Shown: one piece after another, positions 1 through 64,000 of the stretch | Position numbering within the stretch: the first letter of the stretch is position 1 | Layout: each line of letters starts with the position of its first letter | Source of the DNA: Candidatus Campbellbacteria bacterium | GTDB taxonomy: Bacteria; Patescibacteriota; Minisyncoccia; Phycocordibacterales; EsbW-18 | DNA length: 64,000 nucleotides | Reading direction: 5' to 3' | NCBI GenBank assembly: GCA_024653945.1 | Contig: JANLIT010000002.1 | Coordinates: forward strand, 146,508 to 210,507 | Notes under the pieces: model-generated | The model's input: the letters and a program-made list of their open reading frames with translations, nothing else | Database searches by the model: none | Told to the model about the DNA's origin: nothing | Program-made: the position numbers and the translations under genes

Positions 1-260
1 AAATTGCCATGATTCGTGCGGACGAACACATAACAGAGAACAAGCTTTCTGAAGACGTTCGTTTGGTGTTACAAATTCATGACGAATTGATATTTGAAGT
101 GCGCGAAGAAAAAGTTGCCGAGATTGTTCCTATTATTAAAAATATTATGGAGAAAGCCTTACCCGCGGATAAGGCAGGTGGAGTACCCATTCTTACCGAA
201 GCCTCATCAGGAAAGAGGTGGAGTGAGATGAAAAGGGTAAGCACAAAATCCAAAGCATAA
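1..260 (+). CDS. polA: DNA polymerase I, C-terminal fragment (5' end lies outside the window)
   Basis: ORF 9..260 translation contains ...VLQIHDELIFEV..., the conserved C-terminal motif of family-A polymerases. The frame is open back to position 1. Confidence 0.8.
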   Translation, partial: IAMIRADEHITENKLSEDVRLVLQIHDELIFEVREEKVAEIVPIIKNIMEKALPADKAGGVPILTEASSGKRWSEMKRVSTKSKA

Positions 261-312
261 ATATAATTTAAATGCCCCAGTCTCTAATCTCCAGTATCTA
301 GTCTCTATTTAT

Positions 313-1017
313 ATGTTATACGTCCTACACGGAACAGATAGAAAAAAGGTGAGAGAGGAATCAAAAAAGATTCTTACAGGTCTCGCGATCAAGCGACCCG
401 GTGCGCAAGTGTTTCGTCTTGTTGATGAAGGAGCAACAATTGAACGTCTTAAAGAACTTCTTGAAAGCACTGGGCTTTTTGAAGCAAAATATATTGTTGT
501 ATTGGAGTTTGCTCTTGGTGACGAAATATTTGATGAAGCAATTATGTCGCTAGCACCCGCCCTCGCTGAGTCAAAACATATTTTTGTTATCTTGGAAGAA
601 AAAATAGGAACACCACTACAAAAAGTTTTTGAAGAACATGCAAACAAAGTACAGGAACTCGATCTTCCTAAAGAAGAGAAAAAAAGATTCAACATTTTTG
701 CGCTTACCGACGCGTGCGTTCGTCGTGATAAAAAGAATGCATGGACTGTGTTGCAAAAGGCACTACGCGAAGGAATGGTTCCAGAAGAAATTTTTGGAAG
801 TGTGTGGTGGCAATTTAAAACCCTCGCACTTGTTGATAGAGGCGATACTGAGGGTATGAAACCATTCACTATTACCAAAGCACGAAGTGCCTTGAAACTT
901 TTTTCTCAAGAAGAAATTCATACGTTAACTCATGAACTTGTAACGCTGTACCACGAAGCACGTCGTGAAGGTCCACCGCTTGAAATTGCTTTGGAAAAAT
1001 TTATTTTGAATTTATAG
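313..1017 (+). CDS. DNA polymerase III delta subunit-like protein (tentative)
   Basis: 234 aa. N-terminus MLYVLHGTD and overall size/composition resemble HolA of small-genome bacteria. It lies next to polA. The family assignment is weak. Confidence 0.45.
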   Translation: MLYVLHGTDRKKVREESKKILTGLAIKRPGAQVFRLVDEGATIERLKELLESTGLFEAKYIVVLEFALGDEIFDEAIMSLAPALAESKHIFVILEEKIGTPLQKVFEEHANKVQELDLPKEEKKRFNIFALTDACVRRDKKNAWTVLQKALREGMVPEEIFGSVWWQFKTLALVDRGDTEGMKPFTITKARSALKLFSQEEIHTLTHELVTLYHEARREGPPLEIALEKFILNL

Positions 1018-1648
1018 AGGTGTCCTCTTTCCAAAAAACATCCCGCTCGAGCATGTCTTTGCTGACGACCTCAACGAATTTTTGCATCACAGGAAAACCT
1101 TCGGTCGCTTTCCTCTTTCTTTCGATATGGTCTTGATATGTGTGGTGGGTGCGCTTCAAGGAGCGCTCATTGATTGGATCAAAAAGCTCAAATAGTGGCT
1201 CAATCTTATCAAGTGCATATGCAAAACGTGCTTCGCGACCGTCTTTTTCAGTGTATGCGCGCCAACTTTCATGCCCAATCTCTCGTAAAGACGGAGGTAG
1301 AGATGCAAACACCTCCTCCGCATCAGCTTGTTCACGTTCCTCATCCACTTTTGTTTTCAAGTGATAGGGGATGTCTCCGTGTGTTATCTCACCAAAGTCA
1401 TGGAACAAGAGAATTCGATATAGCTTTTGAACGTCTAGTTTGTCATCAGGGTCCTCAAAAGGCAAAAAATATTCTGCAAGAAAAAGCAACGCAAACACAT
1501 GCTCGGCGACGGACTCGTTGTGTACTGTAAGGTCTCGATCCGATGCATACCGCAGCGTCCGCTTGAGTTTATAGGCGACTTTTATCTGTCGCACAGCTTC
1601 CATAATCTGTTCGTCGGACAGTTTTGTAGAAATGGATATAGGTTTCAT
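1001..1648 (-). CDS. HD-domain phosphohydrolase (YfbR-like 5'-deoxynucleotidase family)
   Basis: Motifs SVAEHVFALLFLAEY and LLFHDFGEITHGDIPY (H..HD...D). The start is taken at the internal MKPISIS because the upstream 36 nt of the ORF overlap tRNA-Lys. Confidence 0.7.
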   Translation of the reverse strand: MKPISISTKLSDEQIMEAVRQIKVAYKLKRTLRYASDRDLTVHNESVAEHVFALLFLAEYFLPFEDPDDKLDVQKLYRILLFHDFGEITHGDIPYHLKTKVDEEREQADAEEVFASLPPSLREIGHESWRAYTEKDGREARFAYALDKIEPLFELFDPINERSLKRTHHTYQDHIERKRKATEGFPVMQKFVEVVSKDMLERDVFWKEDTSINSK

Positions 1649-1652
1649 CTTG

Positions 1653-1726
1653 TCCGCCCGGTTGGATTCGGACCAACGACCCACTCCTTAAAAGGGAGGT
1701 GCTCTACCAGGCTGAGCTACGGGCGG
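1653..1726 (-). tRNA. tRNA-Lys (anticodon UUU)
   Basis: Cloverleaf read on the minus strand. Acceptor CCGCCCG/CGGGCGG; D-arm GCTC-AGCCTGGTA-GAGC; anticodon loop CTTTTAA; T-arm GTTGG-TCCGAAT-CCAAC. Confidence 0.8.
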
Positions 1727-1796
1727 TTAAGTGCGGAACATGGACACTGTACAACAAAATTTTCTTCCAGACAAACTTTTTCATTACTTCATGTTT

Positions 1797-1849
1797 TGTG
1801 TTACGTGCTATATGTTACATGCTACATGTTATATGCTACATGTTACATG
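1797..1849 (+). repeat. Tandem ~14-nt repeat TGTTACATGCTACA (x3.5) ending in the start codon of the SpoU gene
   Basis: Sequence ttacgtgctatatgttacatgctacatgttatatgctacatgttacatgaac. Related copies occur at 9505-9547 and 36753-36850. Confidence 0.7.
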
Positions 1850-2302
1850 AACACATACGTCATCCTTGATAACATTCGAAGCGTGCATAATGTCGGTTCT
1901 ATTTTCCGTACCTGTGATGCTGCGGGTGTTACGAAACTCTACTTGTGTGGACTTACGCCGATACCAGTGGACCGATTCGGGCGCGTGCGAAAAGATATGG
2001 CAAAAGTTGCGCTTGGTGCGGAAAAGAACGCTGCGTGGGAGTATGCATACAATACACAGGATGTAATTGAAAAACTAAAACAAGATGGAGTTTGGATTGT
2101 TGCCGTTGAGCAAAACCCACATTCAAAGCTCTGTACCGATATATCGGTACAGGGACCGATCGCGTTTGTATTTGGTGGGGAAGTGGCTGGTATTTCAAAA
2201 GAAATCCTCAAGATGTGTGATGAAATAATTGAAATTCCTATGCGCGGGAAAAAAGAATCACTCAACGTATCTGTTACTGTCGGCATTATTCTTTTTAGAT
2301 AA
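1847..2302 (+). CDS. SpoU/TrmH-family RNA 2'-O-methyltransferase
   Basis: Motifs LDNIRSVHNVGSIFRTCDAAG ... VFGGEVAGIS ... IPMRGKKESLNVSV are typical of SpoU methylases. The upstream in-frame extension of the ORF overlaps tRNA-Lys and was discarded. Confidence 0.75.
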   Translation: MNTYVILDNIRSVHNVGSIFRTCDAAGVTKLYLCGLTPIPVDRFGRVRKDMAKVALGAEKNAAWEYAYNTQDVIEKLKQDGVWIVAVEQNPHSKLCTDISVQGPIAFVFGGEVAGISKEILKMCDEIIEIPMRGKKESLNVSVTVGIILFR

Positions 2303-2312
2303 ATGACGTCCT

Positions 2313-2340
2313 CCCCGCAGTAGCCTGCGGGGTTTCCTGT
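2313..2340. terminator. Rho-independent terminator hairpin
   Basis: Inverted repeat ccccgcag tagc ctgcgggg followed by tttcctgtt. Confidence 0.6.
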
Positions 2341-2418
2341 TACATTAAAAAAGGACCGCAATGCTTCGCAGTCCCCAGAATGCGGGAGGGTGTTACCCCT
2401 CTGCACGCTCTTGTCGTC

Positions 2419-2712
2419 TTACCGAACGAAGATTTGGAGGACCATCTCTCCTTGCTTGGTCTTGAAGTGACGCTCGCTTCCTTCACCTTCTTCGGAGAAT
2501 GTCACCGAAAGAGGGATCTCGAAAGTCCCAAGGCTGGGGGGATTACTCCCCGTGTCCTCAAACTCCACCACCAAGAGCTCTCGATTCGTATCGACCGTGA
2601 GGCCCTTGATAACACCACCGGACAACTCGTTGTTCTGATTCCTCACAACTCTGCCCGTTGGGGCAGATTTTGCAACATCTTCCCATCCCTTGTCCTGAAT
2701 GAATCTGATCAT
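2419..2712 (-). CDS. Hypothetical small protein (GC-rich ORFan with strong SD)
   Basis: GAGGAGG sits 6 nt upstream of the ATG (MIRFIQDKGW...). GC content is clearly above that of neighbouring genes. No recognisable family. Confidence 0.5.
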   Translation of the reverse strand: MIRFIQDKGWEDVAKSAPTGRVVRNQNNELSGGVIKGLTVDTNRELLVVEFEDTGSNPPSLGTFEIPLSVTFSEEGEGSERHFKTKQGEMVLQIFVR

Positions 2713-2789
2713 ACATACCTCCTCAGCCAAGTGGCCGAAAGTTGACTTCTGGAAGCACTGTAGAGTATTTAGTGTCTTACGTCAAGTAT

Positions 2790-3764
2790 TTAACGATATT
2801 CAAGAATATCAACCACTTTTCCCGTGTCATCAATAAGGGCGATTGCCTCACGCCTTTCTCGCCACAGAGTCTTACTTGAACCCAAAAAGAGTCGCCACGT
2901 ATTTCCTAAAAAGTCAGAATCTGTTTTGTGTAGTTCGAGACATCCATCATATGTGGAATACGTACGTATAAAAGCTCTACAAAAACTAGGGGTGGTGCTT
3001 GCATAGGTTCCGCGGTCACACGAACCAGTGTTTTCAATGCCATCCATGCACGCGTCGTATTCTTCTTCATCGTCAAATGCGTCTGGTGTAATGCCAAATG
3101 ACACAAGGTCTTCATCTTCTAGGAGGGGACACGACTGCCACATACTTGGATTAAAGTTGTAACTACGGTTCAAATATCCTGTACATTTGTTTTCTAAAAA
3201 TCCCGTGTTTATTCCAACTGCGTATCGCGAATTTATAATCGCCCGCTCGCCTGGTGCAAGAAAGACGTTTTGTTCTTTTTTCCACGGCTGGTTACCTTCA
3301 AGAACGGCAACACCTTTTGGTATAGCAACACGAGTACCAGAAACCAGACTTTCAAGTTTCCATCCAGAAATAACAATCGGGGCAGTATTTGCACCACTGG
3401 CTTCAATGATGAGATATTCATCACGAGAATTTTGTGTGTAGGTATTACCCGCGCTCAAAGTAATCATTCCGTGGTATACAGATTGGTTTTTTTCATCAAG
3501 GGCCTCTTGTACCGCCCGTGCAATTTTTGCAATTTCATCTTCAATACGGTTTAATTCGCCCTGTTTGTATTCTGCGTCACTGACAACGCCATCATTATTG
3601 TTGTCATATGAACGGGTGTATGCCGCAGAACTTTCAATAGAATCAGTACCACCCAAAAAACTGTATGACGAAGAATTATTAAGGACGGGAACAGTTTCTT
3701 GTACGTACGAGATAAAAAAGACGGCCGCAATGATAAAAAAAAGAAATTTGACGAGGTCGTTCAT
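2790..3764 (-). CDS. Membrane-anchored secreted protein, possible lamin-tail-like domain
   Basis: N-terminal TM helix FLFFIIAAVFFISYV. Segment VISGWKLES...GTRVAIPKGVAVLEGNQ...LAPGERAIIN resembles an LTD fold. Cys-rich C-terminus. Confidence 0.5.
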   Translation of the reverse strand: MNDLVKFLFFIIAAVFFISYVQETVPVLNNSSSYSFLGGTDSIESSAAYTRSYDNNNDGVVSDAEYKQGELNRIEDEIAKIARAVQEALDEKNQSVYHGMITLSAGNTYTQNSRDEYLIIEASGANTAPIVISGWKLESLVSGTRVAIPKGVAVLEGNQPWKKEQNVFLAPGERAIINSRYAVGINTGFLENKCTGYLNRSYNFNPSMWQSCPLLEDEDLVSFGITPDAFDDEEEYDACMDGIENTGSCDRGTYASTTPSFCRAFIRTYSTYDGCLELHKTDSDFLGNTWRLFLGSSKTLWRERREAIALIDDTGKVVDILEYR

Positions 3765-3812
3765 ATAAAGTAGAGGTTGGAAGTTGGATATGGGAAGTTG
3801 GAATGGGGGTGA

Positions 3813-5102
3813 TTAGTTTAGTTTTTTCAACTCTTCTCTGACTACCGTTGCGTCGTCCCAAGGTATTTTACTCCCATTCGGACCCATAATATACGGGTCG
3901 GTACCTTTGCCGGTTATAAGAACAGCAACACGCGCGTGGGGGTTTGTTGTAGCCATTTTTTGGGCCAGTACGAGTGCTTCATGGAGGGCCTCTCGTCTAT
4001 CAAGAATAATAGAAAGTTTTGATGTATCTTGTATACCCTCCGCCATTTGTTCTAGAATTTTTTGAGGGTCTTCGTCATATGGGTCTTCGTTGGTGAGAAA
4101 AATATGTTGGCAAGATGCTTCGGCAATACGCGCCATTTCAGGGCGCTTCCATGTGTCGCGTCCACCTCCAGTATTTCCAAGAACACCAACAACTCGAGAA
4201 AGAGAGAATGCCTCATAGATGCTTTTTAGTGAATCAGGTGTGTGTGCGTAGTCCACCACCACATCAAACGCTTGGCCTTCTCGTATAAATTCTGCACGCC
4301 CAGGAACGCTGGTTACACTTTCTAGCCCCTCTTTTATTTTCTGGGGTGGAATGTTTTGGCTCTGTGCAAAAGTTGCAGCCGATAGTGCGTTATACACATT
4401 AAAAAGTCCTGGAATAGCGAGATGGATACGCTCTCCACCAAATCCAAACTCATAACCCGTGCTTGTTTGGCTGTACGGTTTTGCGTCTGAAAGATGAAAA
4501 GGAAATGCACGATTGGCGCCACACTCTAAAAACGAAAGTGCCTCAGCATCGTCTGCGTTTGCAATAATCGCAGTATTTTGTTTGTGTGAGTGTGCAAGTT
4601 GTTGTGCGACAGACAATTTTGCATCGCGATAGTTCTCAAATGAGCCGTGTGATTCAAGGTGTTCGGGCGCGAGATTGGTAAAAATAAGCGCATCCATGGC
4701 AATCCATTTGTGGCGGAACTGTTTCGCACCCTCACTCGTCATTTCAATGATTGCCCAATCACATTTCTCAGTAACTGCGTTACGCAGAAACTTTTGCACA
4801 AAAAATCGCCCCGGAATCGTCATTTTGTAGAGGTTGCGTGTTTCGGTGTCGGCAACTTTGAAACGAATGGTGCCAAGAAGCGCGGTTGTGTATCCCGCGG
4901 ACTCAAGAATTGCATTTACCAACTCTGCTGTTGTTGATTTTCCTTTGGTGCCGGTGATGGCAACAACTTTGATATGGCGAGAAGGGAAGCGATAGACAAG
5001 CGTACCGAGGAGGGCGAGTTTCCAGTGGTAGATTGGTTGCAATGCCGTAAACAGCTTTGTGGGAATGAACCGTTTGATGAACCGAAGAGTTTTGTTGAGC
5101 AT
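3813..5102 (-). CDS. murE: UDP-N-acetylmuramoyl-tripeptide synthetase (Mur ligase, MurE-type)
   Basis: ITGTKGKSTT P-loop, DYAHTPDSL motif, Mur ligase middle and C-terminal domains. Confidence 0.75.
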   Translation of the reverse strand: MLNKTLRFIKRFIPTKLFTALQPIYHWKLALLGTLVYRFPSRHIKVVAITGTKGKSTTAELVNAILESAGYTTALLGTIRFKVADTETRNLYKMTIPGRFFVQKFLRNAVTEKCDWAIIEMTSEGAKQFRHKWIAMDALIFTNLAPEHLESHGSFENYRDAKLSVAQQLAHSHKQNTAIIANADDAEALSFLECGANRAFPFHLSDAKPYSQTSTGYEFGFGGERIHLAIPGLFNVYNALSAATFAQSQNIPPQKIKEGLESVTSVPGRAEFIREGQAFDVVVDYAHTPDSLKSIYEAFSLSRVVGVLGNTGGGRDTWKRPEMARIAEASCQHIFLTNEDPYDEDPQKILEQMAEGIQDTSKLSIILDRREALHEALVLAQKMATTNPHARVAVLITGKGTDPYIMGPNGSKIPWDDATVVREELKKLN

Positions 5103-5152
5103 GCTTGTTTATCAAGGTTAAACCTCGATATATCGAGGTTTAACCTTGATGA

Positions 5153-5722
5153 TTACCTGCCACCGAGAATTTTTAGGGCTTCTTTTATGCGTTCGTTTGT
5201 GCCGATTTTTGATACATCAATTTTTTTCACCGCATCACGTGCCTCTGTTTGTGAGTAACCCAATGACACAAGCACTTCCACCACATCAGCATCTTCACGA
5301 AGTTCTCCGCCCATCTCGCCGCGACTGCCGAGTCGGTCTTTGAGCGTTACCACAATGCGCTCTGCAGTTTTCTTTCCAATGCCGGATACTTTGGTGAGGT
5401 AGGTAATATTTTCTTCAGCAATAGCACGTCGAAGTGTCTCGGCACTTGCAAGCGAGAGTACGGCAAGAGCGGACTTCGGACCAATGCCCGGTACCGCTAA
5501 GAGCATTTCAAAAAATGCCAATTCGTCGCGGTCGGCAAATCCAAACAAATCCATAGATGTTTCGCGCACCGCCATATGCGTCCACAACGAAATCGTGTCA
5601 CCAATTTTTATTTTTGATGCCGTGTCGCGTGCCACATGAACACCGTAGCCAATGCCAGCAACATCAATAACGATGAGTCCTGGTTCTGTGTGAAGTGCTG
5701 TGCCTGAAATGTGGGAAATCAT
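5153..5722 (-). CDS. ruvA: Holliday junction DNA helicase RuvA
   Basis: MISHISGTAL...IDVAGIGYGVHV (OB domain), LLAVPGIGPKSALAVLS and VSGIGKKTAERIV (two HhH), C-terminal domain. Confidence 0.85.
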   Translation of the reverse strand: MISHISGTALHTEPGLIVIDVAGIGYGVHVARDTASKIKIGDTISLWTHMAVRETSMDLFGFADRDELAFFEMLLAVPGIGPKSALAVLSLASAETLRRAIAEENITYLTKVSGIGKKTAERIVVTLKDRLGSRGEMGGELREDADVVEVLVSLGYSQTEARDAVKKIDVSKIGTNERIKEALKILGGR

Positions 5723-5861
5723 ATATGAAGTATAAGCTCAAAATCCAAATATCAAAATCCAAAAACTTTTACTACTTGCTACTTGCTACTTTTCTTGCTA
5801 TGTTTACTACGCTCTACAAACTAAGAAGCTATAAAAGCTACAAGCTAAGAAGCTAATTCCT

Positions 5862-6128
5862 ATGCCAATAATCAAAGCAGCAAAAAAGGCACTTCGCAGT
5901 TCCGCACGAAAGCGTGTGGTTAACTTGCGTCGTACACGTGCCATGAAAGAAGTGGTGAAGGATATTCGCGATCTTACAGGAAAGGGTAGTGTAAAAGATG
6001 CGCAGGCAAAACTCGCCAGTGCCTACCAGGCAATTGATAAGGCGGCAAAACTCGGTATTATCAAAAAGAATGCAGCTTCACGAAAGAAATCACGCCTTGC
6101 CAAACTTCTTAAAAAATCATCGCAATAA
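5862..6128 (+). CDS. rpsT: 30S ribosomal protein S20
   Basis: MPIIKAAKKALRSSARKRVVNLRRTRAMKEV..., basic 88 aa. Confidence 0.85.
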   Translation: MPIIKAAKKALRSSARKRVVNLRRTRAMKEVVKDIRDLTGKGSVKDAQAKLASAYQAIDKAAKLGIIKKNAASRKKSRLAKLLKKSSQ

Positions 6129-6133
6129 TTCTA

Positions 6134-6162
6134 AAAACACCAGCCTCGGGCTGGTGTTTTTG
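6134..6162. terminator. Rho-independent terminator
   Basis: caccagcctcgggctggtg followed by tttttgtttg. Confidence 0.7.
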
Positions 6163-6211
6163 TTTGTGCGGTGGTATTGTCTCGGCAGATTCAACCAAGG
6201 GGAGAAACGCC

Positions 6212-6544
6212 ATGGGGAAGACTGTGTGGTATATCAAACCGAAGAATGGACATACCTCGGAAGCAGTCGGGAGAGTGACTTCCGACGAGGACCTGCGTTA
6301 CGAAATAAGATGCTCCGATGGGGTTAAGAGGAATCTTTACCGATGTGAGTGGGGAGTCCTCGAGACCGCCTTGGGCTCGGCGGAGAACATCTATCTTCAC
6401 TTCAATGTCTGGAGACAACGGGGGACCAGTCTTCCGGCGCCCTTTGATCCACGAAAGGTGTTCGTGGGGAAGGAGCCTCCTAAGGTTCAAGCACGTACAT
6501 GGCTCGCCAAGCAGAAGGCGCGCAAGGCCGCTCACACGTCGTGA
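6212..6544 (+). CDS. Hypothetical small basic protein (GC-rich ORFan with SD)
   Basis: AAGGGGAG lies 7 nt upstream of the ATG (MGKTVWYIKPKNGH...). GC content is well above flanking genes. A hairpin terminator overlaps the stop codon. Confidence 0.5.
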   Translation: MGKTVWYIKPKNGHTSEAVGRVTSDEDLRYEIRCSDGVKRNLYRCEWGVLETALGSAENIYLHFNVWRQRGTSLPAPFDPRKVFVGKEPPKVQARTWLAKQKARKAAHTS

Positions 6545-6557
6545 GCGGTTGTTTTTT
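6528..6557. terminator. Terminator hairpin
   Basis: ccgctcacacgtcgtgagcgg followed by ttgttttttt. Confidence 0.6.
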
Positions 6558-6567
6558 TATCTAGAAT

Positions 6568-7143
6568 CTATTCAACAAGATATTTTTCAATCAAACGTCG
6601 GGCAACTTTATTGAGAAGTATGATAACGACAATAATAAGCGCAATGCCAACCTCAAGTCGTGGAAGAAAATGTTGTGTTGAAAAGAGAGAGGCACTGAGC
6701 ACGTATGCCAAAACCCAAATAACGGATGACCACACAAACGTGGTGATTATGTTTGCTTCAAGGAATTGCTTTATGGGAACACCAATCATTCCCATACGAA
6801 TAAGTGTTGGACGACTCAAACCGTATAGAAAACGGGTGATGAGAAGTGATTTAAATATGTGCGCATGAAAAAGATGGTCAAATTGTCCTGCTTCACGGGT
6901 AACCCATGCGCTTATTTTTTTAGAGAGCGAAAGATTGGTGCCGAGCAAGAACCACAACAAATCACCGATAAAAACTCCAAGAAGTGTTATAGCGAGAATA
7001 TCGTAAAAGTTCAAAGAACCTTGGTGTACAAGAAAGGCGGCAAGAAAAAGAGTAAGCTCACCTTCAATGAGTAGTCCAACAAAAATGAGAACGTATGCGA
7101 ATACGTGGTATGTCTGAAGATACTGAAGAAATAGTGTGTGCAT
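6568..7143 (-). CDS. DedA/SNARE-associated family membrane protein
   Basis: Multi-TM protein: GLLIEGELTLFLAAFL, LLGVFIGDLLWFLLG, FLYGLSRPTLIRMGMIGV. Start taken at the ATG at 7141-7143 because the upstream part of the ORF overlaps tRNA-Ser. Confidence 0.7.
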   Translation of the reverse strand: MHTLFLQYLQTYHVFAYVLIFVGLLIEGELTLFLAAFLVHQGSLNFYDILAITLLGVFIGDLLWFLLGTNLSLSKKISAWVTREAGQFDHLFHAHIFKSLLITRFLYGLSRPTLIRMGMIGVPIKQFLEANIITTFVWSSVIWVLAYVLSASLFSTQHFLPRLEVGIALIIVVIILLNKVARRLIEKYLVE

Positions 7144-7144
7144 C

Positions 7145-7234
7145 TGGCGGTGGGAGTGAGATTCGAACTCACGGTCCCCGTTAAGGGACACCGCATTTCA
7201 AGTGCGGCGCGTTAGACCTCTCTGCCATCCCACC
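7145..7234 (-). tRNA. tRNA-Ser (anticodon UGA)
   Basis: Acceptor GGTGGGA/TCCCACC; anticodon loop CTTGAAA; long variable arm GTCCCTTAACGGGGACC; T-arm GTGAG-TTCGAAT-CTCAC; encoded CCA. Confidence 0.85.
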
Positions 7235-7279
7235 AGTACCAAGAAGATACTAACAAAGTCCTCTTTGAGCAAGGTGTAG

Positions 7280-7756
7280 ATGTGGTACGCTATAGGTATG
7301 CAAATTCACCTTGCGTGGAAGACATTGGAATACGAACACAAACCACGGAGCTCCGATTGGTTCTGGGGACTCGGTATTATTGCGATTGCGGGAGTCATTC
7401 TTTCAATTTTTTTAGGAAATTTTCTTTTTGGTGTTGTGATTGGTGTTGGTGCGGTTGCTCTCGGCTTACATGCACTTCGCCATCCGCATATCATAGAGTG
7501 TGAGATTCAAGACAGAGGGGTGCGTATTGGTGACACCCTTTTCCCGTATCGTACGCTTGAGTCTTTTTGGATAGATGAGCGCCTCATTCCAAATCGACTT
7601 CTTCTTAAATCACAAAAAATGTTTATGCCCCACATCATTGTGCCCCTTGCTGATATTTCTACCGATGAGGTTCGCGATACTCTTTTGCAGTATCTAGACG
7701 AAGAGGAGGTGCACGAAACATTTTCTGATAGAATTGTTGAGCTCGCTGGTTTTTAG
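7280..7756 (+). CDS. Hypothetical membrane protein
   Basis: Two predicted TM helices (WFWGLGIIAIAGVILSIFLGNFLFGVVIGVGAVALGL). Acidic C-terminus. Confidence 0.5.
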   Translation: MWYAIGMQIHLAWKTLEYEHKPRSSDWFWGLGIIAIAGVILSIFLGNFLFGVVIGVGAVALGLHALRHPHIIECEIQDRGVRIGDTLFPYRTLESFWIDERLIPNRLLLKSQKMFMPHIIVPLADISTDEVRDTLLQYLDEEEVHETFSDRIVELAGF

Positions 7757-7816
7757 TGGCGCCTCGTCATCATTTTTGCTAGAGTGTGCGTGTTGGACTC
7801 TCGTGTGGAAAATTCG

Positions 7817-7969
7817 CTCCTGTATGGAGTACCATACGGAAGCTCAGTCGGACCACATATGTGCTTGAGCTCCCACGTCCTCGGACCCGAGTAAAAAAGA
7901 AAACAGGCTTTCTTTTTTACTCTCTCCTCGAACGCTTCGCTCTACGCACATGCGTGTCATCCTCTTTTC
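7817..7969 (+). repeat. Conserved noncoding leader element, copy A, directly abutting tRNA-Arg
   Basis: About 85% identical to 12688-12841 (ctcctgtatggagtaccat...gaccacatat...gagctcccacgtcctcgga...aaaagaaaacaggctttctttttt...ctctcctcgaacgct...catgcgtgtca). The reading frames of the two copies differ, so it is not protein-coding. Confidence 0.7.
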
Positions 7970-8041
7970 GCTCCCGTCGTTCAACGGATAGGACGGCAGC
8001 TTGCGGAGCTGCTGATGTAGGTTCGATTCCTACCGGGGGCA
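7970..8041 (+). tRNA. tRNA-Arg (anticodon read as GCG)
   Basis: Acceptor GCTCCCG/CGGGGGC; anticodon stem GCAGC/GCTGC with loop TTGCGGA; T-arm GTAGG-TTCGATT-CCTAC. Confidence 0.7.
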
Positions 8042-8055
8042 CACTACACAATTAT

Positions 8056-8745
8056 ATGAAATTTGAGGAATCCTCAATATCTAAAGAACAAAGGCCAAAT
8101 TCCGAGGTGTATACCAAAGAATACGAAAGAATAAAAACTTGGCTTTTAAAACTTTTTAAGGATAAAAATGAGGAAGAAATAGAGGGCCTGTATTCTGAGA
8201 TACAATTTCTTGTATCTGCTATTGGGGAGGATCCAAGTATAATAATTGAAAAAATTAAGAAAGGGTGGAACCAAGAAGATCCGGAAGAATTTGTTGCTAT
8301 AGTTTTTGGTGCCACAAAAAAATATATAGACCAAAAAATAGAACACCCAGAAATTTTTGAAGAAATACGTCGAGAAAGAAGAATACAACGATTCGGAACT
8401 ATTAAATTGAGTGAACTTATGTATTATAGCCTTGACCTTCAAAACGGTGTGGCGATTATTCACGTCGAACCAAAGGGAAATTTAGGGTTTGGCGGAATAC
8501 TAAAATCATTTCGTGATGGAATGAAAGAGCTTGCAAAACAGGCAAAAAAAGACGAAAGAATAAAAGAAATTAAAGCCATGTCTTGGATAGTTGCATCAAA
8601 CCCCGGTCTCTTAGAAAAAGCTGGTTTTATAGTTGACGGTCCAATGGATGAAAAAACGAAAGTCCAACATTTCGGCGATGAAGAAAGACCGGTTTCGGTG
8701 GCTCACATGAGTAGGGAGACGTTGTTAGAAAAATATCTTGGTTAA
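8056..8745 (+). CDS. Hypothetical protein (AT-rich, first gene of a two-gene cassette)
   Basis: 230 aa, Lys/Glu-rich. Markedly lower GC than its surroundings. Starts 15 nt after tRNA-Arg. Confidence 0.5.
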   Translation: MKFEESSISKEQRPNSEVYTKEYERIKTWLLKLFKDKNEEEIEGLYSEIQFLVSAIGEDPSIIIEKIKKGWNQEDPEEFVAIVFGATKKYIDQKIEHPEIFEEIRRERRIQRFGTIKLSELMYYSLDLQNGVAIIHVEPKGNLGFGGILKSFRDGMKELAKQAKKDERIKEIKAMSWIVASNPGLLEKAGFIVDGPMDEKTKVQHFGDEERPVSVAHMSRETLLEKYLG

Positions 8746-8770
8746 TTGGTCTCTCATATCGGCTAACTAT

Positions 8771-9082
8771 ATGGAAAGTTCTGAACAATATATTCCCGAA
8801 ATACCGCCTACTCCAGATGTGCTAACAACACGTCTTGAGCTTGAGTACCGTGGCAAGCTTCAACACAATATCCTCATAAGCATTGGCAAGAGGGCCTTTG
8901 ACTCGGACTCCGCATATGAGCACGGAAAGAAAATTTTGGATTATATAAGTGCCATTATTGACGCTGATACTCCAGAGGGGGAAGAAATTCGAGAACTTGC
9001 CCGTGCTGAAAAATATGAAGAAGCAGAGACAAAGGTCATCGCGCTTCTTGACTTGAAAAAAGTAGAACTACCCCAAGCATGA
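8771..9082 (+). CDS. Hypothetical protein (second gene of the AT-rich cassette)
   Basis: ORF 8738..9082 overlaps the upstream gene. Start chosen at the internal MESSEQYIP. Acidic 104 aa. Confidence 0.4.
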   Translation: MESSEQYIPEIPPTPDVLTTRLELEYRGKLQHNILISIGKRAFDSDSAYEHGKKILDYISAIIDADTPEGEEIRELARAEKYEEAETKVIALLDLKKVELPQA

Positions 9083-9471
9083 TTCTCGGCATTGATTACG
9101 GAACAAAACGAGTTGGGGTTGCACTCTCGGATACAAGCGAAACGCTTGCATTTCCGCGAGAGGTTTTGCAAAACACAAAGTCGCTCGTAGCCGACATTGC
9201 CGGCATTGTTGCAAAAGAAAATGCGAACATTATTGTGATCGGTCATTCAACGGATACAAAAGGTAAAGATAACCCTGTCATGATTGCAATTCAGAGTTTT
9301 AAAGAAAAACTTGAGAAGGAAATAAACGTGCCAGTTGTGTTTGAACGTGAGTGGTTTTCTTCACAGGAGGCGACACGATTTACGGGTGCAAATAGTATGA
9401 TAGATGCATCGGCTGCCGCAATTATTTTGCAGAGATTTTTAGATAGAAAGAGGGGGGCACAAAACAGATAA
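9079..9471 (+). CDS. ruvX: Putative pre-16S rRNA nuclease / Holliday junction resolvase-like YqgF
   Basis: MILGIDYGTKRVGVALSD N-terminus, RNase H-like fold size (130 aa). Confidence 0.8.
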   Translation: MILGIDYGTKRVGVALSDTSETLAFPREVLQNTKSLVADIAGIVAKENANIIVIGHSTDTKGKDNPVMIAIQSFKEKLEKEINVPVVFEREWFSSQEATRFTGANSMIDASAAAIILQRFLDRKRGAQNR

Positions 9472-9504
9472 CATGTAACTTGAAACAAAATGTGTGGAAT
9501 AATA

Positions 9505-9547
9505 GTGTTACACGTTACATGCTACGTGTTACATAATTCATAACATA
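9505..9547 (+). repeat. GTTACATG-family motif cluster ending in the start codon
   Basis: gtgttacacgttacatgctacgtgttacataattcataacatatg. Confidence 0.6.
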
Positions 9548-9885
9548 TGATTACCATCGACCAATTAAAAACCGCAGATATTCGTATCGGACAAATTCTT
9601 TCTGCAGAAGAAGTTCCCGAGACAGACAAACTCCTTAGACTTACTGTTTCTTTTGGTGAAGAGACACCACGTCAAATTATTTCTGGAATTAAACAGTACG
9701 TTGCTGATATACAAACACTCGTGGGCAAAAAAACCGCATTTGTAGTAAACCTTGAACCCCGCACCATTAAAGGACTTGAAAGCAACGGCATGTTGTTTGC
9801 TGTCTCGACGGGTGAGGGTGAAGAACGACAGTTTTCTTTCATTGTCCCCGAGAGAGACATACCGCCAGGCGCCCGTTTGGGTTAG
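9547..9885 (+). CDS. tRNA-binding domain protein (CsaA / MetRS C-terminal-like)
   Basis: DIRIGQILSAEEVPETDKLLRLTVSFGEE..RQIISGIKQY matches the tRNA_bind OB-fold consensus. Confidence 0.75.
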   Translation: MITIDQLKTADIRIGQILSAEEVPETDKLLRLTVSFGEETPRQIISGIKQYVADIQTLVGKKTAFVVNLEPRTIKGLESNGMLFAVSTGEGEERQFSFIVPERDIPPGARLG

Positions 9886-9894
9886 TATTAAGTC

Positions 9895-10995
9895 ATGACA
9901 TTTACGTCACGAGTTCTTTCTCTTTTTCCTACACCGGCGTATCTCTCCATGCTCGCCGCGGGGATTGATGTGTCTGACAACTCGGTGAAGTACATTACCT
10001 TTTCAAAAAGTCGCACACACGGAAGGCGTTTGAGTGGGTATGGGTCAATGCAAATTCCAAAAGGGGTTGTTGTTGGTGGTAAGGTTGTTGATGCAAAAAA
10101 ACTCACAGAAGTACTCTCTCTTTTTCGAGAAAAATATAAGCTACATTTTGTGCGAGCATCGCTTCCTGAAGAAGAGGGATACATTTTTCCATCATACGTT
10201 CCAACTGGTATCACCAAAAAAGAAGTACAAGAAGTTCTTGAATTTAAATTGGCGGAAAATGTGCCACTTACAGCAAGCGAGGCGGTGTTTGATTTTGATA
10301 GTGTTCGTGATGCGTCTCTTTTTGTTGGTCAGCGACTCGTGTCCGTCTCTGCGTACCCTCAAGCAATTGCTCAACAATACGCAGATTTGCTTATTGCATC
10401 TGGACTTGAACCGTTGTCTCTTGAAATAGAGGCACAGGCAATCGCTCGCGCCATTGTCCCCAAAAGTTTTGTGGGTGCATGTATGGTTGTTGATGTTGGA
10501 AGAACAAGGTCTGGAATTTCAGTTGTACGAGGACAGGCCGTTCGTTTTACAGCTACAGTAGATATCGGGGGGGACAACGTAAGTGATGTCATACTCGCAA
10601 CACTTCCCGCCACAACCGAAGAAGACATGGTGCGAATAAAAAATCAGGAAGGATTGCATTTTTCTGGAGATGCAACCATTCGTCAGGGATTTGAAACTTT
10701 TGCAAAGAGTATTGCCACGGAACTTGACCGTTATATTGTGTATTGGCAAACCCACAAGGATATTAAAGATTCTAACGTATCTCACATCCCCATTGAGAGG
10801 GTGTTTCTCTCGGGTGGTAATGCAAATATTGCAGGTCTTCCAGAGTATCTCGCGCACGCGTTACATATACCTGTTGAAATTGGAAATGTATGGACAAATG
10901 CTTTTTCATTGGATGGATATGTTCCAGAAATACCATTCAATGATTCGCTTGGATATGCGTCCGCAATAGGACTTGCGCTTCACGAGCACGAGTAG
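9895..10995 (+). CDS. pilM: Type IV pilus assembly protein PilM (actin-like ATPase fold)
   Basis: 366 aa. CMVVDVGRTRSGISVV and VDIGGDNVSDVI are characteristic of PilM/FtsA-like proteins. Followed by pilN/pilO-like genes. Confidence 0.75.
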   Translation: MTFTSRVLSLFPTPAYLSMLAAGIDVSDNSVKYITFSKSRTHGRRLSGYGSMQIPKGVVVGGKVVDAKKLTEVLSLFREKYKLHFVRASLPEEEGYIFPSYVPTGITKKEVQEVLEFKLAENVPLTASEAVFDFDSVRDASLFVGQRLVSVSAYPQAIAQQYADLLIASGLEPLSLEIEAQAIARAIVPKSFVGACMVVDVGRTRSGISVVRGQAVRFTATVDIGGDNVSDVILATLPATTEEDMVRIKNQEGLHFSGDATIRQGFETFAKSIATELDRYIVYWQTHKDIKDSNVSHIPIERVFLSGGNANIAGLPEYLAHALHIPVEIGNVWTNAFSLDGYVPEIPFNDSLGYASAIGLALHEHE

Positions 10996-11059
10996 CACAT
11001 GACAGAATTATCCCACTTTTGATTATCTTTGAGGGAGAAGTGCGCGGTATACTAGAGGT

Positions 11060-11707
11060 GTGGTTAATTTGCTTCCAATAAAAAATCAACACATCGTTGC
11101 GTGGGAGCGTCGCGGGAGGGCTCTCCTTGTCGTTTTGATATTTGCTATTTGTTCATTGATTCTTTTGATATTTTTTCTTGCGCCGTCGCTCATTCTCGCA
11201 CGGTCTGCGGTAGGTGGATTTACAGACCAATTGGTTGCCACAAAAACACTTGTTGATTTACAACGGCGACAAAGTGGTACAGAAGTGTTGACAGACATAC
11301 AAACGCGCTCTGACCTCTTGAAAGATGTGTTATCACAGAGATCTTTGACGTCAATTCTTCAAGAGGTGATGCCACGAATTCCAAATGGGGTTTCTCTTCA
11401 ACAAATAACATACAGTACTCAAAAAAAAGAGATATCAGTAACACTTAAAGGAATTGCACAAACACGAAATGCATTGACGTCTCTCGGCGATTCGTTGCGT
11501 TCATCTCCACTATTCTCACGCGTTGATATTCCTGTTTCAAGTTTGGCACGAAGTGTAGATATTGATTTTACTGTAACACTTTTGTTGGAGATGGCAGGAG
11601 ACGTTGTTGAATACGCGGGGACACCAAGAACGAACGTGCCGTTGCCTGAAATGGGCACAGGGACATCAGCGACAACAGGTGCGCTGATAGAAAAAATAAC
11701 ACCATGA
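11060..11707 (+). CDS. pilN: PilN-like pilus assembly protein
   Basis: MVNLLPIKNQHIVAWERRGRALLVVLIFAICSLILLIFF: N-terminal LLP motif plus a single TM, typical of PilN. Confidence 0.6.
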   Translation: MVNLLPIKNQHIVAWERRGRALLVVLIFAICSLILLIFFLAPSLILARSAVGGFTDQLVATKTLVDLQRRQSGTEVLTDIQTRSDLLKDVLSQRSLTSILQEVMPRIPNGVSLQQITYSTQKKEISVTLKGIAQTRNALTSLGDSLRSSPLFSRVDIPVSSLARSVDIDFTVTLLLEMAGDVVEYAGTPRTNVPLPEMGTGTSATTGALIEKITP

Positions 11708-12258
11708 AAAAGGTAACAGAAAAAACGAAACGACGGTACGCTGTGTTTGTGTTTGCCCTTCTTGCGGTAGGTCTTGTTGGTGCATATGTGTGGGCCATTC
11801 TTTTGACCAATCAATACCACAATCAAATCATTCTTACACAAGAAGAACTACTTGTTCAGGTTGAACGCGAACGACGGGTTCGTGACACAGCGGGGGTGAT
11901 TGCTAGTCTCAAAGAAGAGCGTGAAGTTGTAAAAACTTTTTTTAAAACTCCTGACGACGTGATTTCTATTATTGAAGAAATTGAGGGGTTTGGTCGCACC
12001 ATTGGAGCCCTGGTGTCTGTTGTGCAGGTTCAGGTAGATGATGAGGACCCAAAGACGCGTGAAGGAACGTTTGTGGTGAGTATTTTTTCAACAGGTTCGT
12101 GGAAAAAAATGATGAACCTTATAGGACTGCTTGATTCGCTTCCGTATCAAGCAAAAGCAAGCCAAATAACTCTCGACACATCTCAAAAAGAGGGAGGGTC
12201 TACTACCGTTTTACCATGGACCGTTCGAGCGTCGTTATCTATAGTACTTAAAAAATAA
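11704..12258 (+). CDS. pilO: PilO-like pilus assembly protein
   Basis: Single N-terminal TM helix then a coiled-coil region. Translationally coupled to pilN (ATGA overlap). Confidence 0.5.
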   Translation: MKKVTEKTKRRYAVFVFALLAVGLVGAYVWAILLTNQYHNQIILTQEELLVQVERERRVRDTAGVIASLKEEREVVKTFFKTPDDVISIIEEIEGFGRTIGALVSVVQVQVDDEDPKTREGTFVVSIFSTGSWKKMMNLIGLLDSLPYQAKASQITLDTSQKEGGSTTVLPWTVRASLSIVLKK

Positions 12259-12260
12259 GT

Positions 12261-12578
12261 ATGTCATCACTTCAGACAGTTTGGTTATACATAAAGAAAA
12301 AAGCGCATACGTTTTTTGTTGCACAAACAGCCGCGGGTCTCTGGGTCCGACTTCTGTGTGTTGTAATAGTATTGAACATTTTTGGAATCACACTCTCGCT
12401 TATTTTCTTTTCTCGGATACAAAACATGAATCAATCAATCATTGTGCCAGTTGAGGTTGAACAGGCGGATGATGTTGACCGAGCGAGCGTACAAAAAACC
12501 CTCGAGGCTTTTTCTCGTCGTGTGGTTGAATTTGAATACAGAAAAACAAATGGCGTTTCTATTCCAGAGCCGAAGTAA
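12261..12578 (+). CDS. Hypothetical membrane protein (possible PilP-like)
   Basis: 105 aa with one TM helix. Last gene of the pilMNO operon. Confidence 0.4.
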   Translation: MSSLQTVWLYIKKKAHTFFVAQTAAGLWVRLLCVVIVLNIFGITLSLIFFSRIQNMNQSIIVPVEVEQADDVDRASVQKTLEAFSRRVVEFEYRKTNGVSIPEPK

Positions 12579-12687
12579 ACAGAAAATAGTAGCTAGTATG
12601 TGGAGGTTGGTATGTTGGGGTATTAAAATTTTCATAAAAAGTTTGTGAAGGTAAAAGGGAAGTTTTTGTGATAGGGTAGGCGTGTCC

Positions 12688-12841
12688 CTCCTGTATGGAG
12701 TACCATGCGGGAGGTCACTCGGACCACATATAAGCTCGAGCTCCCACGTCCTCGGAATCGAACAAAAAAGAAAACAGGCTTTCTTTTTTGTTCTCTCCTC
12801 GAACGCTACGCTCTATGACTCATGCGTGTCACCCTCATTTT
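12688..12841 (+). repeat. Conserved noncoding leader element, copy B, abutting tRNA-Arg(UCU)
   Basis: About 85% identity to 7817-7969. Confidence 0.7.
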
Positions 12842-12913
12842 CCTCCCGTAGTTTAATGGATAAAACAGGAGACTTCTAAGCTCTTAATGTAGGTTCGATT
12901 CCTGCCGGGAGGA
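12842..12913 (+). tRNA. tRNA-Arg (anticodon UCU)
   Basis: Acceptor CCTCCCG/CGGGAGG; anticodon loop CTTCTAA; T-arm GTAGG-TTCGATT-CCTGC. Paralogous to the tRNA-Arg at 7970. Confidence 0.75.
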
Positions 12914-12963
12914 CAAGAAAAAGAAGAAGACAGGCAGAAAAAAATATGTATAATTGGTCAGTC

Positions 12964-13036
12964 GGGCGCTTAGCTCAGTTGGTAGAGCAACTCTTTTACA
13001 CAGAGAAGGTCGGGGGTTCGAATCCCTCAGCGCCCA
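12964..13036 (+). tRNA. tRNA-Val (anticodon UAC)
   Basis: GGGCGCT-TA-GCTCAGTTGGTAGAGC; anticodon loop TTTACAC; T-arm GGGGG-TTCGAAT-CCCTC; acceptor AGCGCCC-A. Confidence 0.85.
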
Positions 13037-13168
13037 CAAAACAGTGCCTCCGCTACGTATGTAGTGGAGGTTTATGTTTTGTAGAGGCGGTGGGGATTCG
13101 AAGGTCAGAGACAGACGTGTCGAGACGGGGTCGCGGAACTTTTCAACAGAAAAGTATCCGTGACCGAA

Positions 13169-13190
13169 TCCCTCAGCGCCCACCAAAAAC
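13169..13190 (+). other. Duplicated 3' end of tRNA-Val with encoded CCA (tRNA fragment or att-like remnant)
   Basis: cgaatccctcagcgcccacca repeats the last ~19 nt of tRNA-Val 130 nt downstream. No complete cloverleaf can be formed there. Confidence 0.6.
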
Positions 13191-13256
13191 ACCCGAGAGG
13201 GTGTTTTTCTATTTTGGGTATATTAACTTTTTATCTTTAAGGGTCATACTAGGGTC

Positions 13257-13526
13257 ATGAACGAGATAGAGGCAGTTGTAATAGGTAAGGTTCAAAATGT
13301 TGGATTTCGAGAGTTCGTCTCACGACATGCCAACGCACTGTGGCTTCAGGGTTTTGTGCAGAACCAAGGTGTTGGCGAATTGAGGGTGGTTGCGCAAGGG
13401 CCAGAAGATAAACTGGAGCGACTCATAGAACACTTGCACAAAGGTCCGTTTCTTGCACACGTTCGTGATGTACAGGTACTATGGAGAGAACCAACAGAAC
13501 AGTTTACAGAGTTTTCTATAGTGTAA
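13257..13526 (+). CDS. acyP: Acylphosphatase
   Basis: VIGKVQNVGFREFV...GFVQNQGVGELRVVAQG matches the acylphosphatase signatures. 89 aa. Confidence 0.8.
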   Translation: MNEIEAVVIGKVQNVGFREFVSRHANALWLQGFVQNQGVGELRVVAQGPEDKLERLIEHLHKGPFLAHVRDVQVLWREPTEQFTEFSIV

Positions 13527-13629
13527 ACTGTAAGCACGAATACCGAATTACAAAAATCGAAACAAGTACGAATATCTTGAATTTCAAAAACAGTTTTTCG
13601 AATTTCGATATTCATATTTCGAATTTACT

Positions 13630-14355
13630 ATGAATATAAAAATTCTCTACGAAGACGATGATGTTGTGTTTATCAACAAGCCCTCTGGTGTGATGGTGCA
13701 CGAAGACGGGCGCGGAAAAGGTCAAACGCTGGTGGATTGGGTTATTGAACACTATCCCGACAGCGCGACGGTGGGTGAGCCACAAATGCTTTCTAACGGC
13801 ATGATGGTAGACCGTCCAGGAATTGTGCATCGTCTTGATGCTGACACATCGGGTGTGCTTGTGATTGCAAAAACAGAAGATGCGTTTGTGCATCTCAAGT
13901 GTGTGTTTCAGGAACGAGAGGCAACAAAAGTGTATCGAGCATTTGTGTACGGAAGCGTGAAAAAAGATACAGATGTCATCAACCGTCCGATTGGAAAAAG
14001 TAGAACTGACCCGCGCCTATGGTCAGCACAGAGAGGAGCTCGAGGTGTAATGCGTGATGCAATTACACACTACGATGTACTGCAGCGGGGAACAGAACAT
14101 TCATACCTTGAACTACGCCCAAAAACAGGACGAACGCACCAAATCCGCGTGCACCTCAAAGCAATCAATCATCCGGTCATTTGTGACCGTTTATACGCAC
14201 CCAAACAAGAAGCAGCGCTCGGCTTTGAACGCCTCGCACTTCATGCATGCTCACTCTCGCTCATGCTTCCATCGGGAACAATCAAGACCGTTGAGGCGCC
14301 CCTTCCTCCTGATTTTGTTCGTGCAGAAAAAATTCTCAAAAAAGAGGGTAAATAG
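13630..14355 (+). CDS. RluA-family pseudouridine synthase
   Basis: HRLDADTSGVLVIAKT (catalytic Asp) and TGRTHQIRVHL motifs. Confidence 0.85.
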   Translation: MNIKILYEDDDVVFINKPSGVMVHEDGRGKGQTLVDWVIEHYPDSATVGEPQMLSNGMMVDRPGIVHRLDADTSGVLVIAKTEDAFVHLKCVFQEREATKVYRAFVYGSVKKDTDVINRPIGKSRTDPRLWSAQRGARGVMRDAITHYDVLQRGTEHSYLELRPKTGRTHQIRVHLKAINHPVICDRLYAPKQEAALGFERLALHACSLSLMLPSGTIKTVEAPLPPDFVRAEKILKKEGK

Positions 14356-14510
14356 AATCTCCCATGACTCTAGTGGTTTTTTACTATGTTTGCACAATAC
14401 CAAACATCGCAAATTCTATAATTCTATAGAATAAGAGTTTTTGATGACTAATCACCAAGCAATAACACGGGTACTTCATTCTTGCCGTTTTTTTAGAGTC
14501 GTGCTAGAGT

Positions 14511-14966
14511 ATGGTTTCTTTACGAAATATGGCACAAAAAACAACCAAAATATCACCAATAAATATGGACGAACGAAAAGCCCTTCCTCTACGAGCAGGT
14601 GATACAGTTCGTGTCTGGGTAAAAGTTGAAGAAAAGGGAAAAACACGCCTCCAGGCGTTTGAAGGTACGATTCTTGCTCGAAAGGGAGGTACAACGGCGG
14701 GAGCAACATTCACCGTACGACGTGTGTCTGGTGGCTATGGTGTTGAGAAAATCTTCCCTCTCTATTCTCCTGCAATCGATAAAATTGAAATCACTCGCCG
14801 TGTGAAGACACGCCGTGCGAAGTTGTACGATATTCGTGACAAGGCGGCGCGTGAAATTCGCCGACAAATGCGCAAGATGCACACCGTCAACATTTCAACA
14901 GGCACTGCAAAAGATGAAGTAGTAGACGAAGTGGTGGCAGAGGTAGCCGTAGAAGATACAAAATAA
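14511..14966 (+). CDS. rplS: 50S ribosomal protein L19 (with C-terminal extension)
   Basis: [30 protein letters not shown]...[21 protein letters not shown]...ITRR. The start could instead be the internal MAQKTTK. Confidence 0.85.
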
Positions 14967-14975
14967 AAAAAGAAA

Positions 14976-15005
14976 CAGCCCCGACGTAACGTCGGGGCTG
15001 TTTTT
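14976..15005. terminator. Rho-independent terminator
   Basis: cagccccgacgtaacgtcggggctg followed by tttttcg. Confidence 0.75.
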
Positions 15006-15012
15006 CGTTCTG

Positions 15013-15096
15013 TGCGCAGGAGAGGATTTGAACCTCCAAGCCCTTGCGGGCGCTACCACCTCAAGGTAGTGCGTCTACCAATTTCGCCACCTGCGC
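15013..15096 (-). tRNA. tRNA-Leu (anticodon GAG)
   Basis: Acceptor GCGCAGG/CCTGCGC; 3-bp D-stem; anticodon loop TTGAGGT; long variable arm; T-arm GGAGG-TTCAAAT-CCTCT. Confidence 0.85.
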
Positions 15097-15171
15097 GGTG
15101 AGGGCAGTATAAACTAAAGTTGAAAAACAGGGAAGAGAACACAGATTTTGGTTCGGTGCTATTCTACATAT

Positions 15172-16254
15172 ATGCGAGAGACATTTCATAGAGTAAAAGA
15201 TTACTTAGAGCGACACGAACGTCCACTGTCGGCGGTCGCGCTTGTGTTTGGTTTTGTGATGGATTCACTCACACTGAGTCGTATTGATCTTCTCTCAAAC
15301 CAACTCGTTCTTTTTATATATCTCTGTATTGTTGGTTTTTGTATTATTATTCTTGCGTTGCAAGAAACACGAATTGCTGGCCACCCCGTTCTTTTGTGGG
15401 CAGTAACAATAGCACCACTCATCATGCAGATTGTGTTCGGTGGTTTATTCAGTGCGCTTGTTGTTTTTTATTCTCGAAGTGCATCTTTTTCGGCAAGTTG
15501 GCCATTCATTTTGTTTCTTATTGGAATGCTTATCGGTAATGAAACATTTCGTGCGCGATATGAGCGAATGGTGTTTCGTGTGAGTATTTTTTTCATTGCA
15601 CTCCTTTCATTCAGTGTTCTGATTGTTCCTGTGGTTCTTCACTCAATTGGAGTTCTTCCATTTCTACTTAGTGTGTCTGTCAGTATTATTCTTGTGTACT
15701 GTTTTATTTTACTGCTCACTTTTTTTTCTCGAGAGCATGTATACGAAGTTCGACACGTGCTCATGCAGAGTATTGGCATCATTACCATTGTGTACATGAT
15801 TGCCTATATCACCAATATTATTCCTCCTGTGCCACTGGCACTTAAAGATTTTGCCGTAGCACACAGCGTTGTACGTGTTGACGATGGATACCGACTTTCA
15901 GTTGAGCCACATTCACTTTCTGATTACTTCCAATTGTCTGAAATCTACCACAGAACACCTGGTGAGCCGGTGTATATATGGACATCGGTGTTTGCACCAA
16001 CGAAGCTTTCCACGGCAATCGTTCATAACTGGCAGTATAAAGAAGGAAATTCGTGGAAGACGGCAAGCAGAATTTCATTTCCAATTACCGGAGGCAGTGA
16101 TGGGGGATACCGAGGATATTCTATGAAAGAAAATCTGGGAGCGGGTGCGTGGCGCGTGTCTGTGGAAACATCTCGTGGTCAAGTCATTGGACGTGTACGT
16201 TTTGATATTGTTGATGTTGGTGCAACGCAACCCCAACAACTTATTGAGAAATAA
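15172..16254 (+). CDS. Hypothetical polytopic membrane protein with C-terminal extracytoplasmic domain
   Basis: About 7 TM helices followed by a ~130-aa soluble domain. Start at MRETFHRV. Confidence 0.5.
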   Translation: MRETFHRVKDYLERHERPLSAVALVFGFVMDSLTLSRIDLLSNQLVLFIYLCIVGFCIIILALQETRIAGHPVLLWAVTIAPLIMQIVFGGLFSALVVFYSRSASFSASWPFILFLIGMLIGNETFRARYERMVFRVSIFFIALLSFSVLIVPVVLHSIGVLPFLLSVSVSIILVYCFILLLTFFSREHVYEVRHVLMQSIGIITIVYMIAYITNIIPPVPLALKDFAVAHSVVRVDDGYRLSVEPHSLSDYFQLSEIYHRTPGEPVYIWTSVFAPTKLSTAIVHNWQYKEGNSWKTASRISFPITGGSDGGYRGYSMKENLGAGAWRVSVETSRGQVIGRVRFDIVDVGATQPQQLIEK

Positions 16255-16347
16255 TTTTTTTTGTCGCTTTACTGAAGGTTTTTTGGTACAGTATCCCCAC
16301 AACTTGTCTTGAGCGAGCCAGAGCCCGTCCTCGGCGAGTCGAAATAT

Positions 16348-16419
16348 GGTGCCTATAGTTTAGTGGTAAAACTCCGCTCTGTGGCAGCGGTGTCGAGAGT
16401 TCGATTCTCTCTAGGCACC
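16348..16419 (+). tRNA. tRNA-His (anticodon GUG) with encoded G-1
   Basis: G-1 plus GTGCCTA acceptor; anticodon loop CTGTGGC; T-arm GAGAG-TTCGATT-CTCTC; discriminator C73. Confidence 0.85.
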
Positions 16420-16459
16420 CCAATTAGAGGTAGGTTCTGGTCGAGCAAGGGTTGTGACC

Positions 16460-16888
16460 CTACTGGATAAAGTTTATAAGGTATTTTTTTATCGTTACCC
16501 GGATATTTTGTAACACTTTTTCACGTGACGTCGGACGGCTTTTTGCAATACCAACTGCAAAATTATATAAATCGTTCTGATCCATCTTTATCCATTTATT
16601 ATTGTGTGCTAGAAAAACAAGTAGTGTCATAATAGCGACTCTTTTATTGCCGTTTTGAAATGGATGATTTTTTATCATCAAATAAAACAACATCGTTGAT
16701 TTTTCAACCAACCCTCTATACATATCTTTTTGGTCAAAGCTGGTAAATGGAACATCTAAACAACTTTCAAGCGCGTTGGGAAGACGTGTCCTAAAGTCAG
16801 GTATCGGCTCATCCCATGTCATTAGCTCTTTTGCTAACGCAAAAGCAGTAAATTCCACCTCTGCCATTGTGATAGGTTTTGTTTTCAT
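16460..16888 (-). CDS. Fic/Doc-family toxin (death-on-curing-like)
   Basis: HPFQNGNKRVA matches the Doc/Fic motif H-x-F-x-(D/N)-G-N-K-R. 142 aa. Confidence 0.7.
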   Translation of the reverse strand: MKTKPITMAEVEFTAFALAKELMTWDEPIPDFRTRLPNALESCLDVPFTSFDQKDMYRGLVEKSTMLFYLMIKNHPFQNGNKRVAIMTLLVFLAHNNKWIKMDQNDLYNFAVGIAKSRPTSREKVLQNIRVTIKKYLINFIQ

Positions 16889-17139
16889 TCCTTGGCCAAT
16901 CTCCTGAATGCTCCTCCGTACTCTTTCACGGCCTTTTTCACTGCCGTTTCAATTTTTTGTTTTCTACTTGAACCAACAGCCTGACCCAACGCTTCCAAAA
17001 GATCTTCGTGGGCGATTACATAATTACGTCCTATTTTTTCGGCCCTTAGTCTTTTACTCTTTATTTTTCTAAAAACCTCCACACGACTTAAGTGCAATAT
17101 TTTTGCTACCTCTGCCGTGGAATAAAATTTTCTGTTCAT
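16885..17139 (-). CDS. HTH (excisionase/MerR-like) DNA-binding protein, probable cognate antitoxin
   Basis: STAEVAKILHLSRVEVFRKIKSKRL is a helix-turn-helix. The gene overlaps the Doc gene by 4 nt. The 30-bp perfect palindrome lies immediately upstream. Confidence 0.6.
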   Translation of the reverse strand: MNRKFYSTAEVAKILHLSRVEVFRKIKSKRLRAEKIGRNYVIAHEDLLEALGQAVGSSRKQKIETAVKKAVKEYGGAFRRLAKE

Positions 17140-17140
17140 A

Positions 17141-17170
17141 TTCGTATAGTAACATATGTTACTATACGAA
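17141..17170. promoter_or_regulatory. Perfect 30-bp palindrome, candidate autoregulatory operator of the HTH/Doc operon
   Basis: ttcgtatagtaacat|atgttactatacgaa starts 2 nt upstream of the antitoxin start codon. Confidence 0.6.
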
Positions 17171-17274
17171 ATAAGGCTTTAAAAAGGGGCTCGTGGGGGA
17201 ATGGGGTCAGACCCCTTTTCCTCATTAGTTCCAGCTCGAGATAGCCACCCCCAAATAGTGGAAGTTAGTGGTTA

Positions 17275-17294
17275 CCTGCCTGCCGGCAGGCAGG
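17275..17294. repeat. REP-like perfect 20-nt palindrome CCTGCCTGCCGGCAGGCAGG (copy 1 of 4)
   Basis: Flanked by ggaagttagtgg / gggatgttggaagttgg. The other copies are at 20019, 57524 and 59219. Confidence 0.75.
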
Positions 17295-17363
17295 GATGTT
17301 GGAAGTTGGTGATTTGTCCAAGTACTCTAATTGTAGTTTGAACTGGTATACTTTTGGTATGGT

Positions 17364-18053
17364 ATGGAAGAGCGTTCACACAAAACAAAAACAATTCTCA
17401 TTACGGGAATAGGCAAAGGAATTGGGAAGGCGCTTGCGCAAAAATTTCTCGCGGAAGGAAACCGTGTTATTGGTACAGCACTAACGGGTGCCGTTGATTT
17501 TTCTGATCCAAACCTCTCCGTGTTTCATCTAGATATACGAAGTGAAGAAAGTATAGAGAAATGCGTTGCAGACATTAAAAATACAGGGCATACGATAGAT
17601 ATTCTCATTAATAACATCGGCGTGCTTCTTGATGAAGACGAGACGGTAGTTGTTATGGACAAACTGCGAGGAACGTTAGAAGTAAATCTTATCGGCACGA
17701 TTGGTTTTACTGAAAAAGCCATTTCTCTTTTGTCTGAGGGAGCCCATCTTCTAACCATCACCTCCTCGGCTGGCTCAATCACTCAAGTAGCGACCGAGAG
17801 TCATTTTCCTGGACACTATCCTGCATACAAAATTTCAAAGGCCGCTCTCAATATGTATGTCAAAACACTTTCAGAGAGGTTGAAAGGGAAGGCGATTGTT
17901 TCTGCAGTTCATCCTGGGTGGGTAAAGACCGACATGGGTGGACAAGAGGCCGATGTAACACCGGAAGATGCCGCTGATGGAATCTATACTCTTGCCCTCT
18001 CTCAACCTGAAACAGGACACTTTTGGTTTAGAGACAAAGAATTGCCGTGGTAA
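17364..18053 (+). CDS. Short-chain dehydrogenase/reductase (SDR) family oxidoreductase
   Basis: ILITGIGKGIGKALA Rossmann motif; NNIG; YPAYKISKAA (YxxxK catalytic pair). Confidence 0.8.
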   Translation: MEERSHKTKTILITGIGKGIGKALAQKFLAEGNRVIGTALTGAVDFSDPNLSVFHLDIRSEESIEKCVADIKNTGHTIDILINNIGVLLDEDETVVVMDKLRGTLEVNLIGTIGFTEKAISLLSEGAHLLTITSSAGSITQVATESHFPGHYPAYKISKAALNMYVKTLSERLKGKAIVSAVHPGWVKTDMGGQEADVTPEDAADGIYTLALSQPETGHFWFRDKELPW

Positions 18054-18544
18054 GTACTTCTGATATGGAAATAAGAAAACCCGTTTTAAATAAAGGTATT
18101 CTGAAAAAGAAAACTTTTACGAATATTTCCGTGACGGAACTTGAGGGTGTTTTTATTGTTGGTGGTTCTTTAGAAAATCAGAATATTGAAGATATAAAAA
18201 TTGATACCAGCGCCCTAGAAGACATCTCCTTTCAATCCTCAAAAGTAAAAGATATACAATGTATTGATTCAACCCTCACAGGTGCTAACTTTGCCGGAGC
18301 TTCCTTTGAACAAACTTATTTTGAAAGAGTTTTAATAACAAAAAGTCGTTTCCAAGGGACACAGTTTATGGGGTGTGTTGTCCGTGATGTGATGATTGAG
18401 AAATCAAAGTGTGCAGATGTATCATTTAGGTTTGCAAAAATAAAAGATGTGGTTTTTCTTGGTTGTGATTTAGAAAATGCCGACTTCATGGGGGCTAGTA
18501 TGGAGAATGTTGTGTTTAAGGATTGCAGTCTTAGGAATTCATAA
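18047..18544 (+). CDS. Pentapeptide-repeat protein (interrupted by in-frame TAA at 18542-18544)
   Basis: Tandem A(D/N)LxG-type repeats. After the TAA the same frame continues for 49 more repeat-like codons (FSQTKLKNISFKDADIEG...) to a TAG at 18692. Confidence 0.65.
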   Translation: MVSTSDMEIRKPVLNKGILKKKTFTNISVTELEGVFIVGGSLENQNIEDIKIDTSALEDISFQSSKVKDIQCIDSTLTGANFAGASFEQTYFERVLITKSRFQGTQFMGCVVRDVMIEKSKCADVSFRFAKIKDVVFLGCDLENADFMGASMENVVFKDCSLRNS

Positions 18545-18811
18545 TTTTCCCAAACAAAATTAAAAAACATTAGTTTTAAAGACGCAGATATTGAAGGAAT
18601 TGTGATAGACAAAAACTCACTCAACAGTATTACTGTCAATACGGGGCAGGCCCTATATCTTGCCACACTATTGGGGTTTAAAATTGAAAATTAGGTCTAA
18701 AAAATTTATTTTTTTAAAACATTGCTCTTACTGGTAATTAGGAATACTATCCTCACCAGAAGAAATTGTTCCTCGTCAGCTTCACCCCACCACCAACCTA
18801 GGAGACGTGAC

Positions 18812-19498
18812 ATGAGCGTGAGTGAGAAGGTTATCGTAGCCACAGACGAGCTTCCTCTCGGTGCGTGCTTGGATTTGGCGCGCGCCATCGGGCAACAGGT
18901 CTATGCGTTCAAGGTTCACAACCTGTACGATATGGACCCGTCCATCGTCACCCAGCTTCACAAGGCAGGTGCGCGACGCGTCTGGGTTGACGCGAAACTT
19001 CACGACATCCCGAACACGGTCAGGCTTCGTGCTCAGGCATTCGCCGACGCAGGTGCAGACATCATCACGGTGCATGCATCGGGTGGTATCGAAATGATGA
19101 TGGCCGCACTTCAGAGCGGTATTCCCGAGATCTTTGCGATTACGGTTCTCACCTCTCTCTCGGAAGAGGAGACGCATCTATTACATGGGCAGCCGTCCAA
19201 GGCGGCAGTGCTCTACCTCGCGCGCATGGCCAAGCTTGCCGGCATGCAAGGTGTTGTCTGTTCGCCGAAGGAAGTCGGCATTCTCTCCAAACGTCCCGAG
19301 CTCAAAGGTCTCACTCTCGTGACGCCGGGAGTTCGTTCCGTCGGTAAGGATGCCGGCGACCAACAGCGTGTTGATACGCCCCTCGCGGCACTCAACGCCG
19401 GTGCGTCCTACCTCGTTGTGGGTCGCCAACTCACAAAGGCGCCCGATCCTGTCGCCGCTCTCGCCCAGCTCGAAGAAGAGATCGCCGAGGTAATCTGA
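18812..19498 (+). CDS. pyrF: Orotidine 5'-phosphate decarboxylase
   Basis: VIVATDE, DAKLHDIPNTV (the D-x-K-x-x-D-I-P-x-T signature), VHASGG. AGGAGACG SD. GC content is clearly higher than the window average. Confidence 0.8.
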   Translation: MSVSEKVIVATDELPLGACLDLARAIGQQVYAFKVHNLYDMDPSIVTQLHKAGARRVWVDAKLHDIPNTVRLRAQAFADAGADIITVHASGGIEMMMAALQSGIPEIFAITVLTSLSEEETHLLHGQPSKAAVLYLARMAKLAGMQGVVCSPKEVGILSKRPELKGLTLVTPGVRSVGKDAGDQQRVDTPLAALNAGASYLVVGRQLTKAPDPVAALAQLEEEIAEVI

Positions 19499-19603
19499 AG
19501 CTTTTTTGGTTCAAACCGTCCACCAACGAAAAGAAAAACCGTTGGGAGGGCGGTTTTTCTTTTTTAGACTATAAAAATAATTTTAGTCGGGTATACTTTT
19601 AGT

Positions 19604-19951
19604 ATGAACACAGTACTTCCTTTAGATGTCGTAGTACCGTTTATTGGATTTGTTCTCTTTTTTGTCGTACAAGCAACGGGCAAGACAAGCGAAAAAGCAC
19701 TAACGCTTACTGTGATATTTCTCAGCGGAGGTATTTTTGCATTGCATTACAACGTGGGTGAAATAGCACTTTTCCTACTCGGTCTTGCTTTTGGTTTGGT
19801 AATTGAGATTGGATTACGAAAACTTGGATCGCAACAGAAATGGTCACGTGCATCTCTATTTGGTATTCCATATTGGTTACCATTTGCATGGGGAATTGGA
19901 TTTGTCATTATTACTCGTGTTGGTATTTTTGTCCGCGCTTTCTTTTTGTAA
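19604..19951 (+). CDS. Hypothetical membrane protein (4 TM)
   Basis: Hydrophobic 115 aa. No recognisable family. Confidence 0.45.
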   Translation: MNTVLPLDVVVPFIGFVLFFVVQATGKTSEKALTLTVIFLSGGIFALHYNVGEIALFLLGLAFGLVIEIGLRKLGSQQKWSRASLFGIPYWLPFAWGIGFVIITRVGIFVRAFFL

Positions 19952-19958
19952 AAACACT

Positions 19959-19981
19959 GAACTTTTGCAGAACAAAAGTTC
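19959..19981. repeat. GAACTTTTG-cagaa-CAAAAGTTC palindrome (inverted-orientation copy of the pilB/pilC upstream element)
   Basis: The reverse complement region tccgtacctgaacttttgttctgcaaaagttcag matches 33494-33529 and 35436-35467. Confidence 0.65.
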
Positions 19982-20018
19982 AGGTACGGAATGAGTTTTG
20001 CTTCTCAAAAAACTCTCG

Positions 20019-20038
20019 CCTGCCTGCCGGCAGGCGGG
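20019..20038. repeat. REP-like palindrome, degenerate copy (cctgcctgccggcaggcggg)
   Basis: One mismatch relative to the 20-nt consensus. Confidence 0.6.
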
Positions 20039-20133
20039 GAGCCCGATGAGGGCGAGAGGGAGTGCTTTTTCAGTAGAAAAAGACACGTGTTTTTGGGAAG
20101 CAAAACGAATGTAGAGTTTTCCACAGCCATCCA

Positions 20134-20163
20134 TTGACAGGTGAACGACCGTTCACCTATACT
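20134..20163 (+). promoter_or_regulatory. Sigma70-like promoter (TTGACA-18-TATACT) with embedded LexA/Cheo-type box GAACGACCGTTC
   Basis: ttgacaggtgaacgaccgttcacctatact is 40 nt upstream of the small ORF that precedes lexA. GAAC-N4-GTTC is the Gram-positive-type SOS box. Confidence 0.65.
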
Positions 20164-20204
20164 TATAACCAACAAAAGGTTATAGGTAACTAACAATTAT
20201 TCAT

Positions 20205-20399
20205 ATGAAGTACCAAGACTACATACAATATATAGATAAAGAGATTGAGGCCCTTAACTGGACTATTGATGAAAAAATAATGCAAGGAATTTCGTATCGT
20301 TCTGAAGCAAAGAGACACAAAGAGCTGATACGGTGGGCACGACGCAATCGTCGTCCATCACTTTTTAAAAGACTTTCATCAGTCATGGCACTCTTTTAA
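20205..20399 (+). CDS. Small basic protein co-transcribed with lexA
   Basis: 64 aa. Its stop overlaps the lexA start (TAATG). It lies downstream of the SOS-box promoter. Confidence 0.45.
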   Translation: MKYQDYIQYIDKEIEALNWTIDEKIMQGISYRSEAKRHKELIRWARRNRRPSLFKRLSSVMALF

Positions 20400-20971
20400 T
20401 GCTTACCGAGTACACACAAAAACTTCATTCGTTTTATGAAAAGAATAAACGAATGCCAACGTATACAGAGATGGCGAAGCTTTTCGGTTTTAAATCTAAA
20501 AACGCAGTTTTTAAAGTTGTTGAAAAACTTGTTGAAGCGGGTGCAGTAACCAAAGATTATCTCGGACGTCTCACACCAACAATGCTCTTTGGTGAAGTAA
20601 AAATGCTCGGCTTCATTGAGGCGGGTATTCCGTCACCAACAGAAGAACACGAATTTGATTCTCTTACGCTTGATGAGTGGCTCATCAACGATCACAATGC
20701 GACATTCATTCTTAAGGTAAAAGGGGACTCCATGGTGGACGCGGGAATTTTTGAAGGAGATTTCGTACTTGTTGAACGCACCGACACATGGAAGGTGGGG
20801 AATATTGTGGTTGCTGACATTGATGGGTTGTGGACACTCAAATATTTACGTCGTAATGCAGAGGGCTACTATCTCCAACCGGGAAACAAAAAATATCAGA
20901 ATATCTATCCCCAAGAGGAACTCAAAATTGGTGCAGTGGTCCGCTCGGTGATTCGACGGTACGAAAAATAG
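20399..20971 (+). CDS. lexA: LexA repressor
   Basis: N-terminal winged HTH, Ala-Gly-type linker, S24 peptidase domain with GDSM (catalytic Ser) and Lys (VGNIVVADIDGLWTLK). Confidence 0.85.
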   Translation: MLTEYTQKLHSFYEKNKRMPTYTEMAKLFGFKSKNAVFKVVEKLVEAGAVTKDYLGRLTPTMLFGEVKMLGFIEAGIPSPTEEHEFDSLTLDEWLINDHNATFILKVKGDSMVDAGIFEGDFVLVERTDTWKVGNIVVADIDGLWTLKYLRRNAEGYYLQPGNKKYQNIYPQEELKIGAVVRSVIRRYEK

Positions 20972-21007
20972 CCAAGCCCTCCACAAGACTCTAACAGGGT
21001 TGACACA

Positions 21008-21028
21008 GTATACCCCATGGGGGTATAC
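21008..21028. promoter_or_regulatory. CsoR-type operator (perfect palindrome GTATACCCCATGGGGGTATAC) overlapping the -10 of a TTGACA/TATACT promoter
   Basis: A GC-rich ATACCCC..GGGGTAT dyad like known CsoR operators. Sits directly upstream of csoR-copA. Confidence 0.65.
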
Positions 21029-21039
21029 TGCTTTTATAT

Positions 21040-21306
21040 ATGCATACACACATACATAAAAACGTTGAAAACCGTCTCAAACGTATTGAGGGGCAAGTTC
21101 GTGGTTTACAGAAAATGGTTGTAGAGGGTAAGTACTGTATTGATGTTATTACCCAATCATCGGCCATCAGAAATGCACTTGCCTCGGTGGAGGACTTAAT
21201 GTTGCAAAACCACTTGACGCAACACGTAGTGCACCAGATGAAACACGGCAAAGAAACGAAGGCGGCACAGGAGATTCTCAAAGTGTACAAACTCAAACGA
21301 AAATAA
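21040..21306 (+). CDS. csoR: CsoR/RcnR-family metal-sensing repressor (DUF156)
   Basis: 88 aa. [40 protein letters not shown]...H...H fits the C-H-C copper-sensing helix-bundle layout. Confidence 0.75.
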
Positions 21307-21311
21307 TTTTT

Positions 21312-23669
21312 ATGGATACTACAAAAACATACAACATAAAAGGAATGCACTGTGCGTCATGCGCAGCAATTATTGAGAAAACCTTTAAGAAAACAGACGG
21401 TGTTACATCCGTACAAGTAAACTATGGCACAGAAACCGCAAAAGTTTCTTTCGATGAGTCAAAAACAAACCCAACAGATCTTTCAAAGAAGATAGAGCCA
21501 CTCGGATACTCTCTACGCTTGCCAGATAGCCCGAGTGTGAAAGAAACGAGTCCCGTTAGAGGCCGCGAAGACATGGAGCGGTCTTCTGACTCTAATGGGA
21601 TGGGAATGTCTGAGGATGAACATTCGGCACATCTCGGTCTTAATCAATCCAAAAAAGAGAAATTGGCAGAACTGGCTGACATGAAAAGTAAAATTATTTC
21701 AGTTATTCCACTTACCATCATCAGTACCATCATTTTAGTGTGGGATATTGTTGCGCGATTTAACTCAGGCGCCGCAATGCCGGAGTTTTGGAGTGAATTC
21801 TTTCACCACCTACTTCCTATAATGGCGACCTATACACTTTTTGTTGTAGGACAGCCATATCTTCTTGGTTTTTACAGATTTCTTCGTTATGGCAAAGCAA
21901 ACATGGATACGCTTATCGGTATTGGTACGTCCGTGGCGTTCCTCTACAGTTTTATTGTTACTGCGTTTGAAGAAACATTACGACCATTCATTAATGTAGA
22001 TAATACGTACTATGACGTTACCATTATTGTTATTGCCTTCATTGCATTTGGTAAATATCTTGAGGCGCGTTCAAAATTAAAGACAGGAGATGCGATTGAA
22101 AAACTTCTCAATTTGCAGGCAAAAACAGCACTCGTGATTCGTGATGGAAAAGAAATAGAGATTCCGGTGAATGAGGTGAAACACGGAGACGTACTTGTCG
22201 TAAAACCCGGCGCAAAAATTCCTGTTGACGGGACAATCATGGAAGGCTCTTCGTTTGTGGACGAGTCCATGGTGACAGGAGAGCCGATGCCTGCACAGAA
22301 AAAAGTGGGGGATAGTGTTGTTGCTGGAACCATTAATACCACAGGTTCATTTACATTCACCGCAACAAAAGTTGGCTCGGAGACACTGCTTGCTCAGATT
22401 ATTCACATGGTTGAAGAGGCACAGGGAAGCAAGGCACCGATTCAGGCACTCGCAGATAAGATATCTGGTGTCTTTGTCCCAATTGTGCTCGTTATTGCCT
22501 TCGTAACTCTGGGTACATGGCTTCTTGTGGGGACACAATACCTCGGATTCTCACAAGCACTTTCATTTGGGCTCGTGTCGTTCGTGGGAATTTTGGTGAT
22601 TGCGTGTCCGTGCGCACTAGGGCTCGCAACGCCGACGGCAATTATCGTTGGAGTGGGCAAAGGTGCAAAAGAAGGTATTCTTATTAAAGATGCAGCAACA
22701 TTAGAGAAATTACATAAGGTGGATACGGTTATTGTGGACAAAACAGGAACCATCACCATTGGAAAACCAACACTTGTTGATATTCAGAATTTCTCAAAAA
22801 TGTCAGATGATGAACTTGTATCACTTCTTGCATCACTTGAGAAAAAATCAGAACATCCTATTGCACACGCAATTGTGTCGTATGTACAAGATAAGGCTAT
22901 TAGTGTTGAAGATGCTTCAAATTTTGAAGGAATTCAAGGAAAGGGTGTGACGGCAACGGTCAAAGGAATTCAGTACTATGCGGGAAATGTAAAATTGATT
23001 TCAGACCTCGGCACTTCTTTTGATGCTTCAAAAATTGAAACGTTTACCGCGCAAGGAAAAACTCCAGTTATTCTTGCGACGAAAGAGAGCGTTCTCGGGT
23101 TTGTTATGGTTGCTGATGAAATAAAAATAGAATCAAAACAGGCAATTGCAGATCTTCACAAACTCGGAATCAAAGTGGTGATGCTCACCGGAGATGATGA
23201 GAAGGCGGCGAAATACATGGCATCTCTTGTTGGTATTGATGACGTGGTAGCACATGTGTTGCCACAGGACAAGTTGGCAAAAATAAAAGAATTGCAGTCG
23301 CGGGGACGTATTGTTGCTATGGCAGGAGATGGAGTGAATGACGCACCGGCACTTGCTCAAGCGGATGTTGGTATTGCGATGGGTACAGGAACTGATGTTG
23401 CCATAGAATCAGCAGGCATTACGCTTCTTGGTGGAGATATCTCAAAGCTAGTGAAAGCAATTAAGCTTTCAAAGATGACCATGTGGGGAATCAAGCAAAA
23501 CTTGTTCTGGGCGTTTATTTACAACATCGTTGGTATTCCACTTGCTGCAGGAGTATTTTATCCAGTTTTTGGATGGCTACTCTCTCCGGTGTTTGCTGGT
23601 TTTGCGATGGCAATGTCTTCAGTGTCTGTGGTATCAAATTCCTTACGAATTAAAACTAAAAAATTATAA
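21312..23669 (+). CDS. copA: Copper-translocating P1B-type ATPase
   Basis: N-terminal HMA ([12 protein letters not shown]), CPC in TM6 ([12 protein letters not shown]), DKTGTIT phosphorylation site, [10 protein letters not shown]. Confidence 0.9.
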
Positions 23670-23682
23670 GTAATTAAAAAAT

Positions 23683-24306
23683 ATGAATAATAAAATTATT
23701 TTTGGAATCGGAGGAATCATTGCCGGCCTCCTGCTGGCGTTCATTCTTACACCTGGGGGTTTTTTCGGGTACCGTACCGCAGGATTTAGAATGATGGGCT
23801 TTGATACTGAAGGCGTAGGGAATACCCAAGTGATGAATGGTATTGATAGACATTTTATTGAACAGATGATACCGCACCACGAGGGAGCCATAGCAATGGC
23901 TACCCTTGCACTACAAAAGGCAGTGCATCCAGAAATTAAAACATTGGCGCAGGCAATCCTTGTGGCCCAAACAAAAGAAAATGTAGATATGAGAGTATGG
24001 TACGGAGAGTGGTTCGGTACAGATGCCCCCGAGAACACCCTTTCCATGATGGGGGGGATGATGTCACAAAGAGGAATGCATATGGGTGGGCAGGAAGATA
24101 TAAACAAACTGAACACTGCCGCAGATTTTGACAAGGAGTTTATTGAACAGATGATACCGCACCACCAAATGGCAATTATGATGGCACAGATGCTAAAAGC
24201 TGGGACCAGCAGACTGGAAATGTTAACTCTTGCAAATAATATTACCGAATCGCAGTCAAAAGAAATAGAACAAATGGAAAGTTGGTATAAGAGTTGGTAT
24301 AAGTAA
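23683..24306 (+). CDS. DUF305-family protein (copper-resistance associated, two repeats)
   Basis: Signal/TM followed by two FIEQMIPHH..AI.MA repeats. Confidence 0.7.
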   Translation: MNNKIIFGIGGIIAGLLLAFILTPGGFFGYRTAGFRMMGFDTEGVGNTQVMNGIDRHFIEQMIPHHEGAIAMATLALQKAVHPEIKTLAQAILVAQTKENVDMRVWYGEWFGTDAPENTLSMMGGMMSQRGMHMGGQEDINKLNTAADFDKEFIEQMIPHHQMAIMMAQMLKAGTSRLEMLTLANNITESQSKEIEQMESWYKSWYK

Positions 24307-24349
24307 AATTATATAAGTTAAGATTATTAGATTAATTAAAGAACTTATT

Positions 24350-24571
24350 ATGAAACTATCTAAATTAATGCATGTCGTCAGTGTTATCGTGGGGTTTGTC
24401 GGAATCATAGTGTTTGCAGGTGCCATTCTAGGTGGGTCGGATAATTTGGTTTTTGGAATTACAAAAGTGGGTGCTCTACTCTGTGCCGGAATTCTTATTC
24501 TTATAGCAATTTGGTTTGCGATTGCAACAATTCATCACACGATGCTTGAGAAGCGAGGAGGAATTGTTTAA
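24350..24571 (+). CDS. Small membrane protein (2 TM)
   Basis: 73 aa, hydrophobic. Confidence 0.4.
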   Translation: MKLSKLMHVVSVIVGFVGIIVFAGAILGGSDNLVFGITKVGALLCAGILILIAIWFAIATIHHTMLEKRGGIV

Positions 24572-24589
24572 TAGATTAATAAAAATTAT

Positions 24590-24853
24590 ATGGAACTATC
24601 ATTAAAAAAATATGGTTGGAAATGTGTACTTGGCTCGGAGGTTATCTACGTTATTTGTCTTCTTGGGGGGTATATTCCATGGCGTTCAGAAGTAGCCACC
24701 GAATTACACCACCGTTTGTTTGAAACTCTCCCCGGTTTTGTGTGGGGAAATTCTAGCAGTATTGTTCTTGGTGCGGTGTATATGTTTGTCTTTGCTTGGA
24801 TATTTGGGAGTTATATGGTCTGGATGCACAATTCAAGTTTAAAGAAGAGCTAG
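24590..24853 (+). CDS. Small membrane protein
   Basis: 87 aa, two hydrophobic segments. Confidence 0.4.
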   Translation: MELSLKKYGWKCVLGSEVIYVICLLGGYIPWRSEVATELHHRLFETLPGFVWGNSSSIVLGAVYMFVFAWIFGSYMVWMHNSSLKKS

Positions 24854-24870
24854 AGTACCCGCTTGACTAC

Positions 24871-24889
24871 TATACCCCGTGGGGGTATA
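24871..24889. promoter_or_regulatory. Second CsoR-type operator (TATACCCCGTGGGGGTATA) within a TTGACT/TATAAT promoter
   Basis: cttgactactataccccgtgggggtataatg has 8-bp arms identical to the csoR operator. Confidence 0.6.
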
Positions 24890-24912
24890 ATGAACTTCAA
24901 TATGAATATGAA

Positions 24913-25332
24913 ATGAATATGAATTCTCTGTTTAAAAAAAATATAGCCATCATTGTTCTGGTAGTATTTTCAATGCTGGTTCTTTTCAGTTTTGGTGTGG
25001 TGGCACATGAGTCGGGGAAACAAATGACGGGCGACTGCCCCTTCTCAACGGCGGGAGCCACCATTTGTCCACAAGATGTACTTTCGGTGGCCATTCACCA
25101 CATCTCTGCGTATAATTCGTTTTTTAATGTACCAACAAGTTTTGGATTGACCGCACTCATTATTTCTGTGTTGTCGGTAATCGCCACTCTGTTTGTTATT
25201 TCCCCGCGGTTACAGCTACCGAGTCGATTGGTTTTTGCCCATACTGTACACACCTCTCCCACAGTCAATTCATATACTAGGAAAATAATTCAGTGGCTGT
25301 CTCTTTTTGAAAATAGCCCCTCCCGCACCTAA
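24913..25332 (+). CDS. Hypothetical membrane protein downstream of the second CsoR box
   Basis: MNMNSLFKKNIAIIVLVVFSMLVLFSFGVVAHE...CPFSTAGATICPQD. The upstream part of the ORF track entry overlaps the promoter and was trimmed. Confidence 0.45.
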   Translation: MNMNSLFKKNIAIIVLVVFSMLVLFSFGVVAHESGKQMTGDCPFSTAGATICPQDVLSVAIHHISAYNSFFNVPTSFGLTALIISVLSVIATLFVISPRLQLPSRLVFAHTVHTSPTVNSYTRKIIQWLSLFENSPSRT

Positions 25333-25430
25333 AAGCACTTAAAAAGTCTAGCTTTTTAAGTGCTTTCGACTCGCGCATGCATCGCGGGTTTTTGTATTAC
25401 AAAATACTACTCACTTCTAATCTACAAATT

Positions 25431-25946
25431 ATGAAACCACAAACAGTTATTATCACAGTCCTTGCATTCGCCACTGTTATAGGTCTTCTTGTTGTCGGCT
25501 ATAACAAAAACGGAAACGCAGCAGCATCTGTACAAGGTGTGTCAGCGGTTACAGGAGAAAGTGGACTCACTGTGTCTGAAACCCTCTATGATTTTGGCAC
25601 AATATCCATGAAAAATGGAAACGTAACAAAAGATTTCACACTTACTAACCCGACCGATGCAGATATTATGGTTGGTCGTGTTGAAACGTCATGTATGTGT
25701 ACAGCTGCATATATTGTTGAACCGGATGGAACCAACAAGGGACCGTTTGGTATGCCGGGACACGGAGGTGCGGTTCCTCCAGCAAATGAAATAATCCCAG
25801 CAGGAGAAAGTCGCATCATTCGTGTTGTGTATGACCCAAATGCTCACGGTCCAGCAGGTGTTGGAAAAATTGACCGTTTCATTACCATCACAGATTCTGC
25901 AAACCAATCTATTCGTATTGAAGTTAAAGCTGTAGTAACCCCATAG
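25431..25946 (+). CDS. DUF1573-like secreted protein
   Basis: Signal anchor followed by FGTISMKNGNVTKDFTLTN...VETSCMCTAA, which resembles the DUF1573 S-C-x-C-T motif. Confidence 0.45.
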   Translation: MKPQTVIITVLAFATVIGLLVVGYNKNGNAAASVQGVSAVTGESGLTVSETLYDFGTISMKNGNVTKDFTLTNPTDADIMVGRVETSCMCTAAYIVEPDGTNKGPFGMPGHGGAVPPANEIIPAGESRIIRVVYDPNAHGPAGVGKIDRFITITDSANQSIRIEVKAVVTP

Positions 25947-25950
25947 TCAT

Positions 25951-26730
25951 ATGAAAAAACTTATTATTAGTATTGGGGTGGTGCTCATCGCACTTAGTGC
26001 GGTTGTTGTTCTGAAGTACAGTCCCGGATTCTCAACATTCCTATGGAACGCGAGCAATGGCGGTGTCTGGCTCCTGCCTCTTGTTGGTTTTTCGGCGCTT
26101 CTTGACAGTGTGCATCCGTGCTCATTCTCGATTTTGCTCATCACTATTGCGTTTCTCTTTGGTCTACAAATGACCAGAAAGAAAATTCTCCAGATTGGTG
26201 GATTCTACATTGCTGGAATCTTTGCCGCGTACTTTACGATTGGCATCGGTATCTTGAAGGTCATCCACATCTTCAATGTGCCGCACTTTATGGGGAAACT
26301 TGGGGCAGCGCTCCTTATTATCTTCGGAATACTCAACCTCCTCGGCGCGCTCTTTCCGAAGTTCCCTATAAAACTCAAACTTCCTGACGCTGCGCACGGG
26401 GCGATGAGTAAACTTATTAACACCGTCTCCGTGCCAGCAGTGTTTGCTCTCGGATTACTAGTTGGACTCTGTCAGTTTCCATGTATGGGTGGTCCGTACC
26501 TTATGGTTATTGGTCTTCTGCATGACCAAGTTACCTACTTCTCAGGTCTTGGATATCTCCTCCTCTACAATGTGATTCTCGTTGTACCACTTGTAGCGAC
26601 CCTTTGGATTGCTGCAAATCCAACACTTATCGACAAAATTATGCTGTGGAAAAAAACCCAAATGAAAGACGTTCATCTGTGGGCGGGTATTGCAATGATT
26701 ATTATCGGCATCCTAGTACTTTTCATCTAA
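25951..26730 (+). CDS. ccdA: CcdA/DsbD-family thiol:disulfide transporter
   Basis: 6-8 TM. Conserved Cys in TM1 (VHPCSFS) and TM4 (CQFPCMGGP). Confidence 0.65.
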   Translation: MKKLIISIGVVLIALSAVVVLKYSPGFSTFLWNASNGGVWLLPLVGFSALLDSVHPCSFSILLITIAFLFGLQMTRKKILQIGGFYIAGIFAAYFTIGIGILKVIHIFNVPHFMGKLGAALLIIFGILNLLGALFPKFPIKLKLPDAAHGAMSKLINTVSVPAVFALGLLVGLCQFPCMGGPYLMVIGLLHDQVTYFSGLGYLLLYNVILVVPLVATLWIAANPTLIDKIMLWKKTQMKDVHLWAGIAMIIIGILVLFI

Positions 26731-26731
26731 T

Positions 26732-27121
26732 ATGACATTTCTCAAGAAAGTCTGTCCGGTGTGCACGCTCGTAGCTCTCACATGGCTTTCAATGTTTGTG
26801 TTCAAGGTACTTGGGTATGCCGTTAATAATGAGCTCCTTGCGATGCTCATGGGCGGTAGTGTGGTTGGTATCTCGTACACACTTGCCGCACGACTGCGAC
26901 CTGTCTTTCATAAACCAGTGACGATGTATTGGAAGCTCATTACAATCCCTCTCGGGTTTATAGCCATGTATGCGACTTTACAGTTTATGTGGTGGTATAC
27001 CGTCGGGGCAGTAGGTATATACGCTCTTGTGTGGGCGGTTTTCAACGGTATGTTTACCGCAACGGAGAAGGGGGAACATTTAGAAGACATTACTAAAGCA
27101 TTAGATACGTGTTGTGAATAA
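26732..27121 (+). CDS. Hypothetical membrane protein with CPVC motif
   Basis: 129 aa, 4 TM. N-terminal CPVC and C-terminal CC. Confidence 0.4.
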   Translation: MTFLKKVCPVCTLVALTWLSMFVFKVLGYAVNNELLAMLMGGSVVGISYTLAARLRPVFHKPVTMYWKLITIPLGFIAMYATLQFMWWYTVGAVGIYALVWAVFNGMFTATEKGEHLEDITKALDTCCE

Positions 27122-28070
27122 TTATATGGAAGAAACAAAATACACAGAAGAAACTATAGTAAACAATCCAGCACCTCGCAGTGGTTCAAATCCAATACCA
27201 CTCGCAATTCTTGTTGCTGGAGTTCTTATCGCTGGTGCAATGTGGTTCAGAGGTACTGGTGGAGTGGGTCAACTTCAGGCGACAGGTGACAAAGAAGTAA
27301 ACAGTCAAGTGTTGGCTTTTGAAGAGTCAATTATTCCATCGGAAGGTGTTGTCTTACCAGCAACGTGGGGTGATCTTGGAGCAAAACTTGTCAGTGTTGG
27401 TGCAATTGATGTTGAAAAATTAAAGACAACCTATGATCAGAGGGGCGCACTTCCAGAGGGATTTAATAAACTTCTCCTTGAACAAAACAATGGCAAGTTA
27501 AAAATAACTCGTGAGAATTCCGCCTATCTTCTCAATCTCTTATGGGCGCTCGGGCTTGCAAGCGATAATTCTATTTTGGAATCAGGAGAAATGTCTGACC
27601 CGAAGTATGGTGGTGCACAAAACTTTACTTCAACCGCTGGTTGGACAATTGCACAAGGTAACCCAATGGACCACTACAGCAAACATAGATTCTTCAATCT
27701 CACACCAGAGCAACAGGCACTCGTAGACAAAGTATCGCGGGGCATATTCCGTCCATGCTGTGGAAACTCCACACATTTTCCTGACTGCAATCACGGCATG
27801 GCGATGCTCGGCCTTCTTGAACTGATGGCATCACAAGGTGTGAGTGAAGAAGACATGTACAAAGCAGCTCTTGCAGTCAATTCGTACTGGTTTCCTGATA
27901 CCTATCGTACCATTGCGACATACATGAAAAACAAAGGTATCGCATGGGCGAATGTGTCTCCATCAGAAGTGCTTGGTGCACAATACTCGAGTGGTACGGG
28001 ATACGCAAAAATTAAGGCACAAGTTACACAACCACAACAGCAACAAGGTGGAGGTGGGTGTAGTGTGTAG
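27114..28070 (+). CDS. Hypothetical membrane-anchored protein with CCGNSTHFPDCNHG motif
   Basis: 318 aa, one N-terminal TM, C-terminal Gly run. Possible metal-binding Cys/His cluster. Confidence 0.45.
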   Translation: MNNYMEETKYTEETIVNNPAPRSGSNPIPLAILVAGVLIAGAMWFRGTGGVGQLQATGDKEVNSQVLAFEESIIPSEGVVLPATWGDLGAKLVSVGAIDVEKLKTTYDQRGALPEGFNKLLLEQNNGKLKITRENSAYLLNLLWALGLASDNSILESGEMSDPKYGGAQNFTSTAGWTIAQGNPMDHYSKHRFFNLTPEQQALVDKVSRGIFRPCCGNSTHFPDCNHGMAMLGLLELMASQGVSEEDMYKAALAVNSYWFPDTYRTIATYMKNKGIAWANVSPSEVLGAQYSSGTGYAKIKAQVTQPQQQQGGGGCSV

Positions 28071-28155
28071 TTTGCTTAAAAAGCAACCATTGCACGTTGT
28101 AAAAAGTTGGATATCCAACAAAAACTTCTTACCAATAATATAGTGCTCTATACCT

Positions 28156-28443
28156 ATGCATATTCACGATGAAAAAAATAATAGTGGCATGATGTGGATG
28201 ATGGTGCTCTGTTGTGTTCTACCACTTCTTCTTATAGTGATTTTTGGTGCGGGTGGAAAAGCAATCGGTGCTCCAACGTGGTTTATTTTTGGTGGAATTA
28301 TAGTGATGGTGGTGATTCACTTCGTTATGATGAGAAAATCACACAAACATTCTGATGAACAGCATGAAGTAACTGATACAAACAACAAGAAGCAAGATAC
28401 CAAAAACGATGCGGGTCATTCTGGACACAGCTGCTGTCACTAA
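28156..28443 (+). CDS. Small membrane protein with His/Cys-rich tail (HSGHSCCH)
   Basis: 95 aa, two TM. Metal-binding-like C-terminus. Confidence 0.45.
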   Translation: MHIHDEKNNSGMMWMMVLCCVLPLLLIVIFGAGGKAIGAPTWFIFGGIIVMVVIHFVMMRKSHKHSDEQHEVTDTNNKKQDTKNDAGHSGHSCCH

Positions 28444-28446
28444 TAG

Positions 28447-28668
28447 TTGTTAAAAACAAATACTATGGAAAACAGAGTTAAATCACTAATTAAAAAGCTG
28501 AGTAGATTTGGGTTTAGTGTAAAAGAAAAAGATCGTATTGATCCTGTGTGTGGAATGAAATCAACAAGCGATTTATTTGAGAGCGACTATCGGGGTAAAA
28601 TATATTATTTTTGTTCCGAACACTGTAAAAACCAATTCGATGGCAATCCAAGCACGTATGTAAAATGA
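28447..28668 (+). CDS. YHS/TRASH-domain metal-binding protein
   Basis: DPVCGMKS...YYFCSEHCKNQF is a YHS-domain Cys pattern. Confidence 0.7.
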   Translation: MLKTNTMENRVKSLIKKLSRFGFSVKEKDRIDPVCGMKSTSDLFESDYRGKIYYFCSEHCKNQFDGNPSTYVK

Positions 28669-28669
28669 C

Positions 28670-29119
28670 ATGGACAAAAAACAGAAGTCAAAAACCTATC
28701 TGTTCGCCATTAGTGCGACCGCCGTACTCCTGCTTGTCTATATAGGTGTAGTTACAGCGGTATCTGGATGGAAATTTGCCCAAGATCAATTTGGAAATTA
28801 CTGGTACTTTCTGGTCAGTTTAGCGGGTGGTTTCGGAGTCCAAGTTGGGTTGTACTCATATCTCAAACAGCTCGTGACAAATGGCGGTATGGTTGTAGGG
28901 GGTAAGATAATGGCTACGACAGGGACAACCTCCACACTCACAATGATTTCTTGCTGTGCACATTATCTAGCAAACATAGTACCAATACTTGGGATTGCGG
29001 GGGTGTTGTCTACCATCGCTCAATATCAAGTTGAGTTTTTCTGGGTTGGGCTTGCTTTCAACGCGCTTGGCATTGTCTTTATTAGCAATAAAATAATTAC
29101 ATACAAAAGACGCGTATGA
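28670..29119 (+). CDS. Hypothetical membrane protein (CCAHY motif)
   Basis: 149 aa, 4 TM. Confidence 0.4.
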   Translation: MDKKQKSKTYLFAISATAVLLLVYIGVVTAVSGWKFAQDQFGNYWYFLVSLAGGFGVQVGLYSYLKQLVTNGGMVVGGKIMATTGTTSTLTMISCCAHYLANIVPILGIAGVLSTIAQYQVEFFWVGLAFNALGIVFISNKIITYKRRV

Positions 29120-29580
29120 GTATAAAAAAATCACTATGGATAATTATGACGATCGCCGCTGTCATTGCGGGGGCTTTTGTGTTCTATAAGAAGCTACCAT
29201 CTCTGCCGGCATCTCCAATTGAAGTTGTCACACCATCTGCAATACATACATGGGAGACAAAGATTGACGAACAGGCCGGCGTGACGGTGTCTGTCACTCC
29301 GGAAATAAACCTGGTAGATTCACAAGAGTGGAAGTTCGACATTATTATGGATACCCATTCGGTTGAGTTAGATCAGAATATGACCGAAGTTGCTGTGCTT
29401 GTCGATGACTTTGGAAATGAGTACGGTCCAACTACATGGGAGGGTGCGCCAGTAGGAGGTCACCACCGAGGAGGTGTTCTTGTCTTTACTCCGATTGTGC
29501 CGTATCCACAACATTTGAAATTAAATATACAAGGCGTTGGTGGCGTGCAAAGATCGTTTTCGTGGATTCTGACCGAATAA
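29116..29580 (+). CDS. Hypothetical secreted protein
   Basis: 154 aa, N-terminal signal anchor. No recognisable family. Confidence 0.4.
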   Translation: MSIKKSLWIIMTIAAVIAGAFVFYKKLPSLPASPIEVVTPSAIHTWETKIDEQAGVTVSVTPEINLVDSQEWKFDIIMDTHSVELDQNMTEVAVLVDDFGNEYGPTTWEGAPVGGHHRGGVLVFTPIVPYPQHLKLNIQGVGGVQRSFSWILTE

Positions 29581-29632
29581 CGTTATAGATGCGAGCGTCA
29601 TGCTGGTGCGTTTTGTGGTACAATGACGCACT

Positions 29633-30667
29633 ATGGCAGATTTAAATCAAAAAAAGTACACATTTCATGTTCATGGAATGCACTGTAAAGCATGTGTGCT
29701 TTTGACGGAAGCCGAACTAAAAGAATTGCCTAACGTGTCGTATGTAAAATCAAGTCTTACCAATCATTCAGTTGAAGTGGTGGGGGATTTTGGTGACAAA
29801 ACACCAGAGCAAATTGCGCAGGAATTGACCATTCCATTGAAAGCAAGTGGGTACATCGTGTCGGTTGAACGACAAGAACACACAGCAATATGGAGTGATT
29901 TTAAAATCGCGATTCCAATAGCACTTGGGTTTGCGGTGCTCTTTGTTCTGTTACAAAAGGCAGGACTGGTGAATCTTATCAACGCAAATGGCGTGTCGTA
30001 TGGAACGGCATTTGTTATTGGTATTGTTGCATCGCTCTCAACATGTATGGCAGTTGTTGGGGGACTCCTCCTCTCTATGTCTGCAACGTTTGCCAAGGAG
30101 GGAGACAAGATTAAACCACAACTCATGTTTCATGGCGGGCGCATTGTTTCATTCTTTCTTCTCGGTGGGGTTATTGGTGCGCTGGGATCGGCATTTACAC
30201 TCGGTACAATGGGAACGTTTATTTTAGGTCTCCTTGTTGCACTCGTGATGCTCATTCTCGGCATCAATCTTCTCGATGTATTTCCATGGGCGAAAAAGTT
30301 ACAACTATCAATGCCAGCATTTATAGGGAAGCATGCGCACGGTATTTCAAAATTCAATCACACACTCACACCACTTCTCGTTGGTGTTGCAACATTCTTT
30401 TTGCCGTGTGGATTCACACAGTCAATGCAGTTGTATGCACTTACAACAGGAAGTTTTATGAGTGGGGGACTCACCATGCTTGCCTTTGCCCTCGGTACAC
30501 TACCAGTTTTGACACTCGTGAGCTTTAGTTCATTTAGTATTAAAAATAGTTCAAAATCGGGCATCTTCTTTAAATCAGCAGGACTTATTGTTATTATGTT
30601 TGCACTGTTTAATCTCATTAACAGTCTTGTGGTCATCGGTCTTATTCCACCAGTTTTTAGCTTCTAG
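29633..30667 (+). CDS. Heavy-metal-associated (HMA) domain fused to a polytopic membrane domain (DsbD_2/UreH-like)
   Basis: N-terminal GMHCKAC HMA motif. 6-8 TM with conserved Cys (STCMAV, FLPCGFTQ). Confidence 0.6.
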   Translation: MADLNQKKYTFHVHGMHCKACVLLTEAELKELPNVSYVKSSLTNHSVEVVGDFGDKTPEQIAQELTIPLKASGYIVSVERQEHTAIWSDFKIAIPIALGFAVLFVLLQKAGLVNLINANGVSYGTAFVIGIVASLSTCMAVVGGLLLSMSATFAKEGDKIKPQLMFHGGRIVSFFLLGGVIGALGSAFTLGTMGTFILGLLVALVMLILGINLLDVFPWAKKLQLSMPAFIGKHAHGISKFNHTLTPLLVGVATFFLPCGFTQSMQLYALTTGSFMSGGLTMLAFALGTLPVLTLVSFSSFSIKNSSKSGIFFKSAGLIVIMFALFNLINSLVVIGLIPPVFSF

Positions 30668-30674
30668 TATCCGT

Positions 30675-31064
30675 ATGAACAAACTCACACTTCTGTCATT
30701 CGTTATTGCCGGCGCACTTATCTTTTTTGCGTTCACTTTCTCTAAATCAAACCCACTTCCAAATGATGTTCCAGAAAACAACGTTTCAATTGTGGATGGG
30801 GTTCAGGTTGTTGAAATTCTTGCAAAAGGAGGATACTTTCCTGAAAAAAGTGTGGCAAAGGCAGGTATTCCAACTATTTTGCGTCTCAAAACCAGCGGTA
30901 CGTTTGATTGTTCATCAATAGTCCGTATTCCGAGCTTGAATATCACGAAAAATCTGCCACCATCGGGAGGTCTTGATGTGGACCTCGGAAGTCCAAAAGC
31001 CGGAGTGATGCAGGGAACATGTGGTATGGGTATGTACCCATACGAAATTGATTTTCAAGAATAA
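30675..31064 (+). CDS. Secreted protein, possible cupredoxin-like copper-binding domain
   Basis: Signal anchor then a small beta-rich domain with C...GTCGMGMY. The cupredoxin_1-like assignment is tentative. Confidence 0.35.
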   Translation: MNKLTLLSFVIAGALIFFAFTFSKSNPLPNDVPENNVSIVDGVQVVEILAKGGYFPEKSVAKAGIPTILRLKTSGTFDCSSIVRIPSLNITKNLPPSGGLDVDLGSPKAGVMQGTCGMGMYPYEIDFQE

Positions 31065-31135
31065 TTTAATTATTTTCTGGTATATTCTGCACATAATTTT
31101 GAAAAAAGGTATGTGCGGGATATACTCTCTCTGTT

Positions 31136-31678
31136 ATGGAAACAATCCCCTATCCAATCATTAATACGCTCATCATGCTCGGCATTGCCGTGCTGCAGGT
31201 GGCATCTCTTACACTTTTGCTCGGATTGCTCAACGTGCGTGGGTTTTCTTCTGTGGTTTCGTTTGTCCGCTCTCGTGGAATGACCATTTCGTTTCTTATT
31301 CTTTTCGCGTCATTTATTGGTAGCTTGTACTACTCAGAAATTGCTGGTTTTCCAGCATGCTCGCTGTGTTGGTATCAGCGAATTCTTCTCTACCCGCAAC
31401 TTATTCTTTTTGGCGCCGCGTTGTGGAAGGGAAGACAGGATGTGTTTTTGTACACCAACACACTTTCGGCTGTTGGGTTATGTATTGCGCTGTACAACAT
31501 TGCCATTCAAACATTTCAAACAGTTTCCACTTTTTGTGATCCAGGAGGATTGGCCGTGTCATGTCTTCAAAAATATGTTATTGGGTACGGATACATTACT
31601 ATTCCGGTGATGTCAGCAACGGCTTTTGCACTTCTTCTTCTTATTGGTTGGGCAATGAGCCCCAAAATGGACAAGTAA
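31136..31678 (+). CDS. dsbB: DsbB-family disulfide bond formation protein (BdbC-like)
   Basis: 4 TM. CSLCWYQR in the first periplasmic loop and a second Cys pair (CDPGG..C). Confidence 0.75.
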   Translation: METIPYPIINTLIMLGIAVLQVASLTLLLGLLNVRGFSSVVSFVRSRGMTISFLILFASFIGSLYYSEIAGFPACSLCWYQRILLYPQLILFGAALWKGRQDVFLYTNTLSAVGLCIALYNIAIQTFQTVSTFCDPGGLAVSCLQKYVIGYGYITIPVMSATAFALLLLIGWAMSPKMDK

Positions 31679-31747
31679 GGGTTTTTTGCACTGTGGTATA
31701 ATGATCTTATTAGTACAGTTGTTTTTATTTAATTTCCATATTTATTT

Positions 31748-32410
31748 ATGCACCAAAAAACTATCTGGGTTCTTATTATTGTTATCCTTCTTGCCGGCGG
31801 TTGGTATTTTATGTCGCGTAAGACGGTGGAAGCTCCTAATGACATAGCAACAACAACACGGCAAGGTTCCGTGGGTACGCTCACTGACGGTGTGTACGCA
31901 CTTGATGTAGAGAAAAGTTCCCTTACATGGACGGGAAGTAAGACACTCATTAAAGAATATTTTGACAACGGAACGCTTTCATTCAAGGAAGGGTCTGTAA
32001 TTGTAACGGGGGGCACTCTTGTTGCGGGTTCGTTTGTTGTTGATATGAAGTCATTCAAAACGATTTCAACAAGCAATCAAAAAGTTCCAGGAAGCGCTCT
32101 GGAGACTCATCTCAAATCGGCAGATTTTTTTGATGTTGCAACGTATCCGATTGCAACCGTTGGTATCAAGAGTGTTGAAAACGGCATCGTGAAAGCGGAC
32201 GTAACCATTAAAAATGTGACGAAGGAGGTTTCTTTCCCGGCAACAATTTCACAAGATGGAAAAACACTTTCAGGCACAGCATCACTGACTCTTGACAGAA
32301 CACTGTGGGACATTCGTTACGGTTCAGGCAAATTCTTTAGTGATCTTGGGGATAAGGTTATTTCAGACTCGGTCAAAATTGACCTTACACTCGTTGCGCA
32401 AAGTAACTAG
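31748..32410 (+). CDS. YceI-like family protein
   Basis: Signal anchor followed by a YceI lipocalin-like domain (LTWTGSKTLIKEYFDNGTLSF...DVATYPIATV...GKTLSGTASLTLDRTLWDI). Confidence 0.75.
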   Translation: MHQKTIWVLIIVILLAGGWYFMSRKTVEAPNDIATTTRQGSVGTLTDGVYALDVEKSSLTWTGSKTLIKEYFDNGTLSFKEGSVIVTGGTLVAGSFVVDMKSFKTISTSNQKVPGSALETHLKSADFFDVATYPIATVGIKSVENGIVKADVTIKNVTKEVSFPATISQDGKTLSGTASLTLDRTLWDIRYGSGKFFSDLGDKVISDSVKIDLTLVAQSN

Positions 32411-32526
32411 CACACAAAGAGATTCAATCTCTAAGAACGACACCACCCTCACTGTGTAACATTTTACTGACCTCGGCGTATACTGGAGTAGATAGTACCA
32501 ATATTAAACAACTAACATTTCATTAT

Positions 32527-33387
32527 ATGGAAACAAGTGCAGTACAAAAAGCGGTAAAGTATCTTGGGTGGCTTTGTATCGTTCTCATTATTTTTGTTGG
32601 TGTTTCAGCATTAAATGCTCTTAAAGAAAACCGCTACATTGGCGGAGGGGTTTCTGCGTCTAACGTCATTACCATCAACGGTGAAGGCGAAGTATTTGCG
32701 GTTCCCGATATTGCAGAAATAGGTTTTTCGGTTTTTGCAGAGAAAAAAACACTAACCGAAGCACAGAGTGTATCGGCAGAAAAGATGAATACAATTCTCG
32801 CATTCCTTAAAGACCAAGGAATTGATGACAAAGATATTAAAACGACCAACTACAGTGCAAATCCGAAATATGAATGGACAAACGAAGTAACGCCAATGTC
32901 TAGTGGTTCGTCTGGTGCCGCAGAGCCTGGATATGGTGGTGTGCAAACATCTGTTGTATATCCTGACTACTACCCACGACCACAAAATCAAGTCATTGTT
33001 GGGTATGAAGTTCGACAAACTATTACCGTGAAAATTCGTGATACAGAGAAAGTCGGGGCACTCGTTTCTGGTATTGGTGAGAAGGGTGCGACCGATATCT
33101 ACGGTCCAACATTTACCATTGATGATGAGGTGGCATTGCAACGCGAAGCACGTCAGAAAGCAATTGATGATGCAAAAAATAAAGCAGAACAATTGGCAAA
33201 AGACCTCGGTGTAAGAATCGTGCGCATTGTAAGTTTCTCGGAAAATGGTGGTGGCTACTACCCAATGATGTTTAAGGGTATGGAAGCAACAGTATCAAGT
33301 GATTCTTCAGTTCCACCCGTCCCCCAAATTCCAGTTGGTGAGAACAAAATCACTGCAAACGTTTCTATTACGTACGAAATTCGCTAG
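32527..33387 (+). CDS. SIMPL-domain protein (YggE/DUF541-like, oxidative stress associated)
   Basis: N-terminal TM then ITINGEGEVFAVPDIAEIGFSV ... ITANVSITYEI, the SIMPL architecture. Confidence 0.7.
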   Translation: METSAVQKAVKYLGWLCIVLIIFVGVSALNALKENRYIGGGVSASNVITINGEGEVFAVPDIAEIGFSVFAEKKTLTEAQSVSAEKMNTILAFLKDQGIDDKDIKTTNYSANPKYEWTNEVTPMSSGSSGAAEPGYGGVQTSVVYPDYYPRPQNQVIVGYEVRQTITVKIRDTEKVGALVSGIGEKGATDIYGPTFTIDDEVALQREARQKAIDDAKNKAEQLAKDLGVRIVRIVSFSENGGGYYPMMFKGMEATVSSDSSVPPVPQIPVGENKITANVSITYEIR

Positions 33388-33420
33388 CTCTGCACTCGTC
33401 TCATATTTTGTAGAAGCACG

Positions 33421-33442
33421 AAAACCGCCTGGTGGCGGTTTT
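33421..33442. terminator. Rho-independent terminator nested in a 14-bp long-range inverted repeat
   Basis: aaaaccgcctggtggcggtttt, flanked by tattttgtagaagc ... gcttctacaaaata. Confidence 0.65.
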
Positions 33443-33502
33443 CTCCTTCCAGCGCCGCCGCGCTTCCAGAGGCTTCTACAAAATAGAGACTCACTCCGTA
33501 CC

Positions 33503-33529
33503 CCGAACTTTTGTGTTACAAAAGTTCGG
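33503..33529. promoter_or_regulatory. CCGAACTTTTGTGTTACAAAAGTTCGG palindrome with conserved flank, upstream of pilB
   Basis: ctccgtaccccgaacttttgtgttacaaaagttcggtgaaaataca is near-identical to 35436-35480 upstream of pilC. Confidence 0.6.
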
Positions 33530-33578
33530 TGAAAATACAAGAAGTGCTACAATATACCTAACACCCTAACACCTTTTC

Positions 33579-35327
33579 ATGCACTTTGATTTACAACAAC
33601 TCATTCAGTTTCTTGTTGATACAAAAATGCTTTCCCTTGGTAAGGCGCAAGAACTTGAAAAACGGGCCCTCGAGCAAAAAATGTCGTTTGAGGATCTCGT
33701 TGTGTCCGAGGGAATTATTCCTGAAGATGATTTGCGGAGAGCAAAATCGCACGTTCTCGGCATTCCATTTGTTGATTTAAAGAATGAAAAAATAGATTTC
33801 AAAACACTGTCGCTCATTCCTGAACCGATTGCTCGTTCAAATAATGTTGTTGCATTTCGTGTTACGGGCACAGATTTAGAGGTTGCCATGTTGGATGTGC
33901 AGGACCTTAAGGCAATTGACTTCATAAAAAAGAAAACAGGTCTTAGCATCCTTCCGCGTCTTACCGATGTTGACTCAATAAAAAATGCACTCATTCAATA
34001 CCAACGAAGTTTGAAATTGGAGTTTGGTGATATTTTGAAAAATGAGGCAGCTGCACTTTCTGCTACATCGGGAAGTGTTGGTGAAAATGCCTCTGGAGAA
34101 ACACTCAAAAAGTTAGCCGAAGATCTTCCCGTGGTACGTATTGTTGAAACGCTTATCCGCCACGCGGTTGTTGAGGGTGCATCTGATATTCATATTGAAC
34201 CCATGGAAAAGGATTTGCTTATTCGGTACCGCATTGACGGACTACTTCATGATGCAATGACCTTACCCAAACAGGTTTCGGCCGGAATAGTCGCGCGCAT
34301 TAAGGTGCTTTCCAATTTAAAACTTGATGAAAAACGACTACCACAGGATGGACGATTTAAAATGGACATTGAAAGTGAACGTGTGAGTTTTCGTGTTTCA
34401 ACACTTCCTATTTACTACGGAGAGAAGATTGTGATGCGTATTCTTCACGAAGGCGCATCCGGTTTTACACTTGAAACACTCGGTTTTCACGGAGAAGGAC
34501 TTGAAGCGCTCCATTGGGCAACAAAGCAGGCAACGGGATTGATTCTTGCAACCGGTCCGACTGGGTCAGGTAAGACAACGACCCTGTATACAGTTTTGGA
34601 TATTCTCAACACACCAGATGTAAACATTTCAACCATTGAAGACCCAATTGAGTATCAGATGCCACGGGTAAATCAGACGCAAGTAAAACCAGAAATAGGG
34701 ATGACGTTTGGAAATGGATTGCGCGCACTTGTTCGTCAGGACCCGGATATTATTATGGTGGGAGAAATTCGTGATGGAGAAACGGTCGGACTTGCAATCA
34801 ACGCCGCATTGACCGGACACCTCGTACTCTCAACAATTCACACAAACTCCGCAGCTGGTGCGGTGCCAAGAATGTTGGACATGGGTGCGGAACCATTTCT
34901 TATCGCATCTACGCTCAAGGTCATTGTTGGTCAGCGTCTTGTGCGTGTTCTTGCACGAAAAGAAAAATATTCTCTGTCTGCGGATGAATTAAAAGCGCTT
35001 GGTAAGTCAGTTGACCTTGATCGCATGCTCGGCTTTCTTATAACCGAAGGATTGGTTGCAAAGAACGCAACGTGGAAAGAAGTTCCGTTCTATCGTCCAA
35101 AAGAAGTGAAAGACGGAGATGATGGATACAAGGGGCGTATTGGTATTCATGAGGTGCTTAAGGTTTCAAGTGCACTACGCGAACTTATGATTAAACGTGC
35201 CTCAATGGAAGAAATGGAAAATCAAGCAAAGAGCGAGGGAATGATGACGATGATTGAGGACGGTGTCTTTAAGGCGGTTATGGGTTTGACGACCCTTGAG
35301 GAGGTGTTGCGTGTGGTTACCGAATAA
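33579..35327 (+). CDS. pilB: Type IV pilus assembly ATPase PilB (GspE family)
   Basis: GPTGSGKTTTLY Walker A, Asp/His boxes, N-terminal GSPII_E domain. 582 aa. Confidence 0.9.
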   Translation: MHFDLQQLIQFLVDTKMLSLGKAQELEKRALEQKMSFEDLVVSEGIIPEDDLRRAKSHVLGIPFVDLKNEKIDFKTLSLIPEPIARSNNVVAFRVTGTDLEVAMLDVQDLKAIDFIKKKTGLSILPRLTDVDSIKNALIQYQRSLKLEFGDILKNEAAALSATSGSVGENASGETLKKLAEDLPVVRIVETLIRHAVVEGASDIHIEPMEKDLLIRYRIDGLLHDAMTLPKQVSAGIVARIKVLSNLKLDEKRLPQDGRFKMDIESERVSFRVSTLPIYYGEKIVMRILHEGASGFTLETLGFHGEGLEALHWATKQATGLILATGPTGSGKTTTLYTVLDILNTPDVNISTIEDPIEYQMPRVNQTQVKPEIGMTFGNGLRALVRQDPDIIMVGEIRDGETVGLAINAALTGHLVLSTIHTNSAAGAVPRMLDMGAEPFLIASTLKVIVGQRLVRVLARKEKYSLSADELKALGKSVDLDRMLGFLITEGLVAKNATWKEVPFYRPKEVKDGDDGYKGRIGIHEVLKVSSALRELMIKRASMEEMENQAKSEGMMTMIEDGVFKAVMGLTTLEEVLRVVTE

Positions 35328-35444
35328 CTCTCCACTCGCCTAGATTGCCTCAAAAGCACGCGTCGTTTTCTGCTGAAAACGCGCTCACTCTCGGACTCAC
35401 GTCCTCCGAGAGTCTTTTTCGGCAATAGGCGAGCTCCGTACCAC

Positions 35445-35467
35445 GAACTTTTGTTGTACAAAAGTTC
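35445..35467. promoter_or_regulatory. GAACTTTTGTTGTACAAAAGTTC palindrome with conserved flank, upstream of pilC
   Basis: gctccgtaccacgaacttttgttgtacaaaagttctgtaaaataca. Confidence 0.6.
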
Positions 35468-35531
35468 TGTAAAATACACAGAATCCACCACGTGTGGGTT
35501 TTTTTGTGCGTAACTATGCGATAATGGTGCT

Positions 35532-36743
35532 ATGCGTTTGAAGTACAAAGCGGTAGCGGCTACAGGTGAAGTCTACGAAAAAATTACGGACGCGGAAGAT
35601 TCATTTGCGCTTGCCAAACAACTCACCGAAGAAGGTGAAACCCTTGTTGTTGCGACCGAAATAAAAGAAAAGGTATGGTATCAGCGATTTAATATTGACT
35701 TCGGAGGTGGTATTAAAATTACAGAGAAGATTACGTTTGCAAAAAATCTTGCAGCAATGGTTGATGCGGGTCTTACAATATCGCGAGGTATCGCAATTAT
35801 GGAACGACAATCAGGAAGTAGAAAGTTTCGTGAAGTACTCTCTCTTATTGGTGCAGAAATTCAAAAAGGAACACCTGTTTCAGCTGCGTTTGCAAAATTT
35901 CCAAAAGTATTTACAACGCTTTTTGTTGCCATGGTTCGTGCTGGAGAAGAATCGGGGAAGCTTGGAGAGGCACTACGTATTACCGCCGAACAGATGGATA
36001 GAAGTTTTGCACTCCGCCGTCGTATTCGTGGTGCGATGATGTATCCAGCCGTTATTATGTCGCTCATGGTGGTTATTGGTATTCTCATGCTCATGTATGT
36101 TGTTCCGACACTGACGACTACCTTTAAAGAATTAAAAGTTGACTTACCAGCAAGCACCCAGTTTATTATTACCATTTCGGACGGACTCGCAAATCATCCA
36201 ATACTCTATATTGGAGGACTCATACTTTTTGTTGTGTTGTGTATGCAGGCACTCCGAACTACTACGGGAAAGCGTCTGTTTGAACGTGCCATCATGCATT
36301 TGCCGGTTATTAAAACACTTGTGCAACAAACAAACTCTGCGCGTATGGCACGAACGTTCGCTTCACTCCTCTCGTCTGGTGTTGAAATTGTGTCAGGTAT
36401 CGGTATTACGAGTGATGTGCTACAGAACTCTTTTTACAAAGCGGTCTTAAAAGAAGCAGAAACAGAAATTCAAAAAGGAACACAACTTTCTGTTGTTTTT
36501 GCGCGGTATCCAAAGTTATATCCGCCCATGGTGACCGAAATGGTTGCTGTTGGAGAAGAAACGGGAAAACTACCGGACATGTTTCTCCAAATTGCGACAT
36601 TCCTTGAAACAGAAGTTGACCAGAAAACAAAAGACATGTCCACGATTATTGAGCCACTCCTGATGGTGGTTATTGGTGCGGCTGTTGGGTTTTTTGCCGT
36701 ATCAATGATTACACCAATTTACTCGCTTTCATCAAGTATTTAG
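35532..36743 (+). CDS. pilC: Type IV pilus inner-membrane platform protein PilC (GspF family)
   Basis: Two T2SSF repeats, 3 TM, 403 aa. Confidence 0.85.
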   Translation: MRLKYKAVAATGEVYEKITDAEDSFALAKQLTEEGETLVVATEIKEKVWYQRFNIDFGGGIKITEKITFAKNLAAMVDAGLTISRGIAIMERQSGSRKFREVLSLIGAEIQKGTPVSAAFAKFPKVFTTLFVAMVRAGEESGKLGEALRITAEQMDRSFALRRRIRGAMMYPAVIMSLMVVIGILMLMYVVPTLTTTFKELKVDLPASTQFIITISDGLANHPILYIGGLILFVVLCMQALRTTTGKRLFERAIMHLPVIKTLVQQTNSARMARTFASLLSSGVEIVSGIGITSDVLQNSFYKAVLKEAETEIQKGTQLSVVFARYPKLYPPMVTEMVAVGEETGKLPDMFLQIATFLETEVDQKTKDMSTIIEPLLMVVIGAAVGFFAVSMITPIYSLSSSI

Positions 36744-36752
36744 GACAAGAGA

Positions 36753-36850
36753 CATGAAACATGTAACAGGAAACATGTACCATGAAGCATAAAACAAATA
36801 ACAAAACACAAGAATCAAATTGTTACATGGTACATGCTACACGACACATG
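36753..36850 (+). repeat. GTTACATG/CATGTAAC motif cluster spanning the pseudopilin start codon
   Basis: catgaaacatgtaacaggaaacatgtaccatg...ttgttacatggtacatgctacacgacacatg. Confidence 0.6.
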
Positions 36851-38623
36851 AATGCTGGGTTCACCCTTGTGGAGACAGTGGTCGCATCCACGATATTTCT
36901 TCTCATTGCAGTGAGTTTGTATCAAGCATACACAACACTTTTTCGTGTCATTAATTCATCGCGTGTCAATCTTGTCGCATCATCCCTCGCGACTGAACAG
37001 TTTGAAATTATACGCAACATGCCGTACGCAAAAGTTGGTGTTGCCGGAAGTATTCCTTCGGGCCTTGTTCCTCATACCCAAACACTCATACGTGATGGAT
37101 TTACATTTACCGTGACAACGATTGTGCGAAATATTGATAACCCGTTTGACGGCACGCTTGGGGGAACACCCAATGACACGGCTCCAGCTGACTATAAGCT
37201 TGTGGAGACAGAAATTGCATGTGACACGTGCAGAGACTTTCCACCAAAGATATTTACAACACACGTTAGTCCAAAAAACCTTGAGCTCGCCTCAACAAAT
37301 GGTGCACTCTTTGTTCGTGTTTTTGACGCGAATGGTGTGCCGGTACAAGGTGCTGATGTGCGTGTAGAAAATAATCAAATCGTGCCGTCTATTCGCATAG
37401 ATGACGTTACCGATACCAATGGAAACTTGCAACTTGTTGATATTCCGCCAGGCGCGGGGGCGTATGAAGTATACGTGAGTAAAGACGGATACTCTTCAGA
37501 CCAAACATATACCGCCACAGTGAGCAACCCAAATCCAACGACGCCGTATGCAACGGTTGCCCAACAGCAGGTTACCCAAATTAGTTTTTCTATAGACAAG
37601 GTAAGTTCGTTGTCTATTACCAGCGTTACGCAAACATGTGAAGCAGTTGCCGGTGTTGGTATTGATATACAAGGCAGTAAGCTTATAGGCACAAGTCCTG
37701 ATGTAAATAAATACTCTCAATCGCATACAACGAACGGGTTGGGAGAAAAAGTAATAAATGATTTAGAGTGGGATACCTACTCACTTTCGGTGAGTGGTAG
37801 TACATACCAACTTCTCGGTCTTATTCCACTTCTTCCTCCAACAATTGCACCCGACTCCAATCTTGATGTACAAGTGGTTGTTGGCCCACTTAATCCAAAC
37901 GCACTACTGGTAACTGTTAAAGACAGTGCAACAGCACTACCTATATCCGAGGCAGATGTTGCGATTACGGGGGAAGAGACGCAAACAACAGGGCGAGGAT
38001 TTTTGCGACAAACGGATTGGTCGGGCGGGTCTGGTGAAACGGTGTGGTCTGGTGGTTCTCGATATAGTTCAGATGATGGAAACATTGAAACCGATACGCC
38101 GGCGGGTGTTATGGAGTTGGTATTGTTTGCGGGATCGTACACTCCATCGGGTGATCTCACATCGTCAATATTTGATGTCGGAACAACAAGTAATTTTTAT
38201 AGAATTACGTGGCAACCAGAGGATCAGCCACCGCTTGCGGGCGCAGACCCTGTTCGTTTTCAGATTGCAACAAGTAATGATGTGGCGACAACGACATGGA
38301 ATTTTCTCGGACCAGATGCAACGAATGGTAGTTACTATACTGTTGCAGACCAAAATATTAATGTGGTCCACAATGCACAGCAATATTTTCGATACAAAGT
38401 TTTCTTAGAAACCGAGGATGTGTCCGTTACACCAACTATTTCAGACGTTTCGTTCACGTTTACCTCAGAGTGTGTTCCACCAGGTCAAGTTACATTTTCA
38501 GGACTTTCAAGTGGTTCGTATACTGTTTCTGTGTCAAAATCGGGATATCAACCATACACAAGTGCTCCACTATCAGTAACGAGCAATTTTATATCATATG
38601 AAGCGATTCTTACCCCAGAATGA
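36827..38623 (+). CDS. Prepilin-type N-terminal cleavage/methylation domain protein (large minor pilin/pseudopilin)
   Basis: Leader MVHATRHMNAG|FTLVETVVASTIFLLIAV (class III signal), then ~570 aa of beta-rich repeats. Start ambiguous (36782, 36827 or 36848). Confidence 0.7.
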   Translation: MVHATRHMNAGFTLVETVVASTIFLLIAVSLYQAYTTLFRVINSSRVNLVASSLATEQFEIIRNMPYAKVGVAGSIPSGLVPHTQTLIRDGFTFTVTTIVRNIDNPFDGTLGGTPNDTAPADYKLVETEIACDTCRDFPPKIFTTHVSPKNLELASTNGALFVRVFDANGVPVQGADVRVENNQIVPSIRIDDVTDTNGNLQLVDIPPGAGAYEVYVSKDGYSSDQTYTATVSNPNPTTPYATVAQQQVTQISFSIDKVSSLSITSVTQTCEAVAGVGIDIQGSKLIGTSPDVNKYSQSHTTNGLGEKVINDLEWDTYSLSVSGSTYQLLGLIPLLPPTIAPDSNLDVQVVVGPLNPNALLVTVKDSATALPISEADVAITGEETQTTGRGFLRQTDWSGGSGETVWSGGSRYSSDDGNIETDTPAGVMELVLFAGSYTPSGDLTSSIFDVGTTSNFYRITWQPEDQPPLAGADPVRFQIATSNDVATTTWNFLGPDATNGSYYTVADQNINVVHNAQQYFRYKVFLETEDVSVTPTISDVSFTFTSECVPPGQVTFSGLSSGSYTVSVSKSGYQPYTSAPLSVTSNFISYEAILTPE

Positions 38624-38691
38624 TACCTGCCTATATATGTATTCTCACAATACTAAAAAAGGATTCAGCCAGCACTAAACATTATATTTTT

Positions 38692-39333
38692 ATGATACTT
38701 TCTTTTATTACAAAAAAACCTTACAGAAAGAGACTGTTGTTTAGTGCTGGGTTCAGTCTCGTAGAGGCACTCGTCGCCATGGGAATTTTTACTGTCATTG
38801 GTATTGCGGTGATGACCTTTTTTTCCGACATTTTTTCATTCTCAAAGAGTGCTCAGGGACAATTACAAATACAGCAAGAATTGCAGGTGTTAACACGACG
38901 AATGAGTGCCGAGCTCCGTGCCGCGTCACAAAGTAGTGTTGGGTCATATGCGCTTGCAACGACCTCATCATCAACACTTTCGTTTTATGTAGATACTGAT
39001 AACGATGGCGTGAAAGAGCGGATACGATATTTTCTCCAAGGAACAGAACTAAAAAAAGGAACCTTGAAACCAACAGGGAGTCCGTTGGCGTATACAGGGA
39101 GCGAAACCACACGGAGTATGGTAAAAAATGTGCAAGCAACAACCACACCATTATTTTCGTACTACGATACCAACTATGCCGGAACAACAACACCGCTTAC
39201 GCAACCGGTTACTGTATCAAGCGTTCGTCTTGTGAAGATAACTATTGTTGTTGATGATAATGCACTTATTCCACCACCAGCGATTATTGGAACAACGCAG
39301 ATCTCTCTTCGTACCATTAAAGATAATTTGTAA
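38692..39333 (+). CDS. Prepilin-type minor pilin (PilW/GspJ-like)
   Basis: KRLLFSAG|FSLVEALVAMGIFTVIGIAV prepilin N-terminus. Confidence 0.65.
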   Translation: MILSFITKKPYRKRLLFSAGFSLVEALVAMGIFTVIGIAVMTFFSDIFSFSKSAQGQLQIQQELQVLTRRMSAELRAASQSSVGSYALATTSSSTLSFYVDTDNDGVKERIRYFLQGTELKKGTLKPTGSPLAYTGSETTRSMVKNVQATTTPLFSYYDTNYAGTTTPLTQPVTVSSVRLVKITIVVDDNALIPPPAIIGTTQISLRTIKDNL

Positions 39334-39336
39334 ACA

Positions 39337-40782
39337 ATGTATTCTCTTTTGACAAAAAAACGTTTGACGTCCAGTCAGGTCCTACACAAAGGAGGATTAT
39401 TGGTAACGGTGCTCGTTTTTGCATCCATTGGTATTTTAATGCTGACAGGGCTCGTTGCTTGGACAGGAATGAACGCACGGGTTTTGCGGACTGCAACATC
39501 ACGCGAACTCGCCTTTCATGTTGCGGAGGCCGGTATTGATTACTATCGATGGCATTTGGCACACGCACCAACTGACTACCAAGACGGAACAGGTGTCGCT
39601 GGTCCATATGTTCACCCGTTCTATGACACCGCAGGAAACATGGTTGGAAATTTCTCTCTCACCATTACGGCGCCAGTAGCGGGGTCCACGATTGTGAGAG
39701 TGCGTTCCACAGGTTCCACTATTGCAGAACCAACAATCACACGAAAAATTGAAGTACTCTTTGCCATTCCATCGTTTGCAAAATACGCGTGGGTGTTAAA
39801 TAGTTTCGTGAATTTTGGTTCAACTGCGTATGTGTATGGACCAATTCACTCAAACACAGGATTGCGTTTTGACGGTATTGCATACAACTTAGTAACGAGT
39901 GCCACATCAACATTTGATGACCCAGACCATTCGGGTGGATATGAATTTGGGGTTCATACGCACGATTCTCCTGTTGATCCGCTCCCACCAGCGGCGGTAC
40001 CTAATCGCGCGGATGTCTTTGTTGCGGGTCGCCAATTTCCAGTACCTGCAGTTGATTTTACTGGAATCATTTCAGATTTGTCACAAATAAAAAGTGCCGC
40101 ACAATCAGAGGGACGCTATTTTGCGGCATCAGGAGGTCTCGGGTATCATGTGGTGCTCAAAACAAATGATACGTTTGATTTGTATCGTGTAAATACCATG
40201 TACTCAAAAAGTGGGTGTTCATGTAGTGGTACGGGGTGTGGAACGTTGAGTATCAAAAGTGGTGGAGAAACGTTCCTTAGTAACTACACATTTCCAGCGA
40301 ACGGTCTTATTTTTGTGGAGGATCATATGTGGGTTAATGGAACGATTGATGGCGCGCGTCTTACCATAGCGTCTGCAAAGTTTCCTGACAATCCTTCAAC
40401 ACGGACAAATATCAATGTTACTAACGATATACGATATACGAATTATGATGGCACCGATGTCATTGGTCTCATTGCACAGGGTAATTTTAATGTTGGTTTA
40501 GTGAGCGAGGATGACCTTCGTGTTGATGCGGCAATTATTGCTCAAAATGGACGAATAGGTAGGTATAGCTACACTTCTGAGTGTTCACCGAATCATTTGC
40601 GCACACTTCTTACCACATACGGTATGTTGGGTACAAACCAGCGATCTGCCCTGTGGTATGGGAGTAATGGCTATCAAACCCGTAATTATATTTACGATGC
40701 AAACTTATTGTATGCGCCTCCGCCATCTTTTCCGCTTACTGCAGACCAATACATAACTATTTCCTGGGAAGAGGTTGAGTAA
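39337..40782 (+). CDS. Pilus-associated protein with PilX-like N-terminal hydrophobic segment
   Basis: N-terminal GGLLVTVLVFASIGILMLTGLVAWTG. Last gene of the pilin cluster. 481 aa. Confidence 0.4.
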   Translation: MYSLLTKKRLTSSQVLHKGGLLVTVLVFASIGILMLTGLVAWTGMNARVLRTATSRELAFHVAEAGIDYYRWHLAHAPTDYQDGTGVAGPYVHPFYDTAGNMVGNFSLTITAPVAGSTIVRVRSTGSTIAEPTITRKIEVLFAIPSFAKYAWVLNSFVNFGSTAYVYGPIHSNTGLRFDGIAYNLVTSATSTFDDPDHSGGYEFGVHTHDSPVDPLPPAAVPNRADVFVAGRQFPVPAVDFTGIISDLSQIKSAAQSEGRYFAASGGLGYHVVLKTNDTFDLYRVNTMYSKSGCSCSGTGCGTLSIKSGGETFLSNYTFPANGLIFVEDHMWVNGTIDGARLTIASAKFPDNPSTRTNINVTNDIRYTNYDGTDVIGLIAQGNFNVGLVSEDDLRVDAAIIAQNGRIGRYSYTSECSPNHLRTLLTTYGMLGTNQRSALWYGSNGYQTRNYIYDANLLYAPPPSFPLTADQYITISWEEVE

Positions 40783-40809
40783 GTGTATGGCATGATATAA
40801 TGGGTGTGT

Positions 40810-41571
40810 ATGCGTTTACTTTTTGTTGCTAATTGGAAAATGAATCCCGACTCTGTGCGTGAGGCTGTTATGTTATGGAATGCAACGAAGAAATACGCAC
40901 AAAAGGCTCGTAAGACGAGTGTGGTTGTCTGTCCACCAACGCCTTTTATTGCATCATGTGCGACAAAGAGTGATGGTTTGGTTTTTTTTGGTGCGCAAGA
41001 TGTGTCTCTTTTTCCTAATGGAGCACACACCGGAGAAGTTTCAACGGGTATGCTCAAAGATATGCATGTTCGATACATTATTGCAGGACATTCAGAGCGT
41101 CGTGCTCTTGGGGAGTCAAATGAGTTAATCGCTCGAAAAGTACAAGCGGTCCTTGCATCAGGCCTTACACCAATTCTCTGTATTGGGGAACATGAACGCG
41201 GTATGCATGGGGAACATTTTGCATTTATTGAAGAGCAGATACGAGGTTCTCTACATGGTATTTCAAAAGCACGAGCACCAAAAATAATTCTGGCGTATGA
41301 GCCATTGTGGGCAATCGGCAGAACATCTGCACAGGCAATGAGCCCAAATGATGTTCATGAAATGGCATTATTTATACGAAAAATACTTTCAAAAATGTAT
41401 GGTCGCTCGGTTGGTATGTCAATTCCCATTTTGTATGGTGGGTCTGTTGAACCGAGCAACATCAACCCCATTGTGCGCGAGGGTGCGGTGCAAGGTGTTC
41501 TTGTTGGACACGCAAGCCTTGTTGCAAAAAATGTGGCTGACATGCTTTTTGCACTAGAAAAAGCACACTAG
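40810..41571 (+). CDS. tpiA: Triosephosphate isomerase
   Basis: FVANWKMN, AYEPLWAIG, ILYGGSV motifs. Confidence 0.9.
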   Translation: MRLLFVANWKMNPDSVREAVMLWNATKKYAQKARKTSVVVCPPTPFIASCATKSDGLVFFGAQDVSLFPNGAHTGEVSTGMLKDMHVRYIIAGHSERRALGESNELIARKVQAVLASGLTPILCIGEHERGMHGEHFAFIEEQIRGSLHGISKARAPKIILAYEPLWAIGRTSAQAMSPNDVHEMALFIRKILSKMYGRSVGMSIPILYGGSVEPSNINPIVREGAVQGVLVGHASLVAKNVADMLFALEKAH

Positions 41572-41576
41572 AATAT

Positions 41577-42698
41577 ATGTTGAAATCTATTACTGAAGCA
41601 CCCATCTCTCTCGGTGACCGTGTCTTGGTCCGTGGAAATCTTAATGTTCCTATTGAACATGGTGTCATAGCAGATACCTCCAGGGTTCTCGGAAACCTAC
41701 CCACACTGCGGTTTCTCAAGAGTAAAGGCGCAAAGGTTATTCTTATAGGACATTTGTCTGTTGAAGGGGAATCTCTTAAAACCGTTGCGGGCGTTCTCGC
41801 ACAGCACATTCCGGTTTCGTTTCTCACTAATCCGTTTAATTCTGAAGGAAAAGAAGTACTAAAAAAAATGGCAGATGGAGATATTGTGTGTATTGAAAAC
41901 ATTCGTCAATTTCCCGAAGAAGAAAAAAACGACGTAGATTTTGCAAAAAAACTTGCTGGGCTTGCTGACATGTTTGTGAATGACGATTTTACCTCTGCAC
42001 ATCGTGCGCACGCGTCTGTTGTTGGTGTGCCGAAATTGATACCGTCATACATGGGACTGGAATTTGCGGAGGAATATACACATCTTTCTCAAGCGTTTAA
42101 CCCGCAACACCCGTCGGTACTTATTGTTGGTGGTGCAAAACCGGAAACAAAACTCCCATTGATTACGGCACTTGCGCCTCACATGGATACAGTGTTTGTA
42201 TTTGGTGTTTCAGGAAACTCACTTCTTCGTGCAAAGGGATTTTCTGTTGGAAAGTCTCTGGTTGCTGTATCCAGCGATGAATCTCTTCAAACTATTTTGG
42301 CCATGCCAAACATATCTGCATATAGAGACGTACTCACTATTGATACAGGCGGAAAAGAACATGTACTCAAACCAGAAGCAATTGGGCCGGATGACACCAT
42401 TGTTGATGCTGGACCAGAGACACTGGCACACCTTTCTCAAGTTGTTTCTGGTGCGTCATTTGTGTTATGGAATGGTCCACTTGGCTTGTATGAAAAAGGA
42501 TTTTCTGTAGGAACGCAGGAATGTGCGCGCGCCATTGCGTCATCACATGCTGAAAGTATTGTTGGTGGTGGAGATACTGACGCCGTTCTTGCCGAGGGTC
42601 ATATCACGGGACACTTTTCTTTTATTTCATCTGCCGGCGGAGCGATGTTGGAATTTTTGGCGAAAGGAACACTTCCGGGGATTGAAGCGTTGAAGTAG
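41577..42698 (+). CDS. pgk: Phosphoglycerate kinase
   Basis: VLVRGNLNVP N-terminus, IENIRQFPEE, GGGDT C-terminal motif. Confidence 0.9.
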   Translation: MLKSITEAPISLGDRVLVRGNLNVPIEHGVIADTSRVLGNLPTLRFLKSKGAKVILIGHLSVEGESLKTVAGVLAQHIPVSFLTNPFNSEGKEVLKKMADGDIVCIENIRQFPEEEKNDVDFAKKLAGLADMFVNDDFTSAHRAHASVVGVPKLIPSYMGLEFAEEYTHLSQAFNPQHPSVLIVGGAKPETKLPLITALAPHMDTVFVFGVSGNSLLRAKGFSVGKSLVAVSSDESLQTILAMPNISAYRDVLTIDTGGKEHVLKPEAIGPDDTIVDAGPETLAHLSQVVSGASFVLWNGPLGLYEKGFSVGTQECARAIASSHAESIVGGGDTDAVLAEGHITGHFSFISSAGGAMLEFLAKGTLPGIEALK

Positions 42699-42760
42699 TT
42701 GACGGATGTGGTTTCTCCATGTATTGTCGACACGGATACAGTTCTTTCAGGGAGGGAATT

Positions 42761-42982
42761 ATGAACAAAGACGACCCATCGCTCGCGTATCGCCAGGAAC
42801 AGGACGAATTTGCCATCTACGGATCGAATGGAAGTGGTCCTGTCGTGCTTTCACTCGAGGATTTTCGGAAACTTCTCGATGAAGGACACCGTCTGCTTCT
42901 AGACCGAAGTCTGCGTCGTCATGAGTGGAACAAAAAGACTCCACCCAACGATTCCGCGGAGGTATCTCATCAGGAGGCATGA
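42761..42982 (+). CDS. Hypothetical small acidic protein (GC-rich ORFan, SD GGGAGGG)
   Basis: MNKDDPSLAYRQEQDEF... 74 aa. Strong SD. Confidence 0.45.
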   Translation: MNKDDPSLAYRQEQDEFAIYGSNGSGPVVLSLEDFRKLLDEGHRLLLDRSLRRHEWNKKTPPNDSAEVSHQEA

Positions 42983-43023
42983 TGCTGTTGACGACAACGT
43001 AGCCTTTTCAAAGGAGGTGGCAT

Positions 43024-43269
43024 ATGTCACTGCACAGGAGCTTTCATTCCAAGATCTCACGGTCTCGTCGGAAGACTCGGCAGCAGACGCCAGGTCAGGC
43101 TCGTTCTGCCGAGCGCAAGCGCCAGTGCCAGAAGCGTCGGTTGAAGGGAGCCGATGTAGGGCGTCTCTATCAGGAGGCTCTGCGTCAGAGCGAGGAATTC
43201 CGGCGCTTCGAAAGGGACAGGGAGGCGAAGAACAGAGATAGGTATCCCTACAGCTACAGTCGCTGGTAG
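43024..43269 (+). CDS. Hypothetical Arg-rich basic small protein (GC-rich ORFan, SD AAGGAGGTG)
   Basis: MSLHRSFHSKISRSRRKTRQQ... 81 aa, about 30% Arg/Lys. Confidence 0.45.
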   Translation: MSLHRSFHSKISRSRRKTRQQTPGQARSAERKRQCQKRRLKGADVGRLYQEALRQSEEFRRFERDREAKNRDRYPYSYSRW

Positions 43270-43318
43270 GTTTTCGAAGCAAGAAGCAAGCCTCGCACGG
43301 AAGTGTGGGGCGTTTCAT

Positions 43319-43735
43319 TTATATAAATGCATTTCGAATTTTTTCTCCGGTCTGTTGCATTTCTCCTTCAGCATAGGGTTTGCCGTGCCACTGCTCGCGC
43401 CCGTCGTCTGCTAAGCGTGGAATGACGTGTATGTGGGCATGGAACACAATTTGCCCCGAAATACCACCATTGTTTGAAACGATATTAACACCGTCACAAC
43501 CAGTTTTTTTCAAGGCGGTAGCCACTTTCTTTGCTGTGATTACCACGTGACTAAGTGTTTCTTCGGGTGTATCAAATATGTTCAAAAAGTGTTTTTTGGG
43601 AAGAACAAGTGTGTGCCCAGGATTCACAGGATTGAGGTCTAAAAAAGCAAAGGTATATTCATCTTCGTATACCTTTTCTGCAGGAATTTTTCCCGCCACG
43701 ATTTTACAAAAAATACAGTCTGACATACCTGCCAT
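43319..43735 (-). CDS. HIT-family (histidine triad) hydrolase
   Basis: C-terminal HAHIHVIPR histidine triad. Ap4A hydrolase-like fold. Confidence 0.8.
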   Translation of the reverse strand: MAGMSDCIFCKIVAGKIPAEKVYEDEYTFAFLDLNPVNPGHTLVLPKKHFLNIFDTPEETLSHVVITAKKVATALKKTGCDGVNIVSNNGGISGQIVFHAHIHVIPRLADDGREQWHGKPYAEGEMQQTGEKIRNAFI

Positions 43736-43756
43736 TGTAGCGGTATACTGCTCTCA

Positions 43757-45511
43757 ATGAAAGAGTACACAATTGCTGAAAAACCAAGCGGGGAGAGGGC
43801 ACGGGAGCTCGCCGAATACTCGGAGATTGTTCAAAATCTCTTATTTCACCGAGGTATTGTGACTGCACCCGCAGCGGAGGCGTTTATTTCGCCAGACTAC
43901 GACCGTGATGTGCACGACCCGTTTTTGCTCCACAACATGGACAAAGCAATTGAGCGTATTCTTTTGGCGATAGAGCGCAATGAACACATTGCACTCTTTT
44001 CTGATTTTGACGCAGACGGTATTCCTTCTGCGGTGGTGATGCACGACGTCCTCAAAAAAATTGGATATGAAAATTTCTCTATCACTATTCCACACCGAAA
44101 TATAGAAGGGTTTGGTCTCAATGAAACGGCAATCTCAAATTTTATTGAGAAAAAAGTCGGACTCATCATCACACTTGATTGTGGTATGGGAGATGTTGGA
44201 CATATTGCTCGCGCAACCGAAGCGGGTATTGATGTCATCATCACCGACCACCATATGGAAAATCAAGAGGTGCCGAAAGCATTTGCAATTGTGAATCCAA
44301 ACCAAGAAGGGGACACGTATCCAAACAAAAATTTGTGTGGCGCAGGTGTTGCGTTCAAAGTCGCACAAGCATTTCTTCAAAAACTAGAGGACAAAAGTAA
44401 AAAGAAAGAGCTCACACCTGCATTTATGCTCCACCCGTCCATTGCCCCAGGGTGGGAGAAGTGGCTTTTGGATATGGTTGGTATCGCAACACTCTCTGAC
44501 ATGGTCTCGCTCACGGGAGAAAATCGTGTGTTTGTGCACTATGGACTTCTTGTGTTACGAAAGTCACCACGTCTCGGTGTTCGCACACTTCTTTCACATT
44601 TGCGGATAAAACAACACACGCTCACCGAAGATGATGTGGTATTTATGATTACTCCACGGATTAATGCAGCATCACGCATGGATGAACCAGAGGCAGCATT
44701 TCAACTTCTTTCAACAACAGATCTGACGGAAGCAGAAACACTGGTGCGTCACTTGGATACTATCAACAACGAACGAAAAGGTGCGGTTGCGCAGATGTCC
44801 AAGGAAATAAAACAAAAATTTGAGGAAACACCAAATGAATTTCCAGTTATTGTTGTGGGGAATACGCACTGGCGTCCAGGCTTACTTGGACTCGCTGCAA
44901 CACATGCGGTTGAAGCCTACGGAAAAAGTGCCTTTGTGTGGGGACGGGGAGACGCGGCCGTTATTAAAGGCTCCGTGCGGTCCGATGGGCGTGTTGGTGT
45001 GATGGAGTTGATGAGTGAAGTACGACATCTCTTTATTGAATTTGGGGGACACAAGTATTCGGGCGGTTTTTCTATCACGGTAGAAAATCTCATGTTGTTG
45101 GAAGGTGCACTTTCAGAGGCACATACAAAACTTGCATCAAAAGAAGTTTCTGAAGAAAAGCTTACCGTTGATGCAGTACTTTCTCTTGATGATGTTACAC
45201 AAACTACGTACTCAGACATTACACAACTGGCTCCTTTTGGTGCAGGAAACCCAAAACCAGTGTTTGCATTTGAACAGATACAAATTGATAGAGTAGAAAT
45301 GTTTGGAAAAGAAAAACAGCATATTAAATTACTTTTTAAAACATCAGCAAACAAAATGATTTCTGCAGTGAAGTTTTTTGCGAAAGGAAATCCTACATTG
45401 GAAGGGTTGTCAGCAGGGCAGAGCATCACACTTCTTGCATCTCTTGAAAAAGAAACATTTGGCTACACGAATGGCATCCGATTGCGCATTGTTGACGTAC
45501 TCACGTCCTAA
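43757..45511 (+). CDS. recJ: Single-stranded-DNA-specific exonuclease RecJ
   Basis: DHH motifs (FSDFDADGIPS, DCGMGDV, ITDHH), DHHA1 domain, C-terminal OB. Confidence 0.8.
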   Translation: MKEYTIAEKPSGERARELAEYSEIVQNLLFHRGIVTAPAAEAFISPDYDRDVHDPFLLHNMDKAIERILLAIERNEHIALFSDFDADGIPSAVVMHDVLKKIGYENFSITIPHRNIEGFGLNETAISNFIEKKVGLIITLDCGMGDVGHIARATEAGIDVIITDHHMENQEVPKAFAIVNPNQEGDTYPNKNLCGAGVAFKVAQAFLQKLEDKSKKKELTPAFMLHPSIAPGWEKWLLDMVGIATLSDMVSLTGENRVFVHYGLLVLRKSPRLGVRTLLSHLRIKQHTLTEDDVVFMITPRINAASRMDEPEAAFQLLSTTDLTEAETLVRHLDTINNERKGAVAQMSKEIKQKFEETPNEFPVIVVGNTHWRPGLLGLAATHAVEAYGKSAFVWGRGDAAVIKGSVRSDGRVGVMELMSEVRHLFIEFGGHKYSGGFSITVENLMLLEGALSEAHTKLASKEVSEEKLTVDAVLSLDDVTQTTYSDITQLAPFGAGNPKPVFAFEQIQIDRVEMFGKEKQHIKLLFKTSANKMISAVKFFAKGNPTLEGLSAGQSITLLASLEKETFGYTNGIRLRIVDVLTS

Positions 45512-45577
45512 GCATATAGTGCGGGCAGAAGCACCCGACGGTATACTACTCTCGGGATAAGAAGAAAGGAGTCGACC

Positions 45578-46195
45578 ATGTCTCACGACACGCTCGGCAG
45601 AACAGTTGTGGCGTTTATGGATGCCAGCGAGGAGTCCCAGAATCTCATCACCGATTTTGCGGAGAAGCTCATGAATCCTACCCCCGAGTGGGTTCGAGAG
45701 TCAAAACACTTTCTTCGCAAGGAGCCGTGCTGGGTTTCGTATGGGGTGGTTGCCACTCCGATGCTCAACCTCCTCGAGTTCTTCAAAACTCGAGAGGGTC
45801 TCGGGGTCTCGTGGGAGTTTAAAGAGCAAATTCTCGCTCCAGCGCTCGCGATGGGGGGCGACTTGCTGGCAACGGTTGGCACGCCGTTTGACCTGCCGAA
45901 GGACATGGACGAGGGCGAAATCCGCAAGGAGCTCGGCGAGAACCATGTCTTCGAAGATGCTCGCTCGTTCTGCCTCTACCTTGCCAGCGCTCTCGGGCGT
46001 CAGTGGGACGGCAAGGATGGGGACTTCCTGACCAATGGGAGCGCGAACACCTTCTATGTTTGCGGACTCAACGGTGAGGTCTTTGTGGTCGACGCCTACT
46101 GGAGCACTGACGACAGCGGGTGGAGCGTGCTAGTGTATTACTTAGACACCATTCGCTGGGATGCAGGTGACCGTGCCTTTCCCTGCAGTTCCTGA
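45578..46195 (+). CDS. Hypothetical protein (GC-rich ORFan with AAGGAG SD)
   Basis: 205 aa. No recognisable motifs. GC content higher than the flanking recJ/rnhA. Confidence 0.45.
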   Translation: MSHDTLGRTVVAFMDASEESQNLITDFAEKLMNPTPEWVRESKHFLRKEPCWVSYGVVATPMLNLLEFFKTREGLGVSWEFKEQILAPALAMGGDLLATVGTPFDLPKDMDEGEIRKELGENHVFEDARSFCLYLASALGRQWDGKDGDFLTNGSANTFYVCGLNGEVFVVDAYWSTDDSGWSVLVYYLDTIRWDAGDRAFPCSS

Positions 46196-46268
46196 AGAAG
46201 TTTGGGCCCGCCGATGCACAAGAGTGCAGGGCGGGTCTTTTTCGTATTTATTTTGCTACAATATCGGG

Positions 46269-46694
46269 ATGAATTACATTGTCTACACAGATGGAGGTGC
46301 GAGAGGAAATCCGGGTCCTGCGGGAATTGGTTTTGTGATTGTTGAAGGAAATATTACCGTTAAACGCGGGCACGCACACATTGGTGAGACGACAAATAAT
46401 CAAGCCGAATATGAAGCACTTATTCGAGCGCTTACGGAACTCGATATCCGTATGCCTAAAAAAGGAAGAGAAGAACATAACGTGGAGGTTCGTATGGACA
46501 GCGAATTGGTAATTAAACAACTTCGTCATGAATACAAAGTGAAAGACGTTGGGTTGAAATTACAGTTTGCAAAAGTTGACGCACTTCTTTCGCGGTTTCC
46601 ACACGTCACCTTCAAGCATATTTTTAGAGCACAAAATGCAGAGGCGGATGCACTTGCCAACGAAGCGATGGATGTACACCATACATCCAAATAA
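46269..46694 (+). CDS. rnhA: Ribonuclease HI
   Basis: YTDGGARGNPGPAGIGFVI, NNQAEYEALIRAL, DSELVIKQL, NAEADALANE are the catalytic D-E-D-D residues. Confidence 0.85.
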   Translation: MNYIVYTDGGARGNPGPAGIGFVIVEGNITVKRGHAHIGETTNNQAEYEALIRALTELDIRMPKKGREEHNVEVRMDSELVIKQLRHEYKVKDVGLKLQFAKVDALLSRFPHVTFKHIFRAQNAEADALANEAMDVHHTSK

Positions 46695-46779
46695 TCAATA
46701 ACCAAGCATCACATTCCAAACAAAATCATCATAGATAAAAAACCAGCACCACTCTGAAACACATCAGTGGTGCTGGAAG

Positions 46780-47022
46780 TCATACGGCGATGATGACCAC
46801 GGCTTTTCTTTTTTGAAGTTCGGCAAGATCAAGGTCAAGCAGGTACATTCCCGCAGTCACTCGAACAAGACAGCATTCTTTGTCCGTGAAGAACAAGGAT
46901 TCTGTCCTACGAGTAAAAACAACCTTGAATTGTTGGAATGTAACCTCCGTGCCATACCTCTCAGTAAACTCGGTGTAAACGAGCTCTGCGGGTACGACAA
47001 CAACAAGTTTTGCAAACCCCAT
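46780..47022 (-). CDS. Hypothetical small protein
   Basis: 80 aa ORF. An alternative +strand ORF of similar length overlaps it. Strand choice uncertain. Confidence 0.25.
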   Translation of the reverse strand: MGFAKLVVVVPAELVYTEFTERYGTEVTFQQFKVVFTRRTESLFFTDKECCLVRVTAGMYLLDLDLAELQKRKAVVIIAV

Positions 47023-47119
47023 AGGTTCCCCTTTCTCTCATCTGTCTGAATCCTAGCAGAGAAACTACCGTCCTCCAATTTTATCCTGTCTTTATGAGGA
47101 AAGGGTACGCTAGAAGACC

Positions 47120-48607
47120 ATGCCGAGTATTTTTGTATATGCTGGAGTCATTGGTTTTCTTGTGGGTGTTGCGGTGAGAAGTGTGTTTGAGGTGCCAATG
47201 ATTTTTGAGGTTTGTGTGGGAATTGTTGGAGTCTGTGTATGTGTGGCAGGTGCCGCACGGCGCGGGAGTACCCGCGCCGTGCTCTCGTGTGGTATCTGTT
47301 TTGTTCTTTTTTCTGCTGGGCTCATTCGTGCAGATGTTTCATTTGCGAACGATGGAAATTTCCTTGATGCACAACTCGGACAAACAATAATTGAAGGAAT
47401 TGTTGTCGGTGAGCCCTCGTTTACGGAGAAATCTCAAAATGTGACGCTCAAAGTTTTGCACGAAAAAGAAACAGCACGCGTGAGTATTATTACTTCGCCA
47501 TTCCCTCCGTTTGTGTATGGCGACGTGCTTCGGGTATCTGGAAATCTCAAAAAACCCGAATCATTTGTTACTGATAACGGCTCAACGTTCAACTATCCAG
47601 CGTATCTTGCTAAAGACGGCATTTTTCAGCAGATGCTGTTTCCTATAATAGACATTATTTCACGTGGCAAAGGAAACTTTTTGTATCGCGCGTTGTTTTC
47701 TGTTCGACGACGGTTCGTTGATACTGTTGCCACACATCTACCCGAACCGAACGCATCACTCCTTTCAGGAATTTCTATTGGTGCAAAAGATGGTATGGAT
47801 GATGCAACAGATGAAATGTTTCGGCGGGTGGGCTTGATTCATATTGTCGTGTTATCTGGATACAACATTACGGTTGTGTCAGATACGGTGATGCGACTTC
47901 TCTCGTTTTTACCACGTGCGTTTATGTTGGGAGGGGGAGGTGTGGTGGTACTTTTATTTACTATTATGACTGGTGCAACGGCCACAGCGGTTCGTGCAGC
48001 AAGTATGGCAGTGCTCGCGCTTCTTGCTCGAATAGTGGAAGCGAAATACGACATTGTTCGCGCGCTGTTTCTTGTTGCGTTTGTGATGGTTCTACACAAT
48101 CCGCGCGTACTGCTGTTTGACCCGTCGTTTCAGCTTAGTTTTCTGGCGACGTTTGGGCTCATCACACTTTCACCGATTATTGAGAAAAAACTCGCGCGTG
48201 TTACCAACACGTTTTCATTGCGTCAAACACTTTCTGCAACACTTGCCACACAAGTATTTGTGGTACCACTATTGGTACATATGAATGGGCAGGTGAGTTT
48301 CATTTCGCTTGTTGCGAATGTTGTTGTGTTGCCAGTCATTCCGCTCTCCATGTTTTTCACGTATCTTTTGGGTGGTATTGGTCCATTTGTAGCACCAGTC
48401 GCAACACTTCTTTCATTTCCAACATTTGTTGTTTCCGAATACATTTTGGAGGTAAGTGACTTTTTCTCGCGTGTACCCTTTGCATCAGTTGATGTTGGTT
48501 TGCATCCTGCCATACTCCTTGTTGTGTACAGTGTACTTCTCTGGTGGATTTGGAAACAACAACACCCACCAAAGAGGCGGGTGTTGGGTGACAACCAGAA
48601 TGTGTAG
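47120..48607 (+). CDS. comEC: ComEC/Rec2-family DNA internalisation channel protein (no lactamase domain)
   Basis: N-terminal DUF4131-like TM/OB region. Competence domain with DDATDEMFRRVGLIHIVVLSGYNITVV and multiple TM helices. Confidence 0.75.
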   Translation: MPSIFVYAGVIGFLVGVAVRSVFEVPMIFEVCVGIVGVCVCVAGAARRGSTRAVLSCGICFVLFSAGLIRADVSFANDGNFLDAQLGQTIIEGIVVGEPSFTEKSQNVTLKVLHEKETARVSIITSPFPPFVYGDVLRVSGNLKKPESFVTDNGSTFNYPAYLAKDGIFQQMLFPIIDIISRGKGNFLYRALFSVRRRFVDTVATHLPEPNASLLSGISIGAKDGMDDATDEMFRRVGLIHIVVLSGYNITVVSDTVMRLLSFLPRAFMLGGGGVVVLLFTIMTGATATAVRAASMAVLALLARIVEAKYDIVRALFLVAFVMVLHNPRVLLFDPSFQLSFLATFGLITLSPIIEKKLARVTNTFSLRQTLSATLATQVFVVPLLVHMNGQVSFISLVANVVVLPVIPLSMFFTYLLGGIGPFVAPVATLLSFPTFVVSEYILEVSDFFSRVPFASVDVGLHPAILLVVYSVLLWWIWKQQHPPKRRVLGDNQNV

Positions 48608-49033
48608 TTATACGTTGTCTGCTGACTCTGATTCTGAACCCGTGTCAGTTGCACGACATGCTTTTGCGTCTGTTTTGAATGTTTTCCAGGCACTCTTGCG
48701 GGCACTGTTCCACGTTCTCCACATGCCTTTCTTCGCATCTTTAAAACTTTTCCACGCAGCCTTGATTGCCGCATTGCGTTCTTTTCTGTCTTCTATTTTC
48801 CACGCTTCAACAAGTGCATCTCGACGTGCCTTGAGTGCAGTTGTGGCAGTGGTATGTAGTGTGTCCCACGCAGTAATAATTGTATTCTCACGTTTCTCAA
48901 CCGCCGTTTGCATGCACGTAAGGTCTACGATTTTTCCATTCGATCTAGGTGATGAAGAATCGCTTTCTGCGAGTGCGGGCGTAGCAGAAAGTAAAATACC
49001 AACCACCATTAAAAATGCAATAAGTTTTTTCAT
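48608..49033 (-). CDS. Hypothetical secreted/lipoprotein-like protein
   Basis: Signal peptide MKKLIAFLMVVGILLSATPALA. Lys/Ala-rich helical repeats. Confidence 0.5.
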   Translation of the reverse strand: MKKLIAFLMVVGILLSATPALAESDSSSPRSNGKIVDLTCMQTAVEKRENTIITAWDTLHTTATTALKARRDALVEAWKIEDRKERNAAIKAAWKSFKDAKKGMWRTWNSARKSAWKTFKTDAKACRATDTGSESESADNV

Positions 49034-49125
49034 ACAACAGTAATGATTATGTAGTAATTATTAAACGACACCCGTGTACGAATGTCGTTTATAGTATATC
49101 TGATATTGCTGTAGTTGCCACAAGT

Positions 49126-49725
49126 CTATGAAACTCGTTCGTGGACAAACAACTCATTCGCTTTAGTCCAGTTGAAATTTTCAAGGTAGGCATCAATATA
49201 CTTCATCTTGTCTGCAGGTGCATAGTCCATGAGATATGCGTGCTCCCACATGTCCAGCATGATGATTGGATGAAGTCCGACAAGATGACCGAGGTGTTGC
49301 TCATCAACCCACTGTGTGAGAAGTCGATCGCCCGCAGGATCATAGAGGAGTGCGGCCCAGCCAATGCCTCGAGTGAGAGCGATTGCTTTAAATCGAGCCA
49401 TGAACTGAGGAATACTTTCCCATGTTTTGGTTATTTCAACAGCGAGGGGCGAGTCAGAAGGGAGAGGTTGAGAACCACCTTCGAGTGCGCCGAAGTAAAA
49501 CTCATGATTGCGCATGCCGTCAAATTCAAAGGCAAAACGTCTCTGGAGCTCACCGAGAGCGTATGCATTCTTCGTAGAATCCTTCGCATACTCCTCAATT
49601 TGGCTCAAAATAAGGTTTGTATTTTTTACGTATCCCTCGTAGAGCTTAAGGTGGGTCTCAATAGTCTTTTGAGATAGACCGGAGAGGGCGGGGAGGTTGA
49701 ATTCTTGTGGTTTGTAGTCGGTCAT
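49126..49725 (-). CDS. sodA: Fe/Mn superoxide dismutase
   Basis: DMWEHAYL signature. N-terminal helical and C-terminal alpha/beta domains. Confidence 0.9.
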   Translation of the reverse strand: MTDYKPQEFNLPALSGLSQKTIETHLKLYEGYVKNTNLILSQIEEYAKDSTKNAYALGELQRRFAFEFDGMRNHEFYFGALEGGSQPLPSDSPLAVEITKTWESIPQFMARFKAIALTRGIGWAALLYDPAGDRLLTQWVDEQHLGHLVGLHPIIMLDMWEHAYLMDYAPADKMKYIDAYLENFNWTKANELFVHERVS

Positions 49726-49989
49726 AAAGGTTACAAATAGGAGACATAGGTCAGATGCCCAGAAAAAGTCTCCAAGATACTAATAATGGTAAAAGTATAG
49801 CATAATCTAAAAAATGGCTCAACTAAGCCACTTTTAAAGGTACTGGTTGACAGACTCTAGAAAGTATTTTCCTCTATTGACAAAACTTGCCCTAGGGTTA
49901 TAATAAAGGACCTTTCTTCGAAAGACCGTCCCTTGTGGGCGGCCTTTTGTATCTATGAGAATAGGTACAGCGAGGCGAGGCAAAACTAT

Positions 49990-50580
49990 ATGAAATCAAA
50001 AATTCTAGCAAGCTTTCCAAGTTTTTCAGCCAAAGTATGTGCTTTCGGTCTTATTCACGTATTAACGTTTGGTACAGGTGTTAATCTTCTCTCAAATCCA
50101 TCCGTTGTTACGGCTGCGATTGCAGGGGATGAGGCAACACCGGTCGTTGATGTACAGGATGAAATTTTGTGGTTTGCCCGAGCTATTTATTCGGAAACCA
50201 AAGTTCCCGCTGAGCAAACACTCGTTGCGTGGGTTATTCGTAACCGTGTTGAATCAGGCAAGTTCCGCGACACCTACAAAGGAGTAGTGTTACAACCCGG
50301 TCAGTTTTCAGGATTTTCTTCTGTTGACGCGCAGTATGGTATTAACTCATCACTGACACTTGAAGATGAGAATCCTTCATGGAAAAGTGCGGTTGCAATT
50401 GCGGAGGCGGTGTATGTTGCTAATCCAATATTACGCCCCTTGTCTGCAGATGTGCTTCACTTCTATTCACCAATTTCTGTTGTGAATACCCCAAAGTGGG
50501 CGCAAGGACGTGACGCAGACCACGTGGTTCGCGATATGCGAGGAAACGCACGTTTTGCCTTCTACGCCGATATACTATAA
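49990..50580 (+). CDS. Cell-wall hydrolase, SleB/CwlJ-like (Hydrolase_2 family)
   Basis: Signal/TM then FARAIYSETKV...EQTLVAWVIRNRV...YKGVVLQPGQFS. Confidence 0.55.
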   Translation: MKSKILASFPSFSAKVCAFGLIHVLTFGTGVNLLSNPSVVTAAIAGDEATPVVDVQDEILWFARAIYSETKVPAEQTLVAWVIRNRVESGKFRDTYKGVVLQPGQFSGFSSVDAQYGINSSLTLEDENPSWKSAVAIAEAVYVANPILRPLSADVLHFYSPISVVNTPKWAQGRDADHVVRDMRGNARFAFYADIL

Positions 50581-50593
50581 ACAAAACAAAACC

Positions 50594-50625
50594 ACCCCGC
50601 ACATTTCTGTGCGGGGTGGTTTTTG
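50594..50625. terminator. Rho-independent terminator
   Basis: accccgcacatttctgtgcggggtggtttttg. Confidence 0.7.
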
Positions 50626-50698
50626 TATACAAATTGCTTTTCTTCTGCTATACATGCAGATAGGTTTGGTCTTTTAATCAACGAATATGGAGGGTGCC

Positions 50699-52027
50699 AT
50701 GGTTCAAACACTTCGTCGTGTGGCAGCAAAGGCCCGGGCGGTACGGTCAGAAGACCTCTTTTACTGTCCTGTCCATCGGTCTAGAATTAGTGTTGGGGCA
50801 TGTAAGGCATTCTGCTCTGTTCCGCAGAACAACACGGAACGGTGCACGAGGGAGTTTCACTGCGAGTCGCCGTGGCGACTCTGCTGGGCGTGTCTTCTGA
50901 ACCACGGTTTAGGAGAGAGGGGTGGTGTGGCAGAAAACAAGGACCGCGGACTCTGTGATTTTCATCTCAAGAACGGTATTGAGAAGCGTCCCGATTGGGC
51001 GCCAAAGAGAGATGGAGAAAGCGGGCACGGTTCTTCTATCGACGACATCTCAGACCGTATCAGGAGTCACTCGCACACGGCGGGGGGTGGAGGAAGCGGT
51101 ACAGTAAAGACACAGAAGACTATCCATCTCGTCAAAGGGAAACAAGTTCCCGTCGACACCGTTCTTGAAGTTGACTGTGCGCTGGTAGTTCCTCTGAGTG
51201 AACAGCCACGCACGTACTTCGACAAAGATGAGCTCGAGGGTCTCCTCAACTCAATTGCCGAAGCGGGGCAGATTCAGACCGTTCCGGCGGTTTCACTTCC
51301 CGACGGCACATTCCGCATTCGTGATGGTGAACGACGGTGGCGAGTGTGCACGAAGCTCAAGCGTCCGCTACGTGTCGTTGTCGTTCCCGAGCTTCCTCAT
51401 GAGGAGGAGATTGAACAGGCGGCAATCGCAAACTTCCTTCGGCAAGGTCACACACCGATTGAACAAGCGCGCATCTTCATGCGACTCAAGGAAGGACCGC
51501 TGAAGCGCACCGTCGCGAAGATTGGTCAGATGTTTGGCATGACGACCGCGAGCGTCTACAACCACCTCATCCTCATCGAGAAGCTCGACGTGCGCGTTCA
51601 GAATCTCATGGATCCGGTGAAGCAGGGAAGTTCAAAAGCAATCCTGCGTCCCTCGGTGGCTCAGTATCTCACCGCATTTCACGAACGTCCTGAAGAGCAG
51701 GTGGGGCTCGCGCGAGAAATTATGAAGCGCAAGCTCAACCTGCGCGAAGCAAAGACCTTGATCGACAAGTATGCCGACAAGCTCAAGATCAAGACGGGGC
51801 GTGGGCGAGAGGCACAACCGTATGACCACATCCGGACTATCAAACGGACGATGGCAAACACCAGTATCGTTCTCGATCGGTTCTCGGAATTCTCCGACGA
51901 CGATTGGGAGCGTCTGTGGAAGACGCACTCATGGACCGAGCGGGAACTTGTTGCCAATCGTTTGACCACGCTCATCAAACGACTACAGGAGCTCCAAGGT
52001 CACGTTGACCGGACGCTCAAAGGTTAG
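50699..52027 (+). CDS. ParB-like nuclease-domain protein with N-terminal 8-Cys cluster (GC-rich island)
   Basis: N-terminus CPVHRS..C..C..C..C..C..C..C. ParB_N motif FRIRDGERRWRV. HTH TVAKIGQMFGMTTASVYNHLIL. GGAGGG SD. GC far above the window average. Confidence 0.65.
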   Translation: MVQTLRRVAAKARAVRSEDLFYCPVHRSRISVGACKAFCSVPQNNTERCTREFHCESPWRLCWACLLNHGLGERGGVAENKDRGLCDFHLKNGIEKRPDWAPKRDGESGHGSSIDDISDRIRSHSHTAGGGGSGTVKTQKTIHLVKGKQVPVDTVLEVDCALVVPLSEQPRTYFDKDELEGLLNSIAEAGQIQTVPAVSLPDGTFRIRDGERRWRVCTKLKRPLRVVVVPELPHEEEIEQAAIANFLRQGHTPIEQARIFMRLKEGPLKRTVAKIGQMFGMTTASVYNHLILIEKLDVRVQNLMDPVKQGSSKAILRPSVAQYLTAFHERPEEQVGLAREIMKRKLNLREAKTLIDKYADKLKIKTGRGREAQPYDHIRTIKRTMANTSIVLDRFSEFSDDDWERLWKTHSWTERELVANRLTTLIKRLQELQGHVDRTLKG

Positions 52028-52232
52028 TGTGAAGAAGGTCTTTTTGCGGCGCGGTGGGGAAGTCCCTACCGCGTCGTTTTGTTTTTCATACAATATATAG
52101 AGCACACAAAAGACCTTGACTTTTACGTAATTCCAAGTATAATCGTCCTCGGAAGTAGCTTGTAAACTAAGAAACAAAAGAAGTACAAAACTGGAGCATA
52201 CTGCTCCACAACTCTCTCGAAAGGAGAGCAAC

Positions 52233-53462
52233 ATGCGAAAGCTCGCGATAGCGCTGTCTGTCCTCGTTCTCATGATCGTCGCCGTTCCGGCGATGGCATT
52301 CGAGATTACTCCAAACAACCCGATCGACAACGGCAATTTCGCCAAGTCGACGGCGTCGTGCGACGGCAAGTTCCTGATCGGACAGTCCGGTCAGAACAAT
52401 GTTGAAGTGTACACCCACGCGGGTGTCTACCTCAACTCGTTTGGGGCACCTAGCTACCAGCTCTCCGGATTCTTCGGTGAGTCGTTGGCCGTCACTCCCA
52501 ACTGCGCGACGGCCGTCGTCGGCGCCAAGGGGTACGATGGCACCGGTGCCATCTTCGTCTTCGACTGGAACGCATCTCTGGGTGAGTATCAATTCGTCGT
52601 GAAGAAAACGGCGGCGGGGCTCGTCCCGGGCGATGACTTCGGTCAGTCGGTCGCGGTGACCGACGATGGTCAAACCGCCTTTGGCGCGTCGTACCTCAAG
52701 AACAAAGTGTCTTCGTTCGCGCGGTCTGCAAGTTGGACCGAACACGTCGTTTCGATGCCCGATCTTTCGGCTAGCGATTACGCGGGGTTCGCCCTGTGTG
52801 TCGCGGGCGACGACTTGGGTGTCGGTGTTCCTCTGCAGTACAACAGCGGCATTCCCGGTGCACTCTACGTTCACCGAAAAAATACTGGTGGCGCAGGAAA
52901 CTGGGGGTACGTGACCAAGTTCACAGGCCTCGAGCGTCTCGGGTATTCATGCGGAGGGAGCGGACCACGTTTCATCTCCGGCGCTCCGCTTCACAACTTC
53001 GACACACTTCCTCCAGGGTCTGGTGCTGGACAAGGACAGGGTGTTGTGGTGACGTTCCGCCGACACGTCGGCGGGTCGTACACCGTCGAGCATACCTTTG
53101 CCCCCTCGCTCGGCTTCGCCGAGTGCGGTACGTCCGTCGGGATTTCCGGGATCAACGTCATGTTCGGCTGTCCGTACGCGGACGTGGGTTCGGTGGACGA
53201 TGGAAAGTCCAACGCCTTCTCTCGGGCAAACGGTCTGGGGAACTGGACTTCCGAGTTCACCCTGTTCGACAACGACCCACAGGTACTCGATCGTGTCGGA
53301 TTCTCCTGCGCTGTCGGTGGTGGGGAGGGGATTGCCGGTGCGCCGTTTTCCGGTGAGGTTGCTACCAATGCCGGAGCCGCATACTACAACACCTACTCGT
53401 TGGTGTTTGCCGACGGCTTCGAGTACGGCGATACGTTGGAGTGGTCGTCCGCCGTTCCGTAA
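52233..53462 (+). CDS. Secreted FG-GAP-repeat protein (integrin-alpha-like beta-propeller) (GC-rich island)
   Basis: Signal peptide MRKLAIALSVLVLMIVAVPAMA. At least four FG..A....GD..G..D...GAP-like repeats (FGESLAVT, FGQSVAVTDDGQTAFGAS, VGFSCAVGGGEGIAGAPF). AAGGAGAG SD. Confidence 0.6.
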   Translation: MRKLAIALSVLVLMIVAVPAMAFEITPNNPIDNGNFAKSTASCDGKFLIGQSGQNNVEVYTHAGVYLNSFGAPSYQLSGFFGESLAVTPNCATAVVGAKGYDGTGAIFVFDWNASLGEYQFVVKKTAAGLVPGDDFGQSVAVTDDGQTAFGASYLKNKVSSFARSASWTEHVVSMPDLSASDYAGFALCVAGDDLGVGVPLQYNSGIPGALYVHRKNTGGAGNWGYVTKFTGLERLGYSCGGSGPRFISGAPLHNFDTLPPGSGAGQGQGVVVTFRRHVGGSYTVEHTFAPSLGFAECGTSVGISGINVMFGCPYADVGSVDDGKSNAFSRANGLGNWTSEFTLFDNDPQVLDRVGFSCAVGGGEGIAGAPFSGEVATNAGAAYYNTYSLVFADGFEYGDTLEWSSAVP

Positions 53463-53615
53463 GTTTCTTGGTTTTCTTCGCGCCGGGCACCCTTCACAGG
53501 GAGCCCGGTGTTTTTTTATCCAGCACTTATGTTAAGTGCTGGATTTATTTCTTTTGGAGGAGCTAAGCTCCTCCAAACTAATCTGGATTTTATCTCACGG
53601 ATATATACTGAACAC

Positions 53616-54488
53616 ATGCGCTCATGGAAACTATATCTTTTTGCACTCGCGCTTCTTGTTTTTATAACGGGAAGTATTTGGTATGTTGCACACCAATTTG
53701 AACGTGAGCCAGTTTTAACCGTTGCATTTTTAGATATTGGACAAGGCGACTCTATATTTATTGAAAGCCCGTCGGGAAAGCAGATGCTTATTGATGGTGG
53801 TCCAGACAAGCATGTCATACAACAACTCTCTCGTGTGATGCCGTTTTTTGATAGAAGCGTTGATGTCGTTCTCAACACACATCCGGACAAAGACCACATC
53901 GGCGGATTGCCCGAGATACTGCGTCGCTATGATGTGTCGTACGTTATGGATCCAGGAATTGAATCGGACAGTGGAACGTACGGATACTACATACAACTTG
54001 TCGAACAGGAAATACAGAAGGGCGGAAAATATATTGAAGCTCGGCGAGGACAAATAATTAATTTTCAAGATGGTGCATACGTGCGCATTTTATTTCCTGA
54101 CCGTGACGTAAGCGCTGTGACAAACAATAACAATGCATCTATTGTTGTGCAGGTTGTGTATGGAAACACAGAAGTGATGCTGACAGGTGACGCACCACAA
54201 AGTATTGAAAAATATGTGGTGGCGCTTGACGGAGCAACACTCAAGAGTGATATTTTGAAAGCGGGACACCATGGTTCACGAACATCAAGCTCTCCTGAAT
54301 TTGTACGAGCAGTTTCTCCGACGTACGCGATTATTTCTGCGGGAAAAGATAATCAGTATGGCCACCCACACAAAGAGGTTATGCAACTTTTTGCATCATC
54401 AAGCATTCAAACCCTCGCCACATACGACCTCGGTATAATCATTTTTGAAAGCGACGGGAAAACAGTAAAAGTAGAAAGTGGTATGTAG
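53616..54488 (+). CDS. Metallo-beta-lactamase-fold protein, ComEC C-terminal domain-like
   Basis: One N-terminal TM. DIGQGDS, HPDKDHIGG, AGHHGSRTS motifs as in the ComEC lactamase domain. Start chosen at MRSWK because 53508-53600 forms two perfect stem-loops. Confidence 0.65.
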   Translation: MRSWKLYLFALALLVFITGSIWYVAHQFEREPVLTVAFLDIGQGDSIFIESPSGKQMLIDGGPDKHVIQQLSRVMPFFDRSVDVVLNTHPDKDHIGGLPEILRRYDVSYVMDPGIESDSGTYGYYIQLVEQEIQKGGKYIEARRGQIINFQDGAYVRILFPDRDVSAVTNNNNASIVVQVVYGNTEVMLTGDAPQSIEKYVVALDGATLKSDILKAGHHGSRTSSSPEFVRAVSPTYAIISAGKDNQYGHPHKEVMQLFASSSIQTLATYDLGIIIFESDGKTVKVESGM

Positions 54489-54600
54489 TAAGCACAGAAG
54501 TTCAACTCTGCCGGGGTGGGGTTTCCACGGTGAACGGTGTATGGTTTCATACACACGTGCTATTATGTATGGACGTTATTACCTTATCTATATAAACACT

Positions 54601-55260
54601 ATGTCAGAAAAAATAACCAAATATCTCACACCTGTCGTCGCACTGTTCTTCGCAACTGCGCTTGGCGTTACCGCCGCAACTACTATTGGGACGGACATTG
54701 TGACAGGGGGAATCCTTACCGTAACAGGTACTTCAACATTATCGGGGAATATACAGGGACTCGCAGGTGTTGAACAACCCAGAGCCCTGTTCGGCGACAC
54801 TGAAGCAGTTTTGTATGGTGATGGCGCAACACCGCCAAGTATTACTTTGGGTGGAACCGCTGTTTCTCTCTTTAGTCCTGATACTTCATCAAATGTTACC
54901 GTGCAAGATACCTCTGCAAGCATAACCTCAGGACTCGCATCTATTACGGTGTATAGTTCAGATTCCATTTCTATTTCTACCTCAAACCTGCAAGTCCCCG
55001 CCCTTATCACTGCAGGAAACGACACCGTGATTGACGCGGGAGGTGACGGGACAGCACTCTCATTTGATTCTTCTGGTGGTGGTCCGGTGAAGTCAAACGT
55101 CCCTTTTGCCATCCCGTCTGCCGCAACCCTTCCTGCCTGTTCCAGCGGTATTGCACCTGCCGGATTTGCTGCGCTTATGTTGGATACAACCGGCCCCGAC
55201 TTATGTTTCTGTAACGGTACTTCCTGGGCACCCGTTGATGGGACGGGCACGTGCTCGTAA
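54601..55260 (+). CDS. Secreted Gly/Thr/Ser-rich protein
   Basis: Signal peptide, low-complexity beta-rich sequence, C-terminal Cys pair. Confidence 0.45.
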   Translation: MSEKITKYLTPVVALFFATALGVTAATTIGTDIVTGGILTVTGTSTLSGNIQGLAGVEQPRALFGDTEAVLYGDGATPPSITLGGTAVSLFSPDTSSNVTVQDTSASITSGLASITVYSSDSISISTSNLQVPALITAGNDTVIDAGGDGTALSFDSSGGGPVKSNVPFAIPSAATLPACSSGIAPAGFAALMLDTTGPDLCFCNGTSWAPVDGTGTCS

Positions 55261-55397
55261 TTTGTAATTTATTAAGGTGGCATTTATAAACAAAAATCAC
55301 GCTTTGTGTCTGTAACAGTACTGCGTATGTGTTAGTTTCAGATACAGTAACGGCTTGTACTTTTAACGCAAACTAATTACATTAATACACACCAGAT

Positions 55398-55919
55398 ATG
55401 AAACATATACAAACTCTTGTTTTTGTGGCGATGTTATTTGTTTGTGGTTTTGTTCTTACTCCAAAAACATACGCGACGTTTGACGAGGTCACACTTGAAA
55501 CAGCGGCGATTATTACCGTTGGTGTGTACGATTTAACTATCTATGGAAGCAGTGCCGAAATCGCAAGTATAACCGTTGATGAAAATGATTTTTCAGTTAC
55601 CATCGAGAATGGTTCCGCTATTGTCGTTGCTTCAGCGGATAGGGTTGCTTTTTCACACGACGGGAATGCACTGTATGTAACAAGTGAAGTATGTAGTGAT
55701 ACCGAATCTCGCCTTGGTCTTGCTTCTGCAAGCGACACCACAACAATAACAGTTACTCCTTCAGGAACGTGTACATCTGAATCCGTGGGTGGGGGTTCTT
55801 CAGGAAGGAGACATGTTCTTGTTCCTCAAAATACCCAAACACTTCTCGAACAGTTCCAACTGCAGCTGATTGAGCTTCTCAAACAATATCTTGCGTTACT
55901 CGTGGCCTCGATGCACTAG
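55398..55919 (+). CDS. Hypothetical secreted protein
   Basis: Signal peptide MKHIQTLVFVAMLFVCGFVLTPKTYA. 173 aa. Confidence 0.45.
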   Translation: MKHIQTLVFVAMLFVCGFVLTPKTYATFDEVTLETAAIITVGVYDLTIYGSSAEIASITVDENDFSVTIENGSAIVVASADRVAFSHDGNALYVTSEVCSDTESRLGLASASDTTTITVTPSGTCTSESVGGGSSGRRHVLVPQNTQTLLEQFQLQLIELLKQYLALLVASMH

Positions 55920-55926
55920 TTGGTAG

Positions 55927-56012
55927 CCCCGACGCTACGGTCGGGGTCCCGACTGAAACGTCGGGAAAAGTAGAAAGCAAAAACACTCGGCATACTGCCG
56001 AGTGTTTTTTGT
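55927..56012. terminator. Three consecutive hairpins ending in a bidirectional terminator
   Basis: ccccgacgctacggtcgggg; cccgactgaaacgtcggg; acactcggcatactgccgagtgt followed by tttttt. Confidence 0.65.
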
Positions 56013-56018
56013 TGAAAC

Positions 56019-56273
56019 CTATTTGAGGGCGCCGACTTTCTTGAGGGCGGCATACGCACCATTTTTGCGAATTGTTTTCATGCCACGGTTTGACACGACA
56101 ACGTGTACACTTTTTCCGAGTTCAGGAATAAAAAGCTTGCGCTTCTGTAAGTTGGCCTTTCGGCGCTTCTTACCTCGTTTTACGCCAGGGTTAAACTGTG
56201 TCGCACGTGTTCTGTTGCTGTAGCGACCAGCGGTTAGTGTTGTTGCTCCTGTTATTACGCATTCTTTGGACAT
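56019..56273 (-). CDS. rpmB: 50S ribosomal protein L28
   Basis: MSKECVITGATTLTAGRYSN... basic 84 aa typical of L28. Confidence 0.75.
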   Translation of the reverse strand: MSKECVITGATTLTAGRYSNRTRATQFNPGVKRGKKRRKANLQKRKLFIPELGKSVHVVVSNRGMKTIRKNGAYAALKKVGALK

Positions 56274-56334
56274 AAATCATTTATGAGAAATTTGACTTTA
56301 TTGAAACTTGATACTAGCACAGTAAAATGTGCCA

Positions 56335-56365
56335 GTCAAAGCCCAAAATCCAAAGCACAAAGCTC
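56335..56365 (+). repeat. AAAATCCAAAGCACAAAGCTCAAAA module (left arm flanking the four-helix-bundle gene)
   Basis: Module copies also at 232-262 (partial), 5745-5770 (AAAATCCAAA x2), 56771-56795 (each sub-module inverted) and 58071-58096. Confidence 0.6.
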
Positions 56366-56370
56366 AAAAA

Positions 56371-56760
56371 ATGACAAACGAAGTTCAACAAGAGAAGAAA
56401 ATATTTGATTTAGAAGAACGAAGTAGGACATTTGCAATGAATGTTCGACATTTTACGTCCACTCTTCAAAAAACTCAGGCAAATATAGAGGACGGTAAAC
56501 AACTCGTCAGGTCGTCAGGATCAGTGGGGGCTAATTACATTGAGGCAAATGAGTGTTTGAGTCGTAAAGATTTTGTTTTTCGTATACGAATTTGTCGTAA
56601 AGAATCTCGAGAAAGTAGCTATTGGCTTAGCCTTATTTCAATTAACACCGAGGAACTCGAAGGAGTCCGAAAACGCTTATACCGTGAGTCGTTGGAACTT
56701 GCTCGAATATTTAGTACTATCATGTGGAACACTGAAGCCAAAATAAAATCTTCTAAATAA
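56371..56760 (+). CDS. Four-helix-bundle protein of the 23S-rRNA intervening-sequence type (PF05635-like)
   Basis: GSVGANYIEANEC...RKDFVFRIRICRKESRESSYWL is the hallmark motif of this family. Confidence 0.7.
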   Translation: MTNEVQQEKKIFDLEERSRTFAMNVRHFTSTLQKTQANIEDGKQLVRSSGSVGANYIEANECLSRKDFVFRIRICRKESRESSYWLSLISINTEELEGVRKRLYRESLELARIFSTIMWNTEAKIKSSK

Positions 56761-56802
56761 TTTTTTTGGATTTTGTACTTTGAGCTTTGTGCTTTCCTCA
56801 TC

Positions 56803-57411
56803 ATGTCTGAAACCATTATTGTTATTGCTATTGTAATGTTGTCTGTCGTTTTGCACGAAGTGGCGCATGGCTACATGGCAAATGCATTAGGCGACCCGAC
56901 CGCACGACTCGCTGGTCGTCTCACACTCAATCCAATTTCTCACCTTGACCTCATTGGTTCTATTATTGTTCCAACCGTCACATGGCTTTCGGGAGGATTT
57001 ATTTTTGGATGGGCAAAACCGGTTCCATACAATCCGTACAATTTGCGTGCGGGGAAGTGGAGCGAAGCGTACGTTGCCCTTGCTGGTCCTGCAACCAATC
57101 TTCTCCTTGCTCTTATTTTTGGTTTACTCGTTCGTTTTGCGGGAGGGGTACTTCCTCAGGGCGTTCTCTCTGTCGCAGTTCTTGTTGTGGTGACCAATAT
57201 TGCGCTGATGGTATTTAACCTTATCCCTGTACCACCATTGGATGGTTCAAAGGTGCTTATGGCTGTACTCCCACTCCAGTGGGCATCACGTTTTCAGCAA
57301 ATTGAACGATTTGGGTTTATTTTTGTGTTTATTGTGGTTATCGTCGGATGGCGTTTCATTGCGCCCCTCGTCGGCTTCTTGTTTACCCTTATTACCGGCA
57401 TTTCTTTTTAA
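56803..57411 (+). CDS. Site-2 protease family (peptidase M50) membrane metalloprotease
   Basis: HEVAHG (HExxH) in TM1. LDG in a later TM. About 6 TM. Confidence 0.8.
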   Translation: MSETIIVIAIVMLSVVLHEVAHGYMANALGDPTARLAGRLTLNPISHLDLIGSIIVPTVTWLSGGFIFGWAKPVPYNPYNLRAGKWSEAYVALAGPATNLLLALIFGLLVRFAGGVLPQGVLSVAVLVVVTNIALMVFNLIPVPPLDGSKVLMAVLPLQWASRFQQIERFGFIFVFIVVIVGWRFIAPLVGFLFTLITGISF

Positions 57412-57523
57412 ATCAGGCGGGTCCCCCAAGGGGATTGCGATTTGCAACCCTGCTGTGCAGGGGCAAATCGGGAACTTGCACGAGGGCTCTTTCTATAGTA
57501 TTCTCCCTGAAGCCGCTCCTGCG

Positions 57524-57543
57524 CCTGCCTGCCGGCAGGCAGG
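57524..57543. repeat. REP-like 20-nt palindrome (copy 3), followed by a T-run
   Basis: cctgcctgccggcaggcagg then gatttttt. Confidence 0.75.
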
Positions 57544-57651
57544 GATTTTTTAAACCGGACCCCGCACTCTCAGAGTGGTAGGGGAAAGAAAAAAAGAGTG
57601 CGGGATGACGACTTTGAAAGTCTCGCCTCGCTCACTAACAAAGTCAGCCAC

Positions 57652-58068
57652 ATGTCTACAATCAACCAACTCATACGAAAGAATCGAAAGAAATCAGCTC
57701 GTAAGACAAAGACGACTGCTCTTGGTCGTGGTTTTAACACACTTGAGAACCGACCATCACGATACCCATCTCCATTTAAGCGTGGTGTGTGTACACAAGT
57801 GAAGACAACAACCCCAAAGAAACCAAACTCGGCTATTCGAAAAATTGCGCGTGTACGATTGACGAACGGTCAGGAAGTAACGGCGTACATTCCAGGAATG
57901 GGACACAAGTTGCAGGAACACTCGGTGGTGCTGTTGCGAGGCGGTCGTGTAAAAGACATCGGAGTTCGTTACACTATTGTTCGTGGAACATTTGATGCTG
58001 AAGGAGTAGAGAAGCGAAGAAAAGGACGAAGTCACTATGGGGCAAAAAGACCAAAAGTAACCAAATAA
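57652..58068 (+). CDS. rpsL: 30S ribosomal protein S12
   Basis: [10 protein letters not shown]...[54 protein letters not shown]. Confidence 0.9.
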
Positions 58069-58070
58069 GC

Positions 58071-58096
58071 ACAAAATCCAAAGCACAAAGCTCAAA
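58071..58096 (+). repeat. AAAATCCAAAGCACAAAGCTCAAAAG module between rpsL and rpsG (gene-less copy)
   Basis: Followed 28 nt later by ttttttggatttt (inverted sub-module). Confidence 0.6.
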
Positions 58097-58169
58097 AGAA
58101 CTTTAAATTATAAACAATCAAACATTTTTTGGATTTTAAATTTTGAACTTCGAATTTTAACTCATCATT

Positions 58170-58667
58170 ATGCGTCGCAAACTAAAAGAACGAGAAAAAC
58201 ACCCAATGCTTCCAGACCGAGTGTACCACTCAGTTACGGTCAGTAAGCTTATTGCGCACGTGATTAAAGATGGAAAGAAGAGTGTTGCTCAAAAGCTTGT
58301 GTATGATGCATTTGATATTTTGAAGACAAAGAACAACATTGAAGATCCTTCGGCATTTTTGGAACAAACAATTCAAAGTGTTGCGCCAACAATGGAAGTT
58401 CGCTCACGACGTGTGGGAGGTGCAAACTACCAGGTTCCTCATCCGGTTCGTCCCGCACGACAATTGGCCCTCGCACTTCGCTGGATTCTTGAAGGCGCTC
58501 GTGCAAAGAAAGGTGCAGATTTTGCAACACGACTCGCAGGAGAATTGCTTGCCGCAAGTAAAGGGGAGGGAGGTGCCATGGCAAAGCGTGACAACGTTCA
58601 CAAAATGGCAGAAGCCAACAAAGCATTTGCTCACTTCGCACTTGCGAGACCGAAAAAAAGAACGTAG
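58170..58667 (+). CDS. rpsG: 30S ribosomal protein S7
   Basis: VAPTMEVRSRRVGGANYQVP...ALRWI is the S7 core. Confidence 0.9.
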   Translation: MRRKLKEREKHPMLPDRVYHSVTVSKLIAHVIKDGKKSVAQKLVYDAFDILKTKNNIEDPSAFLEQTIQSVAPTMEVRSRRVGGANYQVPHPVRPARQLALALRWILEGARAKKGADFATRLAGELLAASKGEGGAMAKRDNVHKMAEANKAFAHFALARPKKRT

Positions 58668-58686
58668 TCATCATTTTTTCAAACAC

Positions 58687-58710
58687 GAAAACCGCCAACT
58701 GGCGGTTTTT
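58687..58710. terminator. Rho-independent terminator
   Basis: aaaaccgccaactggcggtttttt. Confidence 0.75.
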
Positions 58711-58783
58711 TGTTGACATAAATATCGAGAAAGAGTAGTGTGTTTTTAGGTTTTGTACTCTGTCTACAAAGAAAGGAAAAACA

Positions 58784-59068
58784 ATGACCACCGTTTCGCT
58801 GGAAAAGCTTCGAGAGGCCGTCGACTTTCTCAAGGGGGAAGAAGAAAGACTTCGACAGGTTTGTAAGCGAGCCTGTTACTGCGAAGAGAATCACATGGAT
58901 CTCAAAGGGGCGTGCCACCATTGCAACACTCACGGTCTCGTTTTCGATCTTGCGAAGACGGGTGGAAAAATTCTCGAGATGGAGACGGAGGAATTCCACA
59001 TCGAAGCACCGACCTTTCTCGCTCGTGTGCAGAAGCAGTTTCCTAAGGCAGCCGCAGCGGCTATCTGA
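58784..59068 (+). CDS. Hypothetical Cys/His-rich small protein inserted between rpsG and fusA (GC-rich)
   Basis: 94 aa with CYCEENH...CHHCNTHG (putative Zn site). Followed by a hairpin and a REP-like palindrome. Confidence 0.5.
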   Translation: MTTVSLEKLREAVDFLKGEEERLRQVCKRACYCEENHMDLKGACHHCNTHGLVFDLAKTGGKILEMETEEFHIEAPTFLARVQKQFPKAAAAAI

Positions 59069-59218
59069 GTCTGGTAGTCGCACCCCGCGAGCTCATATGA
59101 GCGAGCGGGGTTTCTTCATACCTATATATTTTTTCTCGTGTACATTGCCAAAAAGTCCAATGGTGCTATAGTGTCGTTGCCCGTGTGGGCGTTTTTATAT
59201 CATTGTTATTCCAACATC

Positions 59219-59238
59219 CCTGCCTGCCGGCAGGCAGG
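59219..59238. repeat. REP-like 20-nt palindrome (copy 4, inverted flank orientation relative to copy 1)
   Basis: ccaacatcc-cctgcctgccggcaggcagg-taacttccaac. Confidence 0.75.
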
Positions 59239-59369
59239 TAACTTCCAACTTCTAACCTCTACTTTATATGGACCGCGACTATCCTCTAGAAAAAGTACGT
59301 AACCCCGCACCAACGCAATGCGTGGTACGGGGCATGCTTCGGTATCAACATGTTCTAAATCATTAAACT

Positions 59370-61514
59370 ATGAATAGAGATTACCCACTTGAGAAAGTAA
59401 GAAATTTTGGAATTGTGGCGCACATTGACGCAGGAAAAACAACCGTGTCTGAGCGCGTGCTTTTTTATACAGGAGTGTCTCACAAAATTGGTGAAGTGCA
59501 TGAAGGAGATACCGTCATGGATTGGATGGACCAAGAGCGTGAACGTGGTATTACGATTACCGCCGCGGCAACGACGTGTTTTTGGACACCGTCGTATGAC
59601 ACGACGAACACGGCACTCAAGCACCGATTCAATCTTATTGATACCCCAGGACACATTGACTTTACGATTGAAGTGAAGCGCTCTCTCCGTGTGTTGGATG
59701 GTGCCGTTGTGGTATTTGACGGTGTGTCAGGAGTTGAACCACAGTCAGAAACAAACTGGCGTTATGCAGAAGAAGGAAAGGTGCCACGTATGTGTTTCAT
59801 CAACAAGTTGGACCGCATTGGTGCATCATTTGAACGCTCATACGCCTCTATTCTTGACCGCCTCACCAAGGACGCAGTTCGCATGCAAATTCCAATTGGT
59901 GAGGAAGAAAAACATGAAGGTGTGATTGATTTGCTCACGATGCGCGCATTTTATTTTGAAGGAGATAAAGGTAGTGTTCTCCGACAAGATGACATTCCTG
60001 AAAACTTAAAAGCAGACGCAGAAAAATATCGTCACGAACTTATTGAAAAAATTGTCTCCGAGGATGAAGCACTCATGCATCTGTACTTGGAAGGAAAAGA
60101 AATTCCACTTGCCGAACTAAAAGCGGTGCTTCGCAAGGCGGTTATTGCAAACCTCATCATTCCGGTGTTCACTGGTTCTGCGCTCAAAAACAAAGGTGTT
60201 CAATTAGTACTTGATGCGGTTATTGATTACCTCCCATCACCGCTTGATATTCCTCCCGCAAAAGGAATTGACCCAAATACAAATGAAGAAATTGTTCGTC
60301 ATGCGTCCGATGAAGAACCCTTCGCAGCTCTCGCATTTAAGGTGCAATCAGATCCATTCATTGGTCAGCTTACATTCTTCCGCGTGTACTCAGGTTCCCT
60401 TGAAGCCGGTTCGTATGTGTATAACGCTACAAAAGAAACAAAAGAGCGCGTTGGGCGTATTGTGCGTTTGCATGCAAACGATCGAGAAGAAGTGAAGAAA
60501 GTGTTTGCTGGAGAAATCGCAGCAGCGGTTGGACTTAAGGACACAAAAACATCCGATACGCTCTGTGATGAAGAGCACCCAATTATTCTTGAACGAATTA
60601 AAATTCCCGAACCAGTTATCTCTCTCCGTATTGAACCAAAAACAAAGGCAGACCAAGAAAAACTCGGCATGGCACTCAAACGTCTTTCGGATGAAGACCC
60701 AACCTTCCGCGTAACATCAGATCCAGAAACACTCGAAACCATCATTGCGGGCATGGGCGAATTGCACCTTGAAGTGCTTGTTGAACGCATGCGTCGTGAA
60801 TTTTCAGTTGATGCGAACGTTGGTAAGCCACAGGTGGCCTATCGTGAAACGATTCTCGGGGAAGCAGATGTTGAAAATAAATATGTTAAACAAACTGGTG
60901 GAAAAGGTCAGTATGGTCACGTGAAGATTAAAGTGAAGCCGATGGACACATCTATAAAAGATGAAGATTTGCCAAAGAACACAAAGCGAGATGAGGGATT
61001 TGAATTCATCAACAGCATCAAAGGAGGTGTTATTCCACAAGAATTTATTCCAGCAGTTCAGAAAGGACTTCGCGAAGCGATGGACCGAGGTATTGTGGCT
61101 GGTTATCGCATGGTGAACGTGTCCGTTGAACTCTATGATGGTTCGTACCACGATGTGGACTCATCTGAAATTGCGTTCAAGATTGCTGCATCACAGGCGT
61201 TACAAGAAGCTGCACGAAAATCACGCCCCGTGCTTCTTGAACCAATTATGAAAATTGAAGTGGTTATTCCAGAGCAATTCATGGGGGACATCACCGGAAA
61301 CCTTTCATCAAAGCGTGGACAAATTGAAGGGATGGAAGACCGCGGTCAGCTCAAAGTGGTTCGTGCGTTTGTTCCACTCTCTGAAATGTTTGGATACAGT
61401 ACAGCGCTTCGTTCTATGACGGAAGGACGTGGAAACTCAACAATGGAATTTGACCACTACGAAGTGGTTCCTGACAGCGTCGCAAAAGCAATTATTGAAC
61501 AGCGAGCAAAGTGA
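59370..61514 (+). CDS. fusA: Elongation factor G
   Basis: [10 protein letters not shown]1 motif, DTPGH, NKLD, domains II-V. 714 aa. Confidence 0.95.
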
Positions 61515-61639
61515 TAGTTGCACGTCGTTGATGATGTGTTACTCTCAACAAAGGTTCTTTTTCTTGGAGACGGGAGGTGCTCATAAAACACCGCAGTGAG
61601 TGCGGCAGTGCGGCAAAACCTGTGAGGATTGCCGTTCGT

Positions 61640-61674
61640 GCGCCAGTGGGTAACCACTGGCGCATTTTCTTTTT
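61640..61674. terminator. Rho-independent terminator
   Basis: gcgccagtgggtaaccactggcgc followed by attttcttttt. Confidence 0.7.
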
Positions 61675-62053
61675 ATTATATTTTTAACAAATTGACTTCC
61701 ATGATAGTGAGGCGTATCGTCGTTTTTAGGCAGTTCTTACAGACAAGTCGGAGAAAGGGCTCCCATGAAGAACCTTTTAAGGGAAACTGCAATTCTCTTC
61801 AAGCTTCTGGTTTTTGTTTCTCTTGCCTTGGTATATGTACTTGTCGTTGGCATTCCTGCCAGCGCAAAACGAGCCTAGGAGCGTTCCCACTAGCACCGGA
61901 GCCGTCCACAGTACGTTCAACTCACCCCGCCAAGGCAGGGTGATTTTTTAACAGTCCAACACACTTTTTACGGTCTTCTAAACGAGATATCCACTGTTAA
62001 GCCATTATTAAGAGAAATGAACTCAATAGTGCTTTATACTTGTAGGTAGCTCT

Positions 62054-64000
62054 ATGAGTCAGCCACTTTTCATTGAAAATAAGAAATTTATATCGACAAA
62101 GGAGGCGTCGAAACTGTCTGGTTATACCAGTGACTATATTGAACAGCTCAGTCGAGCGGGAAAAATCGAGTCAATGCTCGTGGGTCACGTTCGACTTGTT
62201 GAAGAAAAAAGCTTTCTTGCGTTTGTGGTGGGGGCAGAATATAAAGGTTTCGGCACACCTGCCCCCACTCTAGCTTCTGTAGAAGAATTTCCTGTTTTGA
62301 CGGACACACCAGAGACACTTGACGTACCGCATCCAGTCACCACAACTCCTACGCCTGCACACAACATAGCATCACCATATCGTTCTCCTAAAAAACTTCC
62401 AGCAGCCAGCACGCTCGTTGGCATATTTTTTATTTTGCTTGGACTCTTTGCACTTGAAACACATCCTGCATACGCACGCAAAACATATGACACACTCGCT
62501 CGCGTACCACACACGGTTCTTTCTTTAGAGGGAGTTGTTGTGAAGATACTTGCAGATGGAACTCGCGACACACTCAACATGACAGTAAGAGGTTTTGAAA
62601 CGTTTGCACGCACAGCACCACGACAGACATACAACACTCTTGCAGAAGTACCGAACACCGTCCTTACTTTTGTCACACACCCAATAAAAACAATTCAGGC
62701 AGTTGTACAGAACATACACACTTTTGCACGGACTCTCGTTAATATCAACTCTACGATTACGGGCATGTATACCACTGGTGCAGAAAAAACAGTAGCCCTG
62801 ACACTTGGGGGTTTTGATACCGTTGTGAGTGCAACACAACAACTTGCTCGAAACACACAATCGGTTTTCAAGAAAAGCCTTGCAGCTGTCGCGGAAAGTT
62901 TTAATGCGCCAAGTGTGGGCACTACCACACCAAGCACACCAACTTTTTTTGAAAGAATGGGGATTTTTTTTGGAAGAGTACGACTTGCACTACGCTCGTG
63001 GCTTGGTATCACCAATACACCACAGACCGTCATCAATCTGCCCTCAAACACTTCGCCAACCCTACCACCGTCGACAGTGACACAACCAATAGTGCAAGGA
63101 CCAGAGCGCACGATTGAAACACGCACCATCACAACCAATACCGTCTCCGGCATCACTTTTCTCGACATGACGAATGCCATTTCTGGACTTCGCGCAGAAC
63201 TGCTTCCTAAAATTAGAATCGCAGCTCTGTCTCCTGATAATCGTTCTCCCGACAACTTTCTCGAACTCTCCGGCGGTACACTCACGGGCACACTCACCGG
63301 CACATCACTGTCACTCTCAAACAACCTCTCTGCTCTTTCTGCCAACATTGATAGCGGAACCCTCGTTATTGATGACATAAACAATCGTGTTGGCGTTGGC
63401 ACGACCTCTCCAACCGACACGTTATCAGTCAACGGTCCTGTGTATCTTGTAAATACCACCCCAGGAGCAACAGGAAACCGACTCTACTCTGATTCGTTGG
63501 GCGACCTCTACTGGAGTGGCAACCTTGTTGGTGGTGGCGCTGTCGGTACATGGACATCTGCAGGTGGTGATGTGTACCGCCCAACGGGCAACGTCGGCAT
63601 CGGCACCACTTCCCCATATGCCAAGCTCTCCGTTGCAGGTGACCTCGCGCTTACCGGCGGTTTGTATGACAACAATGCAACGCGTGGCACAAACGGTGCA
63701 GTACTCTGGTCAACAGGTACCGGACTCACATGGGTCGCCACCACCACCCTTGGTCTCGCGGGATTTCCTGTCGACTACATCAATTCGTCATCCACGATTG
63801 CCCATGCAGGCAACGCATCACTTGGCAACCTCATCCAGTGGAATGGCAGTGCGTGGGTTGCGACAGCAACATCGACACTCAACGTACTGCACTCGTCTCT
63901 CGCAGGATTACTCACTGACGATCACACCCAGTACGCCTTGCTTGCAGGACGTTCTGGCGGACAAACGCTTGTTGGTGGTACATCTGGCTCGGCGACATTG
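62054..64000 (+). CDS. Large surface protein, partial (3' end outside the window): N-terminal HTH-like segment, one TM, then tail-fibre-like Gly/Thr-rich repeats
   Basis: Open frame from the ATG at 62054 to the window end with no stop. STKEASKLSGYTSDYIEQLSRAGKI is HTH-like. TM LVGIFFILLGLFAL. Repeats of the form VGIGTTSP.AKLSV / VGVGTTSPTDTLSV. Confidence 0.6.
   Translation, partial: MSQPLFIENKKFISTKEASKLSGYTSDYIEQLSRAGKIESMLVGHVRLVEEKSFLAFVVGAEYKGFGTPAPTLASVEEFPVLTDTPETLDVPHPVTTTPTPAHNIASPYRSPKKLPAASTLVGIFFILLGLFALETHPAYARKTYDTLARVPHTVLSLEGVVVKILADGTRDTLNMTVRGFETFARTAPRQTYNTLAEVPNTVLTFVTHPIKTIQAVVQNIHTFARTLVNINSTITGMYTTGAEKTVALTLGGFDTVVSATQQLARNTQSVFKKSLAAVAESFNAPSVGTTTPSTPTFFERMGIFFGRVRLALRSWLGITNTPQTVINLPSNTSPTLPPSTVTQPIVQGPERTIETRTITTNTVSGITFLDMTNAISGLRAELLPKIRIAALSPDNRSPDNFLELSGGTLTGTLTGTSLSLSNNLSALSANIDSGTLVIDDINNRVGVGTTSPTDTLSVNGPVYLVNTTPGATGNRLYSDSLGDLYWSGNLVGGGAVGTWTSAGGDVYRPTGNVGIGTTSPYAKLSVAGDLALTGGLYDNNATRGTNGAVLWSTGTGLTWVATTTLGLAGFPVDYINSSSTIAHAGNASLGNLIQWNGSAWVATATSTLNVLHSSLAGLLTDDHTQYALLAGRSGGQTLVGGTSGSATL

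Follow-up and report, generated by a model that had tools for sequence, protein, structure and literature searches.

A probable type II toxin-antitoxin operon pairing a Doc-family toxin with an HTH_17 protein in a Candidatus Campbellbacteria genome

Organization of the locus

The analysed stretch of DNA (64,000 nt, hereafter the window) comes from a MAG of Candidatus Campbellbacteria, an uncultured ultra-small CPR/Patescibacteria bacterium. A preliminary description had reported an ORF for a Doc-type protein with the motif HPFQNGNKR, a 4-nt overlap on the minus strand between this ORF and that of an HTH protein, an HTH_17/excisionase-like antitoxin, and a perfect 30-bp palindrome near the antitoxin start. 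All of these are present (Table 1): the two ORFs share the four nucleotides ATGA, the HTH protein scores above the cut-offs of both HTH_17 and the excisionase family TIGR01764, and the palindrome ends one base from the antitoxin ATG. The toxin stop codon is separated by 37 nt from a convergent tRNA-His gene, which is context and lies outside the TA module. Beyond the palindrome are a REP-like repeat, an SDR gene, a pentapeptide ORF broken by a stop codon and pyrF, the last in a region of 55-59% GC against ~40-45% in its surroundings.

Table 1. Features at the locus, numbered along the forward strand of the window.
Feature	Position	Strand	Basis or remark
tRNA-His(GTG)	16349..16422	+	ARAGORN; Rfam tRNA 65.9 bits
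Doc-family toxin gene, 142 aa	16460..16888	-	ORF; Pfam/TIGR profiles
HTH_17 antitoxin gene, 84 aa	16885..17139	-	ORF; Pfam/TIGR profiles; upstream of toxin gene
Antitoxin C-terminal tail, residues 53-84	16888..16983	-	Family consensus K.EIE.AVKKAVKEYGE.FK.LGKE
Predicted recognition helix, residues 19-27 (R-V-E-V-F-R-K-I-K)	17059..17085	-	AF2 model
Perfect 30-bp palindrome (arms TTCGTATAGTAACAT and ATGTTACTATACGAA), putative operator	17141..17170	.	Computed from sequence
Putative extended -10, TGtTACTAT	17146..17154	-	Hexamer 17146-17151; in right palindrome arm
Family-wide operator core GTAACATATGTTAC	17149..17162	.	Invariant part TAACATATGTTA at 17150-17161
Putative weak -35-like TTATTT	17169..17174	-	17 nt upstream of -10; alignment of upstream regions
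REP-like palindrome CCTGCCTGCCGGCAGGCAGG	17275		Three more copies: 20019, 57524, 59219
SDR	17364-18053		ORF/domain search
Pentapeptide ORF	18047-18544		Ends at in-frame TAA 18542-18544; frame runs on to 18694
OMP decarboxylase (pyrF)	18812-19498		ORF/domain search

The toxin and the antitoxin

By profile, motif and predicted fold, the 142-aa protein is a member of the Doc subfamily. It scores 37.5 bits against PF02661 (Fic; cut-off 24) and 60.3 bits against TIGR01550 (DOC_P1; cut-off 38.65). Doc proteins carry the motif HxFx(D/N)(A/G)NKR, with a Lys where the Fic motif HxFx(D/E)GNGR has its second Gly, and P1 Doc, a kinase with the Fic fold, phosphorylates EF-Tu. In alignment, the catalytic motif of the window toxin, H75-P-F-Q-N-G-N-K-R83, corresponds to HIFNDANKR in P1 Doc and HCFYNANKR in 9vzc. 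The preliminary description had made its reading depend on this motif surviving careful alignment, which it does, being invariant in 22 aligned homologues. An AF2 model of moderate quality (pLDDT 74) adopts an all-helical Doc-like fold, its top PDB matches being the P1 Doc structures 3k33, 3dd7 and 3kh2 (probability 1.0, TM 0.54-0.65, 17-19% identity in the structural alignment). Homologues are 140-144 aa long, supporting the full-length start of the 142-aa ORF. The public record of the window toxin uses a start that gives a shorter protein than this ORF. The only PADLOC match of the toxin is to the C-terminal domain of PDC-S23 candidates, which are larger, single-gene systems, and a PDC-S23 identity was rejected on account of this different architecture.

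In the model of the upstream protein, a winged HTH of the MerR/excisionase type occupies the N-terminus and leads into a conserved C-terminal helix. Its ORF has a single possible start codon, and its sole Pfam match is HTH_17 (37.1 bits, cut-off 27), accompanied by a match to TIGR01764 (excise; 34.2 bits, cut-off 28.8). The AF2 model (pLDDT 82) has the layout beta-H-H-wing-long helix and is structurally most similar to RacA, BldC, Pukovnik Xis, RdfS and MerR proteins; a sequence search of the PDB returned nothing meaningful. With HTH_17 as its only Pfam match and a winged helix as its model, the antitoxin has neither the fold nor the sequence of Phd/YefM, and BLASTP against P1 Phd produced no alignment.

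The C-terminal tail is strongly conserved in the family: across 59 homologues Y74 and L81 are invariant and E73, G75 and E84 are at least 90% conserved. A search of 1.84 billion representatives with the 40-aa tail alone, aimed at other DNA-binding domains that bear it, was uninformative, with four weak matches. One related locus (L021) carries a 61-aa antitoxin paralogue in which the tail is missing; no toxin gene follows this paralogue, and it is flanked by the DNA boxes described below. We infer that residues 53-84 form the toxin-binding, neutralising segment, an assignment that draws on analogy and on the tail-less paralogue since the antitoxin has no detectable similarity to P1 Phd.

Conservation of the pair across the Patescibacteria

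The comparison set comprised 80 related loci, of which 78 are testable, L030 and L061 being cut by a contig end. An antitoxin homologue was located directly upstream of the toxin in 76/80 loci by tblastn and in two more (L043 and L055) by inspection. The preliminary description had named a lack of HTH-Doc linkage in other genomes as grounds for giving up its reading; the linkage is kept in 78/78 testable loci. The offset between antitoxin stop and toxin start is -4 in 45 loci and -1 in 13 (58/77), with gaps of no more than 11 nt in the others, and separate gene calls likewise give HTH_17 followed by Fic. The HTH_17-Doc pairing is found in at least 550 species-level genomes, is common within the Patescibacteria and seems to rank among the common TA families in this group; we found no published description of it in the searchable literature.

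The window therefore presents two small, co-oriented and coupled genes with the antitoxin first, and the two families are linked wherever the comparison set allows linkage to be assessed. We consider it likely that they constitute a type II Doc-family TA operon with an HTH_17 antitoxin outside the Phd/YefM type, and toxicity, neutralisation and repression are predicted for the pair. It is improbable that the pair is instead a dedicated regulator and an enzyme of the Fic/Doc type serving a physiological, non-addictive role, such as translational slowdown or dormancy in episymbionts, in which the HTH protein would act mainly as a transcription factor. The architecture is that of a typical type II TA system (a small upstream DNA binder with a conserved tail, an ATGA junction and a putative operator on its own promoter), the neighbours are mostly not syntenic, decayed copies exist (the truncated toxin in L017), and a kinase that arrests growth is known to carry the Doc-type NKR motif, all of which speak against such a role despite the wide distribution of the family. 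In favour of a physiological role, two lineages have the pair at a common position among housekeeping genes (RF ... GatCA-LigA), and a scan of viral contigs recovered only distant relatives of at most 47% identity and partial coverage. The toxin is 58-80% identical to homologues from Kaiserbacteria, Nomurabacteria, Zambryskibacteria and others (22-sequence alignment), and because this conservation is unusually high for a selfish module it leaves room for a housekeeping-like role.

A putative operator overlapping the promoter

The arms of the palindrome are 15 nt long, 100% complementary and without a spacer, and a single base (17140) separates them from the antitoxin ATG (17139-17137). In 30 block-shuffles of the window the longest perfect arm was 8-10 nt, and 13 nt once, and the 24-mer core of the palindrome occurs once in the window against an expectation of 0. 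An identical 30-mer is present in L002 and L005, and other close relatives have long perfect palindromes in which changes in one arm are mirrored in the other (TTTGTATAG/CTATACAAA, TTCGTATGG/CCATACGAA and TTCGTATCTTAAC/GTTAAGATACGAA). Boxes of the TAACATATGTTA type, reading GTAAC or GTTAAC, overlie the promoter in nearly all related loci. In 48/76 loci the paired form, GT(T)AAC-N4-GTT(A)AC, is found no more than 90 nt upstream of the antitoxin, compared with four occurrences in the other 546 kb, two of which flank the additional HTH_17 gene of L021. Single boxes are 22-fold enriched, at 22 per kb upstream of the antitoxin versus 1.0 per kb elsewhere.

The operator variant covaries with residue 21 of the antitoxin, within the predicted recognition helix (77 loci). 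Glu21, the residue of the window antitoxin, goes with nGTAAC boxes in 17/17 loci, Ala21 with nTTAAC in all 32 loci with a detectable pair, Lys20-Thr21 with GGTAAC in 5/6 and Ile20-Thr21 with CTTAAC..GTTAAG in 3/4, the independent events being fewer than these locus counts because much of the covariation follows clades. Unusual helices accompany different palindromes (TTGTCATATGACAA in L026 and TTATCATATGATAA in L027) or, in L053, GTTTAC boxes. Glu21 is thus a candidate specificity residue.

The putative extended -10 in the right arm of the palindrome stands, as read from the sequence, 6 nt upstream of the antitoxin ATG, and close relatives have TGn-TA(C/A)(T/C/G)AT 6-9 nt before the ATG. In 46/75 of the related loci, the distance from the end of the closest -10-like hexamer to the ATG is 6-9 nt, with a mode of 6, and more distant loci have TTGACA-17-TATAAT promoters ending 7-8 nt before it, the boxes flanking or filling the spacing between the two hexamers. 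At the position of the -35, relatives have TTGATT or TTTATT. A generic sigma-70 consensus scanner called no promoter at the window antitoxin because the -35 is weak. A -10 in a palindrome arm, so close to the start codon, suggests a leaderless, autorepressed operon. A missing Shine-Dalgarno sequence was considered as additional support for a leaderless mRNA and rejected, since SD-like motifs precede only 4/35 long ORFs in the window, which equals the background level.

The palindrome could in principle work as an RNA or DNA structure (a cruciform, a terminator, or a hairpin in the 5' UTR that masks the start codon) in place of a protein operator, given that a perfect 15+15 palindrome would make a stable hairpin if transcribed and that mirrored arm changes are also expected of a stem. 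This is very improbable. The left arm would be untranscribed because the best -10 candidate lies in the right arm; in distant loci separate GTTAAC hexamers are split by the -35 or by 12-13 nt spacers and form no single hairpin; and the imperfect palindromes of L012, L019 and L022 break as A.A and T.C, not as G.U-type pairs. The box variants, moreover, covary with protein residues, and no Rfam family matches at the palindrome. The adjacent GC-rich hairpin region (17171-17262, minus strand) folds no better than shuffles (z = 0.86). The palindrome is the putative antitoxin operator for autoregulation. The preliminary description had proposed this role, and comparison lends it strong support: the core is conserved upstream of the antitoxin, promoter hexamers are overlapped, and the variant follows the recognition helix.

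The tRNA neighbourhood

A tRNA gene lies no more than 125 nt downstream of the toxin in 10/80 related loci, against ~0.8 expected, an excess of about ten-fold. The preliminary description had placed the pair in a small island beside tRNA-His, together with the REP-like palindrome, the SDR gene, the broken pentapeptide gene and the GC-rich pyrF. Each of these components is present; the island itself is not demonstrated. We found no integrase or recombinase domains in ORFs between 13.6 and 23.7 kb and no att-like repeat (at least 13 nt) matching the 3' end of tRNA-His within the window, and the best relatives of pyrF are all from Patescibacteria. The locus does not present as a bounded foreign segment with a direct repeat and mobility genes of the kind that marks a tRNA-adjacent genomic island. 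When 11 neighbouring proteins were searched for synteny against the 80 loci, only CsoR-CopA (L007) and LexA-like proteins (two loci) were matched. The neighbourhood of the module is variable and is not a bounded island.

It is scarcely credible that the HTH_17 protein is the excisionase of an element at tRNA-His, with Doc as mere cargo and the palindrome as a recombination or att-related site, for although it has an HTH_17-type domain, matches TIGR01764, resembles Pukovnik Xis and RdfS, adjoins a tRNA 3' end in a family enriched beside tRNAs and, in strain variant L097, has a serine recombinase ~2 kb away, no integrase or recombinase domain was found between 13.6 and 23.7 kb and no att repeat in the window, the HTH gene shares an operon with Doc in every testable locus and bears a conserved toxin-specific tail, and the boxes occupy the -35/-10 of the promoter of this gene rather than the ends of an element.

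Proposed mechanism and significance

Under the type II TA reading, the antitoxin would bind the 30-bp palindrome as a symmetric oligomer, either by itself or together with the toxin. Because the putative extended -10 falls within the right arm, binding would occlude RNA polymerase, and a leaderless antitoxin-toxin mRNA would be autorepressed. Translation of the toxin would be coupled via the ATGA junction, and the C-terminal helix of the antitoxin may cover the active site of Doc in the way that Phd does with its C-terminal helices in Phd-Doc. Upon loss of the antitoxin, free Doc would be expected to phosphorylate EF-Tu and so arrest translation. Candidate roles are the stabilisation of variable regions near tRNA genes, phage defence or dormancy.

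We also entertain, as a rather doubtful proposition, that the locus represents an undescribed Patescibacteria-wide family that may combine a readable protein-DNA recognition code at residue 21, a leaderless operon with its -10 in the operator, and preferential placement within ~125 nt of the 3' ends of different tRNA genes. If true, residue 21 would set GTAAC, GTTAAC or CTTAAC operators and allow several paralogous modules to coexist without cross-talk, and the tRNA placement would point to a module that either marks or stabilises hot-spots of tRNA-targeted insertion in these reduced genomes or is carried along with a minimal integrative element. Experimental genetics is almost absent in the Patescibacteria. 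The core TAACATATGTTA, the candidate residue 21, the candidate tail 53-84 and a promoter geometry predictive of a leaderless mRNA provide testable hypotheses, and the module lends itself to use as a well-defined regulatory part and to marking the variable regions of CPR genomes.

Comparison with known systems

The closest known counterpart is P1 Phd-Doc, a type II TA system with which the window pair shares a TIGR01550 toxin of NKR-type motif and similar predicted fold, an antitoxin gene placed upstream, predicted autoregulation from a palindromic operator, and an antitoxin made of an N-terminal DNA-binding domain and a C-terminal helical tail. It differs in having an HTH_17 winged helix where Phd has the Phd/YefM fold, with no detectable sequence similarity to Phd, and in its operator core, its probably leaderless promoter and its patescibacterial hosts. 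The N-terminal 50 residues of the antitoxin are structurally closest to BldC, Xis and RacA, small binders of short-repeat arrays that act as developmental regulators, excisionases or chromosome anchors; unlike the window antitoxin, these proteins are not toxin-linked and lack the ...KEYGE.FK.LGKE tail. TA modules are known to shuffle their antitoxin DNA-binding domains, and the pairing of Doc with an antitoxin of the MerR/excisionase type is therefore no conceptual surprise; the HTH_17-Doc module is an ordinary kind of system and no new class of biology.

Two other known systems come close. In the MerR-like-PIN pairs, a truncated MerR HTH without the MerR dimerisation and effector region is the predicted antitoxin (Makarova et al., 2009; PMC2701414). 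These pairs resemble the present one in using a small protein of the MerR superfamily as predicted antitoxin, but their toxin is a PIN nuclease and their additional toxin-interacting segment is N-terminal, whereas here the toxin is Doc and the segment C-terminal. In PanA-Doc, the antitoxin has a Panacea N-terminal domain, and neutralisation by its 'Phd-C' tail was shown by experiment (Ernits et al., 2023; PMC10440598). The window antitoxin carries an HTH_17 domain in the place of Panacea and its tail is assigned a neutralising role by inference, yet the two systems would share the same principle, in which Doc is neutralised by a short helical element at the C-terminus, portable between N-terminal domains of different kinds.

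Doc-family toxin and its obligate partner

The toxin ORF overlaps the antitoxin ORF by an ATGA and scores above threshold against both Pfam Fic (37.5 bits, threshold 24) and the death-on-curing subfamily model TIGR01550 (60.3 bits, curated threshold 38.65). Its H75-P-F-Q-N-G-N-K-R83 stretch is invariant in an alignment of 22 homologues (58-80% identity), in keeping with the Doc catalytic motif claimed in the preliminary description, and lines up with its counterparts in P1 Doc and in the solved "death-on-curing family protein" 9vzc. HPFQNGNKR is the Doc version of the Fic motif, with Lys in place of the Gly of AMPylating Fic proteins. The top PDB matches to an AlphaFold model of the toxin (pLDDT 74) are P1 Doc chains (probability 1.0, TM 0.54-0.65), and by sequence, motif and predicted fold the protein belongs to the Doc subfamily. 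Toxin, antitoxin and pyrF product each match proteins of a Candidatus Campbellbacteria MAG (238-kb contig) with 100% identity. Public annotation names it "type II toxin-antitoxin system death-on-curing family toxin", calls its partner only "helix-turn-helix domain-containing protein", and places the toxin start at Met8 (135 aa), 7 codons later than in the 142-aa ORF (window 16868-16888). Since homologues of 140-144 aa span the entire ORF, we prefer the start that overlaps the antitoxin.

A GTDB scan with one genome per species found toxin relatives on at least 550 stretches, the best 80 of which, nearly all from Patescibacteria MAGs, formed the comparison set. In 76 of these 80, tblastn places the end of an antitoxin homologue at the toxin start or shortly ahead of it, and inspection showed one upstream in two more (L043 and L055); the other two (L030 and L061) are cut by a contig end and do not enter the count. 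The antitoxin therefore lies directly upstream of the toxin in 78/78 testable loci among the best 80 of at least 550, with an antitoxin stop to toxin start overlap of -4 in 45 loci, -1 in 13, and gaps of at most 11 nt in the remainder. Independent gene calls on metagenome contigs again gave an HTH_17 gene followed by Fic. With linkage obligate among testable loci and the motif invariant, the proposed HTH-Doc pairing withstands comparison on both counts. One relative with 73% identity (L017, 1096-1452) is truncated after about residue 113 to a 118-aa ORF, with antitoxin and palindrome intact and a tRNA-His 43 nt downstream of the truncated toxin, as in the window; it looks like a decaying copy.

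Features of the toxin-antitoxin region and of other sites in the window
Feature	Coordinates	Strand	Basis	Remarks
40-bp perfect palindrome ATCAAGGTTAAACCTCGATATATCGAGGTTTAACCTTGAT	5111-5150
tRNA-His(GTG)	16349-16422	+		convergent with toxin, 37 nt from its stop
Toxin ORF	16460-16888	-	read from sequence	142 aa, with HPFQNGNKR
Antitoxin ORF	16885-17139	-	read from sequence	84 aa
Palindrome TTCGTATAGTAACAT|ATGTTACTATACGAA	17141-17170			putative operator
Predicted extended -10 (hexamer)	17146-17151	-	read from sequence	hexamer ends 6 nt before ATG
-35	17169-17174	-	upstream alignment	weak, TTATTT, 17 nt upstream of -10
Terminator-like hairpin GGGGTCAGACCCC	17203-17215	+		followed by TTTTCC
SDR gene	17364-18053
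Pentapeptide-repeat ORF	18047-18694			in-frame TAA at 18542-18544
pyrF	18812-19498			55-59% GC, background ~40-45%
Palindrome CCTGCCTGCCGGCAGGCAGG	17275-17294, 20019-20038, 57524-57543, 59219-59238			four copies

A putative antitoxin of MerR/excisionase type

The antitoxin matches HTH_17 (37.1 bits, threshold 27) and also the "excisionase family" domain model TIGR01764. Its structural model (pLDDT 82) comprises a strand (residues 5-7), two helices (8-15 and 19-27), a two-stranded wing (34-43) and a long helix (44-83), with the N-terminal 50 residues resembling RacA, BldC, mycobacteriophage Xis, RdfS and MerR-family DNA-binding domains. A Phd/YefM identity was tested and rejected; similarity to Phd was not detectable by Pfam or by BLASTP against a P1 Phd sequence. 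Conservation is strong over the last 30 residues at the C-terminus (consensus K.EIE.AVKKAVKEYGE.FK.LGKE), Y74 and L81 being invariant and E73, G75 and E84 at least 90% conserved.

A conserved putative operator on the antitoxin promoter

The palindrome next to the antitoxin consists of two perfectly complementary 15-nt arms that abut without a spacer, as the preliminary description had it, and lies a single base away from the antitoxin ATG. In block-shuffled copies of the window the longest perfect arm was 8-10 nt, once 13, and the 24-nt core of the palindrome occurs a single time in the window. Within the 75 nt preceding the antitoxin ATG, almost all loci carry GTAACatatGTTAC or GTTAACatatGTTAAC, with the common core TAACATATGTTA. 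Over the 90 nt that precede the antitoxin, single boxes (GTAAC or GTTAAC) reach a density of 22 per kb, versus 1.0 per kb in the remaining 546 kb of the loci, and a paired box is found upstream of the antitoxin in 48/76 loci, with just 4 occurrences elsewhere in the loci. In the sub-clade of the window the core is embedded in long perfect palindromes (24-34 bp) whose outer positions vary as mirrored changes (TTTGTATAG/CTATACAAA, TTCGTATGG/CCATACGAA, TTCGTATCTTAAC/GTTAAGATACGAA), indicating that dyad symmetry is under selection across the full 30 bp.

Two of these other 4 paired boxes flank a gene in L021, one of the compared loci, for a 61-aa HTH_17 paralogue (4892-5077, helix SRISVF) that has no C-terminal tail and no toxin after it. 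These identical GGTTAACATATGTTAACC boxes enclose the gene (4855-5120), the second preceding a DUF3850/ASCH gene (5151-5414), so that a stand-alone regulator shares the operator type in a genome that also has the toxin-antitoxin pair.

The palindrome overlaps predicted promoter elements. On the minus strand its right arm reads TGtTACTAT, followed by ACGAAT and the ATG, and relatives have TTGATT or TTTATT at the -35 position. In 46/75 loci the closest -10-like hexamer stops 6-9 nt short of the ATG (mode 6), and canonical TTGACA-17-TATAAT promoters, in the loci that have them, likewise stop 7-8 nt short of it. Distant loci have arrays such as GTTAAC-c-TTGACA-N5-GTTAACatatGTTAAC and GTTAACatatGTTAAC-ca-TTGACT-N5-GTTAAC-N6-TATAAT, in which the boxes are arranged around recognisable promoters and hence lie on or beside the -35 and -10. 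A generic promoter scanner did not call the antitoxin promoter of the window. A transcription start ~7 nt beyond the -10 would coincide with the A of the ATG, so this geometry suggests a leaderless antitoxin mRNA. Shine-Dalgarno-like motifs precede 4/35 window ORFs of at least 200 aa, which is the background frequency (13%), so their absence before the antitoxin lends the leaderless reading no support; translation initiation in this organism appears to rely little on Shine-Dalgarno motifs. The terminator-like hairpin is located in the stretch that separates the operator from the divergent SDR gene, and folding of the wider region around it was no better than that of shuffles. Two loci (L001 and L002) have a GC hairpin and then a T-run just upstream of the -35.

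The box sequence covaries with the predicted recognition helix (residues 19-27). Where residue 21 is Glu (SR[IV]E[VI]F), 17/17 loci have nGTAAC; where it is Ala, all 32 loci with a detectable pair have nTTAAC. Lys20-Thr21 accompanies GGTAAC (5/6 loci) and Ile20-Thr21 accompanies CTTAAC..GTTAAG (3/4). Unusual helices come with different sites: TTGTCATATGACAA for SRQAVL (L026), TTATCATATGATAA for SRIAIL (L027) and GTTTAC boxes for TRQAVH (L053). Because many of these groups correspond to clades, independent events are fewer than the locus counts; this structure notwithstanding, the pattern fits the prediction of direct readout by the helix. A core that is conserved upstream of the antitoxin, sits on its promoter and covaries with the helix favours the earlier proposal of an autoregulatory operator, as judged by comparative sequence.

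A variable region beside tRNA genes

In 10/80 loci (the best 80 of at least 550) a tRNA gene follows the toxin at a distance of at most 125 nt, against ~0.8 expected from the tRNA density of the same loci. These tRNAs differ (Asp, Met, Glu, Gln, His, Gly, Arg) and are mostly convergent with the toxin; taken together, this suggests that the module tends toward tRNA 3' ends. In two related lineages the pair occupies the same site between RF and GatCA-LigA and the surrounding genes differ.

The SDR gene, the broken pentapeptide-repeat gene, the GC-rich pyrF and the REP-like palindrome, which the preliminary description assigned to a small island next to tRNA-His, are all present, and the tRNA adjacency stands, as a trait of the family. 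However, no ORF between 13.6 and 23.7 kb of the window has an integrase or recombinase domain, no repeat of the tRNA-His 3' end of 13 nt or longer was found, synteny of the neighbouring genes with other loci was not found, and the closest pyrF relatives are all Patescibacteria (identity up to 74%). Together with the variable surroundings, this argues for a variable tRNA-side region rather than a demonstrated bounded island. If pyrF was transferred, it probably came from another CPR lineage and not from outside the phylum. The pentapeptide-repeat frame runs on for 49 codons past its TAA, to 18694; the interruption may reflect a pseudogene, a true truncation of the gene or an error in sequencing. 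Of the four copies of the GC-rich palindrome CCTGCCTGCCGGCAGGCAGG (0 expected by chance), one has 1 mismatch; because the copies share only ~24 bp and have unrelated flanks, this is a REP-like short dispersed palindrome.

One strain variant of the Zambryskibacteria context (L097) encodes, at 1895-3520, a serine recombinase with Resolvase/Recombinase domains together with an HTH_36 protein, ~2-4 kb upstream of the toxin-antitoxin pair; both genes are missing from five otherwise identical contigs. The window also contains a perfect palindrome longer than that of the operator, ATCAAGGTTAAACCTCGATATATCGAGGTTTAACCTTGAT. It separates two minus-strand ORFs, one of 189 aa (stop at 5153) and one of 429 aa (start at 5102), whose translations by eye look RuvA-like and Mur ligase-like, respectively.

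Proposed mechanism and comparison with known systems

We propose that the antitoxin, as a symmetric oligomer, would bind the palindrome and block RNA polymerase at the -10, with toxin translation coupled via the ATGA. By analogy with Phd, whose C-terminal helices neutralise Doc, as does the "Phd-C" element fused to PanA (PMC10440598), the antitoxin may neutralise the toxin with its own conserved C-terminal helix; once free, Doc would phosphorylate EF-Tu and translation would stop. The system would work like Phd-Doc, but with an antitoxin that is not a Phd/YefM protein.

The comparative data support a module of a Doc toxin and a MerR/excisionase-type antitoxin that is widespread in Patescibacteria. 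Full-text literature searches on Doc/death-on-curing toxins, also in connection with Patescibacteria/CPR, found no description of a pairing with an HTH_17, excisionase or MerR-like antitoxin. The principle will not surprise a specialist; the comparative footprint of the operator is unusually clear, and the operator core, specificity residue and leaderless geometry are concrete and testable. The Fic/Doc partners listed by Makarova et al. (2009, PMC2701414) are AbrB, Phd and YhfG, and the same survey pairs truncated-MerR antitoxins with PIN toxins. Among earlier systems, those truncated-MerR antitoxins (PMC2701414) and the modular Phd-C tail (PMC10440598) come closest to this type of antitoxin.

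Follow-up and report, generated by a model that had tools for sequence, protein, structure and literature searches.

At each of its sites in the window, i.e., the whole 64,000-nt stretch of Candidatus Campbellbacteria DNA analysed here, the repeated palindrome reported for pilB and pilC corresponds to helix P4 within a larger element of 154-172 nt (Table 1). Our preferred, still tentative reading is that P4 forms the conserved 3' hairpin of a selectively maintained, low-copy, REP/BIME-like intergenic element of ~155 nt with four helices, which likely acts in cis via its structure. The parts follow a common order, i.e., a 5' box, a closing stem P1 that encloses P2 and P3, the linker CTCACTCCGTACC and finally P4. 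The element has a covarying architecture, is under purifying selection, varies in presence between genomes and occurs in low, local copy number.

Table 1. Coordinates of the element copies, their parts and neighbouring features in the window.
Feature	Position	Strand	Remarks
Copy w1 (type 1)	33388..33541	+	covariance-model match 157.4 bits; RNA fold -65.3 kcal/mol, z = -9.6
w1 5' box CTCTGCACTCG	33388..33398	+	first base after stop codon; consensus CTCTNCRYTCG in every full copy
w1 closing stem P1	33398..33490	+	33398-33417 pairs with 33472-33490; fold and covariation
w1 P2 (inside P1)	33420-33443	+	GAAAACCGCC/GGCGGTTTTC; terminator-like, T-rich tail
w1 P3 (inside P1)	33451-33464	+	fold coordinates
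w1 linker CTCACTCCGTACC	33490..33502	+	80% identity among paralogues; single-stranded in every fold
w1 hairpin P4	33503..33529	+	12-bp stem, loop GTT; core palindrome 33505-33527
Copy w2 (type 2)	35328..35482	+	covariance-model match 159.5 bits; fold -56.9 kcal/mol, z = -7.3
w2 P1	35335..35433	+	35335-35356 pairs with 35414-35433; encloses P2 and P3
w2 P2	35360-35384	+	within P1
w2 P3, terminator-like	35387-35413	+	within P1; followed by TCTTTTTC
w2 linker CTCCGTACC-AC and hairpin P4	35434..35467	+	P4 35445-35467, loop TGT
Copy w3 (type 2, inverted)	19945..20116	-	covariance-model match 135.8 bits; fold -68.1 kcal/mol, z = -9.8
w3 P4	19957-19983	-	
w3 linker	19984-19996	-	
w3 P1		-	20090-20106 pairs with 19995-20011
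w3 P2	20062-20086	-	
w3 5' box	20106-20116	-	
Second palindrome family CCTGCCTGCCGGCAGGC...	20018..20035		nested within w3 P3
pilB	33579-35327	+	Pfam T2SSE and MshEN
pilB extended -10 TGCTACAAT	33545..33553	+	outside element; conserved in relatives with and without element
Native pilB terminator hairpin and pilC extended -10	35484..35525	+	TCCAC...GTGG plus T7 run; outside element
pilC extended -10 TGCGATAAT	35517-35525	+	conserved in relatives
pilC	35532-36743	+	Pfam T2SSF

With regard to the palindrome itself, GAACTTTTG-N5-CAAAAGTTC is found exactly three times (19959-19981, 33505-33527, 35445-35467). The chance expectation is 0.10 (100 shuffles, none of which reaches three matches), and no further match occurs in the window at up to 3 mismatches. 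Each palindrome has an asymmetric flank, TCCGTACC, ahead of it, on the + strand in the case of pilB and pilC and on the - strand in the third, inverted copy, which lies after a 115-aa ORF. The exact coordinates thus bear out the three copies, the shared flank and the reversed third copy of the original prediction. It had furthermore described near-identical blocks of ~45 nt ahead of extended -10-like sequences, and indeed 33494-33534 and 35434-35474 show 88% identity with TGCTACAAT and TGCGATAAT downstream, the palindromes ending 51 nt (pilB) and 64 nt (pilC) ahead of the start codons. The identification of both pilus genes holds as well, given their Pfam domains (Table 1).

The palindrome was also rightly said to have the wrong spacing for a LexA site. 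It shares the inverted GAAC and GTTC tetranucleotides with the LexA (Cheo-type) SOS box, but its arms are 15-16 nt apart compared to 4 nt for LexA. A canonical box (GAAC-N4-GTTC) does exist separately at the lexA promoter, one base off the predicted location (20143-20154 instead of 20144-20155). This box lies between TTGACA (20134-20139) and TATACT (20158-20163) upstream of the S24-peptidase LexA and is conserved in relatives.

The comparative analysis is based on alignments of full-length copies, six at first and nine later, which come from six Campbellbacteria genomes. Full copies align end to end with a nearly constant length of about 157-158 nt, except for w3, which is ~18 nt longer because of the second palindrome family nested in its P3. 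RNAalifold predicts 38 base pairs, 19 of which show compensatory changes. In the nine-copy alignment, 95.1% of the cells are paired; shuffles give 77%, and sliding the partners leaves no more than 54%. Double changes are found in 20/38 pairs, and none of 500 shuffles reaches the observed values. The fold z-scores of the three window copies range from -7.3 to -9.8.

Among paralogues, identity is 0.95 for the P4 arms and 0.77, 1.0, 0.70 and 0.80 for the unpaired 5' box, J1/2, J2/3 and linker, respectively, while the P1-P3 stems are just 0.43-0.52 identical yet still paired. P4 loops differ between copies in their sequence as well as in their length (3-5 nt; 23 vs. 24 nt overall). At one position of the P4 arms, C-G is replaced by T-A on both sides, and the same exchange is seen for the stem-base pair in w3. 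Orthologous copies between pilB and pilC are 81-88% identical; the flanking pilB/pilC genes show identities of about 55-63% at synonymous sites, with 0.44-0.73 at synonymous third positions and 0.46-0.54 at four-fold sites. A coding function is rejected, since orthologues differ by indels whose lengths are not divisible by three. It weighs against our preferred reading that template-switch correction, which needs no selection, is another source of compensatory changes in DNA palindromes. We count 7 G.T pairs and 10 A.C mismatches; since the former do not exceed the latter, neither strand is marked as the RNA strand.

Within the window, w1 follows the stop codon of a SIMPL/DUF541 gene (32527-33387) and precedes the promoter of pilB. 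Copy w2 has the pilB stop codon (35325-35327) on one side and the native pilB terminator with the pilC promoter on the other, and w3 sits between the stop codon of a 115-aa membrane ORF (19604-19951) and the lexA promoter. All sense copies (7/7) begin at the first base past a TAA or TAG stop codon, and at the third site (site C; window, L130 and L147) the element is inverted relative to both neighbour genes. All copies sit between lexA and pilC; searches over ~105 kb (the 64-kb window and 42 kb of CP064977.1) find none elsewhere.

The original prediction took the palindromes for candidate operators of a dedicated regulator of the type IV pilus/competence genes. This lacks support because relatives keep the promoters without the palindrome. 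That is, L129, L130, L123 and L126 have both the pilB and the pilC -10 element while the palindrome is missing at both sites, L132 has kept the pilB -10 without palindrome (here, no pilC follows pilB), and L148 shows no palindrome ahead of pilB and has lost P4 ahead of pilC. The pilB terminator and the pilC -10 are conserved in L121, L127, L129, L130, L147 and L148, whether or not the element is present. Moreover, the distance from palindrome centre to -10 varies (about 32-68 nt), with the conserved terminator hairpin intervening at pilC, the arm spacer differs in length (23 vs. 24 nt, loops of 3-5 nt), and no copy is found at pilM/pilN (9895-11707), comEC (47120-48607) or the second PilB-like ATPase gene of CP064977.1. 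The block is also part of a larger covarying structure that starts at the upstream stop codon.

A double-stranded DNA operator, on which a dimeric transcription factor would bind the GAACTTTTG/CAAAAGTTC arms and control pilB and pilC (possibly also lexA or the 115-aa ORF), could explain why the arms are conserved (0.95) and the centre is not, and the few, local copies are what a small regulon would have. The window pilB copy has its centre ~44 nt ahead of where transcription is inferred to start, and two further perfect palindromes of ~22 bp in the window, upstream of an HTH-Fic pair (17144-17167) and of a copper operon (21007-21029), look like true operators. On the other hand, the conserved 13-nt flank on one side is unusual beside a symmetric operator. 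The third copy adjoins a stop codon, and some 150 nt containing hairpins follow before the lexA -35 is reached. In L147, moreover, cassettes of kilobase size lie between the palindromes and the two pilus genes. Fixed spacing, fixed promoter position and co-conservation, i.e., the hallmarks of a transcription-factor operator, are thus not observed, given the promoters without site in L129, L130, L123, L126, L132 and L148. The palindrome is probably no pilus-gene operator, and we regard transcription-factor binding to its arms as quite unlikely.

The relatives also reveal how the element comes apart. Ahead of pilB, L121 and L127 carry the linker and P4 alone, and the third site of L147 shows just a degenerate linker and P4. 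In L148, P1-P3 and two linkers are present, with the palindrome precisely missing (junction CCGTA-GGTTAAAATAC). Type 1 and type 2 P1-P3 modules exchange among the three sites across genomes, e.g., w1 (site A) and the L121 copy of site B share 80.5% identity; paralogues within a genome show 58-65% identity overall.

These separable modules (L121, L127, L147, L148) and their swaps between sites, along with the palindrome family nested in w3 and wobble pairs without strand bias, would be expected from a mobile or selfish mosaic, in which a trans-acting enzyme or recombination inserts, excises or exchanges a REP-like P4 and a separate P1-P3 cassette without benefit to the host. However, conservation among orthologues far exceeds that of synonymous sites, and no copy is found beyond one neighbourhood in about 105 kb. 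The low within-genome identity excludes a recent burst, and the P1 arms differ between copies and are therefore not transposase-type terminal repeats. No transposase is seen in the window, and among its ORFs scanned with Pfam we see neither a REP-associated transposase (RAYT, HUH Y1) nor a recombinase. Overall, we deem a mobile or selfish origin unlikely.

In architecture and behaviour, the maintained element we favour appears to resemble the REP/BIME mosaics of enterobacteria; such repeats are hosted by enterobacteria and pseudomonads. The resemblance concerns the near-perfect palindrome of 23-27 nt with a one-sided conserved flank (CCGTACC, 1-4 nt from the stem, containing GTAC where REP has GTAG, i.e., GT[AG]G), the extragenic location directly 3' of stop codons in both orientations with variable presence between relatives, and the joining of the palindrome to other conserved motifs in a mosaic. 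In contrast to REP/BIME, the palindrome is AT-rich, and the 155-nt unit has a fixed, covarying four-helix architecture. The low, local copy number seems to count against the likeness, i.e., 2-3 copies are found in one neighbourhood (64 kb plus 42 kb of CP064977.1), while true REP/BIME families are distributed otherwise, with dozens to hundreds of dispersed copies.

With ERIC/IRU and Correia-type (MITE-like) elements, it has in common a size of ~100-160 nt, closure by a long imperfect inverted repeat, and transcribed intergenic sites that are filled or empty depending on the genome and may carry terminator or promoter signals. It differs from these in P1 arms that are unconserved between copies, in showing no clear target-site duplication and in having few, strongly diverged copies within one genome. 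We rejected a Correia/ERIC-like MITE, since the P1 arms are wholly different between copies and covary, and uniform terminal repeats are missing. CACTC-like direct repeats at the flanks match exactly in only 3/9 copies (by inspection). An integron attC site was discarded, also by inspection, because the structure is branched and CTCTNCRYTCG and GAAC...GTTC at its two ends do not form complementary core sites. Neither the window nor the loci tables show an integrase.

Helices that covary and unpaired junctions that are conserved (AAAGCACG, CUCACUC, CUCACUCCGUACC) make up the classic pattern of a cis-regulatory RNA, and the copies ahead of pilB and pilC are in sense orientation. One could thus think of a riboswitch-like or protein-binding leader, in which the P1-P2-P3 three-way junction senses a signal and controls read-through into pilB/pilC; the purifying selection agrees with this, and such an RNA would be new as no Rfam match is found. 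At gathering threshold, Rfam reports tRNAs alone within the window, and at E <= 10 the three element sites yield only sub-threshold chance matches. But the element is located upstream of the conserved pilB/pilC promoters and thereby outside their 5' leaders, P4 has no sense-strand U-tract in w1 and w2, the sense strand shows no excess of G.U pairs, and close relatives can dispense with the element. Covariation and conserved junctions are present but the orientation is inconsistent: with site C inverted, a strictly RNA-level function of the sense strand is impossible there unless the hairpins work both ways, which counts against our preferred reading as well. We consider such a leader very unlikely. 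A more novel reading, in which the ~155-nt element is an undescribed functional structured RNA of Candidate Phyla Radiation (CPR) bacteria, seems rather improbable. Such an RNA would combine a three-way junction of conserved junction nucleotides with an invariant hairpin, would be linked to the motor genes of the type IV pilus, and would sense a ligand or protein or process itself and so set the upstream 3' end or pilB/pilC read-through.

The other suggestion of the original prediction, a shared attenuator/terminator structure, comes nearer to the evidence. As in intrinsic terminators, a GC-rich hairpin (P2 in type 1, P3 in type 2) and a T-run directly follow the gene. Unlike in terminators, P4 is an AT-rich stem without sense T-tract (w1, w2), and the element is far larger with conserved unpaired boxes. 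A terminator scan does not call P4 at 33505 and 35445; the inverted copy alone is called, on the - strand. A further point against our preferred reading is that the T-runs of the predicted terminators come before the linker, P4 and the 3' strand of P1, so that these parts would be transcribed by read-through only.

Returning to the structure-based cis-acting element, it fills the 3'-untranslated/terminator region of the upstream gene, i.e., of the SIMPL-family gene, of pilB and (inverted) of the 115-aa membrane ORF, with a terminator-like hairpin inside the element and the next gene's own promoter downstream. Most likely, its nucleic-acid structure would form or stabilise the transcript 3' end and insulate the next promoter, and P4 plus linker may be the part that is read sequence-specifically by some protein. 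Its actual function, and whether it works as RNA or as single-stranded DNA, are inferred.

Patescibacteria are thought to need type IV pilus-like machinery to attach and to take up DNA, and almost nothing is known about the non-coding regulatory and repeat elements of their reduced genomes. Here, a well-supported structured element with covariation flanks the gene of the pilus motor ATPase, varies among close relatives and is far more conserved than nearby synonymous sites. If acting as RNA, it would represent a new motif; if acting as DNA, it would suggest that palindrome biology of the REP type extends to a lineage whose genomes are very small. Either way, promoter-proximal palindromes should not be taken for operators without comparative data.

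Finally, we searched beyond the window. Matches of the bare palindrome in genome contigs are dominated by an unrelated post-tRNA terminator hairpin of gut/rumen Clostridia with the same arms (aaaaag-GAACTTTTGtctacCAAAAGTTC-ctttttt), and none of the at least 120 bare-palindrome genome-contig loci listed shows the CCGTACC flank. In metagenomes, the pattern GTACC-N1-2-GAAY... has 0 matches and GAAYTTTTGT-N4-ACAAAARTTC has 14, all unrelated. Within viral sequences, one pattern gives 43 chance matches in coding regions, none of which is palindromic, and another gives 0, so that there is no phage or att link. We found no exact record of the window PilB, no homologues of the (probably spurious) ORF 62695-63459 and, in a literature search, no account of such an element.

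Several known signals were discarded. A sigma-70 promoter (-35 in P4, -10 TAAAAT) has a poor -35 and a spacer of 13-16 nt, and TAAAAT is missing at site C. A DNA uptake sequence is rejected with just 6 half-sites per 64 kb compared to 1.5 expected. By inspection, spacing or sequence appears wrong for ECF-sigma (GAAC-N-GTT), ComX cin-box, hix/res and dif-type recombination sites as well as for DGR target hairpins, group II intron domain V and nut-like boxA/boxB. As a separate observation, the P2 module by itself acts as a terminator at 58668-58709.

The palindromes of the original prediction, GAACTTTTG-N5-CAAAAGTTC, were found exactly at their proposed places in the window, with no further match there when up to 3 mismatches were allowed. 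Dinucleotide-preserving shuffles contained on average 0.10 matches and never three. The palindrome is preceded on its 5' side by the flank TCCGTACC, which reads on the - strand at the first site and on the + strand at the other two.

Each palindrome is the final helix (P4) of a larger element, i.e., of copy w1 before pilB, w2 before pilC and the inverted w3 before lexA. The element comprises a 5' box (CTCTNCRYTCG), a long stem P1 enclosing hairpins P2 and P3, the conserved AAAGCACG between P1 and P2 (junction J1/2), a CUCACUC-like box between P2 and P3 (J2/3), the single-stranded linker CTCACTCCGTACC and P4. Either P2 or P3 resembles an intrinsic terminator, i.e., a GC-rich stem with a T-run. 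Measured with four bases of upstream sequence and a short flank at the 3' end, five of the six copies aligned first span 157-158 nt; the sixth, w3, reaches 176 nt on the same measure owing to a second palindrome, CCTGCCTGCCGGCAGGC, nested within P3. Sense copies begin at the first base 3' of the upstream gene's stop codon, which also holds in the related loci L121, L127, L147 (two copies) and L148.

Coordinates of features (window positions unless a related locus is named)
Feature	Coordinates	Remarks
pilB	33579-35327	Pfam
pilC	35532-36743	Pfam
lexA (S24-peptidase LexA)	20399-20971	Pfam
Exact palindromes	19959-19981, 33505-33527, 35445-35467
Element starts, sense copies	33388, 35328	after SIMPL/DUF541 gene; after pilB
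lexA promoter	20134-20399	canonical GAAC-N4-GTTC box
Conserved 64-aa ORF	20205-20399	first gene of lexA unit, no Pfam match; stop overlaps LexA start codon
pilM/pilN	9895-11707	no element copy
comEC	47120-48607	no element copy
AGTATACCCCATGGGGGTATACT	21007-21029	just upstream of CsoR-like and copper P-type ATPase operon (21040-23669)
GTATAGTAACATATGTTACTATAC	17144-17167	just upstream of HTH_17-Fic/Doc pair, - strand (16460-17139)
CCTGCCTGCCGGCAGGCAGG family	17275-17294, 20019-20038, 57524-57543, 59219-59238
Solitary J1/2 box and type 1 P2 hairpin	58668-58709	79% identity to 33401-33442
Retroelement (bAvd, reverse transcriptase) and 217-aa gene	L147 5574-8107	between SIMPL gene and pilB
209-aa gene	L147 10259-10888	between pilB and pilC
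bAvd gene	L132 8387-10585	after pilB
Avd-like '23S rRNA intervening sequence protein' gene	56329-56760
Hairpin CCCAGCACATAAC-TAC-GTTATGTGCTGGG	L132 6345-6385	perfect; then TAAAAG
TACATG/GTTACATGC-type repeats	1777-1850, 9491-9550, 36740-36851	period 7 or 14 nt
C/A-rich repeats	56339-56369, 58067-58097, 239-269, 5734-5764; 3759-3800, 17295-17310, 59244-59273	AAGCACAAAATCCAAAGCACAAAGCTCAAAA; CCAACTTCCAAC and complement TTGGAAGTTGGA
Duplicated block	7814-8043, 12685-12915	131 nt at 89%, then 95 nt at 77% identity
tRNA-Arg GCG	7970-8042
tRNA-Arg TCT	12842-12914

With regard to structure, RNAalifold predicted 38 pairs from six copies, 19 of them with compensatory changes. In a nine-copy alignment built with a covariance model of the element (R1), 95.1% of cells are paired, compared to 77% for column shuffles and at most 54% with partners slid; double changes occur at 20 pairs, and the observed values were reached in 0/500 shuffles. 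The fold z-scores of the three window copies are -9.6, -7.3 and -9.8. Among paralogues, the P1-P3 stems keep their pairing at 43-52% identity; sequence conservation is 0.77 for the 5' box, 1.0 for J1/2, 0.70 for J2/3, 0.80 for the linker and 0.95 for the P4 arms, while loop sequences are not conserved. Within P4, one internal pair has changed in a compensatory manner (C-G to T-A in L121, L127 and L147), as has, in w3, the pair extending the stem; the P4 loop has 3, 4 or 5 nt without conserved sequence.

Orthologous pilB-pilC copies (window, L127, L147) share 81-88% identity, compared to mostly 0.55-0.63 at synonymous third positions of the flanking pilB and pilC. The element thus seems conserved to the degree of constrained coding sequence, unless it was exchanged very locally and recently. 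A protein-coding element was rejected since orthologues differ by indels whose lengths are not multiples of three. The window's PilB matches a protein from a Candidatus Campbellbacteria MAG (Parcubacteria/Patescibacteria; 238.5-kb contig) at 100% identity. The relatives' genomes are far more diverged than their PilB proteins would imply; identity to the window falls to only 46-54% at four-fold degenerate sites of pilB and is 74% for DNA polymerase III delta.

We fetched pilB neighbourhoods from these relatives and searched them with R1, along with another 20.7 kb of CP064977.1, where a second PilB-like ATPase is encoded. Over the window and all Campbellbacteria loci searched, copies occur at only three sites, whose occupancy varies genome by genome; Rfam gave no match to the element, even at E <= 10.

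Occupancy of the three sites (A, between SIMPL gene and pilB; B, between pilB and pilC; C, between a 115-aa ORF and lexA, inverted) and PilB identity to the window
Locus	PilB	Site A	Site B	Site C
Window		full, type 1	full, type 2	full, type 2, inverted
L121 (CP064977.1, complete genome, 811 kb)	92%	linker and P4 only, behind different terminator	full, type 1	no model match
L127	93%	linker and P4 only	full, type 2	beyond contig
L147	92%	full, type 2	full, type 2	degenerate linker and P4
L148	92%	empty	P1-P3 and two linkers	without 115-aa ORF
L129	92%	empty	empty	115-aa ORF absent
L130/L131	92%	empty	empty	full, type 1, inverted
L132	83%	no copy	pilC absent after pilB	
L123	82%	no copy	no copy	
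L126	80%	no copy	no copy	

The type 1 copy at site B of L121 is 80.5% identical to the window's site A copy, and at site B of L148 the palindrome is precisely missing (CCGTA|GGTTAAAATAC). Whatever the occupancy, the -10 elements TGCTACAAT (pilB) and TGCGATAAT (pilC) are conserved wherever the respective gene is present, as is the native pilB terminator in the relatives with 92-93% PilB identity. The element is therefore an accessory insertion, placed behind the upstream stop codon and ahead of signals that already existed. It is modular, since a site may have or lack each of the P1-P3 module, linker and P4. In L147, P4 is parted from pilB and pilC by kilobases of cassettes, which lie about 8 nt further downstream; one holds a 217-aa gene and a diversity-generating retroelement, the other a 209-aa gene. 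A selfish or mobile palindrome mosaic is a reading we consider unlikely. Conserved junctions, covarying helices and purifying selection argue for a functional element, not junk.

The pilB flanks in relatives are hot spots of accessory DNA. In L132, a different hairpin directly precedes the same pilB -10 and could be an analogous structure of unrelated sequence.

The proposal of pilus-gene operators is poorly supported, given that spacer length and distance to the -10 (32 to 67.5 nt) vary and the site is missing in relatives retaining the promoters. Conserved arms around an unconserved centre and a low, local copy number would suit a double-stranded operator. However, the conserved flank is on one side only, P4 is separated from the pilC promoter by a terminator hairpin, the site does not occur at other pilus and competence operons, and site C adjoins a stop codon and lies about 150 nt upstream of the lexA -35, such that we regard this reading as quite unlikely. 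The predicted LexA-type box does exist, between TTGACA and TATACT hexamers, but at 20143-20154 and not 20144-20155; its arrangement with the 64-aa ORF and LexA recurs in L121, L130 and L147. Two perfect promoter palindromes, AGTATACCCCATGGGGGTATACT and GTATAGTAACATATGTTACTATAC, look like genuine operators.

Neither strand can be marked as the RNA strand since G.T pairs (7) are no more frequent than A.C mismatches (10). Together with the inversion of site C relative to both neighbours and the position of the P1 3' strand, linker and P4 downstream of the predicted terminator T-runs, this precludes a confident RNA assignment. A new riboswitch-like or protein-binding RNA controlling read-through into pilB and pilC we consider very unlikely. 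The element is best described as an extragenic palindromic mosaic of low copy number that resembles BIME/REP elements. It occupies the upstream gene's 3'-UTR or terminator region, with P4 and linker as a putative sequence-specific recognition module. The likeliest mode, proposed tentatively, is structural action in cis, by which the element would form or stabilize the 3' end of the transcript and insulate the promoter that follows.

The J1/2 box and type 1 P2 hairpin (CAAACACG-AAAACCGCCaactGGCGGTTTTTT) also occur without the rest of the element, as a simple terminator ahead of a TTGACA promoter, which suggests that the element is built on a common terminator module. A second palindromic family, CCTGCCTGCCGGCAGGCAGG, has one copy nested within P3 of the inverted element and two oppositely oriented copies with common asymmetric flanks (GAAGTTnGnnGTTA ... 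GATGTTGGAAGTTGG); as no copy turned up in the relatives fetched, the family may have been recently mobile in this genome.

A hairpin with the same arms as P4, GAACTTTTGtctacCAAAAGTTC, lies between A- and T-runs beside tRNA genes (e.g., L005 80-102) in at least 120 gut and rumen Clostridia MAGs (contig loci L001-L120 among the matches listed), usually followed by the highly conserved TTATCCAAGCCGCAGGCTTGGTATATCATC. This hairpin has no relation to the element of Campbellbacteria; its conservation across species at nucleotide level suggests a mobile-element end or conserved tRNA-operon terminator.

The pilC start lies about 7 nt after its -10, so pilC may be leaderless. No Shine-Dalgarno sequence is present in the pilB leader (ACCTAACACCCTAACACC). 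Short tandem TACATG-type repeats include one upstream of the gene preceding pilM (9547) and one at the junction of pilC and a pilin-like gene, with similar TACATG/TACGTG runs ahead of pilB in L126. Low-complexity C/A-rich, leader-like repeats occupy several intergenic regions. Finally, a duplicated block of about 230 nt covers two different tRNA-Arg genes together with their upstream regions and contains a shared hairpin, AAAAAGAAAACAGGCTTTCTTTTT.

Follow-up and report, generated by a model that had tools for sequence, protein, structure and literature searches.

A probable copper(I) stress island in Candidatus Campbellbacteria: two CsoR-type operators and a widespread set of uncharacterised copper and thiol-redox genes

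CsoR repressors of Corynebacterium glutamicum and Streptomyces act at several operators per genome, regulate their own gene and control a P1B-1 ATPase, all of which the locus described here appears to share; their experimentally defined boxes, ATACCCCnnnGGGGTAT in C. glutamicum and the consensus ATATACCCCTNAGGGGTATAT in Streptomyces, both follow TAC-X9-GTA (PMC3902906, PMC5057107). The locus lies in a 64 kb stretch of DNA (the window, to which all coordinates refer) from a Candidatus Campbellbacteria (Patescibacteria) metagenome-assembled genome, and the promoters, genes and RNA elements named below are on its forward strand. Its repressor belongs to the same family as those of the C. glutamicum and Streptomyces lividans regulons with their csoR and copZA operators (PF02583, RLxR motif), and the operator is the same. 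However, the window repressor carries C-H-H where theirs carry C-H-C, CopZ is missing, the second operator stands before a novel Cys/His protein with two transmembrane helices instead of a second copZA operon, and a large accessory set without family assignment is present. We regard it as reasonably probable that the locus is a copper(I) stress island, in which CsoR, two promoters, attenuation behind the gene g7 and a copper and thiol relay are combined. On this reading, a known regulator is wired to novel and widespread accessory families.

Exactly two perfect dyads, TATACCCC-N3-GGGGTATA, occur in the whole 64 kb (21009-21027 and 24871-24889), at the positions that the first-pass annotation had given for its operators. 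Searching the 64 kb with ATACCCCNNNGGGGTAT and up to two mismatches returned two matches against 0.04 expected, a number reached by 0 of 100 shuffles. Both dyads conform to TAC-X9-GTA, match exactly both the C. glutamicum box and the Streptomyces consensus arms, and lie between the -35 and -10 elements of sigma-70-like promoters, P1 and P2, which are the top two promoter-like sites in 20300-33700 and agree with the consensus at 11 of 12 positions each. P1 (21000-21029, TTGACA-18-TATACT) contains operator 1 (21008-21028, GTATACCCCATGGGGGTATAC), kept in two relatives (L051 and L081), and its dyad is also found 5′ of csoR in 31 related loci. P2 (24863-24891, TTGACT-17-TATAAT) contains operator 2 (24871-24889, TATACCCCGTGGGGGTATA), the right arm of which overlaps the -10 element. 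Judged by sequence, both are genuine operators of the CsoR type, placed within promoters, in agreement with the earlier proposal.

The second dyad is able to form an 8-bp hairpin, and it could in principle be a chance palindrome or a hairpin closing the upstream operon rather than an operator. We find this hardly credible: besides the low chance expectation given above, the hairpin is no stabler than shuffled sequence (z -0.84) and has no U-run, the dyad is placed exactly between -35 and -10, and in three genomes (window, L051 and L081) the changes spare the arms (1 of 16 positions changed, C to T in L081) but not the spacer (2 of 3 positions variable). The arrangement also recurs in independent lineages. 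The related loci, 1.16 Mb in all, contain 37 exact dyads, against 0-1 in shuffles, and 31 of the 37 are directly upstream of csoR. A dyad in the promoter before g7 is found in the window, L051 and L081, which form one lineage, and also in L010, L018, L020, L024 and L063, with degenerate copies in L004 and L013; dyads seen in a single locus precede HMA-DsbD_2 (L061), CCGN318 (L031) and copA (L015).

The csoR gene (21040-21306) encodes an 88-aa repressor of the CsoR/RcnR family (PF02583, 1.9e-25) with the DNA-binding motif RLKR and a PDB match to Geobacillus CsoR (4M1P, 1e-15). Its ATG is 11 nt past the -10 element of P1, so that mRNA from P1 would be nearly leaderless. Behind it are copA (21312-23669), a Pfam-supported P1B-1 Cu(I) ATPase with an N-terminal HMA domain (GMHCASC) and the CPC, YN and MxxSS motifs; an N-terminally anchored DUF305 protein (23683-24306; PF03713, 3.3e-40) containing HH and Met-rich motifs; and two small membrane proteins, tm73 (24350-24571), which matches no family, and tm87 (24590-24853), with invariant C12, C23, HH40-41 and M79-H80, which is located between csoR and copA in eight related loci. 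P1 is predicted to drive all five genes under autoregulation. In our model, the C-H-H repressor would sit on one 19-bp dyad in each of the two sigma-70-type promoters and block RNA polymerase, until released by cytoplasmic Cu(I) and possibly by other thiophilic metals too.

A single copper sensor had been proposed for the locus. The ligands of the repressor, however, do not follow the canonical type: by fingerprint alignment they are Cys33, His58 and His62 plus N-terminal His residues (MHTHIH), an H-C-H-H set with no counterpart to the second Cys of a canonical C-H-C site for Cu(I). Metal selectivity may be broad, by analogy with RcnR and Thermus CsoR, which have the same pattern. Thermus thermophilus CsoR (PDB 3AAI) shares this ligand set and the adjacency to copA and is poorly metal-selective (PMC5057107); its similarity to the window repressor is only moderate (E 2.4e-8). 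With this fingerprint, and with weak MerTP/MerP matches for the vicinal-Cys membrane proteins and the HMA-membrane fusion, the repressor could mainly sense something other than copper, either Ni/Co like RcnR or a broad range like Thermus CsoR, and the island could answer to several thiophilic metals (Ag, Zn, Cd and Hg, for example). We consider this unlikely, as the repressor is always beside a P1B-1 (CPC/YN/MxxSS) ATPase, orthologues with canonical C-H-C have the same operator in an identical context, the N-terminal His residues are not kept among C-H-H orthologues, and MerA, MerR and a Ni/Co exporter are absent.

The first gene behind P2, from which it would be transcribed, is g7 (NUW02_01410, 24919-25332). 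Its 137-aa product has two transmembrane helices, a loop with GDCPFS-x6-CPQ-x8-HH and, in the alignment, an invariant C-terminus K-x3-WLSLFENSP; it matches neither a Pfam nor an NCBIfam family. Immediately 3′ of g7 is a structured RNA (25333-25395), consisting of hairpin 1 (25333-25365, 15 bp) and of hairpin 2 with a U-run (25368-25395), the latter resembling an intrinsic terminator. The folding energy is -28.4 kcal/mol (z -5.7), and compensatory changes affect 13 of 19 pairs over 11 loci. The element corresponds to no Rfam family, and its covariance model R1 gave no significant match (E<=0.001) apart from the post-g7 element.

The first-pass annotation had placed a same-strand run of about 17 genes behind the second dyad; we count 14. 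A single polycistronic mRNA from g7 to SIMPL, induced by copper through CsoR and including dsbB, yceI and SIMPL, is suggested by the short or overlapping gaps between the 14 genes on one strand, by a terminator-like hairpin at the run's end, the only clear and strong one there (33420-33447; GAAAACCGCC-tggt-GGCGGTTTTC, z -3.1), which closes the run, and by the lack of a good promoter before DUF1573 or HC95. This arrangement seems improbable to us, given the conserved, covarying hairpin and terminator behind g7. Exact TGKGGTAYAAT sites, moreover, are only two in the 64 kb, just 5′ of HMA-DsbD_2 and of yceI: a candidate extended -10 promoter (29614-29624, TGTGGTACAAT), which ends 9 nt before the HMA-DsbD_2 ATG and is kept in L051, and TGTGGTATAAT at 31692-31702. 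A promoter-like TTGAAA-16-TATACT also precedes dsbB (31099-31126), within a 48-nt hairpin. Because of the terminator after g7 and these likely internal promoters, the 14 genes are probably not a simple operon under P2. The synteny of dsbB, yceI and SIMPL points in the same direction: across 80 related loci they do not recur with the copper cluster, to which they had been assigned, and are syntenic in the closest relatives only (dsbB in L051 and L082), while in L082 the three remain with pilB and module B is absent. Under the attenuation model, the hairpin and terminator would attenuate transcription, and DUF1573, CcdA-like, CPVC129 and CCGN318, which show no promoter of their own, would become copper-dependent by read-through only, to a degree that we infer. 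The HC95-YHS-tm149-p154 group would perhaps do likewise. HMA-DsbD_2 with the cupredoxin, dsbB and yceI would have their own promoters.

Most earlier gene calls are supported by Pfam (csoR, copA, DUF305, DUF1573, YHS, HMA+DsbD_2, Cupredoxin_1, DsbB, YceI and SIMPL). The DUF1573 protein (25431-25946; PF07610, 3.3e-12) is anchored N-terminally, has invariant TSCMCT, M78, M126 and H157, and likely starts at 25431 rather than 25377; DUF1573 selenoproteins carry UGC (PMC9312934). The next gene (25951-26730), previously called ccdA, encodes a polytopic membrane protein in which HPC57 and C174-QFP-C178 are invariant. It has no Pfam match, DsbD/CcdA included, and we name it CcdA-like only. PF11139 (SfLAP) is matched by 7 of its 22 homologues, there is a weak ArsG match, databases name it CcdA, its hhalign match to DsbD_2 is weak yet aligns the Cys residues, and its AlphaFold2 model is poor (pLDDT 55). 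CcdA, moreover, supplies reductant and is not the disulfide former that had been supposed. CPVC129 (26732-27121), a membrane protein with an N-terminal CPxC and a C-terminal CC, overlaps by 8 nt the gene for CCGN318 (NUW02_01430, 27114-28070; 318 aa), which has an N-terminal anchor, the invariant RPCCGNSxxFPDCNHGMAMLG, a C-terminal GGC tail and >5000 homologues, and belongs to no Pfam family.

Farther downstream are HC95 (28156-28443), a small membrane protein with MHxH, MMWMM, CC and a C-terminal CCH; a YHS-domain protein (28447-28668; PF04945, 1.7e-14); the membrane protein tm149 (28670-29119), with invariant GTTST..MISCCAHYL and no family match; and p154 (29116-29580), anchored and beta-rich, with W-x-G ... 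GGHHR-x-G invariant in the alignment and no relative in PDB or Pfam. HMA-DsbD_2 (29633-30667, Pfam-supported) is a fusion of an HMA domain (GMHCKAC) with a DsbD_2 membrane domain in which C138 and C259 are invariant, and the anchored CupA-like cupredoxin (30675-31064; Cupredoxin_1) has C79 and C116-G-M-G-M. Invariant Cys/His/Met motifs are present in all the accessory families. The Pfam-supported neighbours dsbB (BdbC-like, 31136-31678), yceI (31748-32410) and a SIMPL/DUF541 gene (32527-33387) complete the run; dsbB is probably outside the copper regulon.

The 80 related loci were chosen for CCGN318 only; copA is within 10 kb in 62 of them and csoR in 42. Three modules recur beside csoR-copA, namely g7 with DUF1573, CcdA-like and CCGN318; HC95 with YHS, tm149 and p154; and HMA-DsbD_2 with the cupredoxin. 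Some are nested in the csoR-copA operon, others are preceded by a dyad of their own: tm87, HC95, tm149 and p154 are between csoR and copA in L005, L026 and L064, and the CCGN318 module is so placed in L022, L042 and L053 and directly after csoR in L077. By this genomic evidence the Cys/His proteins, though without family, are tied to csoR-copA, as the first-pass annotation had suspected. The link of thiol redox with copper genes, also foreseen there, is borne out by about 19 loci in which a canonical DsbD_TM protein and a Redoxin/Sco-like protein replace DUF1573 and CcdA-like. The genes after P2 read as members of a copper and thiol-redox set that is widespread and uncharacterised, not as one operon.

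About 27 of 54 g7-type genes of other lineages have a promoter without a recognisable dyad; the module is therefore not obligatorily wired to CsoR and may have a more general role in envelope thiol redox. A stronger version is possible, if doubtful: g7 to CCGN318 would be a general Patescibacteria system for extracytoplasmic thiol redox or envelope maturation (of pilins or surface proteins, for example), handling no copper itself and adjacent to or co-induced with cop genes as copper damages thiols. The dyad-less promoters are compatible with it, as are the CcdA/DsbD-type and Redoxin-type partners, the best structural match of CCGN318 (the thiol oxidoreductase CcmH), a Rhodanese domain fused to one homologue, and a very high sequence conservation (median identity 60-65%, compared with 43% for CopA from these loci). 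However, copA is near in most loci, several lineages have the module inside the csoR-copA operon, the conserved motifs contain much Met and His in addition to Cys, as Cu(I) sites typically do, and the replacing Redoxin has a CxxxC motif and is matched by SCO1/SenC as well.

In the copper island that we favour, CopA would export Cu(I), and outward-facing anchored Cys/His/Met proteins (g7, DUF1573, CCGN318, p154 and the cupredoxin; topology from the positive-inside heuristic) may bind it or pass it on. CcdA-like and DsbD_2 membrane proteins would carry reducing power outward, keeping the thiols of those proteins reduced or repairing copper-catalysed disulfides, with CCGN318 as a putative CcmH-like terminal thiol protein. 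Salmonella ScsABCD and E. coli DsbD/DsbC likewise link copper tolerance with thiol proteins outside the cytoplasm and with a conduit for reductant in the membrane; here, in contrast, the families are DUF1573, CCGN318 and g7, the hosts are single-membrane Patescibacteria, and control is by CsoR, not CpxR. Unlike the reductive branch of cytochrome c maturation (CcdA to ResA/CcmG to CcmH), the cluster has no haem-handling genes, CCGN318 has RPCCGNS...DCNH rather than LRCxxC and no Pfam CcmH match, and the setting is one of copper efflux rather than of respiration. The cupredoxin resembles that of Streptococcus pneumoniae CopY-CupA-CopA, being anchored, near copA and alignable to CupA (PDB 2MRY/4F2E, 5.4e-5) with one Cys and CxMxM on its Cu(I) ligands; however, it is paired with HMA-DsbD_2 outside the direct copA operon, under CsoR in place of CopY, and is predicted to face outward.

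Both dyads that a first-pass annotation had read as CsoR-type operators are found in the window, GTATACCCCATGGGGGTATAC at 21008-21028 and TATACCCCGTGGGGGTATA at 24871-24889. The pattern ATACCCCNNNGGGGTAT has two matches in the 64 kb when up to two mismatches are allowed, against a chance expectation of 0.04; in 100 shuffles, two matches were never reached. In a consensus scan, the top-ranked promoter-like sites of 20300-33700 are the two holding these dyads, each with 11 of 12 consensus positions: P1 (TTGACA-18-TATACT, 21000-21029) precedes csoR-copA-DUF305-tm73-tm87, and P2 (TTGACT-17-TATAAT, 24863-24891) precedes g7, which encodes a 137-aa two-helix membrane protein (24919-25332). In each promoter, the dyad takes up the spacer and reaches into the -10 element, which is the classic position of a repressor. 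The csoR ATG lies 11 nt past the -10, and its mRNA appears nearly leaderless. A LexA-like S24 peptidase gene (20399-20971) is located directly upstream of P1; the order lexA-dyad-csoR is also seen in L051, a locus of the window's own lineage.

The dyads agree with characterised boxes. The eight-base arms common to both correspond to the experimentally defined Streptomyces consensus ATATACCCCTNAGGGGTATAT (PMC3902906), the C. glutamicum box ATACCCCnnnGGGGTAT (PMC5057107) is matched perfectly in both, and both have the TAC-X9-GTA inverted repeat needed for binding in S. lividans, S. aureus, L. monocytogenes and B. subtilis (PMC3902906). Before csoR, this G/C-tract pseudopalindrome overlaps the promoter of the repressor's own operon. 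We collected 80 Patescibacteria loci using the CCGN318 family (named after the 318-aa product of 27114-28070) as the sole bait and located counterparts of all window proteins in them with tblastn. Exact-arm matches to ATACCC-N4-7-GGGTAT number 37 in 1.16 Mb of related loci, versus 0-1 in shuffles: 31 of these dyads lie immediately upstream of csoR, three before g7, one before the gene of an HMA-DsbD_2 protein, one before a copA without adjacent csoR and one at a contig end. Allowing as many as two mismatches adds promoter-embedded dyads before g7 or g7-like genes (L020, L024, L063) and before CCGN318 (L031); degenerate copies precede g7 in L004 and L013. Across the window and the two loci of its lineage (L051 and L081), 15 of the 16 arm positions of the pre-g7 dyad are invariant, the exception being one C-to-T change in L081, and two of the three spacer positions vary; the csoR dyad of this lineage likewise keeps its arms around a variable spacer. 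Because of this recurrence and arm conservation in related loci, we regard both window dyads as real, conserved operators, and the matched boxes, promoter position and recurrence bear out the CsoR type. A census of 54 g7-type genes found 7-8 with a dyad of their own, 19 directly behind cop genes and about 27 with promoters lacking a recognisable dyad. CsoR wiring of the g7 module is thus frequent but lineage-dependent.

A second class of csoR paralogues (N-terminus MVDQKLKK, YCP..LLEQS, C-H-H) is located downstream of CCGN318 in L002 (~6010), L004 (~4700), L018 (~11040), L023 (~11030), L045 (~9200), L070 (~11320) and L071 (~3700). Since these genes are preceded by a different promoter-embedded motif, TTGACAAATAGGGTATGGGGGTATAGGATAT, a second operator specificity within the same cluster is suggested.

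The window repressor (21040-21306) matches PF02583 (Trns_repr_metal) at 1.9e-25, with 89.5 bits against a cutoff of 22.8, and its best PDB matches are CsoR proteins, the closest solved ones being those of Geobacillus and Streptomyces. CsoR contacts DNA through an RLXR motif in helix alpha-1 (PMC3902906); here, RLKR occupies residues 12-15. Its ligands depart from the canonical C-H-C set for Cu(I) (PMC5057107): Cys33-His58-His62 (HLTQH), together with the N-terminal MHTHIH, give H-C-H-H, as found in E. coli RcnR and in Thermus thermophilus CsoR, the latter of low metal selectivity (PMC5057107). Patescibacterial orthologues with the same context and operator are C-H-C in some cases and C-H-H in others, with no conservation of the N-terminal His in the latter group. 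The genomic context (a P1B-1 CopA, a CupA-like cupredoxin, YHS and HMA proteins) argues for copper as the metal sensed, and it is from this context that we infer the selectivity.

CopA (21312-23669) has E1-E2 ATPase and HAD domains in Pfam, and its translation contains an N-terminal HMA CxxC followed by CPC, YN and MxxSS (AMAMSS), the last three of which we take to be Cu(I)/Ag(I) P1B-1 signatures. The cupredoxin (30675-31064; Cupredoxin_1, PF13473 at 7.7e-7) is related to S. pneumoniae CupA (2MRY/4F2E; phmmer E 5.4e-5): its DC79SS and C116GMGM align to the PCLD and CGMNM of CupA, so that CupA's Cu(I) ligands fall on a Cys and a CxMxM that are invariant in 23 homologues, and it combines the cupredoxin fold with an N-terminal membrane anchor. 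The vicinal-Cys membrane proteins of the locus and weak MerTP/MerP matches raised the possibility of a mer-like mercury system, which we rejected because MerA and MerR are absent and the CsoR and P1B-1 CopA pair is present.

According to the first-pass annotation, the second operator heads about 17 same-strand genes; we count 14. Neither does a single CsoR-controlled operon from g7 to SIMPL hold, given a conserved terminator after g7 and candidate internal promoters at 29614-29624, 31099-31126 and 31692-31702. Directly 3' of the g7 stop, a long, AU-centred, perfect 15-bp hairpin (25333-25365) is followed by a second one, GC-rich and with a U-run (25368-25395), the two jointly reaching -28.4 kcal/mol (z -5.7). 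The same arrangement recurs behind g7 in many of 36 inspected loci (coordinates include L051 8214-8288, L081 4699-4773, L033 8023-8096, L041 920-994 and L010 3211-3293), and 13 of 19 pairs carry compensatory changes in an 11-sequence alignment. In the window, the covariance model matches the post-g7 position only; beyond its training sequences, the sole significant match (E <= 0.001), in L074, is also behind g7, and weaker ones (E 0.02-1) are a mixture of post-g7 (L018, L021, L052, L001, L045) and unrelated positions. Rfam holds no family for this element and gives none anywhere in 20300-33700. An antiterminator switch was considered, and a search for alternative pairing found none. In other lineages, a second sequence class (GACGCCGATATAAAACCGTTTGTCGAACGG...) takes the post-g7 place.

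Most genomes have g7 2-46 bp behind copA or the small membrane genes, and it thus appears to close the cop transcription unit; in the window's lineage, g7 has acquired a CsoR-operated promoter of its own. A search for promoters in the stretch from the post-g7 terminator to the DUF1573 start (25431) and ahead of HC95 (28156-28443) gave no convincing candidate, and the genes behind the terminator (from DUF1573 on and from HC95 on) probably depend on read-through; any copper-dependent expression there would therefore be attenuated. Further along, the extended -10-like TGKGGTAYAAT has only two exact sites in 64 kb, the first and last of the candidate internal promoters. One is 9 nt before the ATG of the HMA-DsbD_2 gene (29633-30667), which implies a nearly leaderless mRNA, and is conserved in L051; the other is 46 nt before yceI (31748-32410). 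The middle candidate, TTGAAA-16-TATACT, precedes dsbB (31136-31678). This predicted dsbB promoter is enclosed by a 48-nt near-perfect inverted repeat, GGTATATTCTGCACATA...TATGTGCGGGATATACT (31079-31126; -24 kcal/mol, z -6.6), in the cupredoxin-dsbB gap. As that gap is about 25 nt in L051 and has another gene inserted in L082, both loci probably lack the repeat, which could act as a terminator or serve as the operator of a different regulator.

Domain families were assigned by Pfam to DUF305 (23683-24306), DUF1573 (25377/25431-25946), YHS (28447-28668), HMA + DsbD_2, DsbB, YceI and SIMPL (32527-33387). Many of the small Cys/His proteins had been described as family-less, and eight genes indeed remain without a family in Pfam and NCBIfam when thresholds are relaxed: tm73 (24350-24571), tm87 (24590-24853), g7, CPVC129 (26732-27121), CCGN318, HC95, tm149 (28670-29119) and p154 (29116-29580); for g7, tm149, p154, CCGN318 and CPVC129, Pfam was applied at E up to 10 together with NCBIfam. 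Every unknown family has invariant Cys/His/Met motifs. In g7, GDCPFS-x6-CPQ-x8-HH occupies the loop between the two TM helices, with a cytoplasmic K-x3-WLSLFENSP tail; tm87 keeps C12, C23, HH and MH; CPVC129, CPxC and a C-terminal CC; HC95, MHxH, MMWMM, CC and CCH; tm149, MISCCAHYL; and p154, W-x-G ... GGHHR-x-G. DUF1573 has an invariant TSCMCT, and since selenoprotein forms of this family carry a UGC motif (PMC9312934), a redox-active CxC would fit by analogy. By the positive-inside heuristic, outward-facing soluble domains are predicted for CCGN318, DUF1573, p154 and the cupredoxin.

CCGN318, with its invariant RPCCGNSxxFPDCNHGMAMLG and C-terminal GGC tail, has more than 5000 homologues at 60-70% identity, and at a 50% identity threshold its family comprises 704 clusters. 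It is 100% identical to NUW02_01430 of a metagenome-assembled Candidatus Campbellbacteria genome, which places the window in Patescibacteria (CPR); the deposited protein starts four codons later than the 318-aa ORF. CCGN318 may be related to the CcmH/NrfF thiol oxidoreductases, whose hallmarks are a three-helix bundle with an LRCxxC active-site loop and PF03918. Foldseek against the PDB returned nothing significant for it, and profile searches against PDB sequences gave no match for CCGN318, p154 or the CcdA-like protein. The domain occurs in rare fusions (P0302, 406 aa, and P0369, 603 aa), carrying Rhodanese at the N-terminus in one case and BNR repeats at the C-terminus in the other, and several homologues of 450-550 aa carry N-terminal extensions of 150-240 aa without a Pfam family.

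The gene at 25951-26730 had been called ccdA, and only part of that reading stands. The protein has no Pfam match even at E 10, neither DsbD_TM (PF02683) nor DsbD_2 (PF13386), its hhalign probability against DsbD_2 is 4.5%, and its AlphaFold2 model (pLDDT 55) is too poor for a fold search. On the other hand, public databases label the family CcdA (70-92% identity), and the invariant HPC and C-QFP-C, that is, HPC57 and FPC178 plus C174, are kept in 54 homologues and align to the two DsbD_2 Cys, placing membrane-embedded Cys in P-C motifs in both halves of the polytopic protein. Seven of 22 homologues match only PF11139 (SfLAP), presumably of the same Pfam clan as DsbD. These motifs weakly suggest a CcdA/DsbD-type protein. 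In about 19 loci, DUF1573 and the CcdA-like protein are replaced between g7 and CCGN318 by a Pfam-significant DsbD_TM protein with CC motifs and a Redoxin/AhpC-TSA/SCO1-like protein with CxxxC. Such "type-2" modules are found in L063 (7953-9459) and also in L001, L003, L009, L015, L018, L019, L024, L043, L045, L052, L064, L072 and L077; there, CPVC129 is often replaced by a 178-aa protein ending in ..CCKE, both ending EDI..L..CC.E. Of the evidence for a thiol relay, this substitution is the strongest.

The cluster around csoR-copA is modular. Within 10 kb, copA is present in at least 62 and csoR in at least 42 of the 80 loci, both lower bounds because many contigs are incomplete. Cluster members also stand between csoR and copA: tm87 in eight loci, HC95 in two, tm149 with p154 in three (L005, L026, L064) and CCGN318 in three, accompanied by CPVC129 in L022 and L053 and by g7, DUF1573 and the CcdA-like gene in L042. 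In L077, DsbD_TM-Redoxin-CCGN318 is directly behind csoR. HMA-DsbD_2 and the cupredoxin are always paired, and in L061 the pair has its own perfect promoter-embedded dyad. The inclusion of dsbB, yceI and SIMPL in the locus is not sustained: their linkage to the cluster is confined to the nearest relatives, L082 keeps dsbB-SIMPL-pilB with HC95, YHS, tm149, p154 and yceI absent, and we regard the three as neighbours. In the related loci L001-L080, median identity to the window protein is 73% for tm73, 69% for tm87, 66% for HMA-DsbD_2, 65% for the CcdA-like protein and 60% for CCGN318, versus 43% for CopA. The accessory families are more conserved than CopA of the same loci, a sign of either strong constraint or lateral spread among Patescibacteria.

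What is directly established (two conserved CsoR-type operators in promoter position, a P1B-1 ATPase, the modular csoR-copA cluster and the structured post-g7 terminator element) would fit the following scheme. Copper would free the repressor from P1 and P2, CopA would export Cu(I) and g7 would be the most strongly induced accessory product, with downstream modules served by graded read-through and their own promoters. The outward-facing Cys/His/Met proteins may bind or relay Cu(I), reducing equivalents from the CcdA-like and DsbD_2 proteins may keep thiols reduced or repair copper-catalysed disulfides, and CCGN318 may be a CcmH-like terminal component. We tentatively extend this to a proposal that we hold to be possible but rather doubtful: an unrecognised, Patescibacteria-specific cell-surface thiol relay for Cu(I) detoxification. 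Its members would be g7, CCGN318, a protein with a CC tail, a membrane protein conducting reductant (CcdA-like or DsbD) and an ectoprotein with a Cys motif, either DUF1573 with its CxC or a Sco-like redoxin. In this view, a CcmH-like module of cytochrome maturation would have been recruited, as CCGN318, for defence against copper in organisms generally without cytochromes, and the covarying post-g7 RNA would set the stoichiometry of sensor-proximal g7 versus the relay.

Regulator and operator are already known in kind, CsoR/CopA copper control being textbook matter. New are the placing of a membrane protein without family assignment under such an operator, the conserved RNA element behind its gene, and the large, uncharacterised, extremely conserved and Patescibacteria-restricted set of families attached to csoR-copA; a full-text literature search returned no description of the gene cluster or of a CsoR regulon in Patescibacteria/CPR. 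The operon picture is corrected by a conserved attenuator-like RNA after the first gene and by internal promoters. At least eight family-less protein families, several of them among the most conserved Patescibacteria proteins, thereby gain a regulatory handle. Should they be surface copper/thiol-redox components, the retention of a 9-12 kb island by genomes of about 1 Mb would be accounted for, and a phylum whose biochemistry is almost untouched by experiment would gain concrete targets (metal binding, redox potential, structures). The results are useful for CPR biology and metal homeostasis, and would be paradigm-changing only if the relay were proven.

The same-strand run ends at a terminator-like hairpin (33420-33447). 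Type IV pilus/T2SS genes come after the locus (pilB-like, 33579-35327; pilC-like, 35532-36743), and seven tRNA genes (Lys, Ser, Arg x2, Val, Leu, His) are scattered over 1652-16422 of the window.
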